This document shows, piece by piece, positions 1 through 64,000 of a DNA stretch of 64,000 nt. The notes beneath the pieces are model-generated. The model did no database searches. It saw nothing but the letters and a program-made list of their open reading frames with translations, and was not told the DNA's origin. A program made the position numbers and the translations under genes. How positions within the stretch are numbered: the first letter of the stretch is position 1; every line of letters starts with the position of its first letter. Source of the stretch: Macrostomum lignano. Its lineage: Eukaryota. The stretch is taken from NCBI GenBank assembly GCA_002269645.1, contig NIVC01001300.1, positions 186,001 to 250,000 on the forward strand, written 5' to 3'.

Positions 1-340
1 GTTATTTAGACCACGTAAACCACAAATTTAAAGCTCGATTGACCGATTTGATCGAAGGAAATAAATAAGAAATAAAATTCTGTACTAACCATGTTAACGT
101 AAAAAACCTAAAGAATGTTTTTTTCACAAATTAGCATTTTTTGTTGCGCTATAGAGAGCCAATACTGGTCGAGCCCTGCCTTCCACTGCCAGAGATGAGG
201 GCGTCGGTCTTCCCGAGGGTCAATCATTAGAACAGGTAATAATCTCTACATTTCAATGTAACATCTCATTTATATTATTAGGATAAATATACTATTTATT
301 CATTTATTCAAGGAAGCCTAGAACCCAGGCATCTTGTCAC

Positions 341-1632
341 AGAACCCATACACCATCTCACAGCCCCATCCATCATCTCACAAAACCCAGCCACCATTTC
401 ACAAAACCCAGCCACCATCTCACAAAACCCAGCCACCATCTCACAAAACCCAGCCACCATCTCACAAAACCCAGCCACCATCTCACAAAAGTCAGCCACC
501 ATCTCACAAAAGTCAGCCACCATCTCACAAAACCCAGCCACCATCTCACAAAAGTCAGCCACCATCTCACAAAAGTCAGCCACCATCTCACAAAACCCAG
601 CCACCATCTCACAGAAGCCAGCCACCATCTTGCAAAACCCAGCCACCATCTCACAGAAGCCAGCCACCATCTCACAAAACCCAGCCACCATCTCACAGAA
701 GCCAGCCACCATCTTGCAAAACCCAGCCACCATCTCACAGAACCCAGCCACCATCTCACAAAACCCAGCCACCATCTCACAGAAGCCAGCCACCATCTTG
801 CAAAACCCAGCCACCATTTCAAAAAACCCAGCCACCATCTCACAAAACCCAGCCACCATCTCACAAAAACCAGCCACCATCTCACAAAACCCAGCCACCA
901 TTTCACAAAACCCAGCCACCATCTCACAAAACCCAGCCACCATCTCACAAAACCCAGCCACCATCTCACAAAACCCAGCCACCATCTCACAAAAGTCAGC
1001 CACCATCTCACAAAACCCAGCCACCATCTCACAAAAGTCAGCCACCATCTCACAAAAGTCAGCCACCATCTCACAAAACCCAGCCACCATCTCACAGAAG
1101 CCAGCCACCATCTTGCAAAACCCAGCCACCATCTCACAGAACCCAGCCACCATCTCACAAAACCCAGCCACCATCTCACAGAAGCCAGCCACCATCTTGC
1201 AAAACCCAGCCACCATTTCAAAAAACCCAGCCACCATCTCACAAAACCCAGCCACCATCTCACAAAATCCAGCCACCATCTCACAGAAGCCAGCCACCAC
1301 CTCACAAAACCCAGCCACCATCTCACAGAAGCCAGCCACCATCTCACAAAAGCCAGCAGCCATCATCTCACAAAACCCAGCCACCATCTCACAGAAGCCA
1401 GCCACCATCTCACAAAAGCCAGCCACCATCTCACAGAAGCCAGCCACCATCTCACAGAAGCCAGCCACCATCTTGCAAAACCCAGCCACCATTTCAAAAA
1501 ACCCAGCCACCATCTCACAGAAGCCAGCCACCACCTCACAAAACCCAGCCACCATCTCACAGAAGCCAGCCACCATCTCACAAAAGCCAGCAGCCATCTC
1601 ACAAAACCCAGCCACCATTTCACAGAAGCCAG
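341..1632. repeat. 21-bp minisatellite (aaaacccagccaccatctcac)
   Basis: Direct tandem copies with point variants; explains the heptad ORFs (CEMVAGF, QNPATIS). Confidence 0.97.
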
Positions 1633-2518
1633 CTATCTATACAACAAGCCATACATTTCAAATACCCCAATTAAAATGACACACCATAATCAGGTACCTG
1701 ATGAAACTGGCATACCTGGCGATGTCGCATCTCATAATTGTCAGCCACTTGAAAGTACCCACTTGTGATGACGATCCCATTTCTTGAGACTTCGCGCAAT
1801 TTTCGAAAACATTTTTATTCATACATTGCTTAGAGTTGTAGCTTACTTTACTTGTATCATCTGTTTAATCTAGATTTATTTGTTATTTATTTCATTTTTT
1901 CATTTGGTTGCGATTATTTTAATGCTGCTACTTTCTGTAGTTTAAAACGCTCAGAGTAAAACAAACAAATGATATTTATTTTAATGCATGTCATTAGATT
2001 CTGAGCACAATACTCACGAGTAATTGATTACGAGTATTTTCCATAGACTCAGTTCGCGAACAGCTTTCATGTTCTTTACAATACAGTATTAGCCAGCACT
2101 GTCCAGTTTTTGGCAGTAATCAGTAAGGCGCTAATCATGACCACGTTATCGGTGAATCAATTTTTGCGCTGTTTTAGCGTCGATAAAATTTATCCAAGCA
2201 TTAAAACAAATTCATTTATTTCGTAGATTTTGCTGTAAATGAAGCAAATGTCTTTAGTGGCTCGTAATTTGCACGATAAATAAATAATTATTAATTAGTA
2301 ACGACGACAGTTTTAATGATTTTTTAAGCCGTCACTGTTTTTAGTTCTTCATGTTTTCTAATCAGTTCAAAACTTCGAAATTGGAGGCTTGGGTCTTTGT
2401 TGCATCCTAAATAAAAAATCGCACTAATACTTCATGCCTCGAGAACATTTCTCCAAGTCGATCAAGACTGATTGCAGCTTCAATAGAAACCACAATCAAA
2501 CATAACCGTTGATCCGCA

Positions 2519-5500
2519 ATGTTTTCATGCAAAGCACAGCTGCTACTGACTTTGGAAATAATCTTGATGTTAAACCTGGCATCTCTGGTCTCTTCCAAGT
2601 CCGTTTTAAAGAATTTACAATCAGCTGGTGAGTTTACGTGTGATTTTTACGCTTGCTAATGTTTTCTTCGGTAAAGCTTGCTTTTTAATAATACGAATGC
2701 CAATTAAAGTACCGAAATAAACCCGAGAGCCCACGAGAAGGACCCAGATGTGAACTCTATAACACGCCATGTTCTTGTTAAAATCCAGCCACTGAAAAGC
2801 TCTTGGTCTTTGGATAGCATTTAAATTCCAGAATATATTCGGCTGCCAATCAGAGCGACAGTCTGTCCGGATCCAATGGATTCCATAGCCCGCACACACT
2901 TGATGTATCAGGCTTTGATAAAATACGAACTAAAATATTTTAATTAGGACTGTAGGCAACCTGGCGCAACGCCTTTGACGACATCCCCCCACAGAAAGCG
3001 ATGACGGCAAATCCACCGACTGCTGAGCACAGGGTGTACAGTGGCCCTGGCTTCACACGACAATCTCCGGGCCAACTTCCGTGCACACAAGCCCCAAATG
3101 ATTCTACCGTAAATGAAATTTGTTCAGTTTGAAACTCAGAATCGCAACTGTTAGATACAAAATAGTTTTTAGGTCACAATTTTAGCTGATGTAGCCGACG
3201 CAATGAAGCTTAAGCGACTTAATTAGCAAATCGACATGTCCTATCAAATCAATTTGGCTTTATAAACTAAAAAAATCTTGTAGTGTGTCCTGTTTCCGGT
3301 TTCTTATATGGGCGCCCACTTAAGAGTCCGGAGCGCCCACCAAGAGACAGGGGCGCCTAACAAAGTGTTTGGGGCGCTAAAACGCTATCGTCACGTTTCC
3401 ATTGCTTCTTCTGTTCATCGCACAAGTCTTAGAAAAAATCTGTTTCAATTCAGGATCAGCTGCTGCCTGCTCTGCCACCATTCAGAAGTTTTGAATTTCT
3501 ATTTGATTATTAGGATGCTTGCGTGTCCAGGTTCTTTATCGTAGCTCGTATCTACTCATATTGTACTCGAATCAAATCGCATTGCTCGCTGATGCAACGA
3601 TTCAAATTTTGATTGTGCTCAGCTGATCATGTCATGAGTAAACTTCAATACAAGCGAGATTTCAGTTTTTTAATCCAAGACACCGAATATTGGCGCTCCT
3701 TTAGGGTAGCCCCCGAATTATAATTCCTGCGTTCGCCACTGCAGCTATCAATGTTATCCTCAGGATTTTCTTTGAATCTTGCGGCTATCAAGCTCTAGTA
3801 TACATATATGCATGATATCCAGAGAAGTTTTTGCGCAACATGCTTTAGTTGCTGGGTTACTAAAAACCGGATTTTACTGAATTATCTGACCTATCAAATA
3901 AATTCTGATAATTATAAACCCAAAAATGTTTTGCAGAGTTCGACAAGGACGCCAACGAATTGGCGCGGACGAGGCGAGCCGCCTGCAGCGAGGGCGACTG
4001 CAAGAATGGAGGCATTTGCTGGCCGGGTGCTGTGACGTCAAGCGTTCCTCCGTGTCTGTGTCCTGAGGCGTACACTGGTACTCATTGCACTGTTAGAATA
4101 GACTTCTGTGCTACATCTTCGGACGCTGGCGCTACAAGAACCAATCCCTGCCAAAACGGAGGCACCTGCAGCAACTCAGACGCGAGCCCCTGGTATCACT
4201 GCAGCTGCGTTCCCGGCTACACAGGTGGGTGACCAGGTGGGGCAAAGCCAGTTGAAATTGACGCACCTGCGAATTGCCTGAGAAAATATATTAATAATAG
4301 AAAGCCATTTGAGTGTTAAATATTGATTTTTTGTTTCGTTGGTTTACCTTTTTGACAAAATGCATAGCAAAAAAGATGTAAGCCAATCTAATGAATTGCT
4401 ACAAATACTCAATGGTTGAGAGAGATAGCGAATGGAGGCGGTTTGGATAAAATTGCACCCTTACCAAAATTTTTATCCCTAAAAACTGAAAAAAAAGATT
4501 TAAACAATCTCGTTAAATGAAAAGGGCTCAATTTTTGTCCCCTCTTGGAAATGGCAAAACTGGCTTTCGAATTTCATGTAGCTAGGGCGCCCACCTCAGA
4601 GACAGGGGCGCCCACCTCAGAGACAGGGGCGCCCACCTCAGAGACAGGGGCGCCCACCTCAGAGACAGGGGCGCCCACCTCAGAGACAGGGGCGCCCACC
4701 TCAGAGACAGGGGCGCCCACCTCAGAGACAGGGGCGCCCACCTCAGAGACAGGGGCGCCCACCTCAGAGACAGGGGCGCCCACCTCAGAGACAGGGGCGC
4801 CCACCTCAGAGACAGGGGCGCCCACCTCAGAGACAGGGGCGCCCACCTCAGAGACAGGGGCGCCCACCTCAGAGACAGGGGCGCCCACCTCAGAGACAGG
4901 GGCGCCCACCTCAGAGACAGGGGCGCCCACCTCAGAGACAGGGGCGCCCACCTCAGAGACAGGGGCGCCCACCTCAGAGACAGGGGCGCCCACCTCAGAG
5001 ACAGGGCGCCCACCTCAGAGACAGGGGCGCCCACCTCAGAGACAGGGGCGCCCACCTCAGAGACAGGGGCGCCCACCTCAGAGACAGGGGCGCCCACCTC
5101 AGAGACAGGGGCGCCCACCTCAGAGACAGGGGCGCCCACCTCAGAGACAGGGGCGCCCACCCAGAGACAGGGGCGCCCACCTCAGAGACAGGGGCGCCCA
5201 CCTCAGAGACAGGGGCGCCCACCCCAGAGACAGGGGCGCCCACCTCAGAGACAGGGACGCCCACCCCAGAGACAGGGGCGCCCACCTCAGAGACAGGGGC
5301 GCCCACCTCAGAGACAGGGGCGCGCACCTCAGAGACAGGGGCGCCCACCCCAGAGACAGGGGCGCCCAACTCAGAGACAGGGACGCCCACCCCAGAGACA
5401 GGGGCGCCCACCTCAGAGACAGGGGCGCCCACCTCAGAGACAGGGGCGCCCACCTCAGAGACAGGGGCGCCCACCTCAGAGACAGGGGCGCCCACCTCAG

Positions 5501-8500
5501 AGACAGGGCGCCCACCTCAGAGACAGGGGCGCCCACCTCAGAGACAGGGGCGCCCACCTCAGAGACAGGGGCGCCCACCCAGAGACAGGGGCGCCCACCT
5601 CAGAGACAGGGGCGCCCACCCCAGAGACAGGGGCGCCCACCTCAGAGACAGGGACGCCCACCCCAGAGACAGGGGCGCCCACCTCAGAGACAGGGGCGCC
5701 CACCTCAGAGACAGGGGCGCGCACCTCAGAGACAGGGGCGCCCACCCCAGAGACAGGGGCGCCCAACTCAGAGACAGGGACGCCCACCCCAGAGACAGGG
5801 GCGCCCACCTCAGAGACAGGGGCGCCCACCTCAGAGACAGGGGCGCCCACCCCAGAGACAGGGGCGCCCACCTCAGAGACAGGGGCGCCCACCTCAGAGA
5901 CAGGGGCGCCCACCCCAGAGACAGGGGCGCCCACCTCAGAGACAGGGGCGCCCACCTCAGAGACAGGGGCGCCCACCTCAGAGACAGGGGCGCCCACCCC
6001 AGAGACAGGGGCGCCCACCTCAGAGACAGGGACGCCCACCCTAGAGACAGGGGCGCCCACCTCAGAGACAGGGGCGCCCACCTCAGAGACAGGGGCGCCC
6101 ACCTCAGAGACAGGGGCGCCCACCTCAGAGACAGGGGCGCCCACCCCAGAGACAGGGGCGCCCACCTCAGAGACAGGGGCGCCCACCTCAGAGACAGGGG
6201 CGCCCACCTCAGAGACAGGGGCGCCCACCTCAGAGACAGGGGCGCCCACCTCAGAGACAGGGGCGCCCACCTCAGAGACAGGGGCGCCCACCTCAGAGAC
6301 AGGGGCGCCCACCTCAGAGACAGGGGCGCCCACCTCAGAGACAGGGGCGCCCACCCCAGAGACAGGGGCGCCCACCTCAGAGACAGGGGCGCCCACCTCA
6401 GAGACAGGGGCGCCCACCCCAGAGACAGGGGCGCCCACCTCAGAGACAGGGACGCCCACCCCAGAGACAGGGGCGCCCACCTCAGAGACAGGGGCGCCCA
6501 CCTCAGAGACAGGGGCGCGCACCTCAGAGACAGGGGCGCCCACCCCAGAGACAGGGGCGCCCAACTCAGAGACAGGGACGCCCACCCCAGAGACAGGGGC
6601 GCCCACCTCAGAGACAGGGGCGCCCACCTCAGAGACAGGGGCGCCCACCTCAGAGACAGGGGCGCCCACCTCAGAGACAGGGGCGCCCACCTCAGAGACA
6701 GGGGCGCCCACCTCAGAGACAGGGCGCCCACCTCAGAGACAGGGGCGCCCACCTCAGAGACAGGGGCGCCCACCTCAGAGACAGGGGCGCCCACCCCAGA
6801 GACAGGGGCGCCCACCTCAGAGACAGGGACGCCCACCCTAGAGACAGGGGCGCCCACCTCAGAGACAGGGGCGCCCACCTCAGAGACAGGGGCGCCCACC
6901 TCAGAGACAGGGGCGCCCACCCCAGAGACAGGGGCGCCCACCTCAGAGACAGGGACGCCCACCCCAGAGACAGGGGCGCCCACCTCAGAGACAGGGGCGC
7001 CCACCTCAGAGACAGGGACGCCCACCCCAGAGACAGGGGCGCCCACCTCAGAGACAGGGGCGCCCACCCCAGAGACAGGGGCGCCCACCTAAGAGACAGG
7101 GGCGCCCACCTCAGAGACAGGGGCGCCCACCTCAGAGACAGGGGCGCCCACCTCAGAGAAAAGGGCGCCCACCTAACAGACATGAGCGCCAACCTCAGAG
7201 AAGGGGCGCCACCCCGCTATCGTCACGTTTCAATTACTCTTTCCGTTCATCGCACAAACCTTGGAATAAATATCTGTTCAGGGCCAGAAATCGATGCTGC
7301 TCGCCCTGCCACCATTCAGAAATTTTGACTTTTCACTTTATGGTTATGATGGCTATGTGTGCGAGTTTTTTGTATTGTAGCCCGTACTTACTCAGATTGT
7401 ACTCAAATCTAATCGAAGATTGGCGCCTCTTAGGCGCCCCTCTGCGCCCCTGTAATGCCGATATTATCTTAATTCGTCTGCAGTTTGAGACAATGCTATT
7501 CATCTTTAGTACGCGTATACATGCATGATACACATGCTTTTAGCGCATGGTGCTCTGGTTGCCAGGAACATTCAGGCTGCTTTGAGTGACATTGCTCAGC
7601 GTTCCGTATTCGTTTCTGTTCTGCACTGTCTGGAAGGCGATAAGAAACATTCGAGGTTTTGTGCATTTGATATTTCTCCGCTTGAAATTTGACTTTTCGT
7701 TAAAAAATGTGCTGAATCAGGAAAGCGAACAAGCAAGATTATTTTCTTTGCTATTTTTGAAATTTCCTGTAAACTTCACAGGCACCGACTGCGAGATCAA
7801 CATTGATGACTGCGCCAGCAAGCCCTGCGCCAACGGCCTGTGCTCAGACTTGGTGAATGACTACAGCTGCAGCTGCTTCACAGGCTGGGAGGGCAGGAAC
7901 TGCAACATCAACCACAACGACTGTCCAACCGGCGCCTGCCTCAATGGCGGCAGGTGCATTGATAGCAACGGCACGTGAGTTCCGCTTCGGTTTCTGTCAG
8001 TAAAGTTACGAGCTGGTTGCTTTCCTGTTTCCAAGTTTTTTCTGTAGTGCTATAATTAATATGCAGTGTAAGTACAATTCGTAAACTACGAGTATAAAAC
8101 CTTACTTTGCTCTGATCAAGTATAACCGTCGGATGTAATAGTTGATAAAATTTCACAGCAAAAACTTCGACAGAAACACTCTGAACATCCAGACTATGGG
8201 GCCAAATTTTCTTTTTGTATTTCAGATTCACCTGTGACTGCACAGACACGGGATTCACAGGTGACAGGTGCCAAAAAAACATTGATGACTGCGCCAGCAA
8301 GCCCTGCATCAACGGCCTGTGCACGGACCTGGTGAAAAACTACAGCTGCAGCTGCTTCACAGGCTGGGAGGGCAGGAGCTGCTCAGTGGACACTGACTAC
8401 TGCCTGTCAGGGCCCTGTCAGAACGGCGGCGTCTGCAGCGACGGAAACTCCACGTGAGTTCTTTGAGCTATTTGGAAGCTGCAGATGGGTTTTGGCATGT

Positions 8501-11500
8501 GCAAAGCCTCAGATCGGTATGTTTTAACTACTTACTAGCCATGTAGCTGCCCTTCGGGGGGAAGCTTAAACATAACTTCCGTTTCCCGTTGAACCCCTTG
8601 GGGAGCAAAGAATGAATGTAATAATTTTATTAATAATGTAATTGAATAACATGCAATAATAATGTACATGTACACTATTACATATAATGTACATGTCCCA
8701 CTCTATTCCAACCCTAGCTAGCACCATCTTTACATACTAGGCTTGTATAATATGTTGACATTCAATTGCCTAACAGGAACAGTATTAGCAGGCAATCCCC
8801 CTAAGTCGAAAGCATCCCCCTGACAGCAAGCATCCCCCAGACAGCAAGCATCCCCCTGACAGCAAGCATCCCCCAGACAGCAAGCATCCCCCTGACAGCA
8901 AGCATCCCCCAGACAGCAAGCATCCCCCAGACAGCAAGCATCCCCCTGACAGCAAGCAATCCCCCAGACAGCAAGCATCCCCAGACATCAAGCATGCCCC
9001 AGACAGCAAGCATCCCGCAGACAGCAAGCATCCCCCAGACAGCAAGCAGCCCACAGCAAGCATCCCCCAGACAGCAAGCATCCCCCAGATAGCAAGCATC
9101 CACCAGATAGCAAGCATCCCCCAGACAGCAAGCATCCCCCAGACAGCAAGCAGCCCACAGCAAGCATCCCCCAGACAGCAAGCATCCCCCTGACAGCAAG
9201 CATCCCCCAGACAGCAAGCATCCCCCAGACAGCAAGCATCCCCCTGACAGCAAGCAATCCCCCAGACAGCAAGCATCCCCAGACATCAAGCATGCCCAAG
9301 ACAGCAAGCATCCCCCCAGACAGCAAGCATCCCGCAGACAGCAAGCATCCCGCAGACAGCAAGCATCCCCCAGACAGCAAGCAGCCCACAGCAAGCATCC
9401 CCCAGACAGCAAGCATCCCCCAGATAGCAAGCATCCACCAGATAGCAAGCATCCCCCAGACAGCAAGCATCCCCCAGACAGCAAGCAGCCCACAGCAAGC
9501 ATCCCCCAGACAGCAAGCATCCCCCAGACAGCAAGCATCCCCCAGACAGCAAGCATCCCCCAGACAGCAAGCATCCCCCAGACAGCAAGCATCCCCCAGA
9601 CAGCAAGCATCCCCCAGACAGCAAGCATCCCCCAGACAGCAAGCATCCCCCAGACAGCAAGCATCCCCCAGACAGCAAGCATCCCCCAGACAGCAAGCAT
9701 CCCCCAGACAGCAAGCATCCCCCAGACAGCAAGCATCCCCCAGACAGCAAGCATCCCCAGACAGCAAGCATCCCCCAGACAGCAAGCATCCCCCAGACAG
9801 CAAGCATCCCCCAGACAGCAAGCAGCCCACAGCAAGCATCCCCCAGACAGCAAGCAGCCCACAGCAAGCATCCCCCAGATGTTGCTTCGAAAGTCTACTA
9901 TTCTGTGATTTAGGTTTCTTTTCCTTTTCGGCATAACAAAGCCAGTTAATTCAACGGACGAATAGATTTGCACGTCACGTGGATCAACAAAACGAAGGAT
10001 TTCAATATATACACGAGGGATCAAACAAAGAAGATGTTTTTTGTCTATGGCCCGAGTCATAGTTAGCTCTGACTGCGAGAAAAAAAACACTAAAAGCATA
10101 GGCAAAAAGCAGGTTTTCTCAACTTTAAAGGGCCATCTTTGTGAATATCAAGAATCAAAATAGTCATGCATAGTCCCGTAAAAATTTCCAATCAAATGGT
10201 GCCAGTTTGATAAATTTTGGTCCAACAGTCTAGGAGGAGTAATAAAATACCTACAATATGATTTTCATCTTTAGTATATTGGATTGGAAAAGGATTTTTC
10301 TCTTCGTGGATTTCTAAATTTCTATGTAAGTTTCCTAATCTTTTGAGAAGCTGCAGATGCAATATGGTGTACTCAAAGCCTCAGATTAATTTTTTTGCTG
10401 TTGATTTCATTTTATTGTGTAAGGGTCTGCAGTCTTTGTTTTTGATAATGTAGGCAATGCAATAAATTTATTTGAAGCTTTCTGGCATGCCCAAACATCT
10501 TTCTTGTCAGCTAGCAACTTCAGTTTTTAGAAATATTTAGGATCTCGACTTTGCTGTCTTCCCAATGCATCCGGATGCCCCGAGCCCCTGCCACTAAATC
10601 AGTTTCTTGGATCTGACGCTGCAAGAAATGTTTTGGTAGGAACTTAAGTGACATCGATAGGTCAGGGTATAAACTTGTTTGCAAACTCTTTTGAGACTGA
10701 GTTGGATTCAAAAAACGTCTAAAAGGGCTCCATTGAGAACGGTTTCGAAAGGCGGCGTTTTAACGCATAATTATCCTGAACAGAATTATCCGATTAGATA
10801 ATTCTGTAATCTGTAGACTCAATCCGTTTCTCCCGTCTTGATTGTAAAATTGTGAAGTCTCAGTGCATGCCCCATAGTCTTTTTGCAATTTATTTTTTAA
10901 ATTAGAGCTCAGAGGCTTTTTCATTGATGCGTTAAAACATAAACGATTGTAAATTTCCATAAGGAAAATCTAAAAAAATCGTAGGAAAGAGATATTGAAA
11001 ACCAACTATATTTCCGTGATAGGTAAGCAAAGTTAAAACAGGTGTCGATCAAAAAATAAAACAGGCGATTTTTAAGACTCTTACTTCATCGGCGCAAGCA
11101 TTACGGTCTCAAAGTGCCTTTTCTAATCCAAAATCAGTTTTACCTGCGACTGCTCTCTCGTCGACTTCCAAGGCGCCACATGCAGCTCCAGGATCGATGA
11201 CTGCGCGTCGAGCCCGTGCCAGCACGGCGGCAGGTGCACCGACGGTGTCAGGAGCTTCACCTGCGGCTGCCTGCCCGGCTACGAGGGCCCGACCTGCTCA
11301 GTCGACATCAACGAGTGCGAGCGGTTCGGACAGCCGTGTCAGAACGGAGCCGTCTGCAAGGACCTGGTAGCGGATTATGCCTGCACCGGCTGCCCCGCTG
11401 AGTTCGGAGGCAAAAACTGCTCCGTGCTGCTTCCACAGTACTCGTTCGGCATAAGCGGACTTGTATCGTCTGCGAGTTTCGCTTCTCTGCCAAATGTGTC

Positions 11501-13615
11501 AAGGGTGTCTGGCGGAGACTCGTGGACGATTGAGCTGAGGCTGGTGACTTTGTCTCGAGGAGCGTTTCTGCTGCTGCTGGGCGACCCGAGCGACTCGGCG
11601 ACCACTCCGAGACTGCTCGCTACGGTCAGTGTCCTTAATGCTTTTTTCTAGATCCGGTGAAATCTGGTAAAGTCAGTATTTGTTTAAATTTATTCAGATC
11701 GATCACTCTGGCCGTCTGTCCGCCCAGTTACTGCACAGCAACGGCTCCCACATCGCAGCGCTGACGTCCTCAGACTCGGTGGCCACCGGCAGCTTCGTCT
11801 CCGTGAAGATCTCCGTGTCGATATCAGGTCGCTCGCTGTCGCTGTCAGCGTCATTTTCAGTCAGGTCGGCATCGCTGAGCAGTGCGAGTCCGCTGCCGCA
11901 GCTGTCAGGCCAGCTCATCATCGGCGGCTTCAGCGGTCTTCGGGCAGCCCCAGACTCCTCATTGTTGCCTGTAGCTCACGGCAGCCGTAGATCAAAGAGG
12001 TCAGCGCCGACCCTATCGAGTGCAGTGGCCTCAGTTCTACCAGCGAACACCACAGCTTTCCGCGGCATCATTTCTGGCCCCAAACTGAACGGCGAGAAGC
12101 CGCTGATGTTGCGTCCTGTCTCTCCCAGCTTGCTGGCAAGCCTTCCTCAGGCCATTGCAGCCAGCGATTCGTCTGGTGTACGACTGGGAGTTGTTTCTGA
12201 GGTGTGCGAAACGTTTTCACCTTGCAGAAACGGAGCTACATGCGTGGACGTATTCTACAATTCCTATGAGTGATCAGTTTTTGTGATTCAGATTGCTGCC
12301 ATGTTCCGTAGTGCATATTGTCTATGGCAACTCCGCAGGTGCAAATGCCACAATGGCTACTCGGGCGTGAACTGCTCGGTTGATCACCCCGACTGCAGCC
12401 CGAATCCGTGCAAGAGCGGTGAAGTCTGTTTGGAGAGAAGTGACCAAGCGAACTACAAGTTGAGATTTCTGCCTTGGCCTTTCAATGGGTCATTCAGCTA
12501 TGATCTGGCTCCCGGATTCGTCTGTATTGATTCTTATGGTGAGACGTTTTTTATTGTCGTCTTTAAAGCGTTTTTTGTATGTTTATTTTTTATATGTTCG
12601 AGTGAGGTTGTGAAGTCTAGGTTTGCGTGCCGAAAAAAGGTGGCCTCTGTATGGCTCTGTTTACTTACTATATACTTTTAGTTAATATTGTGGGGTGGGG
12701 TGAAGCGATGCGCGATTGGTCGAGAATTAACAAACAAGTTTAGGCGAGAGAATGAGTCATAAATAATAATGTGGGGCAGAGAGTGCAGCGCACGGGCTAC
12801 GCCCTACAGAGGTGTTTTACTGAATATGAGTTCTATATTTTTTTAGAATCACGAAGCTCTTCAGTAGTTGTAGGCGCAGTTGTGGGTGCACTTACTGTCG
12901 TCCTCACAGCTGCGCTCGCTGTCGCCGTGGTGGGTCTTTTAATCCGTTTTGTAAGTGCAGAGATTGTTATATTATTGTGCTATTTGCGATAATGACGCAT
13001 GAACTGTAATTGCGATCATCGTTTTGCCAATTTTAGGGCTATTTATCCCGAACCAAGCCAGCCAAGTATGCGGAACCAACAGTTTCATCAACTGATGAAA
13101 TTTTACGTGTAAGCTTTGCTGTGGAATTTCGAAATACATTTTGAAATGTGGGTTTTAATTCTCAATAGAATACAAAATATTGGTGCCCACACAGAATGCC
13201 AAGGTGCAGGATGCTGACTTAGCGCATCAGTATGCCTCAGCTACTGAAGAGCTCTGCAAAGCTTCAATTGTAAGATATCGGTTCGCTTTCCTTGACATTT
13301 GTTACGAGTATAACTTTTGAAAGAAAAAACGGTGTGTTATTACTAACGAACAAACTACCGAGTAGACCTTCAAAATTCTAACACTGAAGAGAAATCAATC
13401 GAGACCTTTCATGTTTCGTGTTGATGATAATGAGTGAATATCATACGAAGTATATATATTTATTGTTTTTACTTTGCCCCCTGCAGAAAAATCGACAGAA
13501 CCTTCCGCTTCCACCAGTCCAGATGGATTCCATTGCTGAAGCCGCAGGTTGCGAATACGCAAACGAGAAGTCGGATTTCGCACCTGCCATTTACGCTAAT
13601 GAAGGTTTTCAGTGA
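2519..13615 (+). CDS. Gene A: type I membrane protein, about 9 EGF + 1 LamG-like + truncated Crumbs-type EGF + TM + about 90-aa Tyr-containing tail
   Basis: Phase-consistent GT-AG exons: 2519-2627 (signal peptide MFSCKAQLLLTLEIILMLNLASLVSS), 3937-4224, 7782-7974, 8226-8453, 11138-11624, 11698-12269, 12339-12538, 12847-12950 (TM VVVGAVVGALTVVLTAALAVAVVGLLI), 13037-13108, 13195-13269, 13487-13615 (ends IYANEGFQ*). Exon 1 and the small tail exons are least certain. Confidence 0.85.
3307..3720 (+). mobile_element. Dispersed non-coding repeat carrying seed copies of the GAPTSET 21-mer
   Basis: Similar to the end of the 4585-7213 array and its flank to about 7440 (cgctatcgtcacgtttc...gttcatcgcacaa...ctgccaccattcagaa...ttggcgc). 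Confidence 0.55.
4585..7213. repeat. 21-bp GC-rich minisatellite (ggggcgcccacctcagagaca) in intron 2 of gene A
   Basis: Over 100 tandem units, occasional 20-bp units. Confidence 0.97.
8788..9878. repeat. 18-bp minisatellite (cagacagcaagcatcccc) in intron 4 of gene A
   Basis: Direct tandem copies with 17-19-bp variants. Confidence 0.96.
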
Positions 13616-14620
13616 GGATGCAACAGTTTTTATTATTTTTTGTGCGGAACACATCCCATATTTATTAAAAACATTGCGTTGAAACATTCCGTGTGAATTT
13701 GATCAGTTTTTTTTCGCTTTTTACTCCAGTGCTGGCCTTTTTGAGCAGCTGATAATTTTTTATAATGCGAATATTTTTTTACTTTTTTGCACTTTTAAAG
13801 CGTTTGTTTGCTCTTTTTAGTTTTAAATTTTTCCAAATCAATTTTTTAGTCCCGCTCTTACAAAAACGTAGCTCGGTCAAGAAATCCTTCATAGGTTATT
13901 TATAGCATAGGATTTGCTTCTATGTCTATTGAAAAATTATAGATATAATTTTTTGACAGCTGTGGAATGTGAATGTCTGTGTGCTATTCGGGAGTGTAGG
14001 GTCTGTATGAGCCATCTTGGATATTGAAATGGTTTAAACAGCTGTGTCTTTTGTACAATTGATTATCACAGGTTAAAATAAAGGCAACGAAACTCCTATA
14101 GGTGTACTCTTTCCGTGCTATGTTTAAATTGCTCCGTAAGTTTATGAGCGTATTGTAAATAGGTTGGATGATATGTGTTTTTTCTACAATACCCAAGTTG
14201 CTGTGGTCACATCATTGTTGGTAGTTCAATTTAGTGACTTTTCTCTAAAGCATTATTTTGGTCCTCGGATCGAAAGACAACACGTCATTTTAATACTGCG
14301 TCTCGTTTAAACCAGATGCAGGTGAACTACTAAATACTCGTATATACTCGCAATAAAACAAACAATGCCATTTATTATAAAAATGAATATAGCCTGCTTC
14401 AAACTATTTTTAGTACGGTATACCTGTATGCCTTTTAAGCAAGTTGTATTGCTGCAGTTTTTATAAATCATTTTTATGCTGTGATACATTTCGGTCCATC
14501 CGGTGTGCCGGTATTTTTGTCCAATAAGTAAATTTAACCTACAGAAAGTGTATTTCGCGCCTCTTTCCCAGTCTCATCCTTTTCCCGAGGAACAACAACT
14601 TCTATGGTAATTTATCGGTA

Positions 14621-14688
14621 GTAGGAGGACTGAGAACCATTTCTCAGTCCCCAAACGAGGCCTGAGAGATGGTTCTCAGTCCTGCTAC
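14621..14688. other. Inverted repeat, 27-bp arms with 2 mismatches
   Basis: gtaggaggactgagaaccatttctcag (14621-14647) pairs with ctgagagatggttctcagtcctgctac (14662-14688). Confidence 0.8.
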
Positions 14689-14789
14689 AGTTGCAATTAA
14701 TAAATGTAAATTATCAAAACCAACAACAGGAAGTTTAACATAGTAAGAAATGACTGATGACTGACCACCAGAAGAGCATGCGATACTTA

Positions 14790-14993
14790 AACATGGTCTT
14801 GTACGCAAAACTGAATATAGCGCTCAATAGCTGTCGAAGAGTGTCCTGTAACACGAGCAATGTCCTCTCTATTGAAGCCAGCACGGTGTAGAGTACTTGC
14901 GCAATTCTTGTATAGAGTCACTCCAGTTAGGGGAGTCGTTAATTCACGAACAAAACCGTCCAAGCTGTGGCGGCCGACGGGTGACAACTAGTA
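14790..14993 (-). mobile_element. Degenerate tyrosine-recombinase (Crypton-like) C-terminal fragment
   Basis: Translation SPVGRHSL...CASTLHRAGFNREDIARVTGHSSTAIERY resembles the PxG and TGHxS...Y motifs of Crypton recombinases; the HSLR box is missing. Confidence 0.6.
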
Positions 14994-17900
14994 CGCGGAC
15001 CCCGGGATTGTGGGCAACTGGACTGGAAGGCTAAAAATAACCCATACCACAAGGGGGCATTAGTTTCCTACACAGCTTTTCTGCAGAGGGGCATGAATTG
15101 CTAACACAAATCACATAAATAGATAAATAGATACGTGCACAACTGAAAAAAACACTTTGCAACAGTGGAAAAAGCAAAAGCATTTCTGACAAGCCACTTA
15201 ATCTGAAACCGAGGCGAATCCGCAGTTAATTATTAGTAGGAATTGGCAGACTGACTGGAGAGCTTCGCAATCTTCCGCTTCCTTCCGCGCTCCGAATCGC
15301 CAGAAACTTCCTTAGCCAGGTTCTTCATCATGCAGTTGAAGAACGCTTTAGACAATCCTGTCTTCACATCATGTCCATGGGTGCATGTTGTGAGGTGGGT
15401 GAATGATTCTAGAAAAAGTGCGTCGTCGGTCATTTCGTCCACGAGTCCACAAAATACCAGCTGCTGCTGCTGAGCGCACATGAACTCCTTCTTCAATGTC
15501 TCCTTTCGCCGAATCTCTTCGAAAATTTTCCAGCAATGAGTGCCCAAAGCAAAAGCAAACTCAGTTGGCTGGCAGAGACCACCTCGGTTGATCTGGTCAA
15601 TGAAGGAGGAGGCCTGTGCTGGAACCCAGTCAACATCCAACTGCGCGGCAGCATCTTCCTCTAACAGCAGTTCTCTGCACGAATCACACCTTCGGTTTTT
15701 CACCAGAGTTCGGGCAACAGCGGCAATGACGTAATAAATTACCGTCTGATCAGCAGGAGCTGGCTCGCAATCCATGTCTAGCTTTACGGCCAAGTTGTTG
15801 ACACACTCCTGAACAGAGCTGCTGCTGTCGTCAGGCTTATCGATTGCAGCGTCAATCTCCTTAAGTGAGAATTCAGAATATTTCAGCAGACTTACAGCGG
15901 CGATCTTCCTGCTGTTCTCCTTGACCTGACGAGCGGAAATGTAAAAATTGGCTCCTGACATCTGACGCAGCCATCCAAATCGACTTTCGATGCAGTCAGA
16001 CTGCAGTGCTCCAAGGAGAACAAATGAAAATCCTTCATGATCCAGAAGATGAGCTGCGCAGGCGGCCAGAGCACGACAAGTCACTCGACAAGCAAGGAAC
16101 GTTTCTTTAGACAAGCCAGGATACCCAGACTTCTCCCAGCTCTGCAATATGAAACATGGAGCTATAAATATTATTGAGTACTGCGGCCTTCAAGTCAACA
16201 TAAAAAATGCAATGAAAAGCCTTACCTCTAGAAATTCGGCAAACTCCAGAAGAAATTGCAGCTTCCAGTCAAGCGAAGAGCGCACAGGATCCTGGCTGAT
16301 GTCACGTTTCGCTGTCCCTTTGAATGGAGTCCTGACGTTCAAAATATGCCAGAGCTTCAGCACAAGGCTGATGAAATCTGCAGTGGCCTGCCAGATCTTG
16401 CCTTCGTGCTCTGTGTAGTACCGCAGCGCATTTAGAGTGCTCTCATCGAAGACCGCCGCTGCCAGCTTCACCGAAGTTTTCTCAATGCTCTTTGGATTAA
16501 GCACGGCAGGGCTGAGCTTGTGCGCTAGCTTCAATGGCTTGGTTGCTTCCAGCTCGTAGAGCCGAACAATGTGTCCAAAGTGAGCCTCAGACACTTGAGG
16601 CCGAATTGGAAAGGCAGGAAACCGAAATTCTCCTCGGATTTGAAAGTTATTGTAAATGTTCTTCAAATTGTGCACTGGATCGAACAGCACAAAAACAGGC
16701 TGTCCAGTTACTTCATCCATGAAGCAAGGGTTGAAGTTGTTGCCGCACAGGCCTCTGACAAACTTGCGGTTCACTGCGGCATTATCAACGCACACTGCAC
16801 AAACGGTGAAATTCAACTTTCTTAAGACACTCATCGCCTGGTGAAACAATTCTGTAAGTTTCTTCGCAGTTAATGTTGCAACGGCATGCATCGCAATCAT
16901 GTCCTTGTATTGACTCGCTACAGAGCGGATCATGAAGCAGCAGAGTGTCTTTGCTGTAGCTCCATCTGCATCCAGTCCATTCAACTGACCATTGTTGTAC
17001 TCAACCCGATTGGCAATGTAGATCTCATCGATCGCAAGGACGACAACTTTCTCAACTTGTTCAAGCTTAGATGCCCGAAGTTTAAGATAGCCTTCGTTGT
17101 CCAGACCTACCTTAGAACCAACTCTAGCTGTGATGGACCTCAAAGTGCGATCAGATGGCAGACAAAGTGCCTCCTGCTCCAGCATGGTCTTGTATGCAGC
17201 GGCACTGATTGAGTAAATTAAATACGAAAAAACGAGAAGCTCCTGCGAGTACCTGCGAGCAGAGGCTGGCTTCCTACTCAGCTTCAATTGCTCTAAAGCA
17301 AAGCTCACTGTTCGGTTATCTGCCAGCTCTTCCACCTCTTCTAACAGGTCTTCAGCCATATCCAGCAGATGCGAAACTTTATCGTCAGACTCGGCCGTAT
17401 CCTCCTTCAAAATCTTGATTCTCGACATGATGTTAACAAGCTGGCTAAGGGTCGAGACCTTGCCATTAGTCAACAGATCGACAAACCTATTCATCTTCAG
17501 AGGCAATCCACGGAATCCACATGTGACGGTGAGGTCTTCAGCCAAGCAAATATAGCACGCAACATGAAAATTGGGCTCGATCTCAAGCATGTAAATGCAC
17601 AGCTTGCCGTCACACAGAGAGAATTGAAAACCTGCTGGCTTACTCTCCTCCTGATCAAGTCTGGAGCGCACGTCGTGTAGGCTGCAATCAGCAATTGAGT
17701 CGGCTTCCTGAAAGGTGTCGATGCTGCTTTGCAGGGCACTGAGTTCCCGCTCCAGACGTTCAGAAGAAGTCGCCGCTGTTGATCTCTGCGGCTTTTTTTC
17801 AGAGGACAGGTAGGATGGAGCGTTGGGAAAGATGGACGGCACAGCCCCTTGTTTCAAAAGGCGTCTTAGTAGTTGCTCCTTGCTCTTCTTACGTGCGACG

Positions 17901-18450
17901 TTTGTATCCATGGAACTTTCAACGAAGTCGTCCGGATGAAAATGTCTGGAGCAAATCCTTGAGTTTTTTGTTGGCTCAAACTCCTGCCTTGGGTTGGCTC
18001 GCTTCCACTTTTCCAGAAGGGCGGGGTCCTTCCATGGAAAACTATGGAAGCTGACTCCTGCGACAGTTCCATTTGCTCGATTTGAGCATCCGTACGCTGA
18101 GCAAGCCTTCACCATTAGTGGTCTTTACTCTCAGAGTCTCAGACAATTATAAGTGCTAGTTAGCAAAAACAAGGAGAGATCGTTTTTAGGACATGCTGTA
18201 CAGTGCAGCGATTCTTGTAGTCCACTATAGGCCACAACCCCGGCCGAAATACGAACAGGGACGAATTGGAATGTACATTGTAGAGAGAGCTTTTTAGTGT
18301 ACAACGAAAGCTTTCTTTCCCTCGTGGAACAAACACCCCAAGCCCCCAACTGGGGGACAGAAGGGAGAAGCAGTGCCCCCCTGTGGTATAGGGTGGAAAA
18401 TAAAATTATCTCTCCTTCCAGTCCAGTTGCTTGTGGTCCCGGGGTCCGCG
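14994..18450 (-). mobile_element. THAP/P-superfamily DNA transposon, full length (3457 bp)
   Basis: Imperfect TIRs CGCGGACCCCGGGA...GCAACTGGACTGGAAGG; 7-bp TSD ACTAGTA at 14987-14993 and 18451-18457; encodes transposase. Confidence 0.92.
15233..18115 (-). CDS. THAP-domain P-element-like (THAP9-type) transposase, about 932 aa
   Basis: Exon 18115-16226, 84-bp GT-AG intron, exon 16141-15233 in frame. THAP motif (CSAYGC...FHSFP...W...CSRHF...AVPSIF) and catalytic-region motifs LAIDE, VCVDN, FDPVH, QSDCIESRFG. Confidence 0.92.
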
Positions 18451-18566
18451 ACTAGTAGCAGGATTCGTTGCTGGGGATTCTTTACTTTCAAAATATCTTA
18501 ACACTAGATCTAAGTCGTCTTGCATTGTAAAATGTTACTGTTATGTATGTAGGAGACGAAAAAATT

Positions 18567-18746
18567 TGATGAACTGCTGTTGGGTTCTCAGCACTTTAGC
18601 CAGTCAGTCACATAGCTTGTGCCACAGACTAACTGTACTGGATATTGATGCGTCTTTTGCTTTCAGTAGGTTAAATATTTTCTCCTCCTTTTTCCAAATA
18701 TTCTTGGATGATATTCTCGATATGATATTCTCAAGGCCTCGGCTTC
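18567..18746. repeat. 180-bp segment, reverse-complement copy of 23548-23727
   Basis: Near-identical sequence in opposite orientation within otherwise collinear duplicated flanks. Confidence 0.9.
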
Positions 18747-19487
18747 GCCTCGGCCTGAGAAATGCATCCTTGGACTTCCTTTTCCATAGCCACACCTGGA
18801 AAAGGATGAGAATGTATACCTAAAGAACTTTTAATCATTTCCGCTGATTCACCTCTGACAATTTTTCTATCCAAGATACTCTGACTATGAACTATTTGAT
18901 AATTTTACAGTTATTTTTCACTTTTACAATATTTTGCGTCATGATTTTTTTCACGGTTCAAGAGCAGCAAAAGCAATCAAAAGCACAAACTCTTGTACAC
19001 GAAATCAAAGTTTTAATTCAATAAATCAGTCTTTATTCAGATTCTTTCGTGTTTTTACTTATGGCCGTAAAAGTAATCAGTGATTGTTGTGCTCCTGGGA
19101 CATTGTTAGCTCCATTGTAAAATAAAATTCTACAAATTTTAAGAAATGTTGGTTGGCAGAATATTAAAATCTGTACGTTTTGTTTGAATTTATAGAATTT
19201 CAGCATCTCAGTAACCTTTAGAAGCCCAGATCGACCAACGTTTTTGGAATATTTATACACAGAAAGGCCTGAAACGCATTGTTTTGTTCAAAATGCTAGG
19301 AGTATTTGTGATTTAAAAGCAATGCTTTCCATGTCTTGCATTATTCGTTGTTAGAAACGCGCTGTTAGGAAAAATTAATATTCCACCTCATACCTTTGTT
19401 TCAGCTACATATCGAACAATAAAACTCCGAATCAAGCTTGGGTCCAGCTTCGCAATAAACTAAAACAGTTAATCAAATACAATTAGG

Positions 19488-22400
19488 ATGATGTGGTGTT
19501 GGCCACAGCAGCTGGTTTTGCTCATTTTTGTGCACCAAGCTGTGGCTGCTTCGGTTTCGCATGACAGACGACCAGATGGTGAGTCCGCTCTGGCAGTTTT
19601 CTAAAACTATTCGAACTTGAGAGAAGTTAAAGGCATTAGCTGTGCCAGATGTGGCGTTTTAGGCCATGGTCTCAAGTAATGTAGTTGATAATTTTCATGA
19701 GCTCAACGAAAAATGCTTTGCGACAATTCAAATACCTAGAAGTGCTTTTTAGTTTTTATTTGTATTGTTTTCGGCGCCAAACTGAATAAGTTTGTTAAAA
19801 TAAAACTTACTGTATGTCATTGAGTCTTAGGCTAACTTTTTCGGCCTTGAACTGCACTATGGAAAATAATTGCTATTTTTACTAATCAGCATATATTAGT
19901 TTAGTTGAAGTGCTTTAGTTGAAGTCCAATATACATGTACTAAAAATGAGTTGTTTGTATGCTTGTATGTTTTGCAGAGATTGACAGAACCGCCAATGAA
20001 TTGGCGCGGACGAGGCGAGCCACCTGCAGCGAGGGCGACTGCAAGAATGGCGGGGTTTGCTGGCCGGGCGCTGTGACGTCAAGCACTCCTCCGTGTCTGT
20101 GCCCTGAGGCGTACACTGGTTTTTATTGCACTGATAGAATAAACTACTGTACTACAACATCAGGCAATCCCTGCCAAAACGGAGGCACCTGCAGCAACAC
20201 AGACACAAGCCCCTGGTATCACTGCAGCTGCGTTCCCGGCTACACAGGTGGGCGACCAGGTGGGGCAAAACCAGTTGAAAATGAAGCGCCGTATAACTAC
20301 GCGTAACTGCTTGCGAGATTGGGTTGATGAGAGCTCGTAGAAATCGTTTCGATTATTAATATTGATTTTCTGTTTTGCTCGTTTTAATTTTGGGGTAAAT
20401 GCCCAGCCAGAAAAGATGCAAGTCAGACAAATGAATTACTAAAAATACTCAATGGAGAGAGAGAGACACCTGCAGAGAGAGGGCGGAGGTAGGCATGGGA
20501 CGGAAAAGAATTGCACCGTAACAAAAATCTTCTCCTTAAAAACTGAATGAAATATTTAAACAGTCTCGCGAAATGACAAGGGCTCAACTTTTGCTACCTC
20601 TTGGAAATGGCAACCACAAACCGTGGAATTTTATGTAGCTAGGACTAGGGCGCCACCTCAGAGGCAGGGGCGCTCACCTCAGAGACAGGGACGCCCACCT
20701 CAGAGACAGGGTCGCCCACCTCAGAGACAGGGACGCCCACCTCAGAGGCAGGGGCGCTCACCTCAGAGACAGGGACGCCCACCTCAGAGACAGGAGCGCC
20801 CACCTCAGAGGCAGGGGCGCCACCTCAGAGGCAGGGGCGCCACCTCAGAGGCAGGGGCGCCCACCTCAGAGGCAGGGGCGCCACCTCAGAGGCAGGGACG
20901 CCCACCTCAGAGACAGGGGCGCCCTCCTCAGAGACAGGGACGCCCACCTCAGAGACGGGAGCGCCCACCTCAGAGACAGAAGCGCCCACCTCAGATAAAG
21001 GATCGCCCACCTAAGAGTTGGAGGCGCCACCCCGCTATCGTCACGTTTCGATAGCTCTGTCCGTTCATCGCACAAGCCTTGGAAGAAATATGTTTCAGGC
21101 CAGAAATCGATGCTGATCGCTTTGCCACCAGTCAGAATTTTTGACAGTTTGAGACAATGCTATTCATCTTTAGCACGCCTATGCATGTATGATAGACATG
21201 TATTTAGCGCACAGTGCTCTGGTTGCCAGAAGCATTCAATTCAAAGGCTGCTTTTAATGGCATTGTTCAGGTTTCCGTTTTCTGTTCTGCACGGTCTGGA
21301 AGACGATAAGAAATCTTCAAAATTTTGTGTATTTTTATAATTCTCGGCTTGAAATTTGATCCTTTTTGCAAAATTTGTGCTAAATAGCGGAGCGACAAGC
21401 AGAAGATGATTTCTTGCAACTTTTGAAATTCTCTGTTAACTTCACAGACACTGACTGCGAGATCAACATTGATGACTGCGCCAGCAAGCCCTGCGCCAAC
21501 GGCCTGTGCTCAGACTTGGTGAATGACTACAGCTGCAGCTGCTTCACAGGCTGGGAGGGCAGGAACTGCTCAGTGGACACTGACTACTGCCTGTCAGGGC
21601 CCTGTCAGAACGGCGGTGTCTGCAGCGACGGAAACTCCACGTGAGTTGCTCTGAGCTATTAGGTAGCTGCAGATGTGTTTTTGCATGCGCAAAGCCTCAG
21701 ATTGGAATTTTCTACCATTTTTTTCATTGAATTGCATCTGATTCAGAAGTCTTTGATTTAGACAATATTAAAGATAAAATTAATTTAGTTTAGACTTTTC
21801 TCACATGCCCTAACAGCTTTCTTGTCATCTAGTACATGTAACTTAAGTTTTTAGAAATAGTTAACGTCACGAGTTTGATTTCTTCCCAACTTACGAGCCT
21901 ATCCGGATGCCCCAAGCCCCTGTTCAAAGCCAGTTCAAAGTTTTGGTCCGACACTACAAGATAAAATAGTGGCAGGAACAGAAACGGCTCAAGTAACTTC
22001 GAGACTTGTTTGCAATTTTTTTGAGATTGAATTCGACTCTAAAAATGGAAACTTTTGAAACGTTGCCTAACATGCTTAACAACGTTCTCAACGTTGCGGT
22101 TGAGAACACTTCCGAAAATGACGTTTTAGCAGACATTTATCCCAAACAAAATTGTGAGATTAGATAATTCTGTAGACTTAGTCCTTTTCTCCCATCTTGG
22201 TTCACAAAGACAGCTTTGATTGTAAAGCTGTGAAGTTTCAGTGCCTCGTAATCTTTTATTCTAGAAAAAATTTTCGGTTCATATTGAACCTCAGAGATGC
22301 CTGCGCAGTGGTGGGTGTAACATAAATAATTGTAGAATTCCGTAAGCACTTTTTAGGAAAATCCTACTAAAGAGACATTGAAGACCAAATATATTCCTTT

Positions 22401-22844
22401 GACAGCTACGCAAAGCTGAAACAGGTGTTTATCAAGCAATGAAACGAACAGTCAATTCTTTATGATTCTTCCTTCATCACACACACATTGACGGTGTCAA
22501 ACTGCATTTGTCAACTCTAAATCAGGTTCACCTGCGACTGCTCCCGCGTCGACTTCCAAGGCGTCACCTGCAGCTCCAAGATCGATGACTGCGCGTCGAG
22601 CCCGTGCCAGCACGGCGGCAGGTGCACTGTCGATGTCAGGAGCTTCACCTGCGACTGCCTGCCCGGCTACGAGGGCCCGACCTGCTCAGTCGACATCAAC
22701 GAGTGCGAGCGGTTCGGACAGCCGTGTCAGAACGGAGCCGTCTGCAAGGCTCCGGCTCTTCGTAGTCTCGTAATCATCTCGTACTTTCTTTCGACATGCC
22801 AAATGAAAAATTTAATTCAATATTTTGACAGCTGTGGAATGTGA
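19488..22844 (+). CDS. Gene B: truncated paralog, signal peptide + 5 EGF + partial EGF, no TM (secreted protein or pseudogene)
   Basis: Exons 19488-19578 (MMWCWPQQLVLLIFVHQAVAAS), 19978-20247, 21448-21640, 22526-22844. Homology stops after GAVCK at about 22748 and the frame runs 31 more codons to TGA. Confidence 0.65.
20646..21030. repeat. Short GAPTSET-type 21-bp array in intron 2 of gene B
   Basis: Same unit and same intron position as 4585-7213. Confidence 0.92.
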
Positions 22845-24270
22845 ACGTCTGTGTTTTACTTGGGATTGTAGAGTCTGTATGAGCCAATTAGGATGGTGAA
22901 ATGGTTCAAATAACTGTGTCAAGTAACGTAGCCTTTTGTAAAATTTATCATCACAGGTTAAAATAAAAGTAACAAAAACCTTGTACGAGCGTACCTGCAC
23001 TATTTTTGTTCTATTTTAAAATCACCATGTACTGTGATGAGCATATTGTAGATTGTAGTTGTGGTGGTCGGTTCGATGATATCTGTGTTTATACTACAAT
23101 ACCCAAGTCGCTTTGGCCACATCTTGTTGGTAGTTCAATTTAATGATTTTATGAAGCATTATTTCGGTCCTCGTATCGAAGGACGGCAGTCATTTTAATA
23201 CTGCGTTCTCGTTCAAAGCAGATGCAGGAAAATTCATAACTGTACATATCGCAATAAACAATGCCATTTATTAAAAAATCATGTTGCCTTGTTATTTTTT
23301 TAGTTTTTGAAGTTTTTGAGTAAAGTATACCATCATTCTTTCTAGACAAGTAGCACTGCTGCTAATATCTTGACACACGTATTGCAGTTTCGATTAATAT
23401 TTCTAATACTGTAATCTTTTTTGATCGAACCGTTGTACCAGTATTCTCATCTGATAAACAAATCTCAATAACTTTTATCATCATGGCTGATTGTCCTTTA
23501 GAATAGTTCTATTTAAGATACTTTAAGTCTCGCTTTAAGTACTTTAAGAAGCCGAGGCCTTGAGAATATCATATCGAGAATATCATCCGAGAATATTTGG
23601 AAAAAGGAGGAGAAAATATTTAACCTACTGAAAGCAAAAGACGCATCAATATCCAGTACAGTTAGTCTGTGGCACAAGCTATGTGACTGACTGGCTAAAG
23701 TGCTGAGAACCCAACAGCAGTTCATCAAGCTTGTGTGCACGAATTGGAAACATGTTTTTCATATAATTTAAGTTTTTCTTCAGATTCTTTTGTATTTTTT
23801 CTTGTAGCCGTATAGATAATCAGTGATTGTTGTACTTTTGAGACATTGTGAGCTTCATTGTAAAAGGACATTTTACCCATTTAAAGAAACCTTGGATAAC
23901 AATGTTTAAAGCTTAAAATATTTAAACTCATAATTTGTTTGAGTTTATAGAATTTGAAACACCATAGGAACGTTTAGAAGCCGCTGTATTGACCATCATT
24001 TTTGGAGCATTTTTACAAAAAAGCCGGAAATCGTTGATTTGTTTAAAACGCAGTGAGCTCTGCTATCTGATCGTTAGCTAAGAGCATTTTGATTAGAAAA
24101 CCATACCTTCGTGTCTTCTTGCAGCATTTTTTGTTAGGAGAAGCTGTTGAGAAAAGTTTATATTTAGCCTCATAAAACCTTGCATGCTGCATATCAAACT
24201 GTTAAACTTCCAATCGAGCCTTGGCCCAGCTTTGCAATCAGTTGAAAACGGTTTATCATCGACTAAAATT

Positions 24271-27200
24271 ATGCTGTCGTGGTGTTCGCTGCAGCATCTG
24301 GTTTTGCTCATTTTTGTGCACCAAGCTGTGGCTGCTTCGGTTTCGCGTGGCAGACGACCAGATGGTGAGTCCGCTATGGCAGTTTTCTAGAAACATCCGA
24401 ACTCGAGAGAAGTGAAAGGCATGAGCTGTGCCAGATGTGGCGTTTTAGGCCATGGTCTCAATTGACTTAACTAATGCAAATATTAATTTTCATGAGCTCG
24501 TGTTTTTCAGTTTTGATTTTTAGCGCCTTTGGCGCCGAAATGAGTGCCCTTGTTGCTAAAATGAGTGCCCTTGTTGCTAAAATGAGTGCCCTTGTTGCTA
24601 AAATGAGTGCCCTTGTTGCTAAAATGAGTGCCCTTGTTGCTAAAATGAGTGCCCTTGTTGCTAAAATGAGTGCCCTTGTTGCTAAAATGAGTGCCCTTGT
24701 TGCTAAAATGAGTGCCCTTGTTCCTAAAATGAGTGCCCTTGTTGCTAAAATGAGTGCCCTTGTTGCTAAAATGAGTGCCCTTGTTGCTAAAATGAGTGCC
24801 CTTGTTGCTAAAATGAGTGCCCTTGTTGCTAAAATGAGTGCCCTTGTTGCTAAAATGAGTGCCCTTGTTGCTAAAATGAGTGCCCTTGTTGCTAAAATGA
24901 GTGCCCTTGTTGCTAAAATGAGTGCCCTTGTTGCTAAAATGAGTGCCCTTGTTGCTAAAATGAGTGCCCTTGTTGCTAAAATGAGTGCCCTTGTTGCTAA
25001 AATGAGTGCCCTTGTTGCTAAAATGAGTGCCCTTGTTGCTAAAATGAGTGCCCTTGTTGCTAAAATGAGTGCCCTTGTTGCTAAAATGAGTGCCCTTGTT
25101 GCTAAAATGAGTGCCCTTGTTGCTAAAATGAGTGCCCTTCTTGCTAAAATGAGTGCCCTTCTTGCTAAAATGAGTGCCCTTCTTGCTAAAATGAGTGCCC
25201 TTGTTGCTAAAATGAGTGCCCTTGTTGCTAAAATGAGTGCCCTTGTTGCTAAAATGAGTGCCCTTGTTGCTAAAATGAGTGCCCTTGTTGCTAAAATGAG
25301 TGCCCTTGTTGCTAAAATGAGTGCCCGCGTTGATAAAATGAGTGCCCTTGTTGCTAAAATGAGTGCCCTTGTTGCTAAAATGAGTGCCCTTGTTGCTAAA
25401 AATGAGTGCCTGCGGAGCTAAAATGAGTGCCCTTGTTGCTAAAAATGAGTGCCTGCGGAGCTAAAATGAGTGCCCGCGTTGATAAAATGAGTGCCCTTGT
25501 TGCTAAAATGAGTGCCCTTGTTGCTAAAAATGAGTGCCTGCGGAGCTAAAATGAGTGCCCTTGTTGCTAAAATGAGTGCCCGCGTTGCTAAAATGAGTGC
25601 CCGCGTTGATAAAATGAGTGCCCTTGTTGCTAAAAATGAGTGCCTGCGGAGCTAAAATGAGTGTCTACAGCGCCAAAATGTAACGCCTTTGGTGCCAAAA
25701 TGAGTGCTATTAACATCGATTCCCAGAAAATGTGATAGGGTTTTAGTGATGTACAACTCTTGGCTTTGTTCCCCTACGATGTCATCCGTTGCGATTCATT
25801 TCCCGTTAATCTTTTAAGCAAAACAAAACTAACTAAAACACTGAACACACGGAAGCTCAAGTGTTTGTATTGTAGCCAAGTTTGTTAAAATCAAATCTAC
25901 CGTATCCCATAGAGTCTTAGGCTAAGTTTTTAACTTTTGCGGCCTTGAACTGCACTGTGAAAAAAATGATTGCATACATCAGTGGATATGCTGTATTTTT
26001 ATTTATATAAAAACATTTTTTATTCTAAAACATATTGTAGCTTTAGTTGAAGTACAGCTCCAAGTCTATAAGGTAGGGTTAAGCAAACTGACGGTGACTT
26101 TACAGAGCTCTCTGAGCTTTGTCTATCATTAATTGTTTTGCTAAAGTAGTGAAAGAATTAGGACGAGCTCACAGATTATGTTTTAATACCCCAAAACTAT
26201 CCAAAAAATCTGATTTTAAACTCAAGAACGCTTTGTAGACACAGACGAGGATGCCAACGCGTTGGTTCGGACAAGGCGAGCCGCCTGCAGCGAGGGCGAC
26301 TGCAAGAATGGCGGCTTTTGCTGGCCGGGTGCTGTGACGTCAAGCACTCCTCCGTGTCTGTGCACTGAGGCGTACACTGGTACATATTGCACTGTTAGAA
26401 TAGACTTCTGTGCTTCAACTTCGGACGGTGGCGCTACACGAACCAATCCCTGCCAAAACGGAGGCACCTGCAGCAACACAAACGCGACCCCCTGGTATCA
26501 CTGCAGCTGCGTTCCCGGCTATACAGGTGGGTGACCAGGTGGGGCAATGCCAGTTGAAATTGAAGCGCCTTAGAATTGCTTGCAAGATTGAATTTATGAT
26601 AGAAATCTATTTGATTACTAACTTTTGCTTTTCTGCTTTTGTTTGTTTAAATTTTTGGCTAAATGCACAGCCAAAAAAGATGTAAGCCAAACTAATGAAT
26701 TACTACAAATACTCAGTGGCTGCAGAGAGAGGGCGGAGGGAGGCGGGAGACGGAAAAAATTGCGCCGTACCAAATTTTTTTTCCTTAAAAACTGAAGGAA
26801 AGATTTAACCAATCTCGTTAAATGACAAGGGCTCAACTTTTGCCACCTCTTAGAAATGGCAACACCGGCTTCGGAATTTCATGTAGCTAGGGCGCCCACC
26901 CCAGAGATAGGGGCACTCACCTCAGAGATAGGGGTACCTCAGAGATAGGGGTACCCACCTCAGAGACGAGGGCGCCTACCTCAGAAACAGGGGCGCCCAC
27001 CTCAGAGACGAGGGCGCCTACCTCAGAGACAGGGGCACCCACCTCAGAGACAGAGGCGCCCACCTCAGAGACAGAGGCGCCCACCTCAGAGACAGGGGCA
27101 CCCACCTCAGAGACAGAGGCGCCCACCTCAGAGACAGAGGCGCCCACCTCAGAGACAGGGACACCCATCTCGGAGACAGGGGCCCCCTCCTCAATTAAAG

Positions 27201-30200
27201 ACAGGGATAGACATGCTTTTAGCGTACAGTGCTTTAGTTGCCAGAAACATTCAATGCGAAGGCTGTTTCGAGTGACATTGCTCAGGTTTCGGTTTTATGT
27301 TCTGCACTGGCTGGAACACCAAAAGAAATTTTTGTGGTTTTGCGCATTTGATATTTCTCTGCGTGAAATTTGATGCTTGTGCTAAATAGCAGAGCGAACA
27401 AGCAAGATGATTTCTTTGCTATTTTTGAAATTCCCTTTAACTTCGCAGGCACCGACTGCGAGATCAACATTGATGACTGCGCCAGCAAGCCCTGCATCAA
27501 CGGCCTGTGCTCAGACTTGGTGAATGACTACAGCTGCAGCTGCTTCACAGGCTGGGAGGGCAGGAGCTGCAGCTTCAACCACAACGACTGTCCAACGAGC
27601 GCCTGCCTCAATGGCGGCAGGTGCATTGATGGCAACGGCACGTGAGTTCTCCTTGTTGACTTGACTCAGCTGCAGGGGGGCTTCGGGCATTCGGATGCAG
27701 CGGGGAGGCATGTAGTGCCGGTGTCCGCAGCGCGGTCCTCCTCCGGGGAGTCCTGGAGCCCGGTAGCCCTCAGGTAGCGGGCGATATGGCAGGAATTTTC
27801 GGGCCTGAAAACAGCGAAAATAACCGAGTAGGTGAGCCTGTCCTGAGTAGAGGCGGGCACGCACAGATGAAGTGCTCCGCATTCTCAACACCGGAGAGGC
27901 AGAATGAGATTTGTTCATGACGGTAGTAAAGTCTGACAACACAGCCATGGCCTGACACGCCAACCCTCCACTTTCGTTAGTACGAGCTAAAGTGAAGAGC
28001 TGGTGGCTGTCCAGTTTCTATTTTAAATTTTGTTTCTGTAGTGGCTACTTCAACTAATATTCTTGTTGACTTGCATTCAAGCGAGAGTCTCGGTTAAGTT
28101 GCGGTTTAAGTAGGATTTTGAAACTGTAAAACCTTACTCCGAGTTTTACAATCGTCGTTTGTAACAGTTCTTAAAAATACCGAAACCGCCGATAGATAAA
28201 CTTTGAGTATTTCTGTTACAATAGAGCTCAATTTTATTCTCTCTTCAGATTCACCTGCGACTGCACAGACACGGGATTCGCAGGTGACAGGTGCCAAATC
28301 AACATTGATGACTGCGCCAGCAAGCCCTGCGCCAACGGCCTGTGCACGGACCTGCTGAAAAACTACAGCTGCAGCTGCTTCACAGGCTGGGAGGGCAGGA
28401 GCTGCTCAGTGGACACTGACTACTGCCTGTCAGGGCCCTGTCAGAACGGCGGTGTCTGCAGTGACGGAAACTCCACGTGAGTTTTCTGCGCCATTGGGAA
28501 CCTGCAGATGTGTTTCGGCATGTGCAAAGTCTCAGATTGGAATGTTTTATCATTGATTTTACTGCATTGCGTAAGATTCCAGAGTCCCTGATTTAGATAT
28601 TGAAGGCAGTGGAATAATCTTGATTTAAAGCTTTTTGACATGATCAGTTAGCCTTCTTGCCAGTCAGCAACTTATTAAGGCAGGCAAAGAAGGAACGTAG
28701 GTGACAACTGCATACACTGCTAACTGTGAACTGCTCAGTGGACACTGACTACTGCCTGTCAGGGCCCTGTCAGAACGGCGGCGTCTGCAGTGACGGAAAC
28801 TCCACGTACGTTCTTTGAGCCATTCGGAAGCCAATACGAGTATACGAGCCAATACGAGTATTAGCCCATGCTGGATAATCGATATTTTTATGCGCAAAGT
28901 AATTTTAAGAACACGAGAAGCATTATGACCGTCCTTAGTCGCCTGGTGTCAGCTGTTCAATGTCCAAAAGCTCCGCATGGGCAAAGGCAAGTAACCAAGA
29001 AGTCAGAGCTGATGCAGGCACGTGTAACCGACATGTTGATGAAATTTGAGGTCTTGTCAAAGCCGCACTGAGGCGCAGTGCTGAATTTCTGCACAGAGGT
29101 GCATTGAATACACTAGTGCTTAGTGCCAAGAGACATTGTGCCACAAAATGGGTATATATCATTTTTAGCACGAGTTTATGGATCTTCTAACCTGATTTAG
29201 GAATGCAAGCCAAATATAGCCCATGTTCTTTAAGTTTTTTTTTCTGTGTTTCTCTATTTCGGCGCAAAAATTGTCGTGTAAGATTTCCCTCTAGAAGTTC
29301 GCCGGTAATAAAAGTGATTTGGTATTCCAACTGTTTGTGTGACTTTTGAAGGTCATACTCTCGTTAGCACCAAGATACGCTTACGAGCACCCGGGTTAAT
29401 AAGTTAATAACGTAAAGTAAAATCGAGCAAAATAACACCCGATGTTCTTTTTGGGATATTTCTGGCCAAAAAGAGCTCAACACATTGCTATCATGCAGCA
29501 GTGTGTCATTCTTTCTAAGTTTCTATCAGCCATCTTGTTCACAAAGGCAGCTTTGATCGTAAAGAAGTGAAGTTTGAGTGCATTGTAATCTTTTATTTTA
29601 GAAAAAAGGAGTCTAGAGTCATTTGCAATGGTGTGTGTGAGACATTAATGATTAATCAATTCCGCAAGCATTTAAAAAAAACATTTAAGAAGGCTGGAAA
29701 TCCAGGAACAATGATCTTCCCTCGAGGCTACTAGGGTGTTTATAAAACAATAAGGCAGACTGCCACTTTTCTGATTCTTAATTTATCGTCCAATGCATTA
29801 GGGTTTCAAAGTGCCTGTTTTGATTTCTAAATCAGGTTCACCTGCGACTGCTCTCGCATAGACTTCCAAGGCGCCACCTGCAGCTCCAAGATCGATGACT
29901 GCGCGTCAAGCCCGTGCCAGCACGGCGGCAGGTGCATCGACGGTGTCAGGAGCTTCACCTGCGACTGCACAGACACGGGATTCACAGGTGACAGGTGCCA
30001 AATCAACATTGATGACTGCGCCAGCGGGCCCTGCGCCAACGGCCTGTGCACAGACCTGGTGAAAAACTACAGCTGCAGCTGCTTCACAGGCTGGGAGGGC
30101 AGGAGCTGCTCAGTGGACACTGACTACTGCCTGTCAGGGCCCTGTCAGAACGGCGGCGTCTGCAGTGACGGAAACTCCACGTGAGTGGCTCAGAGCTATT

Positions 30201-33200
30201 GGGAAGCTGCAATTGGCATGTGCAAAGCCTCAGATACCATTGATTTCACTGCATTGCAAAGATTGTGCAGTCTATCATTTAGGTAATGTAGACAATCTAA
30301 TAAATTTTAGCTCGTAGTTAAATAGAGCTTTCTTATCATCCAGCAAGTTATTGTTGCAAGAAAACAAACAAGATGTAGAGAAATACTTGTAATTCAGTTT
30401 TAAACTTAGCAGCTCGCCATCCGTTTTTTAGCATCAGTGTCAACCAGCTCTTCCAACTGATCGACAACTCTTTTGAGTGCGGGTCATTTGGGGGCAGCTC
30501 CCCTGTGGGACAGAGGAAGCTGAAGGTGACCTGATGGCAATCTTTGATTACTGTGCCAAATATCAAAACTTTGACCCTTTCGGCCTGGGCTCGGGCTCCA
30601 GAGTGCGGATATAAGCAGCTGTAAAGAACATTGGATTCGAAACAGGGCTTTGGCTGTGGTTTCCTTTTTCGAAGCCGTCGCATTTATCATTTTAGTTGAT
30701 GCTTTCGAGCGTGCTGCCACCAGAGCCAGGTCTGCGCTAACAGCACTCCATCACGCCTCGTCATGCTGGAGCAGCCGTCATTACTCATCATGTCGCATGA
30801 ACTGTGAGCGATCGAAGCCTAGATCTAGTGTTGTGACACGGCCGTTCAATCGATCGTATGCTTCCCAGTTCTTTGCAAGACCTTTAGAGCAACGAGCAAT
30901 TGATGGCGTCAGTCAGCCTAGTCCAGGGGTCGGCAACCTCCGGCCTGCAAAGACTTTCTATGCGGCCCGCGAACTTCCTTAATTTTAAATATTATAATCC
31001 AGCCCGCACCTTTATTGTAACTTCATTGTTTCTCCCACAAAAGTTTTTTGTACTAAAAATGGGGGAATTCCTTTCTTCAATTGCCAACTTTAATGACAAA
31101 TTAGTAATGAGACACGAACTGATCGTGTAAGTGGCTGTTTACAAACTCTAGATAGTCAGCACATTAGTTTAAACTTTCGAATAGAATAGATATAGGGAAA
31201 CTGGCAGCGAAGGAAAGTAAGGTGGTGGTGGGCCAACAACGGGAGTACAAATTTTGTAATGTAGTTAAGACCCAGGGGCGGATTCTAGAGGGTAAAGACC
31301 CATGGGGCGGATTCTAGAGGGTAAAGACCCAGGGGCGGATTCTAGAGGGTAAAGATGGAGTCACCCTAGTCAGACTGATTTCGAATTCTGAACGTGGGAT
31401 CGCTTGAAGAGACGTGATCAGTCCGTCTTTACGATTATCCCGTACAGTATGTAGGTTCACCCACCAAATAAAAAAAGGCGGACACACGGGCAAATTGAGA
31501 GCTAATTTTCAGGTTAGAAGCGAAAGCCAATGCCCGCTGCCCACACACACATCTCCTTATATTTGGGTCCACTGAATTTAAGCCCTAGGGAATCAAGACC
31601 AACGAGCTCAAGCCAAATTTAAACTTACGCGAAAAAAACAATAGCCAATCGGAGGTCAAAGGAGGTTACAGGCAGCTGGTTGCAGACAGCTTGGGGCTGG
31701 CCAGCCAATCACAGCGGTATGATGGGGGGTGTGGGGCAGTTGCAGGGCTTTAGCGTACAGTCGTACCGAAGATAAAGTCACCAAACGTCAGCGACTTAGC
31801 ACTTAACTTCCCAGGCTTTGCCCCCATCAACAGACTGGCTTAATTTTATACTCTTACGTCACTAATGGAAAATCTATTTCTAAGTACATCCCAGTGCCTG
31901 ATCTTTACCTATCGTTACCCAAAAATGCGTTTGACAAACGAATCCTGTCACTCACCGGGAGTCTGATCCCTTCGTTGTCTTGCGGACGTCGCTTTGCAGC
32001 ACAGATATCTGATACTAGAATAACTAGATTAGCCACTCTGCACATTTGCGTGTAAGCTACTTTCTGTTCAGTAGAAAGTTAAACAAGCATTGCAATGTAT
32101 TTTTAAAGCCAAGGCTTATTTATTGGCTCTTACCCACCAGCTTTAACCCCCTGCCCCGCCCCAATTTTAATTGCCTTTCTCAGAATTCCAGCCTATAGCT
32201 GCCATGTAAATTACAGTGGAACGGCTAATGTACATTATTGCTGAACCAATTAGCAAGTTGTTTACGCCTGCAAGCTTGGGTTTCTAAACTTATCGAAGTC
32301 ATTTCAGCTATCTTTATTATTTTTTCAATTGCTTATGCACTCTTGCATTCTTCTTTGCTACTGAACTGAAAGTAGAAGGCTGTTTTACTAAGTATATATG
32401 CCTGAGTGGCCCATCTAGTTATTTTAGTATCTGGGCTTTGCAGTGAAAATTCTGCTTTGAGCTCAGCTTCTCTTTCCTTCAGGCCCTTGATCAGAAAAAG
32501 AGCTTTCTTTTTGTTTATTTATCGCTGGAAGCAAAATGTTTCCAAGATTAAAAAGTTAAAATTAAAGAGGGTACTTAAAATCATGTGTAAAAGTAATGAC
32601 AAATTAGTAATGAGACACGAACTGATCGTGTAAGTGGCTGTTTACAAACTCTAGATAGTCAGCACATTAGTTTAAACTTAAAAATACTTATATAACCCTG
32701 TCCCTGAGGTACACAATATCTGCTACCCTCCCGAAAATGCATGCTACTAAAGTAAAAAAATTCCTGCACTTCTACTGAAAACTGAAAGATTTAATGGTCA
32801 GATAAAAAATAATCCAACCATCAGATATTCTGACAGCGTTATTTTCTTCTGATTAGCAATCATACTTGCTAATTCTCTTCTAGTAGAGGAAGAAATGTGT
32901 CAAAATGCGAAAAAATTAATACTTATTATCTTCCCCCATTGATGATTCATCCCGAACCAAGCAGTCTTTTAAGTTCAAAATTTTGTTTTATTTTCCTGTG
33001 TACGTTTTGTATTCCCTCACATTAAAATTCTGAAATAAATGCAGTTTTACCTGCGACTGCTCTCGCATCGACTTCCGAGGCGCCACCTGCAGCTCCAAGA
33101 TGGATGACTGCGCATCAAGTCCGTGCCAGCACGGCGGCAGGTGCATCGACGGTGTCAGGGACTTCACCTGCGACTGCTCTGCCACCGACTTCTACGGACC

Positions 33201-36200
33201 GAAATGCCAGAGCCGCATTGACGACTGCGCCAGCAACCCATGCAGCCACAACGCCACCTGCACTGACAGGCACAGAGACTTCAGCTGCAGCTGCTTCAGC
33301 GGCTACTCGGGAAAGACCTGCTCCGATGACGAGCCGGACTGCTCGCCGAATCCGTGCAAGTTCGGTGCCGCCTGTGTGGAGCGCAGCAACCAGGATTTGT
33401 ATGGAAACTCATCGCTGCCTTCGCCATTCAATGAGAGCTTCAGCTATGCACTGGCTGCCGGGTTCGTCTGCTTCTGCCCGCATGGTGAGGAGATCTTGTG
33501 CATCATATTGACTGCATAGATTCTAATCAACAGCAATAATTTATTTTATTTACCTGCAACAGGTACCTACGGAGACGCATGCGAGATCAACCCGAACGAC
33601 TGTCTGGATCGGGACACCAACCGCAGCGTGTGCGCTCACGCGTCAAACTGCACGGACGGCCTGGCCTCATTCACCTGCCACTGTCTGCCTGGCTACGAGG
33701 GCCCGACCTGCTCAGTCGACATCAACGAGTGCGAGCGGTTCGGACAGCCGTGTCAGAACGGAGCCGTCTGCAAGGACCTGGTAGCGGATTATGCCTGCAC
33801 CGGCTGCCCCGCTGAGTTCGGAGGCAAAAACTGCAGCGTCAGACTGACTGGCTGCGACTCCAGCCCGTGCCAAATGAACGAGAAGTGCAAACCTCTGCTT
33901 CTTCGCGAGCTGCCGTCACCTGCTCACGGCTACCGCTGCATCTGCAAGCCTGGCTGGTCTGGACCGCAGTGCAACGAGACCACTCTGGCGTCATTCAGCG
34001 GAAGCACGGCCTTCAGCGTCTTGCTGGACAACACCAATTCCAGCAAAACAGCTGACTGCACTTTCGAGCTGTCGTTCCGCACGAGTCTCGCCCACTTCGA
34101 TCTGGTCCGGCTCTCGTCTCACTGGGGAGACATCCGAGTCGGCGCTCACGACTCCAGTCTCGTGCTGTTGTTCTTCAATGCCTCATCGTCTGTGATTGGT
34201 CGAGCCGCTTGGCCAATCAGTGACAGCTTGGCCTCTACTGATTGGCTGACGCTGTCGGTCTCGCTGACCAATGGCAGTGCGACATTGAGTCGCAGTGAGT
34301 CAGGAGTGAGCCAGCTGCCTGGAGCACAGCTGGTCGACGGACTGTCGGACTCATTCAAGCCGAACAGTCGAATGTCGGTTCGTGTCGGCGGCGAGAGCGG
34401 ATCCGGCATCGACGGCGGCGGCTTCCGCGGCTGCGTGAGAGACCTGCGGCTCGTGACGAACGACTCGACATTGGTCGCTACGGAGACCACGGCGGAGTCG
34501 AGCAACGCGACCTGGGGAGTCTGCAGTCGGTCGGTACAGTGCGGCAGCCCGTCGCCTTGTGAAGCAAAGACGAGCTCGATGTGCTCAGATGTGTGGAACG
34601 ACTTTGTGTGCCACTGCACTGAGGACTTTGGAGGCCGGCGCTGCTCCGTTGAGCTTCCATCGTTCTCACTGGGTGTGGGCGGCAGCGTGTCATCAGCGAT
34701 CTTCGCGTCTGCACCAGGTGTGTCAAGTGTGTATGGCGGAGACTCCTGGATGATTGAGCTGAGGCTGGTGACTTTGTCTCGAGGAGCGTTTCTGCTGCTG
34801 CTGGGCGACCCGAGCGACTCGGCGACCACTCCGAGACTGCTCGCTACGGTCAGTGTCCTCAGTGTTTTGTTCTAGATTGAGTGAAATCTGGTAAAGTTGT
34901 AGACTAAGGCAGAGAGATACAACTGAGAGTTGACGAAGCCTCTTGGCGTTTATTAGATCGATACGCAGGTTAAATACGATACAACGATTGTTACATAACT
35001 GGGTATAAAAGATAGAGACAGGGGTGGGTGAAAAGCACGTACATGCTGTACAATAGCAACCCCCACCCCGCTCTAGCGACTGGCGCATACAAGTACACTT
35101 GCAGCTCACTACAATCCTCCCCGGCGAAAAAGATCAATAACATTCGAACGAATAATTCGAAGGAAACATAAGAAAACATTCGAAACAATATTGGTATAAA
35201 GAATTTCTCGCTTTCAAATAATTCGCAACAGTCAGTAGAACAGTCACTGAGTCAATCAAAAATTCAACCGGCCACATAGCGATCCACCGGCATCCGCCTA
35301 CGCTTCGGGTAGCGTCTCGGGGGCGGCTCCTCGTCCGCCTCATCGCCGCCGTGTGCCGCGTGCGCAAAGGGCGGCTGCAGGAAGCGCTCTCCGTCAGGGA
35401 CTGGCAGGATCCGCGGCCGCAGACGATTCACATTCACCCTGCGGGTCCGGCCGTTCTCGATCTTTCGAATTTCGACTACCAGATCCCGCTGCGAAAGCAC
35501 CTGCCAGCCCGGCTCCCAGTACGGCGCCAGCTTGGAGCCCCTCAGCTCGATGCGCAGCAGAACCTCGTCTCCAGGACTGAACGTGCGCAGCTGCCCGGTC
35601 GACCTGTCGTAGCCGCTCGTTTGCTCGCCAGCCGCCTGCACCAGATGCTCCTCGACAAACTCTCGAATTCGCAGCAGGTCGCCCTCGAGCTTGTCGGCGT
35701 AGGTGCGCACGTCATAGAATCGCCTGGACTGCTGGCTGATGACCGGCAGGCTCGGATCGCGCCCGGTGAACACCTTCAGTGGCGGCAGCTGTGTTGAGCA
35801 GTGCACCCGGGAATTGTAGGACAGCAGGATCAGTGGCAGCTTGTCCTCCCACTCGCTCTCTCGCTCGGTGAAACACCTGAGTAACTGCAGCACTGACTTG
35901 TTGCCCGACTCTGCTAATCCGTTGCCTTTGGGATTGTAAGCCGTTGTTCCTGTCTTCGTGACTCCCAGGCCTCGCAGAGTGTCTTGAAAAAGCTGAGACT
36001 CGAAATTCGGTCCTTTATCGGAGTGGATGACTCGGGGAAGTCCAGTTTGGGAGCAGATGGAGAGGAAGGCGCGAGCAGTAGTCTCAGCAGTCTGGTCAGG
36101 AATCGCCACGGCCGTCAGGTACTTGGAAAACTGATCCTGAGCCACCAGCAGGTACTTGTTGCCGCGCGATGATGGCGCCACCTTGACGATGTCGATAGCC

Positions 36201-39200
36201 ACAGAATCCCACGGCGAGCCGATTGGCAGTTCTCCGAGCGGCGCGCTGGTCCGCGAGCCCGCTTTCTTCTCCTGACAGACAGAACAACTCTGGCAGTGTT
36301 GCACGATGTCTTCAGCCATGCCGGGCCAGTAGGCAGTCAGTTTCAGTGTGCGGTAGCATTTCTCGGCTCCGAAATGACCTCCCAGACCTTCGTGAGTGTT
36401 GGTCAAGAACTGTTGTCGAAGCCGCGCTGGCACCACTGGAACCTCCCGCAGGCCGTCCGGGTCATTGAACTTGCGCAGTAGAACACCGTCATCATCCAGC
36501 TTCAGCTTCTTCCAGATTCTGCCGAGTTGCTGCAGTGGTCCTGCTCGCCATCTGGGTGCAATTTCTGCGTCCTTGTCCATCGCCTGAATCACCTGGCTGA
36601 GCTCCGAGTCATGTCGCTGCGCAGTTTTGAGCTCTTCAGTGTCGATTTCCGGAGTCAGCTGCGTAGCTGCGACTTCTTGGCCGTGCAGTCTGGACAGCGC
36701 GTCAGCATCTGTGTTCTCAACGCCTCTTCGGTACTTGACGGTGAAGTCAAACTCTTGAAGCAGCAGACGCCATCGTTCTAGCCTGCCGTAGCTGTCAACT
36801 CTCTGTGAATCGATGTAGGTGAGCGGGCAGTGATCCGTGTGCACCGTGAAATGCTTGCCGAGAAGATAGTGGCGAAAAACTTTGAATGCGTGCAAGATGG
36901 CCAGGCACTCCTTTTCTGTTGCAGAGTATTTCTTCTCAGCTGAATTGAATGCGCGGCTTGAGAACTCGATGACCGCCTCGCCTTGCTTCAGAACTGCACC
37001 GACTCCGCTGCCACTGGCATCCGTGAAGACTGAGAACTCCTTAGTGAAATCCGGGTTCACCAGGATCGGAGGACTAATTAGGCACCTTTTGAGCTCGTCG
37101 AAGGCCGTCTGGCATTCCGAAGTCCAGTCAAATGGGACGCCCTTGCCAGTCAGATGGTGCAGCGGTGCGGCGATGGCAGCGAAGTTGGCTACATGGCGTC
37201 AGTATTGGTTGCACAGGCCGATAAACTGACGCACCTCCTTGGCTGACCTCGGCTCTCTCCACTGCTGAATTGCCTCCAGCTTCTCCTGGCTGGGCTGGAC
37301 ACCATCCTTTGAATACCGTGTGCCGAGAAAGGTCACTTCGGGTACCGCGATCTTGCACTTGGAGCCTCTTAATGTCAGTCCGGCTGCTCGAAGTCGCTCG
37401 AAGGTCTCTCGAAGTTGCCGCAGATGATCCGACTTGGTCTTTGAGAAGCAGAGGCTGTCATCGAAGAACGTGAAGACGAAATCGCAGCCGTTGAAAACTT
37501 TTGACATTAGCATGCAGAATGTGCTTGGGCCCCCCGACAGACCTTGGGGCATTCTCTTAAATTGGTACAGCGGCATCCCTGGTCCCGGACAGAAAGCAGT
37601 TTTTAGCTTGTCTTCTTCTGCCATCGGAATTTGAAAATAGCCTCCGTCGTCGGTAGTCGGCAACTCGAACTCTTCACAGCTGAACTCGGGGACGAGTGCG
37701 TCTTCGATGTCAACTGGATCGTCGGTGTCAGCCTGGAATCTGGTGCTGCAGACTTGGCCGGCTTCTTGTGAAGATCCTGTGAAGTCCAGTTGCAAATTAT
37801 GCTTGCCGATGAAGTCGACTCCAACAATGACAGGGCAGACCAAACTTGACACAACGAAAAACAATTGCCGGGCTGTCACTCCACCGACTGTAAGTGGCAA
37901 TTCGATTTGCCGTTCTATGCTAATTGGCTGCTTGTTCACTGAATGAAGTTGCACTCTGGCTGCAGTTGCCTGTCTGAGCTGGGATTTTGTTAGGATGCTG
38001 GACTCAACTAGTGAGCACTGGCTTCCGGTGTCTAACAGCGCCTTCACACTTCTGCCATCAAGCTTGCACTCACACTGCGATAGTCGGTCGGGCGCGACGC
38101 TGCATCCGTCGAAGATCCCGCCGACTGTGAGCGCCGGCCTTGAAGCCGCTGCTGCTGGGCCCGCAGTTACTGCTGGCCGGGGTTGCGGGCCCGCACACCC
38201 CAGCCTCTGGCGTTTCCCGGCTGTCGCCTGCTGTAGCAATCTCTGGCAATGTGGCCGGCCTTGTGGCAGTTGTAGCAGATGATGTCAGACTTCGAACGGT
38301 GCTGAGGTCTCGTTGTGCTGCTCGTCCTCACTCCACAGGCTGCCAGCTGCTGCAGCTGGGAACTCAGGGTGCTCACCGATGCCTGCAGACTCTGCACAGT
38401 GTCCCGCAGCTCCTGAACTTCGCTGGATTGGCTCGACTGAGGTTGCACCGCTGCTGCTGGGATACTTGGCGAGCTGTGCTGCATCAGTAGCTGGGCCTTT
38501 TGAAGAGCTTGCTCTGAGGTCTTAACGCTGGAGTCCGCGCGAATCTGCCAGCTCACGGATTCGGGAAGGCCACAGACGAACTGATGGAACAGCAGAGCCT
38601 CTTGAGCATCTTTGTTGTCCACGGAGGAGCTTTTGAGCATCTTCTTTAACTCGTAAAGATACATGCGTGGAGTCTCATTTGACAAAATCTTCCTTGATTT
38701 GAACGCCTCCATGACGGCGAAGTGCTCGCGGTTCGGGTGGAATGCATCATCCAATGCCTGGACTACTTTGTCGTAGTCTGCCTGATCTCCTGCCGACAGT
38801 TCCAAATAAACGACGAGAGCCTCGCCATCCAAAAATGTGGCCAGTCGCTCCGCTTTGCACGTGTCCCACTTGTTGACTTTTGCGCATACATTGAAACGCT
38901 GCAGCCATTCCTTAAAGTTGCCGGTACTGAAAACTCTGGGCAGCACTGCACTGGCGGTCAAACCTTTCTCAGCCATTCTAGAATAATTTGCTCTGCTACC
39001 AGTTGTAGACTAAGGCAGAGAGATACAACTGAGAGTTGACGAAGCCTCTTGGCGTTTATTAGATCGATACGCAGGTTAAATACGATACAACGATTGTTAC
39101 ATAACTGGGTATAAAAGATAGAGACAGGGGTGGGTGAAAAGCACGTACATGCTGTACAATAGCAACCCCCACCCCGCTCTAGCGACTGGCGCATACAAGT

Positions 39201-40832
39201 ACACTTGCAGCTCGCTGCAAAGTCAGTATTTGTTTCAATCTTTTCAGATCGATCACTCTGGCCGTCTGTCCGCCCAGTTACTGCACGGCAACGGCTCCCT
39301 CATCGCAGCGCTGACGTCCTCAGACTCGGTGGCCACCGGCAGCTTCGTCTCCGTGAAGATCTCCGTGTCTATATCGGGTCGCTCGCTGTCGCTGTCAGTG
39401 TCATCTTCAGTCAGTTCTGCATCGCTGAGCAGTGCGAGTCCGCTGCCGCAGCTGTCAGGCCAGCTCATCATCGGCGGCTTCAGTGGCGCATCACCGCCAA
39501 GCACCGGCGGCAGATCAAAGCGATCTCTGCCTGTTTTTCCAGCCAGCATCTGGGCTGCGATGCCTTCAGGCGTGACTGGATTTCGGGGAATAATTTCCCA
39601 TCCGAGATTGAATGAGGCTAGGCCACTGATTTTGAGTTCTTCCCCATTTTACCTTGCTCTGTCAGGAGCAGTGGCAGCCAGTGAGTCTTCAGGTGTCGTC
39701 TTGAGCTCGTCGCTTGATATTTGTGAGGTATATTTGCCATGCAGAAACGGAGGAACGTGCACGTCGTCAAAGGCTTCGTGAGTATTTTTTGCTAATTATG
39801 GCATTATTAAATAATACTTAGGTTTGAATGCAATCAGACTTTTTTTCAGTTGCGTGTGCCACCCCGGCTATTCTGGAACGGACTGCTCAGTTGACAACTC
39901 AGAATGCAGCCCGAATCCGTGCGGTAGCGACGAAGTGTGTTTAGAGAGAAGCCACTCAGCAAATTATAACCATGAAACTCTTCCGTGGCCATTTAACGGG
40001 TCATTCAAGTACAAAACAGCTGATGGGTATCTGTGTTTGAAATCGCATGGTAGGTTTCGCACTAAGTTTATCCTGCGTACAGTTTTTAAGACGATTCATT
40101 TTATCTTAAGCCCGCACATCGTATTTTAGCTTCATCAGAATGTTCAACTGGTTTTGTCGGCTCAATTGGTTTCTATTCAATCTTGGTTGTGGTCAGTGTA
40201 ACACTGTCTTCGGCTTTTACGTGTGGCATTGTTATTTTCATTGTTCGATATCGATCGGTAAGTTGTAGTGGCATGTATGTTTATTGATTGGTATGAATTA
40301 CGGGTGTAGGTCTACGAGCTACATAGTTTGAGTAACAATCCTGAGTTTTTTTGTTAAAATTTTAGAGGAGTCAGTTGCAGGGTAAAGGTTCCTTCACAAG
40401 CAGTGCGCCATCTCCGCCACAAGAAGATTTTGTTCAGGTAAGCTTCTTTTTCTTAGTAGTGCTTTGTTATGATCGTTTAGTACTGTTCTGTTTATTATTA
40501 AATTTGTATTCTATGATTCGTTAATTCCTAGGGTAAATGCACGCCGGAACCTGACACAGAGGACGAAACTCCTTACACCTTTGCTGATTATGACCGCATT
40601 CGGATGCATGTAAGATATTTCCCTTTGAACGATAAGGCGGTTCTGCTGCATTGCTAAAAATATCACTTGGATATGAATTCTAATTGCACTGCAGCAGCTC
40701 AGTGTTGGAGGTCAGCCGACCGAAGCGGCAGAATCGCCTTATGCTGGTGTATATGAAACGTCGACCGATGACCACACCTACGATAATTTGAGTAACAATT
40801 CAGCCAAGTTCAGTTCATTCCAACTCGCGTGA
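24271..40832 (+). CDS. Gene C: Crumbs-like ectodomain (about 17 EGF, 2 LamG-like, truncated terminal EGF) + TM + about 95-aa Tyr-rich tail
   Basis: Phase-consistent exons 24271-24364, 26239-26526, 27449-27641, 28249-28476, 29836-30180, 33045-33484, 33563-34848, 39248-39777, 39850-40049, 40130-40257 (TM), 40366-40437, 40532-40609, 40695-40832 (ends HTYDNLSNNSAKFSSFQLA*). Requires splicing across the LTR element. Confidence 0.82.
24530..25710. repeat. 21-bp minisatellite (aaaatgagtgcccttgttgct) in intron 1 of gene C
   Basis: Highly homogeneous tandem array; source of the AKMSALV ORF. Confidence 0.97.
26889..27185. repeat. Degenerate GAPTSET-type 21-bp array in intron 2 of gene C
   Basis: Same unit and position as in A and B. 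Confidence 0.9.
27655..27960 (-). mobile_element. 5'-truncated LINE 3' end
   Basis: Similar to 52620-52880 plus 54372-54500 ([30 protein letters not shown]; shared end ccccctgcagct-agt-aag). Confidence 0.8.
28728..28805 (+). pseudogene. Orphan half-copy of an EGF exon (CSVDTDYCLSGPCQNGGVCSDGNST)
   Basis: Near-identical to the 3' part of exon 28249-28476; no in-phase acceptor seen. Confidence 0.7.
30922..30975 (+). mobile_element. hAT-like MITE terminus
   Basis: caggggtcggcaacct...gcggcccgcg resembles hAT/Charlie-type ends; partner end not identified. Confidence 0.4.
31091..32679. repeat. Identical 86-bp direct repeats (31091-31176, 32594-32679) flanking 1417 bp
   Basis: Base-for-base match; the interior has three tandem 28-29-bp units at about 31268-31350. 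Confidence 0.85.
35264..38239 (-). pseudogene. pol: Retrotransposon Pol, disrupted
   Basis: Protease LDTGS; RT lacks its N-terminal part (ELPTTD joined to GYFQI); FFDD; TGA at 37199-37201 where Arg is expected; RNase H DASG; integrase HHCC and D,D,E region intact. Confidence 0.88.
38167..38976 (-). CDS. gag: Retrotransposon Gag, 269 aa
   Basis: Starts just after the PBS; CCHC knuckle CYNCHKAGHIARDC. Confidence 0.88.
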   Translation of the reverse strand: MAEKGLTASAVLPRVFSTGNFKEWLQRFNVCAKVNKWDTCKAERLATFLDGEALVVYLELSAGDQADYDKVVQALDDAFHPNREHFAVMEAFKSRKILSNETPRMYLYELKKMLKSSSVDNKDAQEALLFHQFVCGLPESVSWQIRADSSVKTSEQALQKAQLLMQHSSPSIPAAAVQPQSSQSSEVQELRDTVQSLQASVSTLSSQLQQLAACGVRTSSTTRPQHRSKSDIICYNCHKAGHIARDCYSRRQPGNARGWGVRARNPGQQ

Positions 40833-43089
40833 AAAAATACCGTGTGATATATGAAACAAACCAACATCTGATAATCTCTTAGTTTTTGTTTAAAACAAAT
40901 TTTTCATGCAATCATATGGTTTTAATTCTATAGCGGGGCAGCCGATTGACTCTTGCGACACAACGCCACAGCTAGTTCGGTTCCATGCGCAGTTTATTTA
41001 TATGTGCTGGTGCTTTGTCATCCGATTCATATACCCATGAGAGTGGCTTTACACCCTGTGTGAGCGTGTGAGCGAGTGCGTGCTTGCGTAAAGTATTGGC
41101 GCGCTTGTACATGAATGTGCTCAGGAGTCAGCGGAGTGGGTAGAATTGCCTCAACACTTGCTGTGGGATGATGTCTGCAAACATATATTTTTTTACGTTA
41201 CGGATACAAAGCACTGCATCTCACACTACACTCGGAATTATGAATCCGCTCGCGAGAAAAGTTATTCGTCTTTTTTAAAGCTCTAATCAAGAACTGTTGT
41301 TAAAGCTATATTTTGAATATTTCAACGTTGCGAACCAAAAAAATCGTATTGATCAGCGGCTGCTCTAACCGTATCAATGTTTTTAATCTAGATTGTTTAA
41401 TCTATTTTTTTACTTTTCCGCTTTTTACCTTTTAACTCAATGTATTCAAATATTATTCCCGATAAGTTTTTTGTATTTAAGCTTTTACTCTAGAAATCAA
41501 CAAAAGGTCAATTATTTTGACGTATTGATTGGTACATTAAGAGTAGTATCATTAATACGTTTGTGTGTGCTTTTTAATTGATCAATGCTCATTAGTTGGA
41601 TCAATGCTGATCTGTTTACATTTTTATAAATTTTTATATATTTTTGATGTACTGATCGTCCTAGCGAGATCAATCAAGATCGTCCTTCTTTATTGCCCGC
41701 AGAAATGCTGGTTTAAAAAATAAAAAAAGAATTAAGGACACCACCAATATTCAAGGGTAAACCCATCGCGTTTTGATACAAGCTCTCATCTTCAAGGCTT
41801 ACACGTCACCACGCATCAGAACAGTATATTTTTTTAATTAGTCGAAAACTGCACTGGGCAGTTGAAAGTTCGGTTTCAGTCTATCCGTTAAATGTACATT
41901 ACAATTTTCGGCGATGAAAACAGAGTAGACGACCTACTACAACATTTTAAGTATACTGATTTATTTTGGAAATCGCTCAATTGTCAAATCTTATGGGGAT
42001 GTTGCCGAAATGCTTGACTCATTGGGGTTGCCGATTTGCTTTCAACCAACGCTCATGAGGATCTGATATCTTAGGCTAGCTGGCTTTCAGGACGGGAGGT
42101 TGTTTGCTTTAAAAATCATCAATGTAGTTTATTCAACGTTGTGGCGGCCAGACTGTACGCGACCGGCAGCACCAGTGCAGCCGCACTGGAAACCCCCCAA
42201 CCTCTGTCTAGCTGAGGTGGGGTGGTTGCGCACCGCACTAGCCGGCTCGCTAAGCCAGGGGGTTGGCGTAGCCAATCACGCCACGCCACCTTTTTCGCAC
42301 CTCCCTTGGCTTGGCCCCTCAATCTGGCGTTGTTTGTAAATATATAAATACACGCGCAAAGCAGCACAAACTCTTCGCTGCCATTCCATCTATTGAAACA
42401 AAAAGACCTTCCGCCTCAACGTTTCATTTCTTTCTTTGATTGCAAGTTAAACATACTGATTTGCTGTTTGGTGTGGTGTAAGCCCTGACGATAACCGTTT
42501 TTGTCAAAGCGCATCGGCTTTTAACTTTAAATGCTATTGAGGCACTGAAGGTTGATGCCCTTCATTATTTTTTTCTTCAGTTGTGAAAGAGCTTGTTCTC
42601 TTAAATATATATTTTTAGCATAGGTACCCTACTGTATTTGTTCAATTTTGTTATGATACGGACAGTTCAAGAGTCAGACTATTTTTGTTAGCATAATGAT
42701 CGATAGGTGAGAGTAAATTCTTAGTAAGTTTAATAAAATTACATCGATTTTTGCGTATTTTTACATTTCAGCTAAGAACCGATTAAAATGACGACCTTCT
42801 TTACGACCTTCTGGATACTGGCGAATGTAGAAGAATTTTCTTGCAAAAAGCATTTGCATCAAATATGTGGTTAAATGGACATTGGCTAAATGGAAAATTT
42901 GGGTTTCAAATTATTTATTTGAAATCATTTATTTTCACAAGTTTTTAATTAGCAGTTTAATTAGCAGGGATATAATTAGAATCAGTATGTCCGATCACTT
43001 TGTAAAGGTGTCTTGAGGAATACGGAGGGGCTTGGCAGGGTACATATATTTTAGAAGAAATCATGGGTATGTGGAAGGCACAGAGATAT

Positions 43090-43330
43090 GAGGAGGACAA
43101 ATAAGGTATGGGGAAGGCACATGGGGTATGGGGAGGGCATATGGGGTGTGGGGAATTCACATTGGGTATGGGGAGGGCACATGGAGTATGGGGAGGGCAT
43201 ATGGTGTGTGGGGAATTCACATTGGGTATGGGGAGGGCACATGGAGTATATGGAGGGCATAGGGGTATGGGGAAGGGAAATGGGGTATGGGGAGGGCACA
43301 TGGGGTTTAGGAAGGGCACATGGATACATT
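43090..43330. repeat. G-rich degenerate tandem repeat (gggtatggggagggcacat)
   Basis: Repeated G-run units with a longer super-period. Confidence 0.8.
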
Positions 43331-45273
43331 ACGGGGTATAACACTAAGCAAAGGTGTTACTTTTAAAGTAAATAACCATTGGGAGGGCGAATATAGACGT
43401 TCTGATAAAAGTTAATGCATACCTTTTTGTTTTGCTGAAATTTTGAGCTTGTGAAAGTTTCGGCGTTGTAAAACATGCTAATTTATTTTAGACGATGTAA
43501 TTAATTGTAGGCCGATACGAGCGTATCTTGTAAGTTTAAGCCCTTTATTCATTTGACACAAACTTTTGTTTTGCCATCTCATTTGTTCTCGCTTATTGAT
43601 TGGTTTTAAGTATTCCATTTTCATGCTTTCAAGTAAAGGAATGCTCAAGCAATAGTTTAATTTTCTTTCATGTGGCAGACAGCTCAAACTTTCTATTCAA
43701 AATGACACAGTAGGTCCGTCCATAATTGAACTTCATTATTGATTTACGAGTACAAAGAAGCTAAATGCCAATTCCTAGTCAAACACAGGAGTTCACTGTC
43801 TGTATTTTCAGAAATCATAAAACAGATTCTCACACCTGGAGGTATCCTTTTTTAATCTTCCAATTTCGTTTAGTATCGTCAAACCTTTTTAGAGAGCCAA
43901 AAGAAGACAACAGAGGGTCTGTTTGACTGGTTTCTTGCAAAGATGAAACTTTCTTGTGTATTGTCACTTGTTTGGTGATAGAAAATTCAGCTCAAGGATG
44001 GTACTCAGTTCACACATGTTTGTTGAATAATAAGCAGACTGTCATTATCGGTATTTGCTGTGTTGCCTGGATGACTGAGTCAGTGGTGACGTTTTACGTA
44101 TAGGTAATGCTTCTTTTCGATTCGATCTGGTGTTTAATGAAGGCGATAATCTTAGGGGAATCTTAGGGGAGCTGATGTTAGGCGTCAAGCGGTATTCATC
44201 CTACGGATGAGCGAGGAGAGATAGAGGATGGATAGAGGGAAAATAAGAGTGATTCCTGCTTAACTAAATACTTCAATTAATATTGTCGAATATCAAAAAA
44301 TCAGATTGGTGAAAAGTGTTCTGGGTGGAAACCGGGTTACTTCCTTGACTATATAATTTTATTTTTCTTCTAATCTTCTAATTTTTTTTCTCTAATTTGC
44401 AGATCCGTATTCAATCTTTCTCAAGACAGCAAGTAGCCTGTCGGCGTGAGAATGCGTTACCCAGTGACTATTTTTAGCAGAATAGGTAAACATCTTCATT
44501 AAAAAACTAGACAAGACACGCGTGTTTTTCAGGGGGAGGGACAGAGGGTCGTAGCAAGTTAACAATCTGAGACGCGATTCGCTCAAATATTCTCAGCGTC
44601 CGCCCCCTCTACAGCCTAGTTGTCTGTGCAAATGCCGCACCGTCTTTACCCCCCGTCTTTTGTTTTATCATTGTTGATGCTAAGATTGAGCTCAGGGTAA
44701 AAAACATAATTGCGCTCAACGCCCAATACATTTTTTCTAGCTTTTCTCGAGCAGCGCAGTATATATGATACTACTATAGCGTGTACGCGAGTACATTTAG
44801 TACAATGACGTACATTAACATTTCTATCGTAATGATACATGTACGTTTTTAGAGCTCGTATCCTTGCAGTTTAACTCAGACAAACTTGTTTCCCTGTTAG
44901 TGAGATTATTTTTGTATTTTTGTTTCGACATGTTTGGCAGGAAAGTTAGGTTGCAATGTATATAAATATTCACAAGAATTGTCTAAGTACATAATAAAAT
45001 TATTACTGGATTTGCTGCATATTGACCAGTGGATTTAGCTCCCTATACTTAAAAAACCATAAGCAACTTTGCGTGAAGTCTCTTCAGAACAGCAAAGTAA
45101 GTAAAAAACGTCCACGCTACGTGGTTTAAAAACCATTGCCTGAAATATTTTAGTGGATATTATAATATATTTATTATTATATGAATCATTCTCTAAAGTC
45201 ACCAAAGTTTAATATGAGAAACAAAAACATGTCCCTGTTCTATCAGACAGATCGAGTTTTCGATATTGGCGCT

Positions 45274-48200
45274 ATGAGGCAACTTCTACCAGCGAACAAT
45301 CAAGAGTTTTTTTGTCTGTTGTTGATCATAACAGCGGCTTCTGTTGTTGGGCAACATGCTGGTTAGTACAAAGCTAGTCTATCTAGATTTAATCTGTGTA
45401 AATTTTAGGTCGTAAGCTTCGAATTGGAGACATTGAATAGCCGAAGTTTATGCCTTTTTATCTATTTAGATTCGGAACCGAGTACAACGCCCTGCGGCAG
45501 TTTCGAGTGCATCAATGGTGAAGTCTGCAACGATACTGGTAACGACTCGTTCTGTTCCTGCCCATGGCCTTACTCTGGGGACGCGTGCAACATCACTGAT
45601 GACCACACTGAAGTGTTGCCTGTGATGGGTATCAATTCTCGTAATTGCTTTTTTAACTCTAGCTTACATAGGTCAATGATTAATTACGCAAAGTATTATT
45701 CAGTAGAAATGCTTTGCTACGTGGTTAAATAATACTATTTTATATATTAGTTCCAACAAAGTTAAAAAATTTAAATTTCTAGACGGACAAAGTTTAAAAG
45801 ATGTAGCTATCGCAGTTGGAATTGTCGGATTACTGGGCTGGATTATCTTAATCACACTTGTCGTTCTATTCGTCGTGCTGCTTAAAAAGGTACCACTGTA
45901 ATATTGGTTTGCAGAATATACAGTCCCGTAAATAAAAATCTTACCCAAGATACGGCTAACCAATATGAAAACCTTTAGGGCAAACTAATATGTCGGCAGT
46001 CTGTTGTCGAACGAAACAAAAGGCCAGATAGTACCGAGTTGGCTCTGAATGATGGACATCATTATATTGACGCGACTGCGTATTTAAACGCAGGAATTAA
46101 TACCGGCGATGAAGAATTGGGTGACATGAGCGGCACTAATGCGAGCTCCGTTGTTGTTGCTGAGCAGCAAATCGAATCGGTTCATGTAAGTTATTTTTAT
46201 CTTTGTTTTATTTTTGTCTCGAAGATGCTTGCAGATTATATCGGGTTCATATATCTAACTGTGGTAATTGACTCTACCCTAAAAGTGCGTCTTACTGGGT
46301 GTGTTCAACTCCGATCTGTGATAGTGCCCATGCGTGTATCACCTCTGAAATAAGTAGCTACGGATTAATTTTGACATTAAAATATTTTTTTAAAAAGCAA
46401 GTTTAACTATCAATTAATGTATATTTTGATTCTATAAACTAGGAACTTATCTTGACTTAGCTGCAGGACAGCTCCAAGTGGGACACAGCGGAAAGGCCCG
46501 GGCGCCCATTCCGGAAGGATAGAGTGTTGGCGCCGTCCAGGGAGGTCCCCCAGTTTCGCATGATCTGGTTTATATCTTCGAGTTTGCTCGATTCGGTAAT
46601 TGGTGTGTTTAGCCCGAGGTAAGTGAGTCTGGCCTGCATGACAGCGGAAGATATTAATTCGCGAACAAAAAATTTACATTATTTTTTACTGAACAAAGAC
46701 TGAAAACTCACTCATGCCCTTACAGCAGCAGGATTAGAACACCTGTTACACACTGCTTGCGCTGTAGTCTTTCAGAAAGGCTGCTTTAAACCTCACTGTG
46801 ACAGTTTTTTTGGAAAAAAAAGTGAAATGTTAGTCAATGTCAATGCCTATTGCTTTAAATAATTGGCTTAGGACATTGTCTGCAAGTTACGAGTAGGTAA
46901 AGCTGGTTGCGTTTCATGCAGATAAAAAACAGACTTCTAAGTGTTATCCTCGGGAAAGAAGTTTGAGATTTTATAGTGATACCTGTGTGTTACTGTTCAG
47001 GAGACACCTGTCCGAAATGAAGTTCAAGAAACACTTCATGCATCCGATGATCTGTCTGGTGAAGTGTACATTGTTCCGGATGACATAGACCAATCTACTG
47101 AGCAGCATGAGCAGCAAGCGACAGCAGATGACAAAGAAGACAATAAATCAAAAAAGCGATCCAAAGAGGAAAATCCTAAATCGAGCGCTAAAATGAGCTT
47201 AATAAGCAAGACCAGCTCCAAGCTACGCAAGCTATTGAAGACAACCCCAGCTGCAGCCGGTCAGTCAGCCTCTCAGGCTGGCACTTCTGGCCTCAAAAAT
47301 ACGGTTGAGGAAGCTGATCCGAATGCAACTGGAGAAGATCAGGTAAATTCTGCATTTGTTTTTAAGGCTCTAGGGAAATAGCTGTTTATAGCCATCCTAA
47401 GCGGGTTTAATGAACATCCAGTTATAAATGTTTGATATTCTCATGTACATCAGACTTGATTGACTGTTAAAGCTTCTGAACCTCGTATGAACTATTCGAC
47501 TCTTGGGCTGAACAAATCTTTTAAATATATTTTTAGGAGTATGAGCGTATCATATATAGTTTTAGAGTCCATGGTTCTACTATAGCTGTGTCTTCATCAA
47601 AAGAATCACTCACCTATCAATACTCAACGCTTGAATTTTAATCTCCGCTTTTCTCTACACTTGGTCAATTAATTTAAAAAAAACTGCAGGAAGAAAACCA
47701 AGCAGCGGATTTTGGCGGCAACTCAGGTGATGATTTCTACTGCGCACCGGATGCAAATCAGACACCGGATTCAGACCTAGTTGCCGATGGTGGTGAATCA
47801 GCTGATGACGTTTACGTTGCACCGGATGCACACCAGACTCCGGAACCAGTTGCAGAGCAGCAGCTGTCAGAAAACACAACTGCTTCTAACGTAAGTAGAA
47901 AAATAATGATGTCGATTTTTTCTCGTTCAGCAAATTTTTTTCGTCTCATACCCTGTGGGACAACTAAGTGGGGCGTACAGTGGGTGGTAGTCGGTAAATA
48001 TTCTTATTTCCGCTTTACAATGAATTATGATTAGATTTTTTCAATGAAAAATTGTGATTTTGTACTTCATAAAATTCAATTTTTATGAAGTACAGTTTGA
48101 AGTTGAGTTTCATAAAATTCAAGTTCGCATCAGACTACTTTTAGTACCGTAGAGCTGAGAGCCCCCCCTCGAGAAAAACTTTTTTTACGCTTTTAGAAAA

Positions 48201-49802
48201 ATGATTAAAAAACATCAAATTGACGATAAATATTTCATATTTGCGCTTATAGAAATTGTTTTTGTCTTGCTTTGCCATCTATATCGTCAGTAAAATCCAT
48301 AATACCATTGAGAAACTTGCGTCATTTACAATAAAATTCGTTTTAACAGCTGAAAAGAAATCAAAATATCAGCCCAATAGATCTAGCTTTGATTTAATTT
48401 TCAAAATAGAACAAATTCTAACAAATTAGTGATTAATTACAATCGTTTCTTGAACTCACTTCTGCAGCCCGTTGAGTTGGACGAATTCTACGCCTGTCCG
48501 GACAATCCGCTTGACCAGTCATCGAGTCAGGCAACTCAGCCACCGGATCAGCCCCCATCTAAGCCGCCAACCAGTGGTGGTTCAAAGCCAAAACCGAACC
48601 CGAAGCCGAGGCACCTGCAGAAACCGCAGAAGCAGCAGCAGCGGCAGCAGTCAAGCGTGCCGCCCCCTCTTCCAGAGCGGCACGCAATGAGAACTCAGAA
48701 TCAGCTGTTGGTAAGATCTTAATTATGTTAGAAATGAAGTTAAGGACAAGTCAATATGGTAACTTTAGTAGCTTTCAATCGTCTCGATTTTTTATTTTTA
48801 CCTGTATTTACATTTTATCATAATACGAAGTGAAAATTTGTGCAAAAGGTTCATGGGTAATGTCTACTGCTTTTATAAACCAGTGGTATCTAGTGTCCGA
48901 CTGAGATGAGAGCAGGATTTGTTCGTGTAAAACAGGAGTCGACAAACATTTTTATCTTAGGGCCAGATAGGAGGATAAGAGAGAGGAGAGGAGATAAGAG
49001 AGAGTAAAGAGGAGAGAGGAGAGAGGAGAGAGGAGAGAGGAGAGGAGAGGGGAGACTGGAGAGCGGAAAGAGGAGAGGAGGGGAGAGAGGAGAGAGTAGA
49101 GAGGAGAGTATAGATGATAGGCGAGAAGAGAGAAGAGAGGATAGGTGAGAGGAGAGAGGAGAGAGAAGAGAATTGATGAAATGCGAGAAGAAAGGAAAGA
49201 GAATAGGAGAGGATAGAAGGGGCCACATGTGTGTGGCCCGCGGGCCGGATTTTGCCGAGCCCTGCAGTATAACATCCAAAGTCACAAATTCTCATAGCTA
49301 TTGTTCACACCGCCATCAAATAAGCCATCAAATCGCGTGACTGATGTTCAAAGTGCCGATTTACAATTTTGACAATTTTGAATATTTGCTACTTTTGCTA
49401 CGCGCTTATGCCAACGTTTACAGTTTTTGTTGCGCAGTTTTGCCAGCCCAGAGCCAGATGCTGATGCAGTCATTATTCAGGGCCCGATAACGCACTGACC
49501 ATATAGAAAATTTCTTCGGGCTTTTGATGATCCCGCAACTTCCGGTTTACAACCAGCAGTATGGGAGTTTATTATATAATCAGATTATTTCTACACAGGT
49601 ATCGTACATACATATAATAATTGTATTTTTTCAGACCGCTGAAGAGTCAGCCGCTAATCTGGAAGACCCCGGAAATGTCTATGATGAGCTCGATAATCAC
49701 CCGACCAGTTTGCCGGATTCTTCTGGTGGACAGCAGCAACCGCAAGCAGCAAAAATAGATTTACCGGCCAGAGTCGATTCAAGTAAAATCGCTCGTTTCT
49801 AA
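45274..49802 (+). CDS. Gene E: single-EGF type I membrane protein with about 386-aa Tyr/Pro-rich tail
   Basis: Exons 45274-45361 (signal), 45470-45628 (EGF), 45783-45889 (TM VAIAVGIVGLLGWIILITLVVLFVVLL), 45979-46185, 47001-47342, 47690-47890, 48468-48710, 49635-49802; phases consistent; last two exons resemble those of gene F. Confidence 0.8.
46455..46660 (-). mobile_element. Short LINE 3' fragment
   Basis: PAVMQARLTYLG resembles [12 protein letters not shown] of the other LINE copies; ends cagctaagtcaag. Confidence 0.55.
48933..49264. mobile_element. hAT-like MITE with GA-rich (agagg) interior
   Basis: Imperfect TIR CAGGAGTCGACAAA / CAGGGCTCGGCAAA and subterminal ggcccgcgggcc; no clear TSD. 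Confidence 0.5.
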
Positions 49803-51689
49803 AAAAACTGCTAAAAATTTCGACTATTTCAAATATTTAATATCACACTGTAATACAATATAATTTATGATATCGGTACGCTTGTGCGAGCTACAATATA
49901 ATAGTTTCGTTGTTTTAACACGATTAATTCCGTATTTACCTATATGTGACGCATATCCAGTGAGTGGAATATTATTTTTTAAGCAGTTTTTGCCAGGGCT
50001 TGGTGCTCTAATATTCAATTTTTTTATTTTGCTTCTTAAGCACATTAATTTTCACCGAACGTTATCTAATAACTAGTTTGTTCGGATTTGATTAAATCTT
50101 TTAGGTCAAACATTACTTTCTCTTCTTAAAGTTCAATTATTATTCATTTTGCGCTTTTTATTAGCTAGCAAGCATCTCATTTTGTGCTATTTATGCTACG
50201 TTATTTTCTGCAAGCAAGTTTCACTCAGTTATATTTAAATGTAACAAAGATAAGTACGTGGGGTCCTGATGCAATAATTGCTTTTTTGTGAAATTCAAAG
50301 CAATTTCTATGTTCGAGCGTCTGGAATCCAGCGTATTTTATTAGTTGATCATCGTTTTTTTCTGAGTATTCATGTAATATAGAGTAGAACTCATTTCCTG
50401 TACTATTCTTGCGCCTTTTTAAACCTGAGGAAATCTAAGCTTTCATTATGTCATTAAGAATTAGCGGCTTCTAAAATCGTTTTTTCTATAAATTACTTGT
50501 TTCGAATTCCTCTTGACGTTCAAGCGCTGTTTTTGAGCGTGAACCTGTACAGCGCTTTGGCACGAAGGCACAGGAGTGCGACAATCAGTTCCTTTAATTA
50601 CGACATTCTGGCACAGTGTTGCTTGTTCGTAATGCATGAATGGCGTTGAGGCTGTTGAAGACGTGCTCCAGCTTGGCTTTTCAGCAAGAAATTTTCTGTT
50701 GAAATCTGAACTCATCTAGCAAATTAATTTTAAGGTTAAGTGAGCTAAATTTAGCTAATTTTAAATAGCTAAATGATTTAAAACACAGATTTAAGATAAT
50801 TGTAAACAAGTGTTTGCGCCCCGGATGATACATGAAATTGTTTGAGAGGCTGTTTTTGCTATCTTTAAAGTCCGTACGAAAGCATAAAAATGTTTTTTTT
50901 CTACGCATAATGAGTGTCTCTGCTACGGTGCAGTGTTGTTGGCGTCTCAATAAAACATGGAATATGAAATCACAACGCGTTTATTCAAATTGTTTATAGT
51001 CTTCAGTTTGAAACTTTTTGTTAGTAAAAGACGTAGATGTTTGTATAGTATCTGCAGTATTGATTTGTAAAATATTCCTTTTTGATTGCAAGAATCTAAT
51101 ATCGGTATTATATATTGTTTCTTCAGCTTACATGAAATTACGTGGCTTTCGGTCGGCTATATGATTATATACTCACAACTTGTTACTTCGTGACAGAGAA
51201 GATGATTAAAAGTCAAAATCAAAAGATGGAGTTGTCTCCTCCGAAGACACGGCCATGTCTCATATATTATGAAACAAAGGAATTTATCTCAGTGAATACA
51301 TTAACCAGGAATGACTGCTGCTGTGAGTTTTAATATAAAAACAATAATTTGTTTCACTATTAATACGAATTTTACTTGTTTTGGGCTACAGTTTGTTTTA
51401 ATTGTTTGTTTTTCTTATCAAATAGTGATACAAAGTAAAAAGTGAAACTAATAAGTTATTTAATTATTTCTTTTTAGTACTTTCTCAGTTCCTGTGTGCA
51501 CTTTTTAATCCACTGATGCCTTCTGTCTACTACACGTATCTCACAGTTGAGCATCAAGCAGATCTGTCGCCACGGATTTTATGGTTTGGCGAGGGGCGGG
51601 GGGCAAAGCGAAATTCCCGAACAAATAAGTCCTAAATTGTTTAGGAAATTGGTATTTTGCTAGTACTGATTTCTCGGCGTCGTAGGCAC

Positions 51690-52195
51690 TCATTTTAGCG
51701 CCGCAGACACTCATCTTGGCGCCGCAGACACTCATCTTGGTACCGCAGACACTCATCTTGGTACCGCAGACACTCATCTTGGTACCGCAGACACTCATCT
51801 TGGTACCGCAGACACTCATCTTGGCACTGCAGACACTCATCTTGGCACCGCAGATACTCATCTTGGCACCGCAGACACTCATCTTGGCACCGCAGACACT
51901 CATCTTGGCACCGCAGACACTCATGTTGGCACCGCAGATACTCATCTTGGCACCGCAGACACTCATCTTGGTACTGCAGACACTCATCTTGGTACCGCAG
52001 ACACTCATCTTGGTACCGCAGACACTCATCTTGGTACCGCAGACACTCATCTTGGCACCGCAGACACTCATCTTGGCACCGCAGACACTCATCTTGGTAC
52101 CACAGACACTCATCTTGGCACCGCAGACACTCATCTTGGCACCGCAGACACTCATCTTGGCACCGCAGACACTCATCTTGGCACCGCAGACACTC
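51690..52195. repeat. 21-bp minisatellite (ggcaccgcagacactcatctt)
   Basis: Tandem array; its reverse complement resembles the variant units ending the 24530-25710 array. Confidence 0.96.
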
Positions 52196-52419
52196 TTTTT
52201 TGAGCGTTGCATACACTCATTTTACTGCCACAGGTCCTTCATTTTAGCTCCTCTCAGTGGCGACACCCCTGGTACCAAGTGTACATCAACATTAAGTAAA
52301 AAATAATGCTTATACTAAACACTTTCTACTTAACCTGAACTGTCTGCCTAGGTGATCTTAGGTGCAGATTGTGAAAAAATTTCTGCTGCTCCGCTAAACC
52401 CTGTGAATTTTGAGCATCG

Positions 52420-54500
52420 GAGTTACTTACTTACACCTAGGCAATACCACTCGGATCAACCAGTGGGTGGCTTCTAAGCACAGGGAGAGGTGGGCTAACG
52501 CCCCCGACTGCCGGCAATCTCGCGCGGCTGTCCCCTGTCCTTCCTCCGCCCTGCGCAGGGCCCTGCTTGGACTCAACCGCAGGGACATCAGGGCGGTAAC
52601 CAGGCCCTCTCGGGTCATGGCTGTTTTGCCAGGCATCGTCACCTCCAGGGGAAAATCCGCAGTGAGGAATGCCCATTCTGCCTCTCCGGTGTCGAAAATG
52701 CGGAGCACTTCATCTGTGAATGCCCCGCCTTTACTCAGGACAGGCTCACCTACCTTGGCCCAAACCAGGACCTCTCCGACGTTTTCAGGCCCGAGAATCT
52801 CTGCCAGCTCGACCGCTACCTAAGGGCTACCGGGCGAGCGACAATCCACTGGGCTCTCCGGGGGGGACCGCGCTGGGGACACCGGTGTTAGAGTTTATGA
52901 TCTCCGCGTTTTAGGGTCTCCGGCCCGGAGATCACAAACTGAAAATTGTGTCATTTTAAGATCGCCCACACGGAGATCGGAAACCATAACATAAGATAGA
53001 GTTACAGGTCTCCGCCGTGTTAGGATCTCCGCGGTTCTTTTCTATATGAAAATTATCGCTACTTCTATGTACATCGAGATTGGCACCCCAAAGTGTGAGC
53101 ACTCTTGCGTAACTTTCAATAGGCTTTGCACATTTTGGAGATCAGCTTTGTACTCATATTTTATGGGTGGCGGGAAGCGCTGTAAAAATTTATATTGGGC
53201 AGATGATAAGAAAGGTTTGTGCTGTGTGATTTTCGTCGATTTCTGCATTTCAAAGCTTGATGGCTTCGCTCAATCAAATATTTTCTACGTCCTAAACAAT
53301 GAATATACGCAGGTACCAGCCAGATTGGACGCCAAAGATAAGGCCAACTTAAAAAGACGTATTAGAGAAAAGAGCAAGCGTTTCTCCATCCATGACGGAG
53401 CGCTTTACTACAGGGTGACTAATAAGGACGACAGTCAGCGAATGCGGCCTGAAGACCATCGCAGAGTACTTTTCACAGAGGAAGAGGTACGGGATAAGAT
53501 CCGCAGCCTTCACTCGAAAGGAAGTCACGTGGGTGTCAACAGCACAGTGAGCCTTTTTACTGCACGATACTATGCTGACATTCCCGTCACACCGATTGCC
53601 ATGGCAGTGGTCGAGTCTTGTGACAGGTGCGAGCTGGTCACACCGTGGGAGCAGCTGGGGTTCAGGATCTGAAGCGAGGGGACAGAGTTAGGCTTCGCAA
53701 TCTTCGTAGGGACGATCGGAAGGGTGGTAAGATGCGATACACTTGGAGTCAGCAAGTCTACATCGTGACCAGGTGTCTTGGTCAAAACGTGTACAGGCTA
53801 GGAGGACTAACCATGTGTGTCAATAGGAAACACCTCAAGAGATGCTTCCTCCAAGCACCGGGCTGAAAGTGCATCACCGGTTTTTCACTAAGCGGACATT
53901 TACTTCATTACTTTAACAGTAAACAGTTTTCCATTTAAATACACAGTTGTGCGAGCATATACATATAAAACTAATGCTACGTTGATGATAAAAATGCCTT
54001 TCCACTTCTTATACATGTACGCGTTCAATACCATGACCATTGGTTTTACACAAATGGGGGGAGATCGGAAACCGGAGATCCTAAACCAAGACTTTGTTTT
54101 TGCGGCCCTGACGGAGAGCTGAAACTGGTTTAGAGTCTCCTATGGGGAGATCAGAAACTGGTTTAAGATCTCCGGGTGCGGAGACCTGAAAATGCCCCGG
54201 AGACCCTTAAACGGTTTCAGATCTCCTACCCCGGAGACCCATAACCGTTAGAAGTCTCCAGGGGAGATCCTAAACGGTTTAGGGTCTCCGGGCGGAGATC
54301 CTAAACCGTTTAGGGTCTCCGCCCCGGACACCCTAAACTGACCGGACCCCCGGAGATCCTAAACCATAACACCGGCACTACCGGAACTCCCTGCGCGGCA
54401 CCACAGCACCAGCTGCCCGTGGTCGCCAGGGGTTAGCGAAATGGGCGGCAACGCCTCCTCGCTGTTTCCGGACGCACGGAGCCCCCTGCAGCTAAGTAAG
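52420..54500 (+). mobile_element. 5'-truncated LINE 3' end (LOA/R1-like), interrupted at 52886-54371
   Basis: W...CRQSR...[13 protein letters not shown], one frameshift, then LSGHG...CPFC...[13 protein letters not shown] knuckle; resumes at 54372 collinear with the 27655-27960 copy. Confidence 0.8.
52886..54371 (+). mobile_element. Ginger-like DNA transposon, internally deleted (1486 bp)
   Basis: TGT...ACA ends, imperfect TIR TGTTA-GTTTA-GATCTCCG, TSD CCGG (52882-52885, 54372-54375), subterminal ggagatc repeats, integrase N-terminal H-x4-H...C-x2-C and C-terminal segments but no DDE core. Confidence 0.85.
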
Positions 54501-55681
54501 ATACAAAGTGAAAAGAGAGATGGAATCCCATCCCTGAATGCTGAAACTCCCTGAACTTTGGTGCAAGTGCTCAACCGTCATGGCCGTATGCCCAGGAGTC
54601 GGCGGAATGCGGAGAATTTTCTCGCCACTGGCTTAAGGACGAATTCGTCGAACACGTTACGCCAGGGTGCCCCATAAGCAATGTAGAAATTTGTAAAACT
54701 GCAAGTCTGAATCAACGAGTTAATAAAAAAGCAAATAAATTATCTAGAGAGTAAATAAAGTCTAGCTCTTTATCTCTACCAGGTAAAACTATTCCTATTT
54801 TGGACGTTGCTCAATCTTTAATATTAGGCCTTAAGATGCCCTAAGCTAGGGTACGTATTTTTTCGCTTAAGTACTCGTTACTCGCGGTTGCATTTTCGAA
54901 ATTTGTTTATAAAAAAAACTGAAGATCCACCTTGGCCTCAGTGTCAAAAGGGTATAGTTCGGTCTAAAAAGGACCGTGCTGAAAACAAAAGCATGCCAAA
55001 CCCAAGACTGACTGGTAAAAGCTAGTTTATCTAACTGTACATTAGCCATATGTAGCTCGTATTATCTAACTCTATAGAAGTCTTTTCGACCCAATATGAA
55101 CGCATCTATGGGTTCATTGTTCAAATAGAATCCGTAATTATATTTAAGGCTGTAGTGATAAATGAACACGTAGAGATAGAGTGAAATACGAGAAGTGTAA
55201 GCTAGAGAGATGCTATAAGTCCATGAACATTTTTGCATAGCTGCAGCGGGGGTAAGAGAATTTTTCTGTGTTTTTTGTTTTCGTGTTTTCATACTGGCTG
55301 AGAGAGTTCTCTTTCTGTGTGTATGCATCTAAATATATTTATATATATATATATATATGTCTATATATCTTTCTATTTCATGACAAATAGAAGCGAATAG
55401 ACTGCCGGATATGCGTCTATTTAATTTGTGCCTCACCCCAAGGAATCCAGTATAATAAAGCTTTTTTAGTGTTGAGCCGTTCCAAGAATCCTTTTTACAG
55501 ATATCTATACATTTTTCTGTAGAGTTTCTAAATAAGTCTAGTATCCATCTCATATCGATAACTCAGGTAAGCAGATATATTTTATTTTACAACCTAGTTC
55601 GATTTATTATAGCTTATATGACATGCTTACATGCTTATCTTCTTACATGTAGTGTAATTTCAAAACCTCAGACCGCGCACA

Positions 55682-58600
55682 ATGTCTTCACGACACCAGA
55701 GCTACCTGTCAAATCTATCAGCAATCGTAATTGGCTTCAGTTATTGCTTCTGCCTGCTTTCGGCTGCTGGATCGGCAAAGGATACGATACAGCAGCTTGA
55801 TCCTGATGGTATGCATAGATGGTATCCATTTATCGAAATAAACTCAGTTTAGCTCATTTTTTATTTACTGAGTAAAATTCGTTTGTTTATCTTTTAAGTA
55901 GTAAGTAGCATTTTTGCAGCTGCAATCGCCTCATTAAATACCCAGGAGTCGATGACTTTTCCTTGCTAAATCGACAGCGCAGGGAAACCTGCGATTCTTT
56001 GGAATGCGTCAACGGTGGCATCTGCAACAGCAGCGAGCCGGTTTGCTCCTGCCCGAAGCCCTACTCAGGAGACAATTGCAGCGTCACAGATGACTACTGC
56101 AGCAAGCTGCAACCGGATATGGGTATCGACTCGTTGCCAGTCTGTTTGAACGGCGGATTATGCAGTCCCATAGAGACAGAGCCTTTCTTTAATTGCAGCT
56201 GCAGCATCAACTACACAGGTAAAAACTTCATTTTCATCCGTTGCAGTAATTTTTTAAGCAACGCACACACACACACACACACAAGATCACACATTGATGT
56301 TGAAAACTTTCCAGGCAATCGATGCGAACTATTTGAGGCCTGCTCCATTCGGAAACCGTGCAGCAATGGACTTTGTGTTGGAACAAGTAGCGGCAAAAAC
56401 TGCAGCTGCTTTGCAGGATGGACTGGCGCTTCTTGTGCTACAAATGTCAATGACTGCCAAACTGGGCTGTGCAAGAATGGAGGCGAATGCATTGATGGAA
56501 ACTCAACGTGAGTCAAATTCCAGGTCATTTGGTACGTACGGGGGCGTAGCGGTCTAGCGCGGCGCTCTGCTGCGCCAGCGACCCAGGCTCGATTCCAAGT
56601 GCAGCCAAATTAATTCGGGGCTAAATTGGAATCTCGGCTTGGCTCTGCTCGTGTAATTAGTGGTCTTGAGAGCCAATAAATTTATCGTTTTATAAAGGCC
56701 CTGTGTGAGTGCGTCTGTGTGCGTGTTCCTGCTCAGGGGAGTTGACGGAATGGGCAGTAATGCCTCTTGCCGGTTGCGTGACGATGTCACTTAAAGTGCG
56801 ATAGGGTGCCACAGCCTCTGCCTCTAATGAACGAATAATCTGGTTATTTGGTCCGAAAAGTAAGGCAGTTTGTTCAATTCATCGTTTTCCATATTTTTTC
56901 AATGCTCATAATGCATAGAAACTGCATACTGAACAATCACTGTTCTCACATTGTTAAACTGACAAGAGCAACTCTAATTTTCCTGTAATTTATTTCTAAT
57001 TAAACTATAGGTACACCTGCAACTGCTCCAAAACGGACTTCTCTGGTCCCAACTGCACTAATCCGATTAACGACTGCCAGCCGAATCCCTGCGTGAACAA
57101 CGGCACCTGCGTTGACGGCCTGAGAAATTTCACCTGTCAATGCCTGGCAGGCTTCTCCGGCAGAAACTGCTCCATCGATCATCCCGACTGCATTCCCAAC
57201 CCGTGCCCCGCGAATTCAGCCTGCCTCGAGCGAAGCAATCGAAGTCTGTACGGCATTCCGTCTCTGCCAGCTCCGTTCAATGGCCAGTTTCGGTACTCCC
57301 TGGCGGCTGGATACGTGTGCGACAAGGGCTACGGCAGCGGTGAGTGCTGGGTACCGCTGCTAAAACAAGCAGAGGCGGATTCAGAAATATAAACTGGGGG
57401 AGGCGGATTTTAACCAAAAGAGTGGGGGGGGGCGCCATAATATACACTAGAGAGACGCTATAATTTACACTAGAGGGGCGCCATAGTATACAGTAGAGAG
57501 GCGCCATAATATTCACTAGAGTGGCGCAAAAATGTACACTAAAGTGGCGCCATAATATACAATAGAGTGGCGCCATAATATACACTAGAGAGGCGCCATA
57601 ATATACACTAGAGTGGCGCCATACTATACACTAGAGTGACGCCATAATAAAAACACTAGAAGGGCGCCATACTATACACTAGAGGGGCTCCGTAATATAC
57701 ACTAGAGGGGCGCCATAATATACACTAGAAGGGCGCCATTTTCTACACTAGAAGGGCGCCATACTATACACTAGAGGGCGCCATAATATACACTAGAAGG
57801 GCGCCATACTGTACACTAGAGGGGCTCCGTAATATACACTAGAGGGCGCCATAATATACACTAGAGTGGCCCCATAATACACACTAGAGAGGCGCCATAA
57901 TATACAAATGAGGGGCGCCATACTATTCACTAGAGTGGCGCCATACTATACTCTAGAGGGGCGCCATACTATACAATAGAGTGGCGCCATAATGTACACT
58001 AGAGTGGCGCCATAATGTACACTAGAGTGGCGCCATACTGAGAAAACGGGGGGCAATGAGGACCTTTTTTAGTTCAAAGGAAATGGGACCCCATCATTGC
58101 CAGCCATAAGGGGGCGTCGCCCCCCCCCCCTGAAATCCACCACTGCCACCAAGGGGCAGACTGTGAATGCCTGACAATTAGAAAATCAGGGCCGCTGCAC
58201 ACCTCTGTGAGCATATGAGAATATAAGCTACTCGATACTTTTTTATAACAGGCTAACACTGAAATGCCTATGCTACATGATAGAAGTATTTTTATGATGA
58301 AGTTCTTGCTTTTTACATATGGTCAGAAAATACTGTTTTAAAACAAATGTAAGGCTATGAGCGTAATGTACTTGCGCAATAAGTTATTAATTGTTTTGTC
58401 GCTAAATGAATATAATGACTAAAGATTGTCTTTGTGTAAACAGCCAAGACTCATATTGAGAAATAACTCACGAGGTCTGAGTTGGGCCAGTTGCTCAAGG
58501 TAAATATGAAGAACGTTTTTTTCACCTCTTGGCCATAGAAAGGTCCAGAAGGCGGCCCTCAGCCCATCGTTTCCTTATACCACTCCCTTCTCTCTCTTGT

Positions 58601-61600
58601 GCTTTAAACCTCACCCTCTAGTATAGGCGTCCCTGTCTCAGATGACAACTTATTGTAGCAGGCTTAACCATTAATTATGCGACAGGTAGGATCCCCAAAA
58701 GTTTAGTCTAATTCTACCTCGCTTCTAATCGCTTACAAACTAAGAAATAGCTCTGAGTTTGAGCAACCGCTCAAATATCTTTTGAATAAATATTTATCTC
58801 AAACTTGGAGCGAACTCTCAACCACCCGATCAGTTGTTTATTCGCATAAAACCATAGACATAAAATGGTTAAAAAATTCATTTGCTTTGCTTTGCTCAAG
58901 AAAATACTAGCAAATGCTTTAAAAAAATTGTCTATGACCACAGTTTATTCTATACTGCTGCGAGTCTCTATACTCAATCACAGAGCTCATTCGCCCAAGA
59001 TGCAACCAGTCTTACTATTCTTACTGATATTGATAGTTTCGTTGAGTTTGAGCAATTGCTCATTTTATTTATATTGCCTGAGAAATCGGTAAAACAATAT
59101 AGCTAAATACAGACATTAGTAAAGTTTGTAACCAGCTCATTTAATAAAACCCATTTGAGACAATTATCTAGTTTTTCACGCGCCTCACTTCAGGGCTACG
59201 CCATCCTAAACTGTCAATAACCAATCAACTTACATGCACTCATCATTGATTGTAGAACTGCTGAAAGAGAGACACACGGGAATTGGCATTGGAGCAGCGG
59301 CTGGATTTGCTTTCTGTGCACTGCTAGCCGTCATCATCATTCTCGCAGTGCTCAGTGCTTACAAACACGTGAGTATAAATTCCAAATACTGACCAGCTAT
59401 CACATTTTATGTTCTGAAAGTGTTCATATGAATTAAAATATTGACATTTATAATTTATTAATTTTAGAAAAAGATTTCTCTTGGTTGTTTTAGCCGACGT
59501 GATGCTGACTACATTGATGAGGTGAGCACCGTTTTGAGTGTGCAGAGAAGACGCCACCCACAATCCCTAGTTTGATTCTTTAACTTAGCTTAACTTAACT
59601 TTCCTTAACTTAAATTCGAGGGCTTAGGCGCCCCTGGTGCTGGCGCCCCTGGTGCTGGCGCCCCTGGTGCTGGCGCCCCTGGTGCTGGCGCCCCTGGTGC
59701 TAAAGCCCCTGGTGCTGGCGCCCCTGGTGCTGGCGCCCCTGGTGCTGGCGCCCCTGGTGCTGGCGCCCCTGGTGCTGGCGCCCCTGGTGCTAAAGCCCCT
59801 GGTGCTGGCGCCCCTGGTGCTGGCGCCCTGGTGCTGGCGCCCTGGTGCTGGCGCCCTGGTGCTAAAGCGCCCTGGTGCTAAAGCCCCTGGTGCTAAAGCC
59901 CCTGGTGCTAAAGCCCCTGGTGCTAAAGCCCCTGGTGCTAAAGCCCCTGGTGCTAAAGCCCCTGGTGCTAAAGCCCCTGGTGCTGAAGCTCCACAAACCT
60001 ATTGCAATTTTTTGCCGTTTTATTTTATATTGCTTAGAATTTTCGATATCGTATTTTCATCGCATTTTTATGTAGGCTTCTCACAGTCAAAATGCGGCTG
60101 GAGACGGGCATCATGAGCCCAAGCCGTCTGGAAGCTCGTCCGTCGCAGGCGCATCCGACAACCGCAACGGTAATGCAGTCTCTACTGACAGTCGGTGCAC
60201 TTATGTGGACATGACTCAGAACCCTCGGTATACGGGGTCAAGTCAGAATGTCAATGCGTCTGAGGAAACTCGAGAGTCTGTAAGCAGTTTTTTGTTACTT
60301 GTGGTTATTTTTTATTTATCAAAGTAGTTAGGTATTTACAACGGACAGACCTACTTTGTATGATTATTAATGTTGGAACATACTCGTACCTAATAACATT
60401 GATGCCAACTGCCATGCATGTAGTTAACTCAACATTGTGCCGGACCAGGTACTCAAAACAAACCAGGTATATATTGGCCAAACAGTTTAGCTTGAAAAGC
60501 TTCCTTGTAGGGTTGTAACCACAGGTACTAAATACCTTTTAATTTTATGGGTATTTAGTGTCTGTGGTTATAACCTCTTAATTCGTTAGATTTTTAAGCT
60601 CCTAAAACAGCTATAATTTTTTGAATTATTTAAACAAATCAACAAATGTCCTCTGAATCCCAAATAGAAATGTAGTTTTCTTTAGTTTCTTTATCAAAAA
60701 AGTATTGAAATATCGATATTCACCTAGGAGAGTTTTTTTTTGTTTTTATGCAAAACAAAATTGAAGTCATCGATCGGATCGTTGCTGCCTTAATTATTAA
60801 AATCAGCATTCGTTGGTTGATAGTATGGCGGGGTTATAACTTAGGCATATTGAGTACGCTTAGTTTTAAAAAGCATTTTGTAGTAGATATTAGAAGAAGT
60901 CTAGACTGCAACTTTCTTGTTTTAAAAACAATGATCCATTGATGTTTTGTTAAAATCACGTAATTCGTGTTTGACTTTCGTGTTTGACTTTTTCCAGTCG
61001 ATCTACGTCGCTCCGGACGTAGCTGCTGCTGATGCTGAAAATTTGGTATGTATGAACGTTACCTCGTATTTCTGCGGTCGCTTGCAATCGTATTTATGCA
61101 TTTTCAACTTTGTCTCAATCTTAACTTTGTGATCATGCAGGCCGATCACGATGAAACCTACGAAGCACCAAATGCAAATACCCCCCAAAAGGTTACACCT
61201 GAACAAATAGAACCCTTTGCAGTTCAGGTTAGTTAGTGAAAGTGTTTGCTATTAAGTAATTATGCTTGAAGCTTCCATCGCAAAATAGAAATTCTTTTTT
61301 TTAAAGCAGCAGAGATCCATCGCACTTGAAGCCGTTCAAGAGGACGCAGAACCTGACGATACAAACGAAGTTTATATGGTGGCTGATGTCCCTTTGCATG
61401 GGCCTGAATATGGAAGAACTGAAAAATTAGAAAAAACGAATTCTACCTCTGAAGTGAAGACTAAAGCAGATCTGGAGAACACGCCTGGTGCCGCGGGTTC
61501 GTTACCGTGTCTGGCATCTGGTGCGGGGCCGTCTAATACTGAGCAAATGAATCTCAGACGAACTGAGTCCAATGTAAGCTGAACACTGTATTCTGAATGT

Positions 61601-62825
61601 TTGAGATTGCGACTGTGAGTGTCTCAGTTGTGTCTGTGTGAGTGTCTCAGTTTGTGTCTGTGTGAGTGTCTCAGTCAGTTTGTGTCTATGTGAGTGTCTC
61701 AGTTTGTGTCTATGTGTGAGTGTCTCAGTTTGTGTCTGTGTGAGTGTCTCAGTTTGTGTCTATGTGTGTGTGTCTCAGTTTGTGTCCGTGTGAGTGTCTC
61801 AGTTTGTGTCTATGTGTGAGTGTCTCAGTTTGTGTCTATGTGTGTGTGTCTCAGTTTGTGTCCGTGTGAGTGTCTCAGTTTGTGTCTATGTGAGTGTCTC
61901 AGTTTGTGTCTATGTGTGAGTGTCTCAGTTTGTGTCTGTGTGAGTGTCTCAGTTTCTGTCCGTGTGAGTGTGTCTCAGTTTCTGTCTGTGTGAGTGTCTC
62001 AGTTTGTGTCTGTGTGAGTGTGTCTCAGTTTCTGTCTGTGTGAGTGTCTCAGTTTGTGTCTGTGTGAGTGTCTCAGTTTGTGTCTGTGTGAGTGTCTCAG
62101 TTTGTGTCTATGTGTGTGTGTCTCAGTTTGTGTCCGTGTGAGTGTCTCAGTTTGTGTCTATGTGTGTGTGTCTCAGTTTGTGTCCGTGTGAGTGTCTCAG
62201 TTTGTGTCTATGTGTGAGTGTCTCAGTTTGTGTCTATGTGTGTGTGTCTCAGTTTGTGTCTGTGTGAGTGTCTCAGTTTGTTTTTGTCTGTGTGAGTGTC
62301 CCAGTTTGTGTCTGAGTGTGTGTCCCAGTCTGTGTCCGTGTGAGTGTCTCAGTTTGTGTCTTCAAGTATTTTGTGTATTTGAATATGGCCTAAGCTGATT
62401 GCGTACCGACTTTCTATTACGCAATTCTCAGAAAAAGCCGCCAGCAAAGCCGCCAAAGCCGGGGTCGAAGAAAAAGCAGCAACAACAACCGCCGGCTTTG
62501 CCAATTCGAAACAAAAAACCACTGCAGACTACTGTAAGTATTTAAGTTATGAACTTACTATTATATATTTATATAATCAGTTTAATGCACGTTAATCCTA
62601 CAGAAAAGTGTATTTATCAATTTTCATAGTAAGGCGTTTTCACAATTCTTTGAATTCCAGTCGCCTGGCACAAGTGAAGAGTCGGAGACTGTATATGACA
62701 CCATTGAGAATGACAGCTCAGTACCAGCCCAACAGCCGCAGCCGCTGGGACAGCAGCAACAAACCAACGCTGCATTGCCTACCAAGATTGATGTGAACAG
62801 TTTCGCAAAACTTGAAAAATTTTAA
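55682..62825 (+). CDS. Gene F: 5 EGF + truncated Crumbs-type EGF + TM + about 307-aa Tyr/Pro-rich tail
   Basis: Exons 55682-55808 (signal), 55946-56218, 56315-56507, 57011-57339, 59256-59368 (TM), 59468-59521, 60076-60279, 60998-61045, 61141-61227, about 61310-61573, 62432-62533, 62661-62825 (ends AKLEKF*); phases consistent; the 193-bp exon matches exon 3 of A, B and C in length. Confidence 0.8.
56540..56606 (+). mobile_element. tRNA-like head, probably SINE-derived
   Basis: A-box-like tagcggtctagcgc and B-box-like ggctcgattcc at tRNA-like spacing; acceptor stem poor. Confidence 0.35.
57370..58145. mobile_element. MITE-like element containing a 23-24-bp minisatellite (ggcgccataatatacactagag)
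   Basis: Array at about 57430-58040 is clear; imperfect TIR CAGAGGCGGATTCAG / CAGTGGTGGATTTCAG; TSD not seen. Confidence 0.6.
59625..59985. repeat. 15-bp minisatellite (ggcgcccctggtgct / aaagcccctggtgct)
   Basis: Tandem array in a tail intron of gene F. Confidence 0.95.
61610..62360. repeat. GT-rich 22-26-bp minisatellite (gtgtgagtgtctcagtttgtgtct)
   Basis: Tandem array in a tail intron of gene F. Confidence 0.95.
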
Positions 62826-64000
62826 CAAAGACTTCTAGACGTGACAATACATGTACGATTATGCGAAAGTTGACTGTGCATTTTTAATCTAGATTCGAGA
62901 CATAATGTACAGAATTACCCTGACTTGGCTATCACAACAATCTCCTTTAACAAGTTCAGTAGTTTAAAACGATAAACAGCAAAAACACAAAACTTCACAA
63001 ACTTATTATTTTGCATATTTACTCGTAGTAGCTATGCACCCCAGCCCTCCACGCACTTCTACCCAGCTCACCTCCTCCCCGATGCCGAAGCGCTGGCCTT
63101 GCATGGACCCCTGCATGGCCTGAAGTCCAGGAATATGGTCCCCGATACGGAAGAATTCCCGAACCCATGACTTGATGTTTGTGTCTTGAAAAATTGCCTT
63201 GTGGTGTAATTTGAAGTCAGCCATTGGGTGTTGTAGAAAAGTCTTCTCTACACGGACAGAAAATGACTTGGGTAGCTATGCCAAGCTATGCTTCAATACA
63301 CAGAACTTTTTAAACAACGAGAAATATTATAAAATCGATTAACGAAATCAATGCGAATTTTCGGTAAATTTACTTACTTGTTTATCTGTGATATTTTATC
63401 TAATTTATCTTCGTCAACCGAACGTAGTCATAGTGTCACTTAGTCACGCGACACATACAAGTACATATCGGAGAGTTGTTTGTGCTGAAACAAAAAATTA
63501 CTTGTTTTTAAGCAAATTTAAAATATTCTGCTTTTCATCTAAATGTGTATTCCTTAGATACCTAACATTAATTGTATATAGCATATTTTAAACGAAATAT
63601 TTAAATTTTTGTTAAAATAATTTGAACACCTCGTATTTTAAGCTCTGTTATTTTTTGTTCTTTGTTGAATTGTTGTTATAGGGTTACTTATACTAGTGTA
63701 ATACGTGTAAAGCGGCCTTAAATTTTTAGATTAGAAGTATTAGTGTTGCGCTTCTAATACTACTTATCAGATTAGCCTCATTAATTTTTATTATGAGAGC
63801 TCTTATAAGAAGTTTATTGCTATAAGGCAAATTTATTTAATTATTCCAGCTACCAGTACAATGTGAGCAGGGACTCACAGCTAGCAACCATCAGACCGCA
63901 AGCCGTCAAGCCAATGAAAAAGGTCATATGATATTAAAGAGATCGTTTTTGTATTTAAACGTCATGTGGCACCTGCTGGTTTTATCAACTGTGTTGCTTG

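What the first reader, a model, noticed from the sequence alone, without database searches (positions are those of the whole stretch)
2519..62825. Tandem family of Crumbs-derived receptors with variable ectodomains and phosphotyrosine-type tails
Seen: five same-strand paralogs with 1 (E), 5 (B, F), about 9 (A) and about 17 (C) EGFs and 0-2 LamG-like domains. A, C and F carry the insert-bearing EGF C(L/V)ERS...Y...LPxPFN.xFxY..A.G(F/Y)xC. The TM-bearing copies have 90-390-aa tails with many tyrosines. Established: that insert EGF and the EGF-LamG-EGF-LamG order are Crumbs features, but Crumbs ends in a short tail of about 37 aa with a FERM-binding motif and ERLI; neither is seen here. Inference: a polarity-protein ectodomain was fused to kinase-substrate tails and diversified by recombination, as expected of a recognition receptor family (immune, allorecognition or gamete), including a possible soluble member. 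Function is not shown.
Basis: partly seen in the sequence, partly recalled or inferred. Interest (0 to 1): 0.9.

Follow-up and report, generated by a model that had tools for sequence, protein, structure and literature searches.

The report
Crumbs-like receptor gene cluster, flatworm
This stretch of the flatworm Macrostomum lignano genome holds a tandem cluster of five genes that keep the outer part of the cell-polarity protein Crumbs but carry unrelated, tyrosine-motif inner tails; this is a lineage-specific offshoot of a well-known family, and its function is untested.

Summary
The window is Macrostomum lignano DNA carrying five same-strand genes: A 2519-13615, B 19488-22844, C 24271-40832, E 45274-49802 and F 55682-62825. 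They are built from EGF modules. A has one LamG-like domain and C has two. A, C, E and F each have a transmembrane segment and an acidic tail of 44, 100, 388 and 313 aa.

The Crumbs ancestry is now tested, not just recalled. A 57-column profile of the insert-bearing EGF was searched against 1.84 billion representative proteins. Outside Macrostomum it found almost only Crumbs: 15 of 26 long hits end in ...GTYSPS...EERLI. Gene C aligns collinearly with Crumbs over about 1,100-1,250 aa (E down to 3e-157).

None of the tails has the FERM-binding or ERLI motif. E and F tails share recurrent [D/E]-x-x-Y-x-x-P-[D/N] motifs. RNA-seq-based GenBank models of 92-98% identical copies elsewhere in the genome join ectodomain, TM and tail. 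In-frame deletions and a fused exon at EGF boundaries show diversification by recombination. dN/dS is 0.4-0.8.

Phosphotyrosine signalling and any immune, allorecognition or gamete role remain unsupported inference. Vertebrate CRB1-B is a precedent for a Crumbs ectodomain with a different tail. Verdict: a real, moderately interesting new variant of a known family.

The parts
2519..13615 (+). Gene A, 9 exons, 769 aa. Exons: 2519-2627 (signal), 3937-4224, 7782-7974, 8226-8453, 11138-11624, 11698-12269, 12339-12538 (signature EGF), 12847-12950 (TM), 13487-13615 (44-aa tail ending ..EYANE..IYANEGFQ*). Architecture: signal, RTRR, 9 EGF, LamG2-like domain, EGF, truncated insert EGF, TM, tail.
   Evidence: Splice-consistent model. 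Pfam finds 7 EGF stretches at E 6e-40. 62-73% identical to M. lignano proteins P0001-P0003. The model was not checked against RNA from this copy.
19488..22844 (+). Gene B, 4 exons, 290 aa (19488-19578, 19978-20247, 21448-21640, 22526-22844). It has a signal peptide, RTRR, 5 EGF and a broken sixth EGF, then 32 unrelated residues and a stop. Relative to A it lacks A 11362-13921 (LamG, signature EGF, TM, first tail exon). It is either a truncated pseudogene or a secreted variant.
   Evidence: Self-BLAST: A 10349-11361 matches B 21665-22749, and A 13922-14382 matches B 22796-23278. Breakpoint sequence. Model.
24271..40832 (+). Gene C, 13 exons, 1339 aa. Exons: 24271-24364, 26239-26526, 27449-27641, 28249-28476, 29836-30180, 33045-33484 (complete insert EGF), 33563-34848 (EGFs, LamG1, EGF, start of LamG2), 39248-39777 (rest of LamG2), 39850-40049 (truncated insert EGF), 40130-40257 (TM), 40366-40437, 40532-40609, 40695-40832 (100-aa tail).
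   Evidence: Model. The C-terminal half and tail agree with the RNA-seq-based model P0007 from the homeologous copy. Single collinear BLASTP HSP with Crumbs proteins at E 1e-146 to 3e-157. LamG1 vs Crumbs LamG1 by hhalign: 96.4%.
34898..39219 (-). Ty3/gypsy-type LTR retrotransposon inside the intron that splits the LamG2 coding region of gene C (the same intron is 72 bp in gene A). LTRs are about 216 bp and 99% identical, with TG..CA ends. The target-site duplication is AAGT at 34894-34897 and 39220-39223.
   Evidence: LTR pair; insertion junctions. Pfam finds gag zf-CCHC, protease, RVT_1, RNase H, Integrase_H2C2 and rve in three minus-strand ORFs. Absent from the homeologous copy L002. Present in the merged public model P0004.
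45274..49802 (+). Gene E, 8 exons in my model, 508 aa (45274-45361, 45470-45640, 45783-45889 TM, 45979-46185, 47001-47342, 47690-47890, 48468-48710, 49635-49802). It has a signal peptide, 1 EGF and a relic of a second, TM, and a 388-aa acidic tail with YIDA, YLNA, four YxxPD motifs and VYDELDN.
   Evidence: Model. My model's stop codon, mapped onto L002, falls at 21485, the same position as the end of the 521-aa gene called there. The N-terminus and the EGF-to-TM junction are uncertain, and two public models skip the TM exon (P0008, P0173).
55682..62825 (+). Gene F, 12 exons, 652 aa (55682-55808, 55946-56218, 56315-56507, 57011-57339 with the signature EGF, 59256-59368 TM, 59468-59521, 60076-60279, 60998-61045, 61141-61227, 61310-61573, 62432-62533, 62661-62825). 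It has a signal peptide, RQRR, 5 EGF, a truncated insert EGF, TM and a 313-aa tail.
   Evidence: Model. It matches exon for exon the RNA-seq-derived GenBank protein P0174 (BOX15_Mlig004956g1, 651 aa, 89% identity in the search table) from the homeologous copy L003.
15233..18115 (-). P-element/THAP9-like transposase ORFs between genes A and B: 16190-18115 (641 aa) and 15233-16147 (304 aa). Not part of the family.
   Evidence: Pfam on the 641-aa ORF: THAP 2.5e-18, TNP-like RNaseH_N 2e-14, TNP-like GTP-binding insertion domain 8.5e-11. The 304-aa ORF has no Pfam match.
4585..7210 (.). 21-bp minisatellite (125 copies, unit GGGCGCCCACCTCAGAGACAG) in intron 2 of gene A. The same unit sits at the homologous place in B (20648-21017, 17.8 copies) and C (26890-27193, 14.7 copies). 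It is intronic and open in all frames.
   Evidence: TRF; self-BLAST. Splice junctions skip it.

Best explanation
The window holds part of a tandem array of lineage-specific Crumbs paralogues in Macrostomum lignano.

Shown:
- Each intact member (A, C, E, F) is a type I membrane protein.
- The ectodomains of A, C and F derive from the central part of Crumbs. E keeps only one EGF, and its link to the family is through F-like sequence. The full version (C) reads: EGF array, the Crumbs-specific insert-bearing EGF, EGFs, LamG1, EGF, LamG2, EGF.
- Members differ by whole-module losses, duplications and fusions produced by recombination between EGF-module boundaries.
- The conserved Crumbs tail (FERM-binding site plus ERLI) is absent. 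It is replaced by acidic, domain-free tails.
- Near-identical copies are transcribed as ectodomain-TM-tail mRNAs.

Inferred:
- The ectodomains mediate cell-cell or cell-matrix binding, as Crumbs ectodomains are thought to do.
- The tails act as docking sites. Their recurrent acidic Tyr motifs are [D/E]xxY-x-x-P-[D/N] (Abl-substrate and Crk/Nck-SH2 type), YxN (Grb2 type) in A and C, and a terminal VYD(E/T)(L/I) motif. On this reading they would be phosphorylated by cytoplasmic tyrosine kinases and recruit SH2 adaptors.
- The family would then work as adhesion or recognition receptors, in the manner of Draper/MEGF10/PEAR1 or nephrin, rather than as apical polarity organisers.
- B is a truncated derivative.

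My confidence is about 0.9 for ancestry and architecture and about 0.35 for the phosphotyrosine mechanism.
For: Species and family:
- Best hits are M. lignano proteins.
- Collinear 92-98% identical copies lie on NIVC01000114.1 and NIVC01001242.1.

Crumbs ancestry:
- The A1 profile search of 1.84e9 proteins gave 178 hits at E<=1e-3. The top hits are M. lignano paralogues.
- Of 26 non-Macrostomum hits of at least 1000 aa, 15 end in ERLI with a GTYSPS motif. Five more are Crumbs-like but truncated or with an altered C-terminus.
- Source names include 'protein crumbs' and 'crumbs homolog 1', including mouse Q8VHS2.
- The profile scores Crumbs at 37-53 bits over its full length. It scores Jagged, Delta, fibropellin and DLK2 at 0-16 bits over the first 25 columns only.
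- C aligns with Crumbs in one HSP of 1,100-1,250 aa. LamG1 profile-profile probability is 96%.

Tails:
- No Pfam domain.
- Six YxxP[D/N] motifs in E+F against 1.4 YxxP expected; shuffle p<5e-5.
- Four or five Tyr positions stay aligned between E and F although the proteins are 28% identical.
- All but one Tyr is kept between homeologous F copies.

Expression:
- GenBank BOX15 models are genome-guided RNA-seq assemblies (PMC5730564).
- Those models join ectodomain, TM and tail (P0174, P0007, P0001).

Constraint:
- Open reading frames are intact over 8-13 exons.
- dN/dS is 0.51 for C, 0.42 for F and 0.83 for E.

Recombination.
Against: - No evidence here that any Tyr is phosphorylated or that an SH2 protein binds. 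The motif classes come from general knowledge, not a test.
- Tyr fraction in the long tails (1.8-2.9%) is not elevated.
- The repeated YxxPD units may simply reflect internal duplication of a tail module.
- dN/dS of 0.4-0.8 indicates weak constraint, and for E it is not distinguishable from 1 (5 synonymous and 14 non-synonymous changes).
- RNA support is for homeologous copies, not for this exact copy. C here carries a 4.3-kb retrotransposon in an intron.
- The LamG2-like domain is only weakly recognisable, and its AlphaFold model failed (pLDDT 38.7).
- Two public models of E skip the TM exon.
Confidence: 0.55

Rival explanations
1. Decaying duplicates. The cluster is a by-product of the highly duplicated, repeat-rich M. 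lignano genome. The copies are redundant Crumbs-derived paralogues drifting toward pseudogenes, and the tails are neutral sequence with no signalling role.
For: - B is truncated by a deletion and E is reduced to one EGF.
- C carries a recent LTR insertion.
- dN/dS is 0.83 for E and 0.4-0.5 for C and F.
- The genome has 180-312 Mb of duplicated sequence (PMC5730564).
- Transposons and minisatellites fill the locus.
Against: - A, C, E and F keep open frames across 8-13 exons in both homeologous copies, with no frameshift or stop.
- Coding divergence is below intron divergence (C: dN 0.032, dS 0.063, introns 0.092; F: dN 0.013, introns 0.062).
- Tyr motifs and the C-terminal KID..F end are kept between E and F at 28% identity.
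- Transcripts exist for the sister copies.
Confidence: 0.2
2. Recognition family. The genes are fast-diversifying receptors for self/non-self, immune or gamete recognition, with variable ectodomains generated by recombination.
For: - Modular gain, loss and fusion of EGF and LamG units among neighbours.
- The C-terminal half of LamG2 is too diverged among paralogues for BLASTN, next to a nearly invariant N-terminal half.
- Several tandem clusters exist in the genome.
- The tails are signalling-type.
Against: - No sign of positive selection in the copies compared. dN/dS is below 1 throughout, and the F ectodomain has 1 non-synonymous change in 307 codons.
- No expression or polymorphism data.
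- No ITAM (Yxx[LI] x6-12 Yxx[LI]) in any tail.
- No mention in the Macrostomum literature or in the searched supplements of reproduction-related or differential-expression studies.
Confidence: 0.1
3. Divergent true Crumbs. One or more of these genes is the functional Crumbs orthologue of M. lignano and organises apical polarity through different intracellular partners.
For: - Collinearity with Crumbs.
- No canonical ERLI-tailed M. lignano protein was seen among the 150 best hits of the signature-EGF search.
Against: - The FERM-binding and ERLI motifs are absent from every tail seen here and in paralogues P0001, P0003, P0005, P0007, P0011 and P0174. Those motifs are conserved in every full-length Crumbs retrieved, which include insects, vertebrates and a nemertean.
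- The N-terminal third and C-terminal third of Crumbs are missing.
- The absence of a canonical copy could not really be tested. The library is clustered at 50% identity, the gene models are fragmentary, and no tool here searches the M. lignano genome.
Confidence: 0.08
4. Non-phosphotyrosine tails. The Tyr-centred acidic motifs act as sorting or endocytosis signals, or as binding sites for non-SH2 partners, and the proteins are trafficking or adhesion molecules without kinase signalling.
For: - The terminal YDEL and YDTI fit Yxx-hydrophobic sorting signals.
- The tails are acidic (66 D+E vs 36 K+R in E) and contain a basic, Pro-rich patch.
Against: The dominant recurrent motif, YxxP[D/N], does not fit YxxPhi. 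Its I/V-Y-x-x-P core is the classic Abl-substrate and Crk-SH2 pattern (my own knowledge, not tested).
Confidence: 0.1

Closest known systems
Crumbs / CRB1-CRB2 (canonical)
   Same: The insert-bearing EGF (CxE[RKL]S..LY....F.Y..A.G[FY].C) sits in the same place. It is followed by the same run: EGF, EGF with ECxR[YF]..PC...ADY.C..[YF]GGKNC, an 'LTGC' EGF, LamG1, EGF, LamG2, EGF. Both are single-pass type I proteins.
   Different: - No 37-aa tail, no RxxGTY FERM-binding site and no ERLI PDZ ligand.
- The N-terminal region and the C-terminal LamG3/EGF block of Crumbs are missing from the window genes.
- There is a second, truncated copy of the insert EGF next to the membrane.
- The genes are multi-copy and tandem rather than one to three genes per genome.
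Vertebrate CRB1-B isoform (Ray et al. 2020, PMC7335077)
   Same: A Crumbs ectodomain joined to its own TM and an entirely different intracellular domain lacking the polarity motifs. It is a membrane protein with a proven junctional role.
   Different: CRB1-B is an alternative-promoter and 3'-exon isoform of a single gene, not separate tandem paralogues. Its short tail is unrelated to the tails here, and no Tyr-motif repeats are described for it.
CRB3
   Same: It shows that Crumbs ectodomain and tail can evolve separately.
   Different: It is the mirror image: CRB3 keeps the tail and has almost no ectodomain, whereas these genes keep the ectodomain and lose the tail (my own knowledge).
Draper / CED-1 / MEGF10, PEAR1 (EGF-repeat receptors with phosphotyrosine tails)
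   Same: Working analogy only: a type I receptor with an EGF-repeat ectodomain and a disordered tail whose Tyr motifs recruit SH2 or PTB proteins (my own knowledge).
   Different: No EMI domain, no laminin-type EGF array, and no NPxY or ITAM. The ectodomain ancestry is Crumbs, not MEGF.
p130Cas substrate domain / nephrin tail (clustered YxxP or YDxV motifs)
   Same: Repeated acidic Y-x-x-P motifs in a disordered region: 4 in E and 2 in F.
   Different: No sequence homology. Here there are 2-4 motifs rather than about 15, and they sit on a transmembrane protein. Kinase and adaptor binding are untested.
Delta/Serrate/Notch/Cubilin (names attached to these M. lignano proteins in UniProt)
   Same: They share generic EGF repeats.
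   Different: No DSL or MNNL, no LNR or ankyrin, and no CUB domains in the Pfam scans. The automatic names are misleading.

Membership tests
Crumbs family | Insert-bearing EGF (C-x-E-x-S...Y...[FY]-x-[FY]...G-[FY]-x-C) | tested here: met
   The profile of the four window copies plus P0001 retrieves Crumbs proteins at full length with 37-53 bits. Generic EGF proteins score 0-16 bits over a partial match. Source names are 'protein crumbs' and 'crumbs homolog 1'.
Crumbs family | Collinear EGF array, LamG, EGF, LamG, EGF ectodomain | tested here: met
   Gene C residues 44-1192 align with P0068 residues 475-1659 in one HSP (E 3e-157), and similarly with P0022, P0018 and P0035. LamG1 hhalign gives 96.4%; LamG2 is weak (E 2e-4) but fits Crumbs LamG2 best. 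A has only the LamG2-like unit; E and F have none.
Crumbs family | Single-pass TM followed by a tail of about 37 aa with a FERM-binding RxxGTY motif | tested here: not met
   A TM segment is present, but tails are 44-388 aa with no G[TS]Y[SN]PS motif. The motif is present in all 15 ERLI-ending Crumbs hits.
Crumbs family | C-terminal PDZ ligand ERLI | tested here: not met
   The C-termini are ..NEGFQ (A)..SSFQLA (C)..SKIARF (E) and ..AKLEKF (F).
Crumbs family | Apical localisation and binding of Stardust/PALS1 and Moesin/Yurt | not testable with these tools
   This needs localisation and binding experiments.
Delta/Serrate (DSL) ligands | MNNL and DSL domains N-terminal to the EGFs | tested here: not met
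   No PF01414 or PF07657 match in A, F or any exon peptide.
Draper/CED-1/MEGF10 | EMI domain, NPxY and ITAM/YxxL pair in the tail | tested here: not met
   No EMI match in Pfam. No NPxY, and no Yxx[LI] pair spaced 6-12 residues apart in any tail.
SH2-docking (YxxP / YxN) tails | Clustered Tyr in an acidic context with P at +3 or N at +2 | tested here: met
   E has YIVPD, YCAPD, YVAPD and YACPD. F has YVAPD and YEAPN. A has YANE twice. C has YDNL. YxxP[DN] enrichment: shuffle p<5e-5. This is a motif pattern only.
SH2-docking (YxxP / YxN) tails | Tyr phosphorylation and adaptor binding | not testable with these tools
   This needs phosphoproteomics or pulldown.

The most novel reading that the evidence does not exclude
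A flatworm has converted the ectodomain of the polarity protein Crumbs into a recombining multigene family of phosphotyrosine-signalling surface receptors used for cell or partner recognition (self/non-self, wound or stem-cell niche, or gamete). That would be a receptor class with no counterpart in other animals.
Probability: 0.1. Interest if true: 0.8.

Novelty: new variant of a known kind. Interest (0 to 1): 0.5.

Why it matters
The tail of Crumbs is its best conserved and best understood part. What the large ectodomain does is still debated. Here a family has kept the ectodomain architecture, including its odd insert-bearing EGF, has discarded the polarity tail and has multiplied in tandem. 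That is a natural separation-of-function experiment, the reverse of CRB3 and parallel to vertebrate CRB1-B.

M. lignano is transgenic- and RNAi-tractable, so the role of a Crumbs ectodomain acting without the polarity machinery could be tested directly.

There is also a practical gain. These genes are mislabelled in public databases as 'Delta-like', 'Notch', 'Cubilin' or 'hypothetical', and some are merged across genes and transposons. The models given here correct that for this locus.

Tried and rejected
- Word-indexed homologue search with the 57-aa signature alignment found no candidates and cost one search. The exhaustive HMMER search then worked.
- AlphaFold2 on the LamG2-like region with a 5-sequence alignment gave pLDDT 38.7 and is unusable. 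No fold search was run.
- Pfam does not reach threshold for either LamG. They were resolved by hhalign and collinearity instead.
- Expression data were looked for under the transcript IDs Mlig004956, Mlig017317, Mlig022007, Mlig001267 and Mlig027982. Full text and the supplements of four M. lignano papers gave nothing.
- I tried to rebuild the annotated 521-aa E product of the homeologous copy, to confirm the TM exon by exact look-up. No GT-AG combination starting at the annotated start gave 521 aa, so this was abandoned.
- The long ORFs at 282-1765, 4521-7325, 8789-9933, 24471-25418 and 51541-52306 were considered as coding and rejected. They are minisatellites with periods of 18 or 21 bp.
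- The UniProt names Delta-like, Notch and Cubilin were rejected: no DSL, MNNL or CUB domains.
- Whether M. lignano also has a canonical ERLI Crumbs could not be settled. None was seen among the 150 best hits, but no tool here searches that genome.

Full report
WHAT THE WINDOW IS

The sequence is eukaryotic, with spliced EGF-coding exons on the + strand, many minisatellites and transposons. A query made from gene A's C-terminal half found only three proteins, all from the free-living flatworm Macrostomum lignano, at 62-73% identity.

Three loci of the Mlig_3_7 assembly (GCA_002269645.1) were fetched.
- L002 (NIVC01000114.1) is collinear with window 32705-51086 at 93-97% identity, introns included.
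- L003 (NIVC01001242.1) is collinear with window 45716-63849 at 92-98% identity.
- L001 (NIVC01000038.1) is a paralogous tandem cluster that matches only in exons.

The genome paper reports 180-312 Mb of near-identical duplicated sequence in this line (PMC5730564). The window is therefore one of at least two homeologous or allelic copies of this locus. UniProt A0A1I8JAA5 (P0004) is a merged automatic model of window genes A+B+C. It even includes translated retrotransposon sequence, so that assembly carries the same copy as the window.

GENE MODELS

I built the models from open frames, GT-AG sites with frame continuity, paralogue comparison and the M. lignano proteins.
- A: 2519-13615, 9 exons, 769 aa.
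- B: 19488-22844, 4 exons, 290 aa.
- C: 24271-40832, 13 exons, 1339 aa.
- E: 45274-49802, 8 exons, 508 aa.
- F: 55682-62825, 12 exons, 652 aa.

All five start with a signal-peptide exon ending in a phase-1 donor. F agrees exon for exon with GenBank protein P0174 (BOX15_Mlig004956g1, 651 aa). That comparison revealed two small tail exons I had missed, both present in the window. C's C-terminal half and tail agree with P0007 (BOX15_Mlig017317g1).

The BOX15 annotation is a genome-guided RNA-seq assembly. Transcripts of the sister copies therefore do join ectodomain, TM and tail. E is the least secure model.

CHECK OF THE OBSERVATION

EGF counts are E 1, B 5 (+1 broken), F 5 (+1 truncated signature EGF), A 9 (+1) and C 17 (+1) (Pfam). 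The signature EGF occurs four times. The copies next to the membrane in A, C and F stop after the fourth cysteine. TM segments are unambiguous. Tails are 44, 100, 388 and 313 aa for A, C, E and F, with 2, 6, 7 and 9 tyrosines. No tail has a GTY-type FERM-binding site or ERLI.

IS IT CRUMBS-DERIVED?

This was the key recalled claim, and I tested it three ways.

(1) A 57-column profile of the signature EGF was scored against every one of 1.84 billion representative proteins. There were 178 hits at E<=1e-3.
- After the M. lignano paralogues, the full-length matches are Crumbs proteins.
- Of 26 non-Macrostomum hits of at least 1000 aa, 15 end in ...GTYSPS...EERLI.
- One more has the GTY motif with an altered end, and four are truncated Crumbs-like models.
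- Six are unrelated proteins matched over only part of the profile.
- Source names include 'protein crumbs' (ants) and 'crumbs homolog 1' (rodents, including mouse Q8VHS2).

(2) The same profile separates Crumbs from Jagged, Delta, fibropellin and DLK2. Crumbs scores 37-53 bits over columns 1-55. The others score 0-16 bits over columns 1-25.

(3) Gene C aligns with Crumbs in a single collinear HSP of 1,100-1,250 residues at 31-32% identity, with E from 1e-146 to 3e-157. The HSP runs through the insert EGF, the ECxR[YF]..ADY..GGKNC EGF, the LTGC EGF, LamG1, an EGF, LamG2 and an EGF. Profile-profile comparison gives 96% probability for LamG1 against Crumbs LamG1. For LamG2 it gives a weak best match, placed correctly against Crumbs LamG2 (E 2e-4).

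No DSL, MNNL or CUB domain is present, so the database names 'Delta-like', 'Notch' and 'Cubilin' are wrong.

The family fails two defining Crumbs features, the FERM-binding site and ERLI. I therefore call these genes Crumbs-derived paralogues, not Crumbs.

TAILS

The tails have no Pfam domain. They are acidic and look disordered.
- E and F tails are homologous to each other, and weakly to the tail of paralogue P0001.
- At 28% overall identity, E and F keep four or five Tyr-centred motifs aligned. They also share the ending ..VYD(E/T)(L/I)(D/E)N..QQQ..KID..F.
- Six of their 16 tyrosines sit in Y-x-x-P-[D/N] with acidic residues upstream. About 1.4 YxxP would be expected, and the shuffle p is below 5e-5.
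- A has two YANE motifs and C has YDNL.

From general knowledge, not tested here: [I/V]YxxP is the Abl-substrate and Crk/Nck-SH2 class, and YxN is the Grb2 class. There is no ITAM or NPxY.

Different tails occur on C-type ectodomains in paralogues: P0001 with YDVISD and YDVIPD, and P0003 and P0011 with no Tyr. Tails have therefore been exchanged within the family.

DIVERSIFICATION BY RECOMBINATION

- A, B and C share exon and intron similarity, including the same intronic 21-bp minisatellite.
- A equals C minus 810 bp (270 codons: EGF+LamG1+EGF). The breakpoint lies in the shared TT(C/T)GGAGGC...CTGC that encodes FGG(K/R)xC at the end of two EGFs.
- C exon 29836-30180 is a fusion of two exon types at the FTCDC motif.
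- B lacks A 11362-13921 and runs into unrelated sequence.
- Identity between A and C swings from 98% to below 70% within one gene. The N-terminal half of LamG2 is nearly invariant in all paralogues, while its C-terminal half is unalignable at DNA level. This suggests gene conversion.

CONSTRAINT

Window copy against homeologous copy:
- C (956 codons): dN/dS 0.51, with introns 9.2% diverged.
- F: dN/dS 0.42, with introns 6.2% diverged. The F ectodomain shows 1 non-synonymous change in 307 codons.
- E: dN/dS 0.83, based on only 19 changes.

All frames stay open in both copies. This is weak-to-moderate purifying selection. There is no sign of positive selection at this resolution.

MECHANISM AND RIVALS

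The best-supported reading is a set of type I adhesion or recognition receptors with a Crumbs-type ectodomain and SH2-docking tails. Ancestry and architecture are shown. The signalling mode is inferred.

The rivals are decaying duplicates, a true recognition or immune family, a divergent true Crumbs, and non-phosphotyrosine sorting tails. Each is weighed in its own section. None is excluded, but each has specific evidence against it.

COMPARISON AND NOVELTY

No paper in the searched library links Macrostomum with a Crumbs-like family. The closest precedent is vertebrate CRB1-B, a Crumbs ectodomain with 'an entirely different intracellular domain' (PMC7335077). CRB3 is the mirror image.

I rate this a new variant of a known kind: a tandem, recombining paralogue family with Tyr-motif tails. 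It is real and worth a note.

OTHER CONTENT OF THE WINDOW

- A young Ty3/gypsy element in C's intron.
- A P-element/THAP9-like transposase between A and B.
- Integrase and RT remnants between E and F.
- Nine or more minisatellites that create false long ORFs.
- The array continues beyond the window's 3' end.

Noticed in passing
34898-39219 (minus strand); TSD AAGT at 34894-34897 and 39220-39223: A young Ty3/gypsy-type LTR retrotransposon (LTRs 99% identical) sits in the intron that splits gene C's LamG2 region. It is absent from the homeologous copy L002, so it is a presence/absence difference between genome copies. gag, PR-RT and RNaseH-IN lie in three separate ORFs.
   Followed up: yes
15233-18115 (minus strand): An ORF of 641 aa with THAP, TNP-like RNase H and GTP-binding insertion domains, i.e. 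a P-element/THAP9-like transposase. A second 304-aa ORF downstream has no Pfam match. The pair lies between genes A and B.
   Followed up: partly
322-1633; 4585-7210; 8810-9879; 20648-21017; 24538-25663; 26890-27193; 51687-52195; 57429-58037; 59627-59985; 61614-62361: Minisatellites, mostly with periods of 21, 18, 15 or 24 bp, sit mainly in introns of the family. The same 21-bp unit has 125, 17.8 and 14.7 copies at the homologous intron of A, B and C. The unit at 24538-25663 recurs inverted at 51687-52195. They generate long spurious ORFs in several frames.
   Followed up: partly
A exon 3937-4224, B exon 19978-20247, C exon 26239-26526, F exon 55946-56218: A conserved R-x-R-R (RTRR in A, B and C; RQRR in F; also in paralogues P0006 and P0010) lies one to two residues before the first EGF cysteine, shortly after the signal peptide. 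It may be a furin-type propeptide cleavage site. E lacks it.
   Followed up: no
A about 11950-12000 (RRSKRS); C about 39500-39540 (GRSKRS): There is a dibasic R-S-K-R-S site in a loop of the LamG2-like domain, conserved in M. lignano paralogues. R-x-[KR]-R motifs also occur at the aligned place of many canonical Crumbs proteins (e.g. RKKRQ in P0068, GRRRRQ in P0070, GRRRRA in P0148). This could be a conserved proteolytic site in Crumbs LamG2.
   Followed up: no
A 11698-11936 vs C 39248-39486, then A 11937-12269 vs C 39487-39777: The N-terminal half of the LamG2-like domain (IDHSGRLSAQLLH...QLSGQLIIGGFSG) is almost invariant in every paralogue (95% nucleotide identity between A and C). The C-terminal half is too diverged for BLASTN. 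This sharp mosaic boundary suggests gene conversion or very uneven constraint.
   Followed up: partly
L003 21904-26672 (beyond the window's 3' end): In the homeologous copy the array continues after F with a 186-aa gene and then another 1473-aa EGF+LamG member. The cluster is therefore larger than the five genes in the window.
   Followed up: partly
52499-53669 (+) and 27511-27963 / 27718-27906: These are remnants of retroelement coding sequence. One is the C-terminal motif of a non-LTR reverse transcriptase ([19 protein letters not shown]). Another is a degenerate integrase H2C2 region between E and F. Public models P0008 and P0173 wrongly splice this into an E-F fusion protein.
   Followed up: partly
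P0014, P0015, P0057, P0132, P0145 (hits, not in the window): A separate, unnamed family of proteins has dozens of EGF-like repeats that each carry a different insert (C.ES......V....Y.C.C..G[FY]ANG.C.Y). It partially matches the signature profile. Its origin is unknown (possibly protist or alga).
   Followed up: no

What the first reader, a model, noticed from the sequence alone, without database searches (positions are those of the whole stretch)
45979..49802. Gene E tail carries repeated acidic YxxP motifs plus a PxxPxR site
Seen: EVYIVPDD, DFYCAPD, DVYVAPD, EFYACPD, plus HYIDA, AYLNA, NVYDEL and PPPLPER, spread roughly one or two per phase-0 exon. Established: pYxxP binds Crk/Nck/Abl-type SH2 domains, tandem YxxP arrays form the p130Cas substrate region, and PxxPxR is a class II SH3 ligand. 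Inference: a membrane-anchored scaffold resembling LAT/Cas in logic, unexpected on a Crumbs-related protein.
Basis: partly seen in the sequence, partly recalled or inferred. Interest (0 to 1): 0.7.

Follow-up and report, generated by a model that had tools for sequence, protein, structure and literature searches.

The report
Flatworm orphan membrane protein, tyrosine-motif tail
A small membrane protein found only in the flatworm Macrostomum lignano has a long floppy intracellular tail with four copies of a tyrosine-proline motif that looks like a docking site for signalling proteins, but nothing yet shows that the motifs are used.

Summary
The window comes from Macrostomum lignano (Mlig_3_7, contig NIVC01001300.1). 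Exons 45979-49802 are the cytoplasmic tail of gene BOX15_Mlig022268g3. The RNA-seq-derived GenBank model matches my exon joins 100%. Four sit in [DE]-[VF]-Y-x-x-P-D (0 of 200,000 composition-preserving shuffles reach this), and PPPLPER is present.

- Gene E is not a Crumbs-type protein. It is a separate 504-aa gene: signal peptide, one Notch-type EGF module, a TM helix and an acidic tail predicted to be disordered. It lies next to an EGF/LamG cluster.
- The motifs match Abl/Src acceptor sites, Crk/Nck/Abl-type SH2 sites (YxxP), a Grb2-type site (YLNA) and a class II SH3 site. A PAG/LAT- or Cas-like transmembrane adaptor is the best mechanistic reading.
- The evidence is motif-level only. An exhaustive search of 1.84 billion representatives found no homologue outside M. 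lignano. Conservation could not be tested, because the three genomic copies are near-identical. Where they differ (exons 4-5), dN/dS is 0.4-1.0.

I class it as a new member of a known kind, of modest interest.

The parts
42740..42902 (+). Probable 5' non-coding exon of Gene E. The start is approximate; the donor is TGG|gt at 42902/42903.
   Evidence: The model of copy g1 (P0003) reads through this exon into ...TDRVFDIGAMRQLL; window sequence. In copy L002 the start ATG sits at the end of this exon (ATG|gtaaga). In the window that donor reads GA, so the first in-frame ATG is at 45274.
45247..45361 (+). Exon with the start codon (ATG 45274-45276) and signal peptide MRQLLPANNQEFFCLLLIITAASVVGQHA.
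   Evidence: matches the full-length paralogue P0004.
45470..45628 (+). Exon encoding the single EGF module, with cysteine spacing C-x4-C-x5-C-x8-C-x-C-x8-C, a YSGDAC ending and three N-x-S/T sites. An alternative in-frame donor lies after 45640, the position used in the paralogues.
   Evidence: Pfam EGF is only weak (E=0.21). 49% identical to the first EGF of the downstream gene at 55990-56136. About 1% divergence between copies against 8-12% in the flanking intron.
45783..45889 (+). Transmembrane exon (VAIAVGIVGLLGWIILITLVVLFVVLL followed by KK).
   Evidence: AlphaFold2 models a helix over residues 2-38 of P0001; pLDDT is 87-97 for the first ~30 residues.
45979..46185 (+). Tail exon 4: juxtamembrane GKLICRQS (single Cys, 45991-45993), HYIDA (46060-46074) and AYLNA (46078-46092, a YxN Grb2-type site).
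47001..47342 (+). Tail exon 5: YxxP unit 1, EVYIVPDD (47061-47084), and a basic stretch KSKKRSK...SKLRKLLK (47145-47240).
47690..47890 (+). Tail exon 6: tandem YxxP units 2 and 3, GGNSGDDFYCAPDANQTPD and GGESADDVYVAPDAHQTPE (cores 47732-47752 and 47807-47827).
48468..48710 (+). Tail exon 7: YxxP unit 4, EFYACPD (48483-48503); a Pro/Lys/Gln-rich stretch; and the class II SH3-type site PPPLPER (48660-48680).
49635..49802 (+). Last exon: NVYDEL (49674-49691; YDEL fits either a Nck-type SH2 site or a YxxL sorting site). C-terminus ...SSKIARF, stop at 49800-49802.

Best explanation
Gene E (BOX15_Mlig022268g3) is a stand-alone gene restricted to Macrostomum lignano. It encodes a 504-aa type I membrane protein: signal peptide, one glycosylatable Notch-type EGF module, one TM helix and a 388-aa acidic (net charge -30) tail predicted to be disordered. 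The tail is a string of short linear motifs. My inferred mechanism is that it acts as a transmembrane adaptor. Cytoplasmic tyrosine kinases of the Abl/Src type phosphorylate the four [DE]-[VF]-Y-x-x-P-D sites, whose hydrophobic -1 residue, +3 Pro and upstream acids fit their substrate preference. The pYxxP sites then recruit Crk-, Nck-, Abl- or RasGAP-type SH2 domains. pYLNA recruits a Grb2/Drk-type SH2, and PPPLPER holds an SH3 protein (a Src-family kinase or an adaptor), which would allow processive phosphorylation. In logic this is a PAG/LAT-like anchor carrying a miniature Cas-like substrate domain. Shown here: gene structure, splicing, topology signals, motif presence and their non-random enrichment. 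Inferred only: phosphorylation, the binding partners and any biological role.
For: The exon model is confirmed by the RNA-derived annotation. A signal peptide, an EGF module with N-glycosylation sites, a TM helix and a following KK put the tail in the cytoplasm. All 7 Tyr lie in motif-like contexts, and four copies of [DE][VF]Y..PD were never reached in 200,000 shuffles. The core is retained while the flanks diverged between units. The tail is predicted to be disordered: mean hydropathy 0.382 is below the charge-hydropathy boundary of 0.441, 60% of residues are disorder-promoting, and AlphaFold2 gives pLDDT below 50 beyond the TM helix (single sequence, so weak evidence). The YxxP specificity of the Crk SH2 domain predates Metazoa, and transmembrane proteins with cytosolic YxxP repeats are already described in choanoflagellates (PMC5043372). 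A flatworm kinome (Schistosoma mansoni) contains 2 Abl, 6 Src, 2 Syk, Csk and Fak kinases (PMC3135232). PAG has a similar layout: a 16-aa ectodomain and a long cytoplasmic region (the abstract breaks off at 'a 397-'; PMC2213442). The Abl optimal substrate EAIYAAPFAKKK has the same Phi-Y-x-x-P core.
Against: There is no phosphorylation, binding or expression-pattern data. No homologue exists outside M. lignano, so conservation of the tyrosines is untested. Between the three genomic copies, tail exons 4-5 show dN/dS of 0.4-1.0 on 9-17 substitutions, and exon 4 diverges as much as its intron (6.3% vs 5.9%). The -2 acid and +4 Asp of motif 1 are lost in two copies (GGVYIVPND). Two of the four units are a tandem duplicate. 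There are only 4 YxxP sites, against 6-25 in Cas orthologues. I did not verify that M. lignano itself has Crk, Nck or Abl.
Confidence: 0.4

Rival explanations
1. Gene E is a young, weakly constrained orphan gene. A partial duplicate of a neighbour's signal-peptide and first-EGF exon acquired a low-complexity tail. The YxxPD units multiplied by internal duplication and have not yet decayed, and they have no dedicated binding partner.
For: No homologue in 1.84 billion representatives. dN/dS of 0.4-1.0 in tail exons 4-5, with exon 4 diverging as much as intron 4. Units 2 and 3 are clearly a tandem duplicate. All tail exons are phase 0, which makes duplication easy. The EGF is 49% identical to the first EGF of the downstream gene. 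Splice sites differ between copies.
Against: Units 1 and 4 share nothing with units 2 and 3 except the [DE]-Phi-Y-x-x-P-D core, and units 2 and 3 kept the core at 67% nt identity. That pattern is what motif-level selection produces. A 388-codon ORF is kept open across five exons and is transcribed and spliced. The dN/dS estimate rests on very few substitutions, and disordered tails typically evolve fast outside their motifs.
Confidence: 0.3
2. The motifs are functional but do not act through SH2 docking. They could be sorting or endocytosis signals (YDEL fits YxxL for AP-2) or a lineage-specific ligand bound without phosphorylation. The protein would then be a trafficking cargo, an adhesion molecule or a membrane-tethered EGF ligand rather than a signalling scaffold.
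For: YDEL fits YxxPhi. Single-EGF type I proteins are the classic layout of membrane-tethered ligands. The basic KSKKRSK...SKLRKLLK stretch could bind acidic lipids.
Against: YxxP has Pro, not a bulky hydrophobic residue, at +3, so the four repeated units are not YxxPhi signals. There is no NPxY, dileucine, DPF or NPF motif (by inspection). The EGF cysteine spacing is Notch-type, not the C-x7-C-x4-5-C-x10-13-C-x-C-x8-C plus GxRC pattern of EGFR ligands. An acidic -2/-3, a hydrophobic -1 and a +3 Pro together are the tyrosine-kinase/SH2 signature.
Confidence: 0.15
3. The tail belongs to a Crumbs-type polarity protein. The exons would be an alternative 3' end of the upstream EGF/LamG gene.
For: Same strand, and about 2 kb (5' non-coding exon) to 4.4 kb (start codon) downstream of an EGF/LamG gene that ends near 40830.
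Against: Gene E has its own 5' exon, ATG and signal peptide, and the full-length paralogue model P0004 starts there. The upstream gene has its own TM exon and its own tail with a stop. Gene E has no LamG domain, no FERM-binding motif and no ERLI C-terminus.
Confidence: 0.03

Closest known systems
PAG/Cbp, LAT and other vertebrate transmembrane adaptor proteins (TRAPs)
   Same: Single-pass membrane protein with a very small ectodomain. The long tail has no folded domain and serves only as a string of tyrosine motifs plus a proline-rich SH3 site. PAG has a 16-aa ectodomain and a long cytoplasmic region (abstract cut at 'a 397-'; PMC2213442), against about 53 aa and 388 aa here. LAT also uses YxN sites (my own knowledge), as in AYLNA.
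   Different: No sequence similarity: no Pfam LAT or PAG hit and no database hit. The ectodomain here is a folded, glycosylatable EGF module behind a cleavable signal peptide. There is a single juxtamembrane Cys instead of the CxxC palmitoylation motif. The dominant motif is YxxP rather than YxN or YxxV. TRAPs are vertebrate leukocyte proteins.
p130Cas/BCAR1 substrate domain
   Same: Repeated acidic-Phi-Y-x-x-P units in a disordered, proline-rich region, used as Src/Abl substrates and Crk/Nck SH2 docking sites (PMC5043372; PMC3983058, listed).
   Different: Cas proteins are cytosolic, with an N-terminal SH3 domain, a Ser-rich domain and a FAT-like C-terminal domain. None of these is present. 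Cas orthologues have 6-25 YxxP units; Gene E has 4. In Cas the residue after the Pro is usually Pro (my own knowledge); here it is Asp.
Choanoflagellate transmembrane proteins with cytosolic YxxP repeats (S. rosetta PTSG_05573 and others; M. brevicollis A9V449, A9VAL3)
   Same: Single-pass membrane proteins with a cysteine-rich ectodomain and several YxxP motifs in the cytosolic region, proposed as Crk SH2 partners (PMC5043372). This is the closest precedent for the architecture.
   Different: No detectable homology. Three of those proteins also carry C-terminal SH2-like domains. Their motifs are YDVP-type.
Crumbs
   Same: Type I membrane protein with Notch-type EGF modules. Gene E sits beside EGF/LamG genes.
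   Different: Crumbs has about 30 EGF and several LamG domains and a tail of about 37 aa with FERM- and PDZ-binding (ERLI) motifs (my own knowledge). Gene E has one EGF, no LamG, a 388-aa tail and ends in IARF.
Draper / CED-1 / MEGF10 / PEAR1
   Same: EGF-containing single-pass receptors whose tails signal through phosphotyrosine motifs (my own knowledge).
   Different: Those have many EGF repeats plus an EMI domain and use NPxY and YxxL/ITAM motifs with Shark/Syk or CED-6. Gene E has no NPxY and only one YxxL.

Membership tests
Crumbs | Large ectodomain with many EGF repeats interspersed with laminin-G domains | tested here: not met
   Gene E has one EGF module and nothing else (gene model; Pfam; full-length paralogue P0004).
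Crumbs | Short (about 37 aa) tail with a FERM-binding motif and a C-terminal ERLI PDZ ligand | tested here: not met
   The tail is 388 aa and the C-terminus is ...KIARF. The Crumbs tail features are from my own knowledge.
Cas (BCAR1/NEDD9/EFS) | [quoted passage not shown] | tested here: not met
   No Pfam domain other than a weak EGF at E<=1. AlphaFold2 shows no folded region in the tail.
Cas (BCAR1/NEDD9/EFS) | Array of YxxP motifs in a disordered substrate domain | tested here: met
   Four YxxP units, enriched over shuffles, in a predicted disordered region. Cas orthologues have 6-25 (PMC5043372).
Transmembrane adaptor proteins (LAT/PAG/NTAL/LIME) | Short ectodomain, single TM helix, long domain-free cytoplasmic tail with multiple tyrosine motifs | tested here: met
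   The ectodomain (about 53 aa with one EGF) is larger than in the classical members.
Transmembrane adaptor proteins (LAT/PAG/NTAL/LIME) | Juxtamembrane CxxC palmitoylation motif | tested here: not met
   Only one Cys (KKGKLIC) lies near the membrane. Whether it is palmitoylated cannot be tested here.
Transmembrane adaptor proteins (LAT/PAG/NTAL/LIME) | Sequence homology to a known member | tested here: not met
   No Pfam hit. No hit outside M. lignano in 1.84 billion representatives.
EGFR-ligand precursors (TGF-alpha/Spitz/neuregulin type) | EGF module with spacing C-x7-C-x4-5-C-x10-13-C-x-C-x8-C and GxRC | tested here: not met
   The spacing is C-x4-C-x5-C-x8-C-x-C-x8-C and ends in YSGDAC, which is Notch-type. 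The ligand consensus is from my own knowledge.
SH2/SH3 ligand motifs (pYxxP Crk/Abl/Nck; pYxN Grb2; PxxPxR class II SH3) | Sequence match to the consensus in a cytoplasmic, accessible region | tested here: met
   YIVP, YCAP, YVAP, YACP, YLNA and PPLPER in the disordered cytoplasmic tail.
SH2/SH3 ligand motifs (pYxxP Crk/Abl/Nck; pYxN Grb2; PxxPxR class II SH3) | Tyrosines are phosphorylated and bind SH2 domains; the motifs are conserved in orthologues | not testable with these tools
   No orthologues are retrievable. No proteomic data were found.

The most novel reading that the evidence does not exclude
Gene E is a flatworm-specific transmembrane adaptor that arose recently beside an EGF/LamG gene cluster. 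It would have formed by capture of a signal-peptide and EGF exon plus amplification of a phase-0 YxxPD unit. That would be an independent, convergent invention of a Cas-like Crk/Abl docking array fused directly to an extracellular EGF module, and an invertebrate counterpart of the vertebrate LAT/PAG adaptors.
Probability: 0.25. Interest if true: 0.5.

Novelty: new member of a known kind. Interest (0 to 1): 0.3.

Why it matters
Dedicated transmembrane adaptors such as LAT and PAG are described almost only in vertebrate immune cells. A validated flatworm example would show how easily phosphotyrosine docking arrays arise on new membrane proteins. Macrostomum lignano is transgenic- and RNAi-tractable, so it would also offer a handle on Abl/Crk-type signalling there. 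As it stands, this is a motif-level prediction on a hypothetical protein restricted to one species. It corrects the idea that a Crumbs protein carries such a tail.

Tried and rejected
- **Homologue search with the whole protein** and exhaustive HMMER of the tail against 1.84 billion representatives: only M. lignano copies were found, so no cross-species conservation test was possible.
- **Using the three genomic copies (window, L002, L003) as a conservation test:**
  - Exons 6-8 and their introns are about 100% identical, so they carry no information.
  - Exons 4-5 give dN/dS of 0.4-1.0 on very few changes.
  - The frameshift in model g1 (P0003) is a 1-nt homopolymer indel, probably an assembly error.
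- **Pfam on the whole protein**: only a sub-threshold EGF hit, with no LAT, PAG or Cas domains.
- **Paralogue search for the tail inside the window** (tblastn): none found. Only the EGF module has relatives.
- **Expression data.** A full-text search for the gene id and the supplements of two M. lignano expression papers gave nothing.
- **Tyrosine sulfation** (acidic Tyr context): rejected on topology, because the tail is cytoplasmic.
- **EGFR-ligand reading of the single EGF:** rejected on cysteine spacing.
- **YxxPhi endocytic reading of the four repeated units:** rejected, because +3 is Pro.
- **Conserved island in intron 4 as an RNA gene:** no Rfam hit and no fold signal.
- L002 and L003 were not exposed to the Python sandbox, so I reached them through DNA alignment alignment files.
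Full report
**Where the window comes from.** A protein search with my reconstruction of Gene E returned only two hits, both from the free-living flatworm Macrostomum lignano. An exact look-up placed the best hit, P0001 (PAA69691.1, BOX15_Mlig022268g3, annotated as a hypothetical protein), on contig NIVC01001300.1 of assembly GCA_002269645.1 (Mlig_3_7). That locus is collinear with the window: L001 coordinate = window coordinate - 35805.

**Checking the observation.** Reading 45500-50300 and translating it shows five open exons on the + strand:

| Exon | Coordinates | Length (nt) |
|---|---|---|
| 4 | 45979-46185 | 207 |
| 5 | 47001-47342 | 342 |
| 6 | 47690-47890 | 201 |
| 7 | 48468-48710 | 243 |
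| 8 | 49635-49802 | 168 |

- All five have AG acceptors, and exons 4-7 have GT donors (exon 8 ends at the stop codon). All are phase 0.
- They follow a transmembrane exon (45783-45889).
- Their conceptual splice product is 100% identical to P0001 over all 414 residues.
- The GenBank annotation of Mlig_3_7 was derived from a genome-guided RNA-seq transcriptome (StringTie/TACO plus a de novo assembly; PMC5730564).

The cytoplasmic tail is 388 residues long and has only seven tyrosines, all within the listed motifs. Four of them share the extended pattern [DE]-[VF]-Y-x-x-P-D.

| Test | Result |
|---|---|
| 4 x Y..P in 200,000 shuffles of the tail | reached in 0.12% |
| 4 x Y..PD or the full pattern in the same shuffles | never reached |
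| Binomial estimate, 4 x Y..PD | about 1e-7 |
| Binomial estimate, full pattern | about 6e-14 |

The pattern is not a composition effect. Part of the repetition comes from duplication. The two units in exon 6 (GGNSGDDFYCAPDANQTPD and GGESADDVYVAPDAHQTPE) are a tandem duplicate, 67% identical in nucleotides and 54% in residues. Units 1 and 4 share only the core with them. A core kept while the flanks diverge is what a functional short linear motif looks like, but this is evidence from within a single protein only.

**What the gene is.**
- Upstream of the TM exon lies one EGF exon (45470-45628).
- Before that lies an exon with an ATG at 45274 and a typical signal peptide.
- A complete paralogue model, P0004 (PAA90325.1, 521 aa), has the same layout.
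- A 5' non-coding exon lies near 42740-42902.

Gene E is therefore a separate 504-aa type I membrane protein: signal peptide, one EGF module, a TM helix, and the tail.

- **EGF module.** The cysteine spacing is C-x4-C-x5-C-x8-C-x-C-x8-C, it ends in YSGDAC, and it has three N-x-S/T sites. This is the Notch/Crumbs type of module, not the EGFR-ligand type.
- **Pfam.** The only hit is a sub-threshold EGF match.
- **Neighbours.** The EGF module is 49% identical to the first EGF of the next gene downstream (55990-56136). The tail has no relative anywhere in the window.
- **Flanking genes.** They are tandem EGF/laminin-G paralogues, each with its own TM exon and short tail. The description as Crumbs-related applies to these neighbours, loosely, and not to Gene E. 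It has one EGF, no LamG domain, a 388-aa tail and a C-terminal IARF instead of ERLI.

**Nature of the tail.**
- It is acidic (net charge -30) and rich in S, A, D, P, Q and E.
- Its mean normalised hydropathy is 0.382, below the charge-hydropathy boundary of 0.441.
- A single-sequence AlphaFold2 model is confident only for the TM helix. It shows coil with pLDDT below 50 for essentially everything else. This is weak evidence, since no alignment was available.
- No folded domain is hidden in the tail.

**How it most likely works.** The four repeated units have a hydrophobic residue at -1, acidic residues at -2/-3 and Pro at +3.
- This matches the Abl substrate optimum (compare the standard peptide EAIYAAPFAKKK).
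- It also resembles the repeated YxxP units of the p130Cas substrate domain. Once phosphorylated, those units are the consensus ligand of the Crk SH2 domain and, from established specificity studies, of the Abl, Nck and RasGAP SH2 domains.
- The YxxP specificity of the Crk SH2 domain predates animals. Transmembrane proteins with cytosolic YxxP repeats have already been described in choanoflagellates (PMC5043372).
- AYLNA is a YxN (Grb2-type) site.
- NVYDEL fits either a Nck-type site or a YxxL sorting signal.
- PPPLPER is a good class II (xPPLPxR) SH3 ligand.
- Flatworms possess the kinases needed to phosphorylate such sites: Schistosoma mansoni has 2 Abl, 6 Src, 2 Syk, Csk and Fak kinases (PMC3135232).

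The best reading is a transmembrane adaptor, analogous to PAG (16-aa ectodomain and a long cytoplasmic region; the abstract breaks off at 'a 397-'; PMC2213442), carrying a small Cas-like array. All steps after the statement that the motifs are there and cytoplasmic are inference.

**What weakens it.**
- An exhaustive HMMER scan of 1.84 billion cluster representatives found nothing beyond M. lignano.
- The assembly carries at least three copies of the gene, which fits its known redundancy (PMC5730564).
  - From exon 6 to the end the copies are about 100% identical, introns included, so they carry no information.
  - In exons 4-5 they differ by 9-17 substitutions, with dN/dS of 0.4-1.0. Exon 4 is as divergent as intron 4 (6.3% vs 5.9%). 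The EGF exon, by contrast, is far better conserved than its flanking intron.
  - No tyrosine is changed. Two copies read GGVYIVPND where the window has GEVYIVPDD, so the acidic flanks of unit 1 are not fixed.
- This pattern is compatible with a fast-evolving disordered tail carrying a few constrained positions. It is equally compatible with a young, weakly constrained orphan gene.
- I found no expression or proteomic information.

**Verdict.**
- The mechanistic interpretation (a phosphotyrosine scaffold) is the most likely single reading, at about 0.4, and is unproven.
- The Crumbs framing is wrong.
- The architecture has clear precedents: TRAPs, the Cas substrate domain and the choanoflagellate YxxP membrane proteins. 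At best this is a new, lineage-restricted member of a known kind.
- Interest is modest at 0.3.

Noticed in passing
window 46456-46640 (intron 4 of Gene E): A GC-rich island stays about 99% identical among the three genomic copies, while the intron just upstream has diverged about 10% in L003. On the + strand, 46467-46595 is an open 43-codon, phase-0 segment with an AG acceptor and a GT donor, so it could be a cassette exon. The older UniProt model P0002 includes it; the RNA-based NCBI models skip it. There is no Rfam hit and no fold signal.
   Followed up: partly
window ~3900-13600, ~19950-23000, ~26200-40830: Three tandem EGF/laminin-G paralogues lie on the + strand. The same 21-bp minisatellite (GGGCGCCCACCTCAGAGACAG) sits in the equivalent intron of each, with very different copy numbers: about 125 at 4585-7210, about 18 at 20648-21017 and about 15 at 26890-27193.
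   Followed up: partly
window ~35000-39250, minus strand: A Ty3/gypsy-type LTR retrotransposon carries protease, RT, RNase H and integrase domains and has direct terminal repeats (the same ORF text appears at 35016 and 39122). It is inserted in the intron between two laminin-G exons of the third EGF/LamG paralogue. I searched it only piecewise and did not assemble it.
   Followed up: partly
window 13490-13612 and 40677-40829: The short cytoplasmic tails of the neighbouring EGF/LamG genes also carry tyrosine motifs of the YxN type (EYANE and IYANE; PYAGVYETS and TYDNL). They do not end in the Crumbs ERLI motif, so tyrosine-based tails may be a theme of the whole cluster.
   Followed up: no
window 45440-49850 versus L002 and L003: Divergence between the gene copies is mosaic. 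Exons 6-8 and their introns are about 100% identical, while introns 2-3 differ by 8-19% and exon 4 by 2-6%. This suggests gene conversion or partial assembly collapse. Two 1-nt homopolymer deletions in L003 create the apparent frameshift of model g1 (P0003).
   Followed up: partly
window 45775-45782 and 42876-42904: Splice sites differ between copies. The AG acceptor that the paralogues use for the TM exon reads AT in the window, so a nearby AG at 45781-45782 must be used instead. The ATG|GT donor that supplies the start codon in L002 reads ATG|GA in the window, so translation must start at 45274.
   Followed up: partly
window 48960-49220 (intron 7 of Gene E): A long GA-rich low-complexity tract (GAGAGGAGAG...) lies inside the intron and is identical in all three copies.
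   Followed up: no
window 322-1633, 8810-9879, 24538-25663, 43105-43323, 51687-52195, 57429-58037, 59627-59985, 61614-62361: There are many further minisatellites with periods of 15-60 bp and up to about 62 copies. This fits the reported 15% simple and tandem repeat content of this genome (PMC5730564).
   Followed up: no
window 55990-57200: Another multi-EGF gene starts downstream. Its first EGF ([30 protein letters not shown]) is the closest relative of Gene E's single EGF, at 49% identity. It is a plausible donor of Gene E's ectodomain exon.
   Followed up: no
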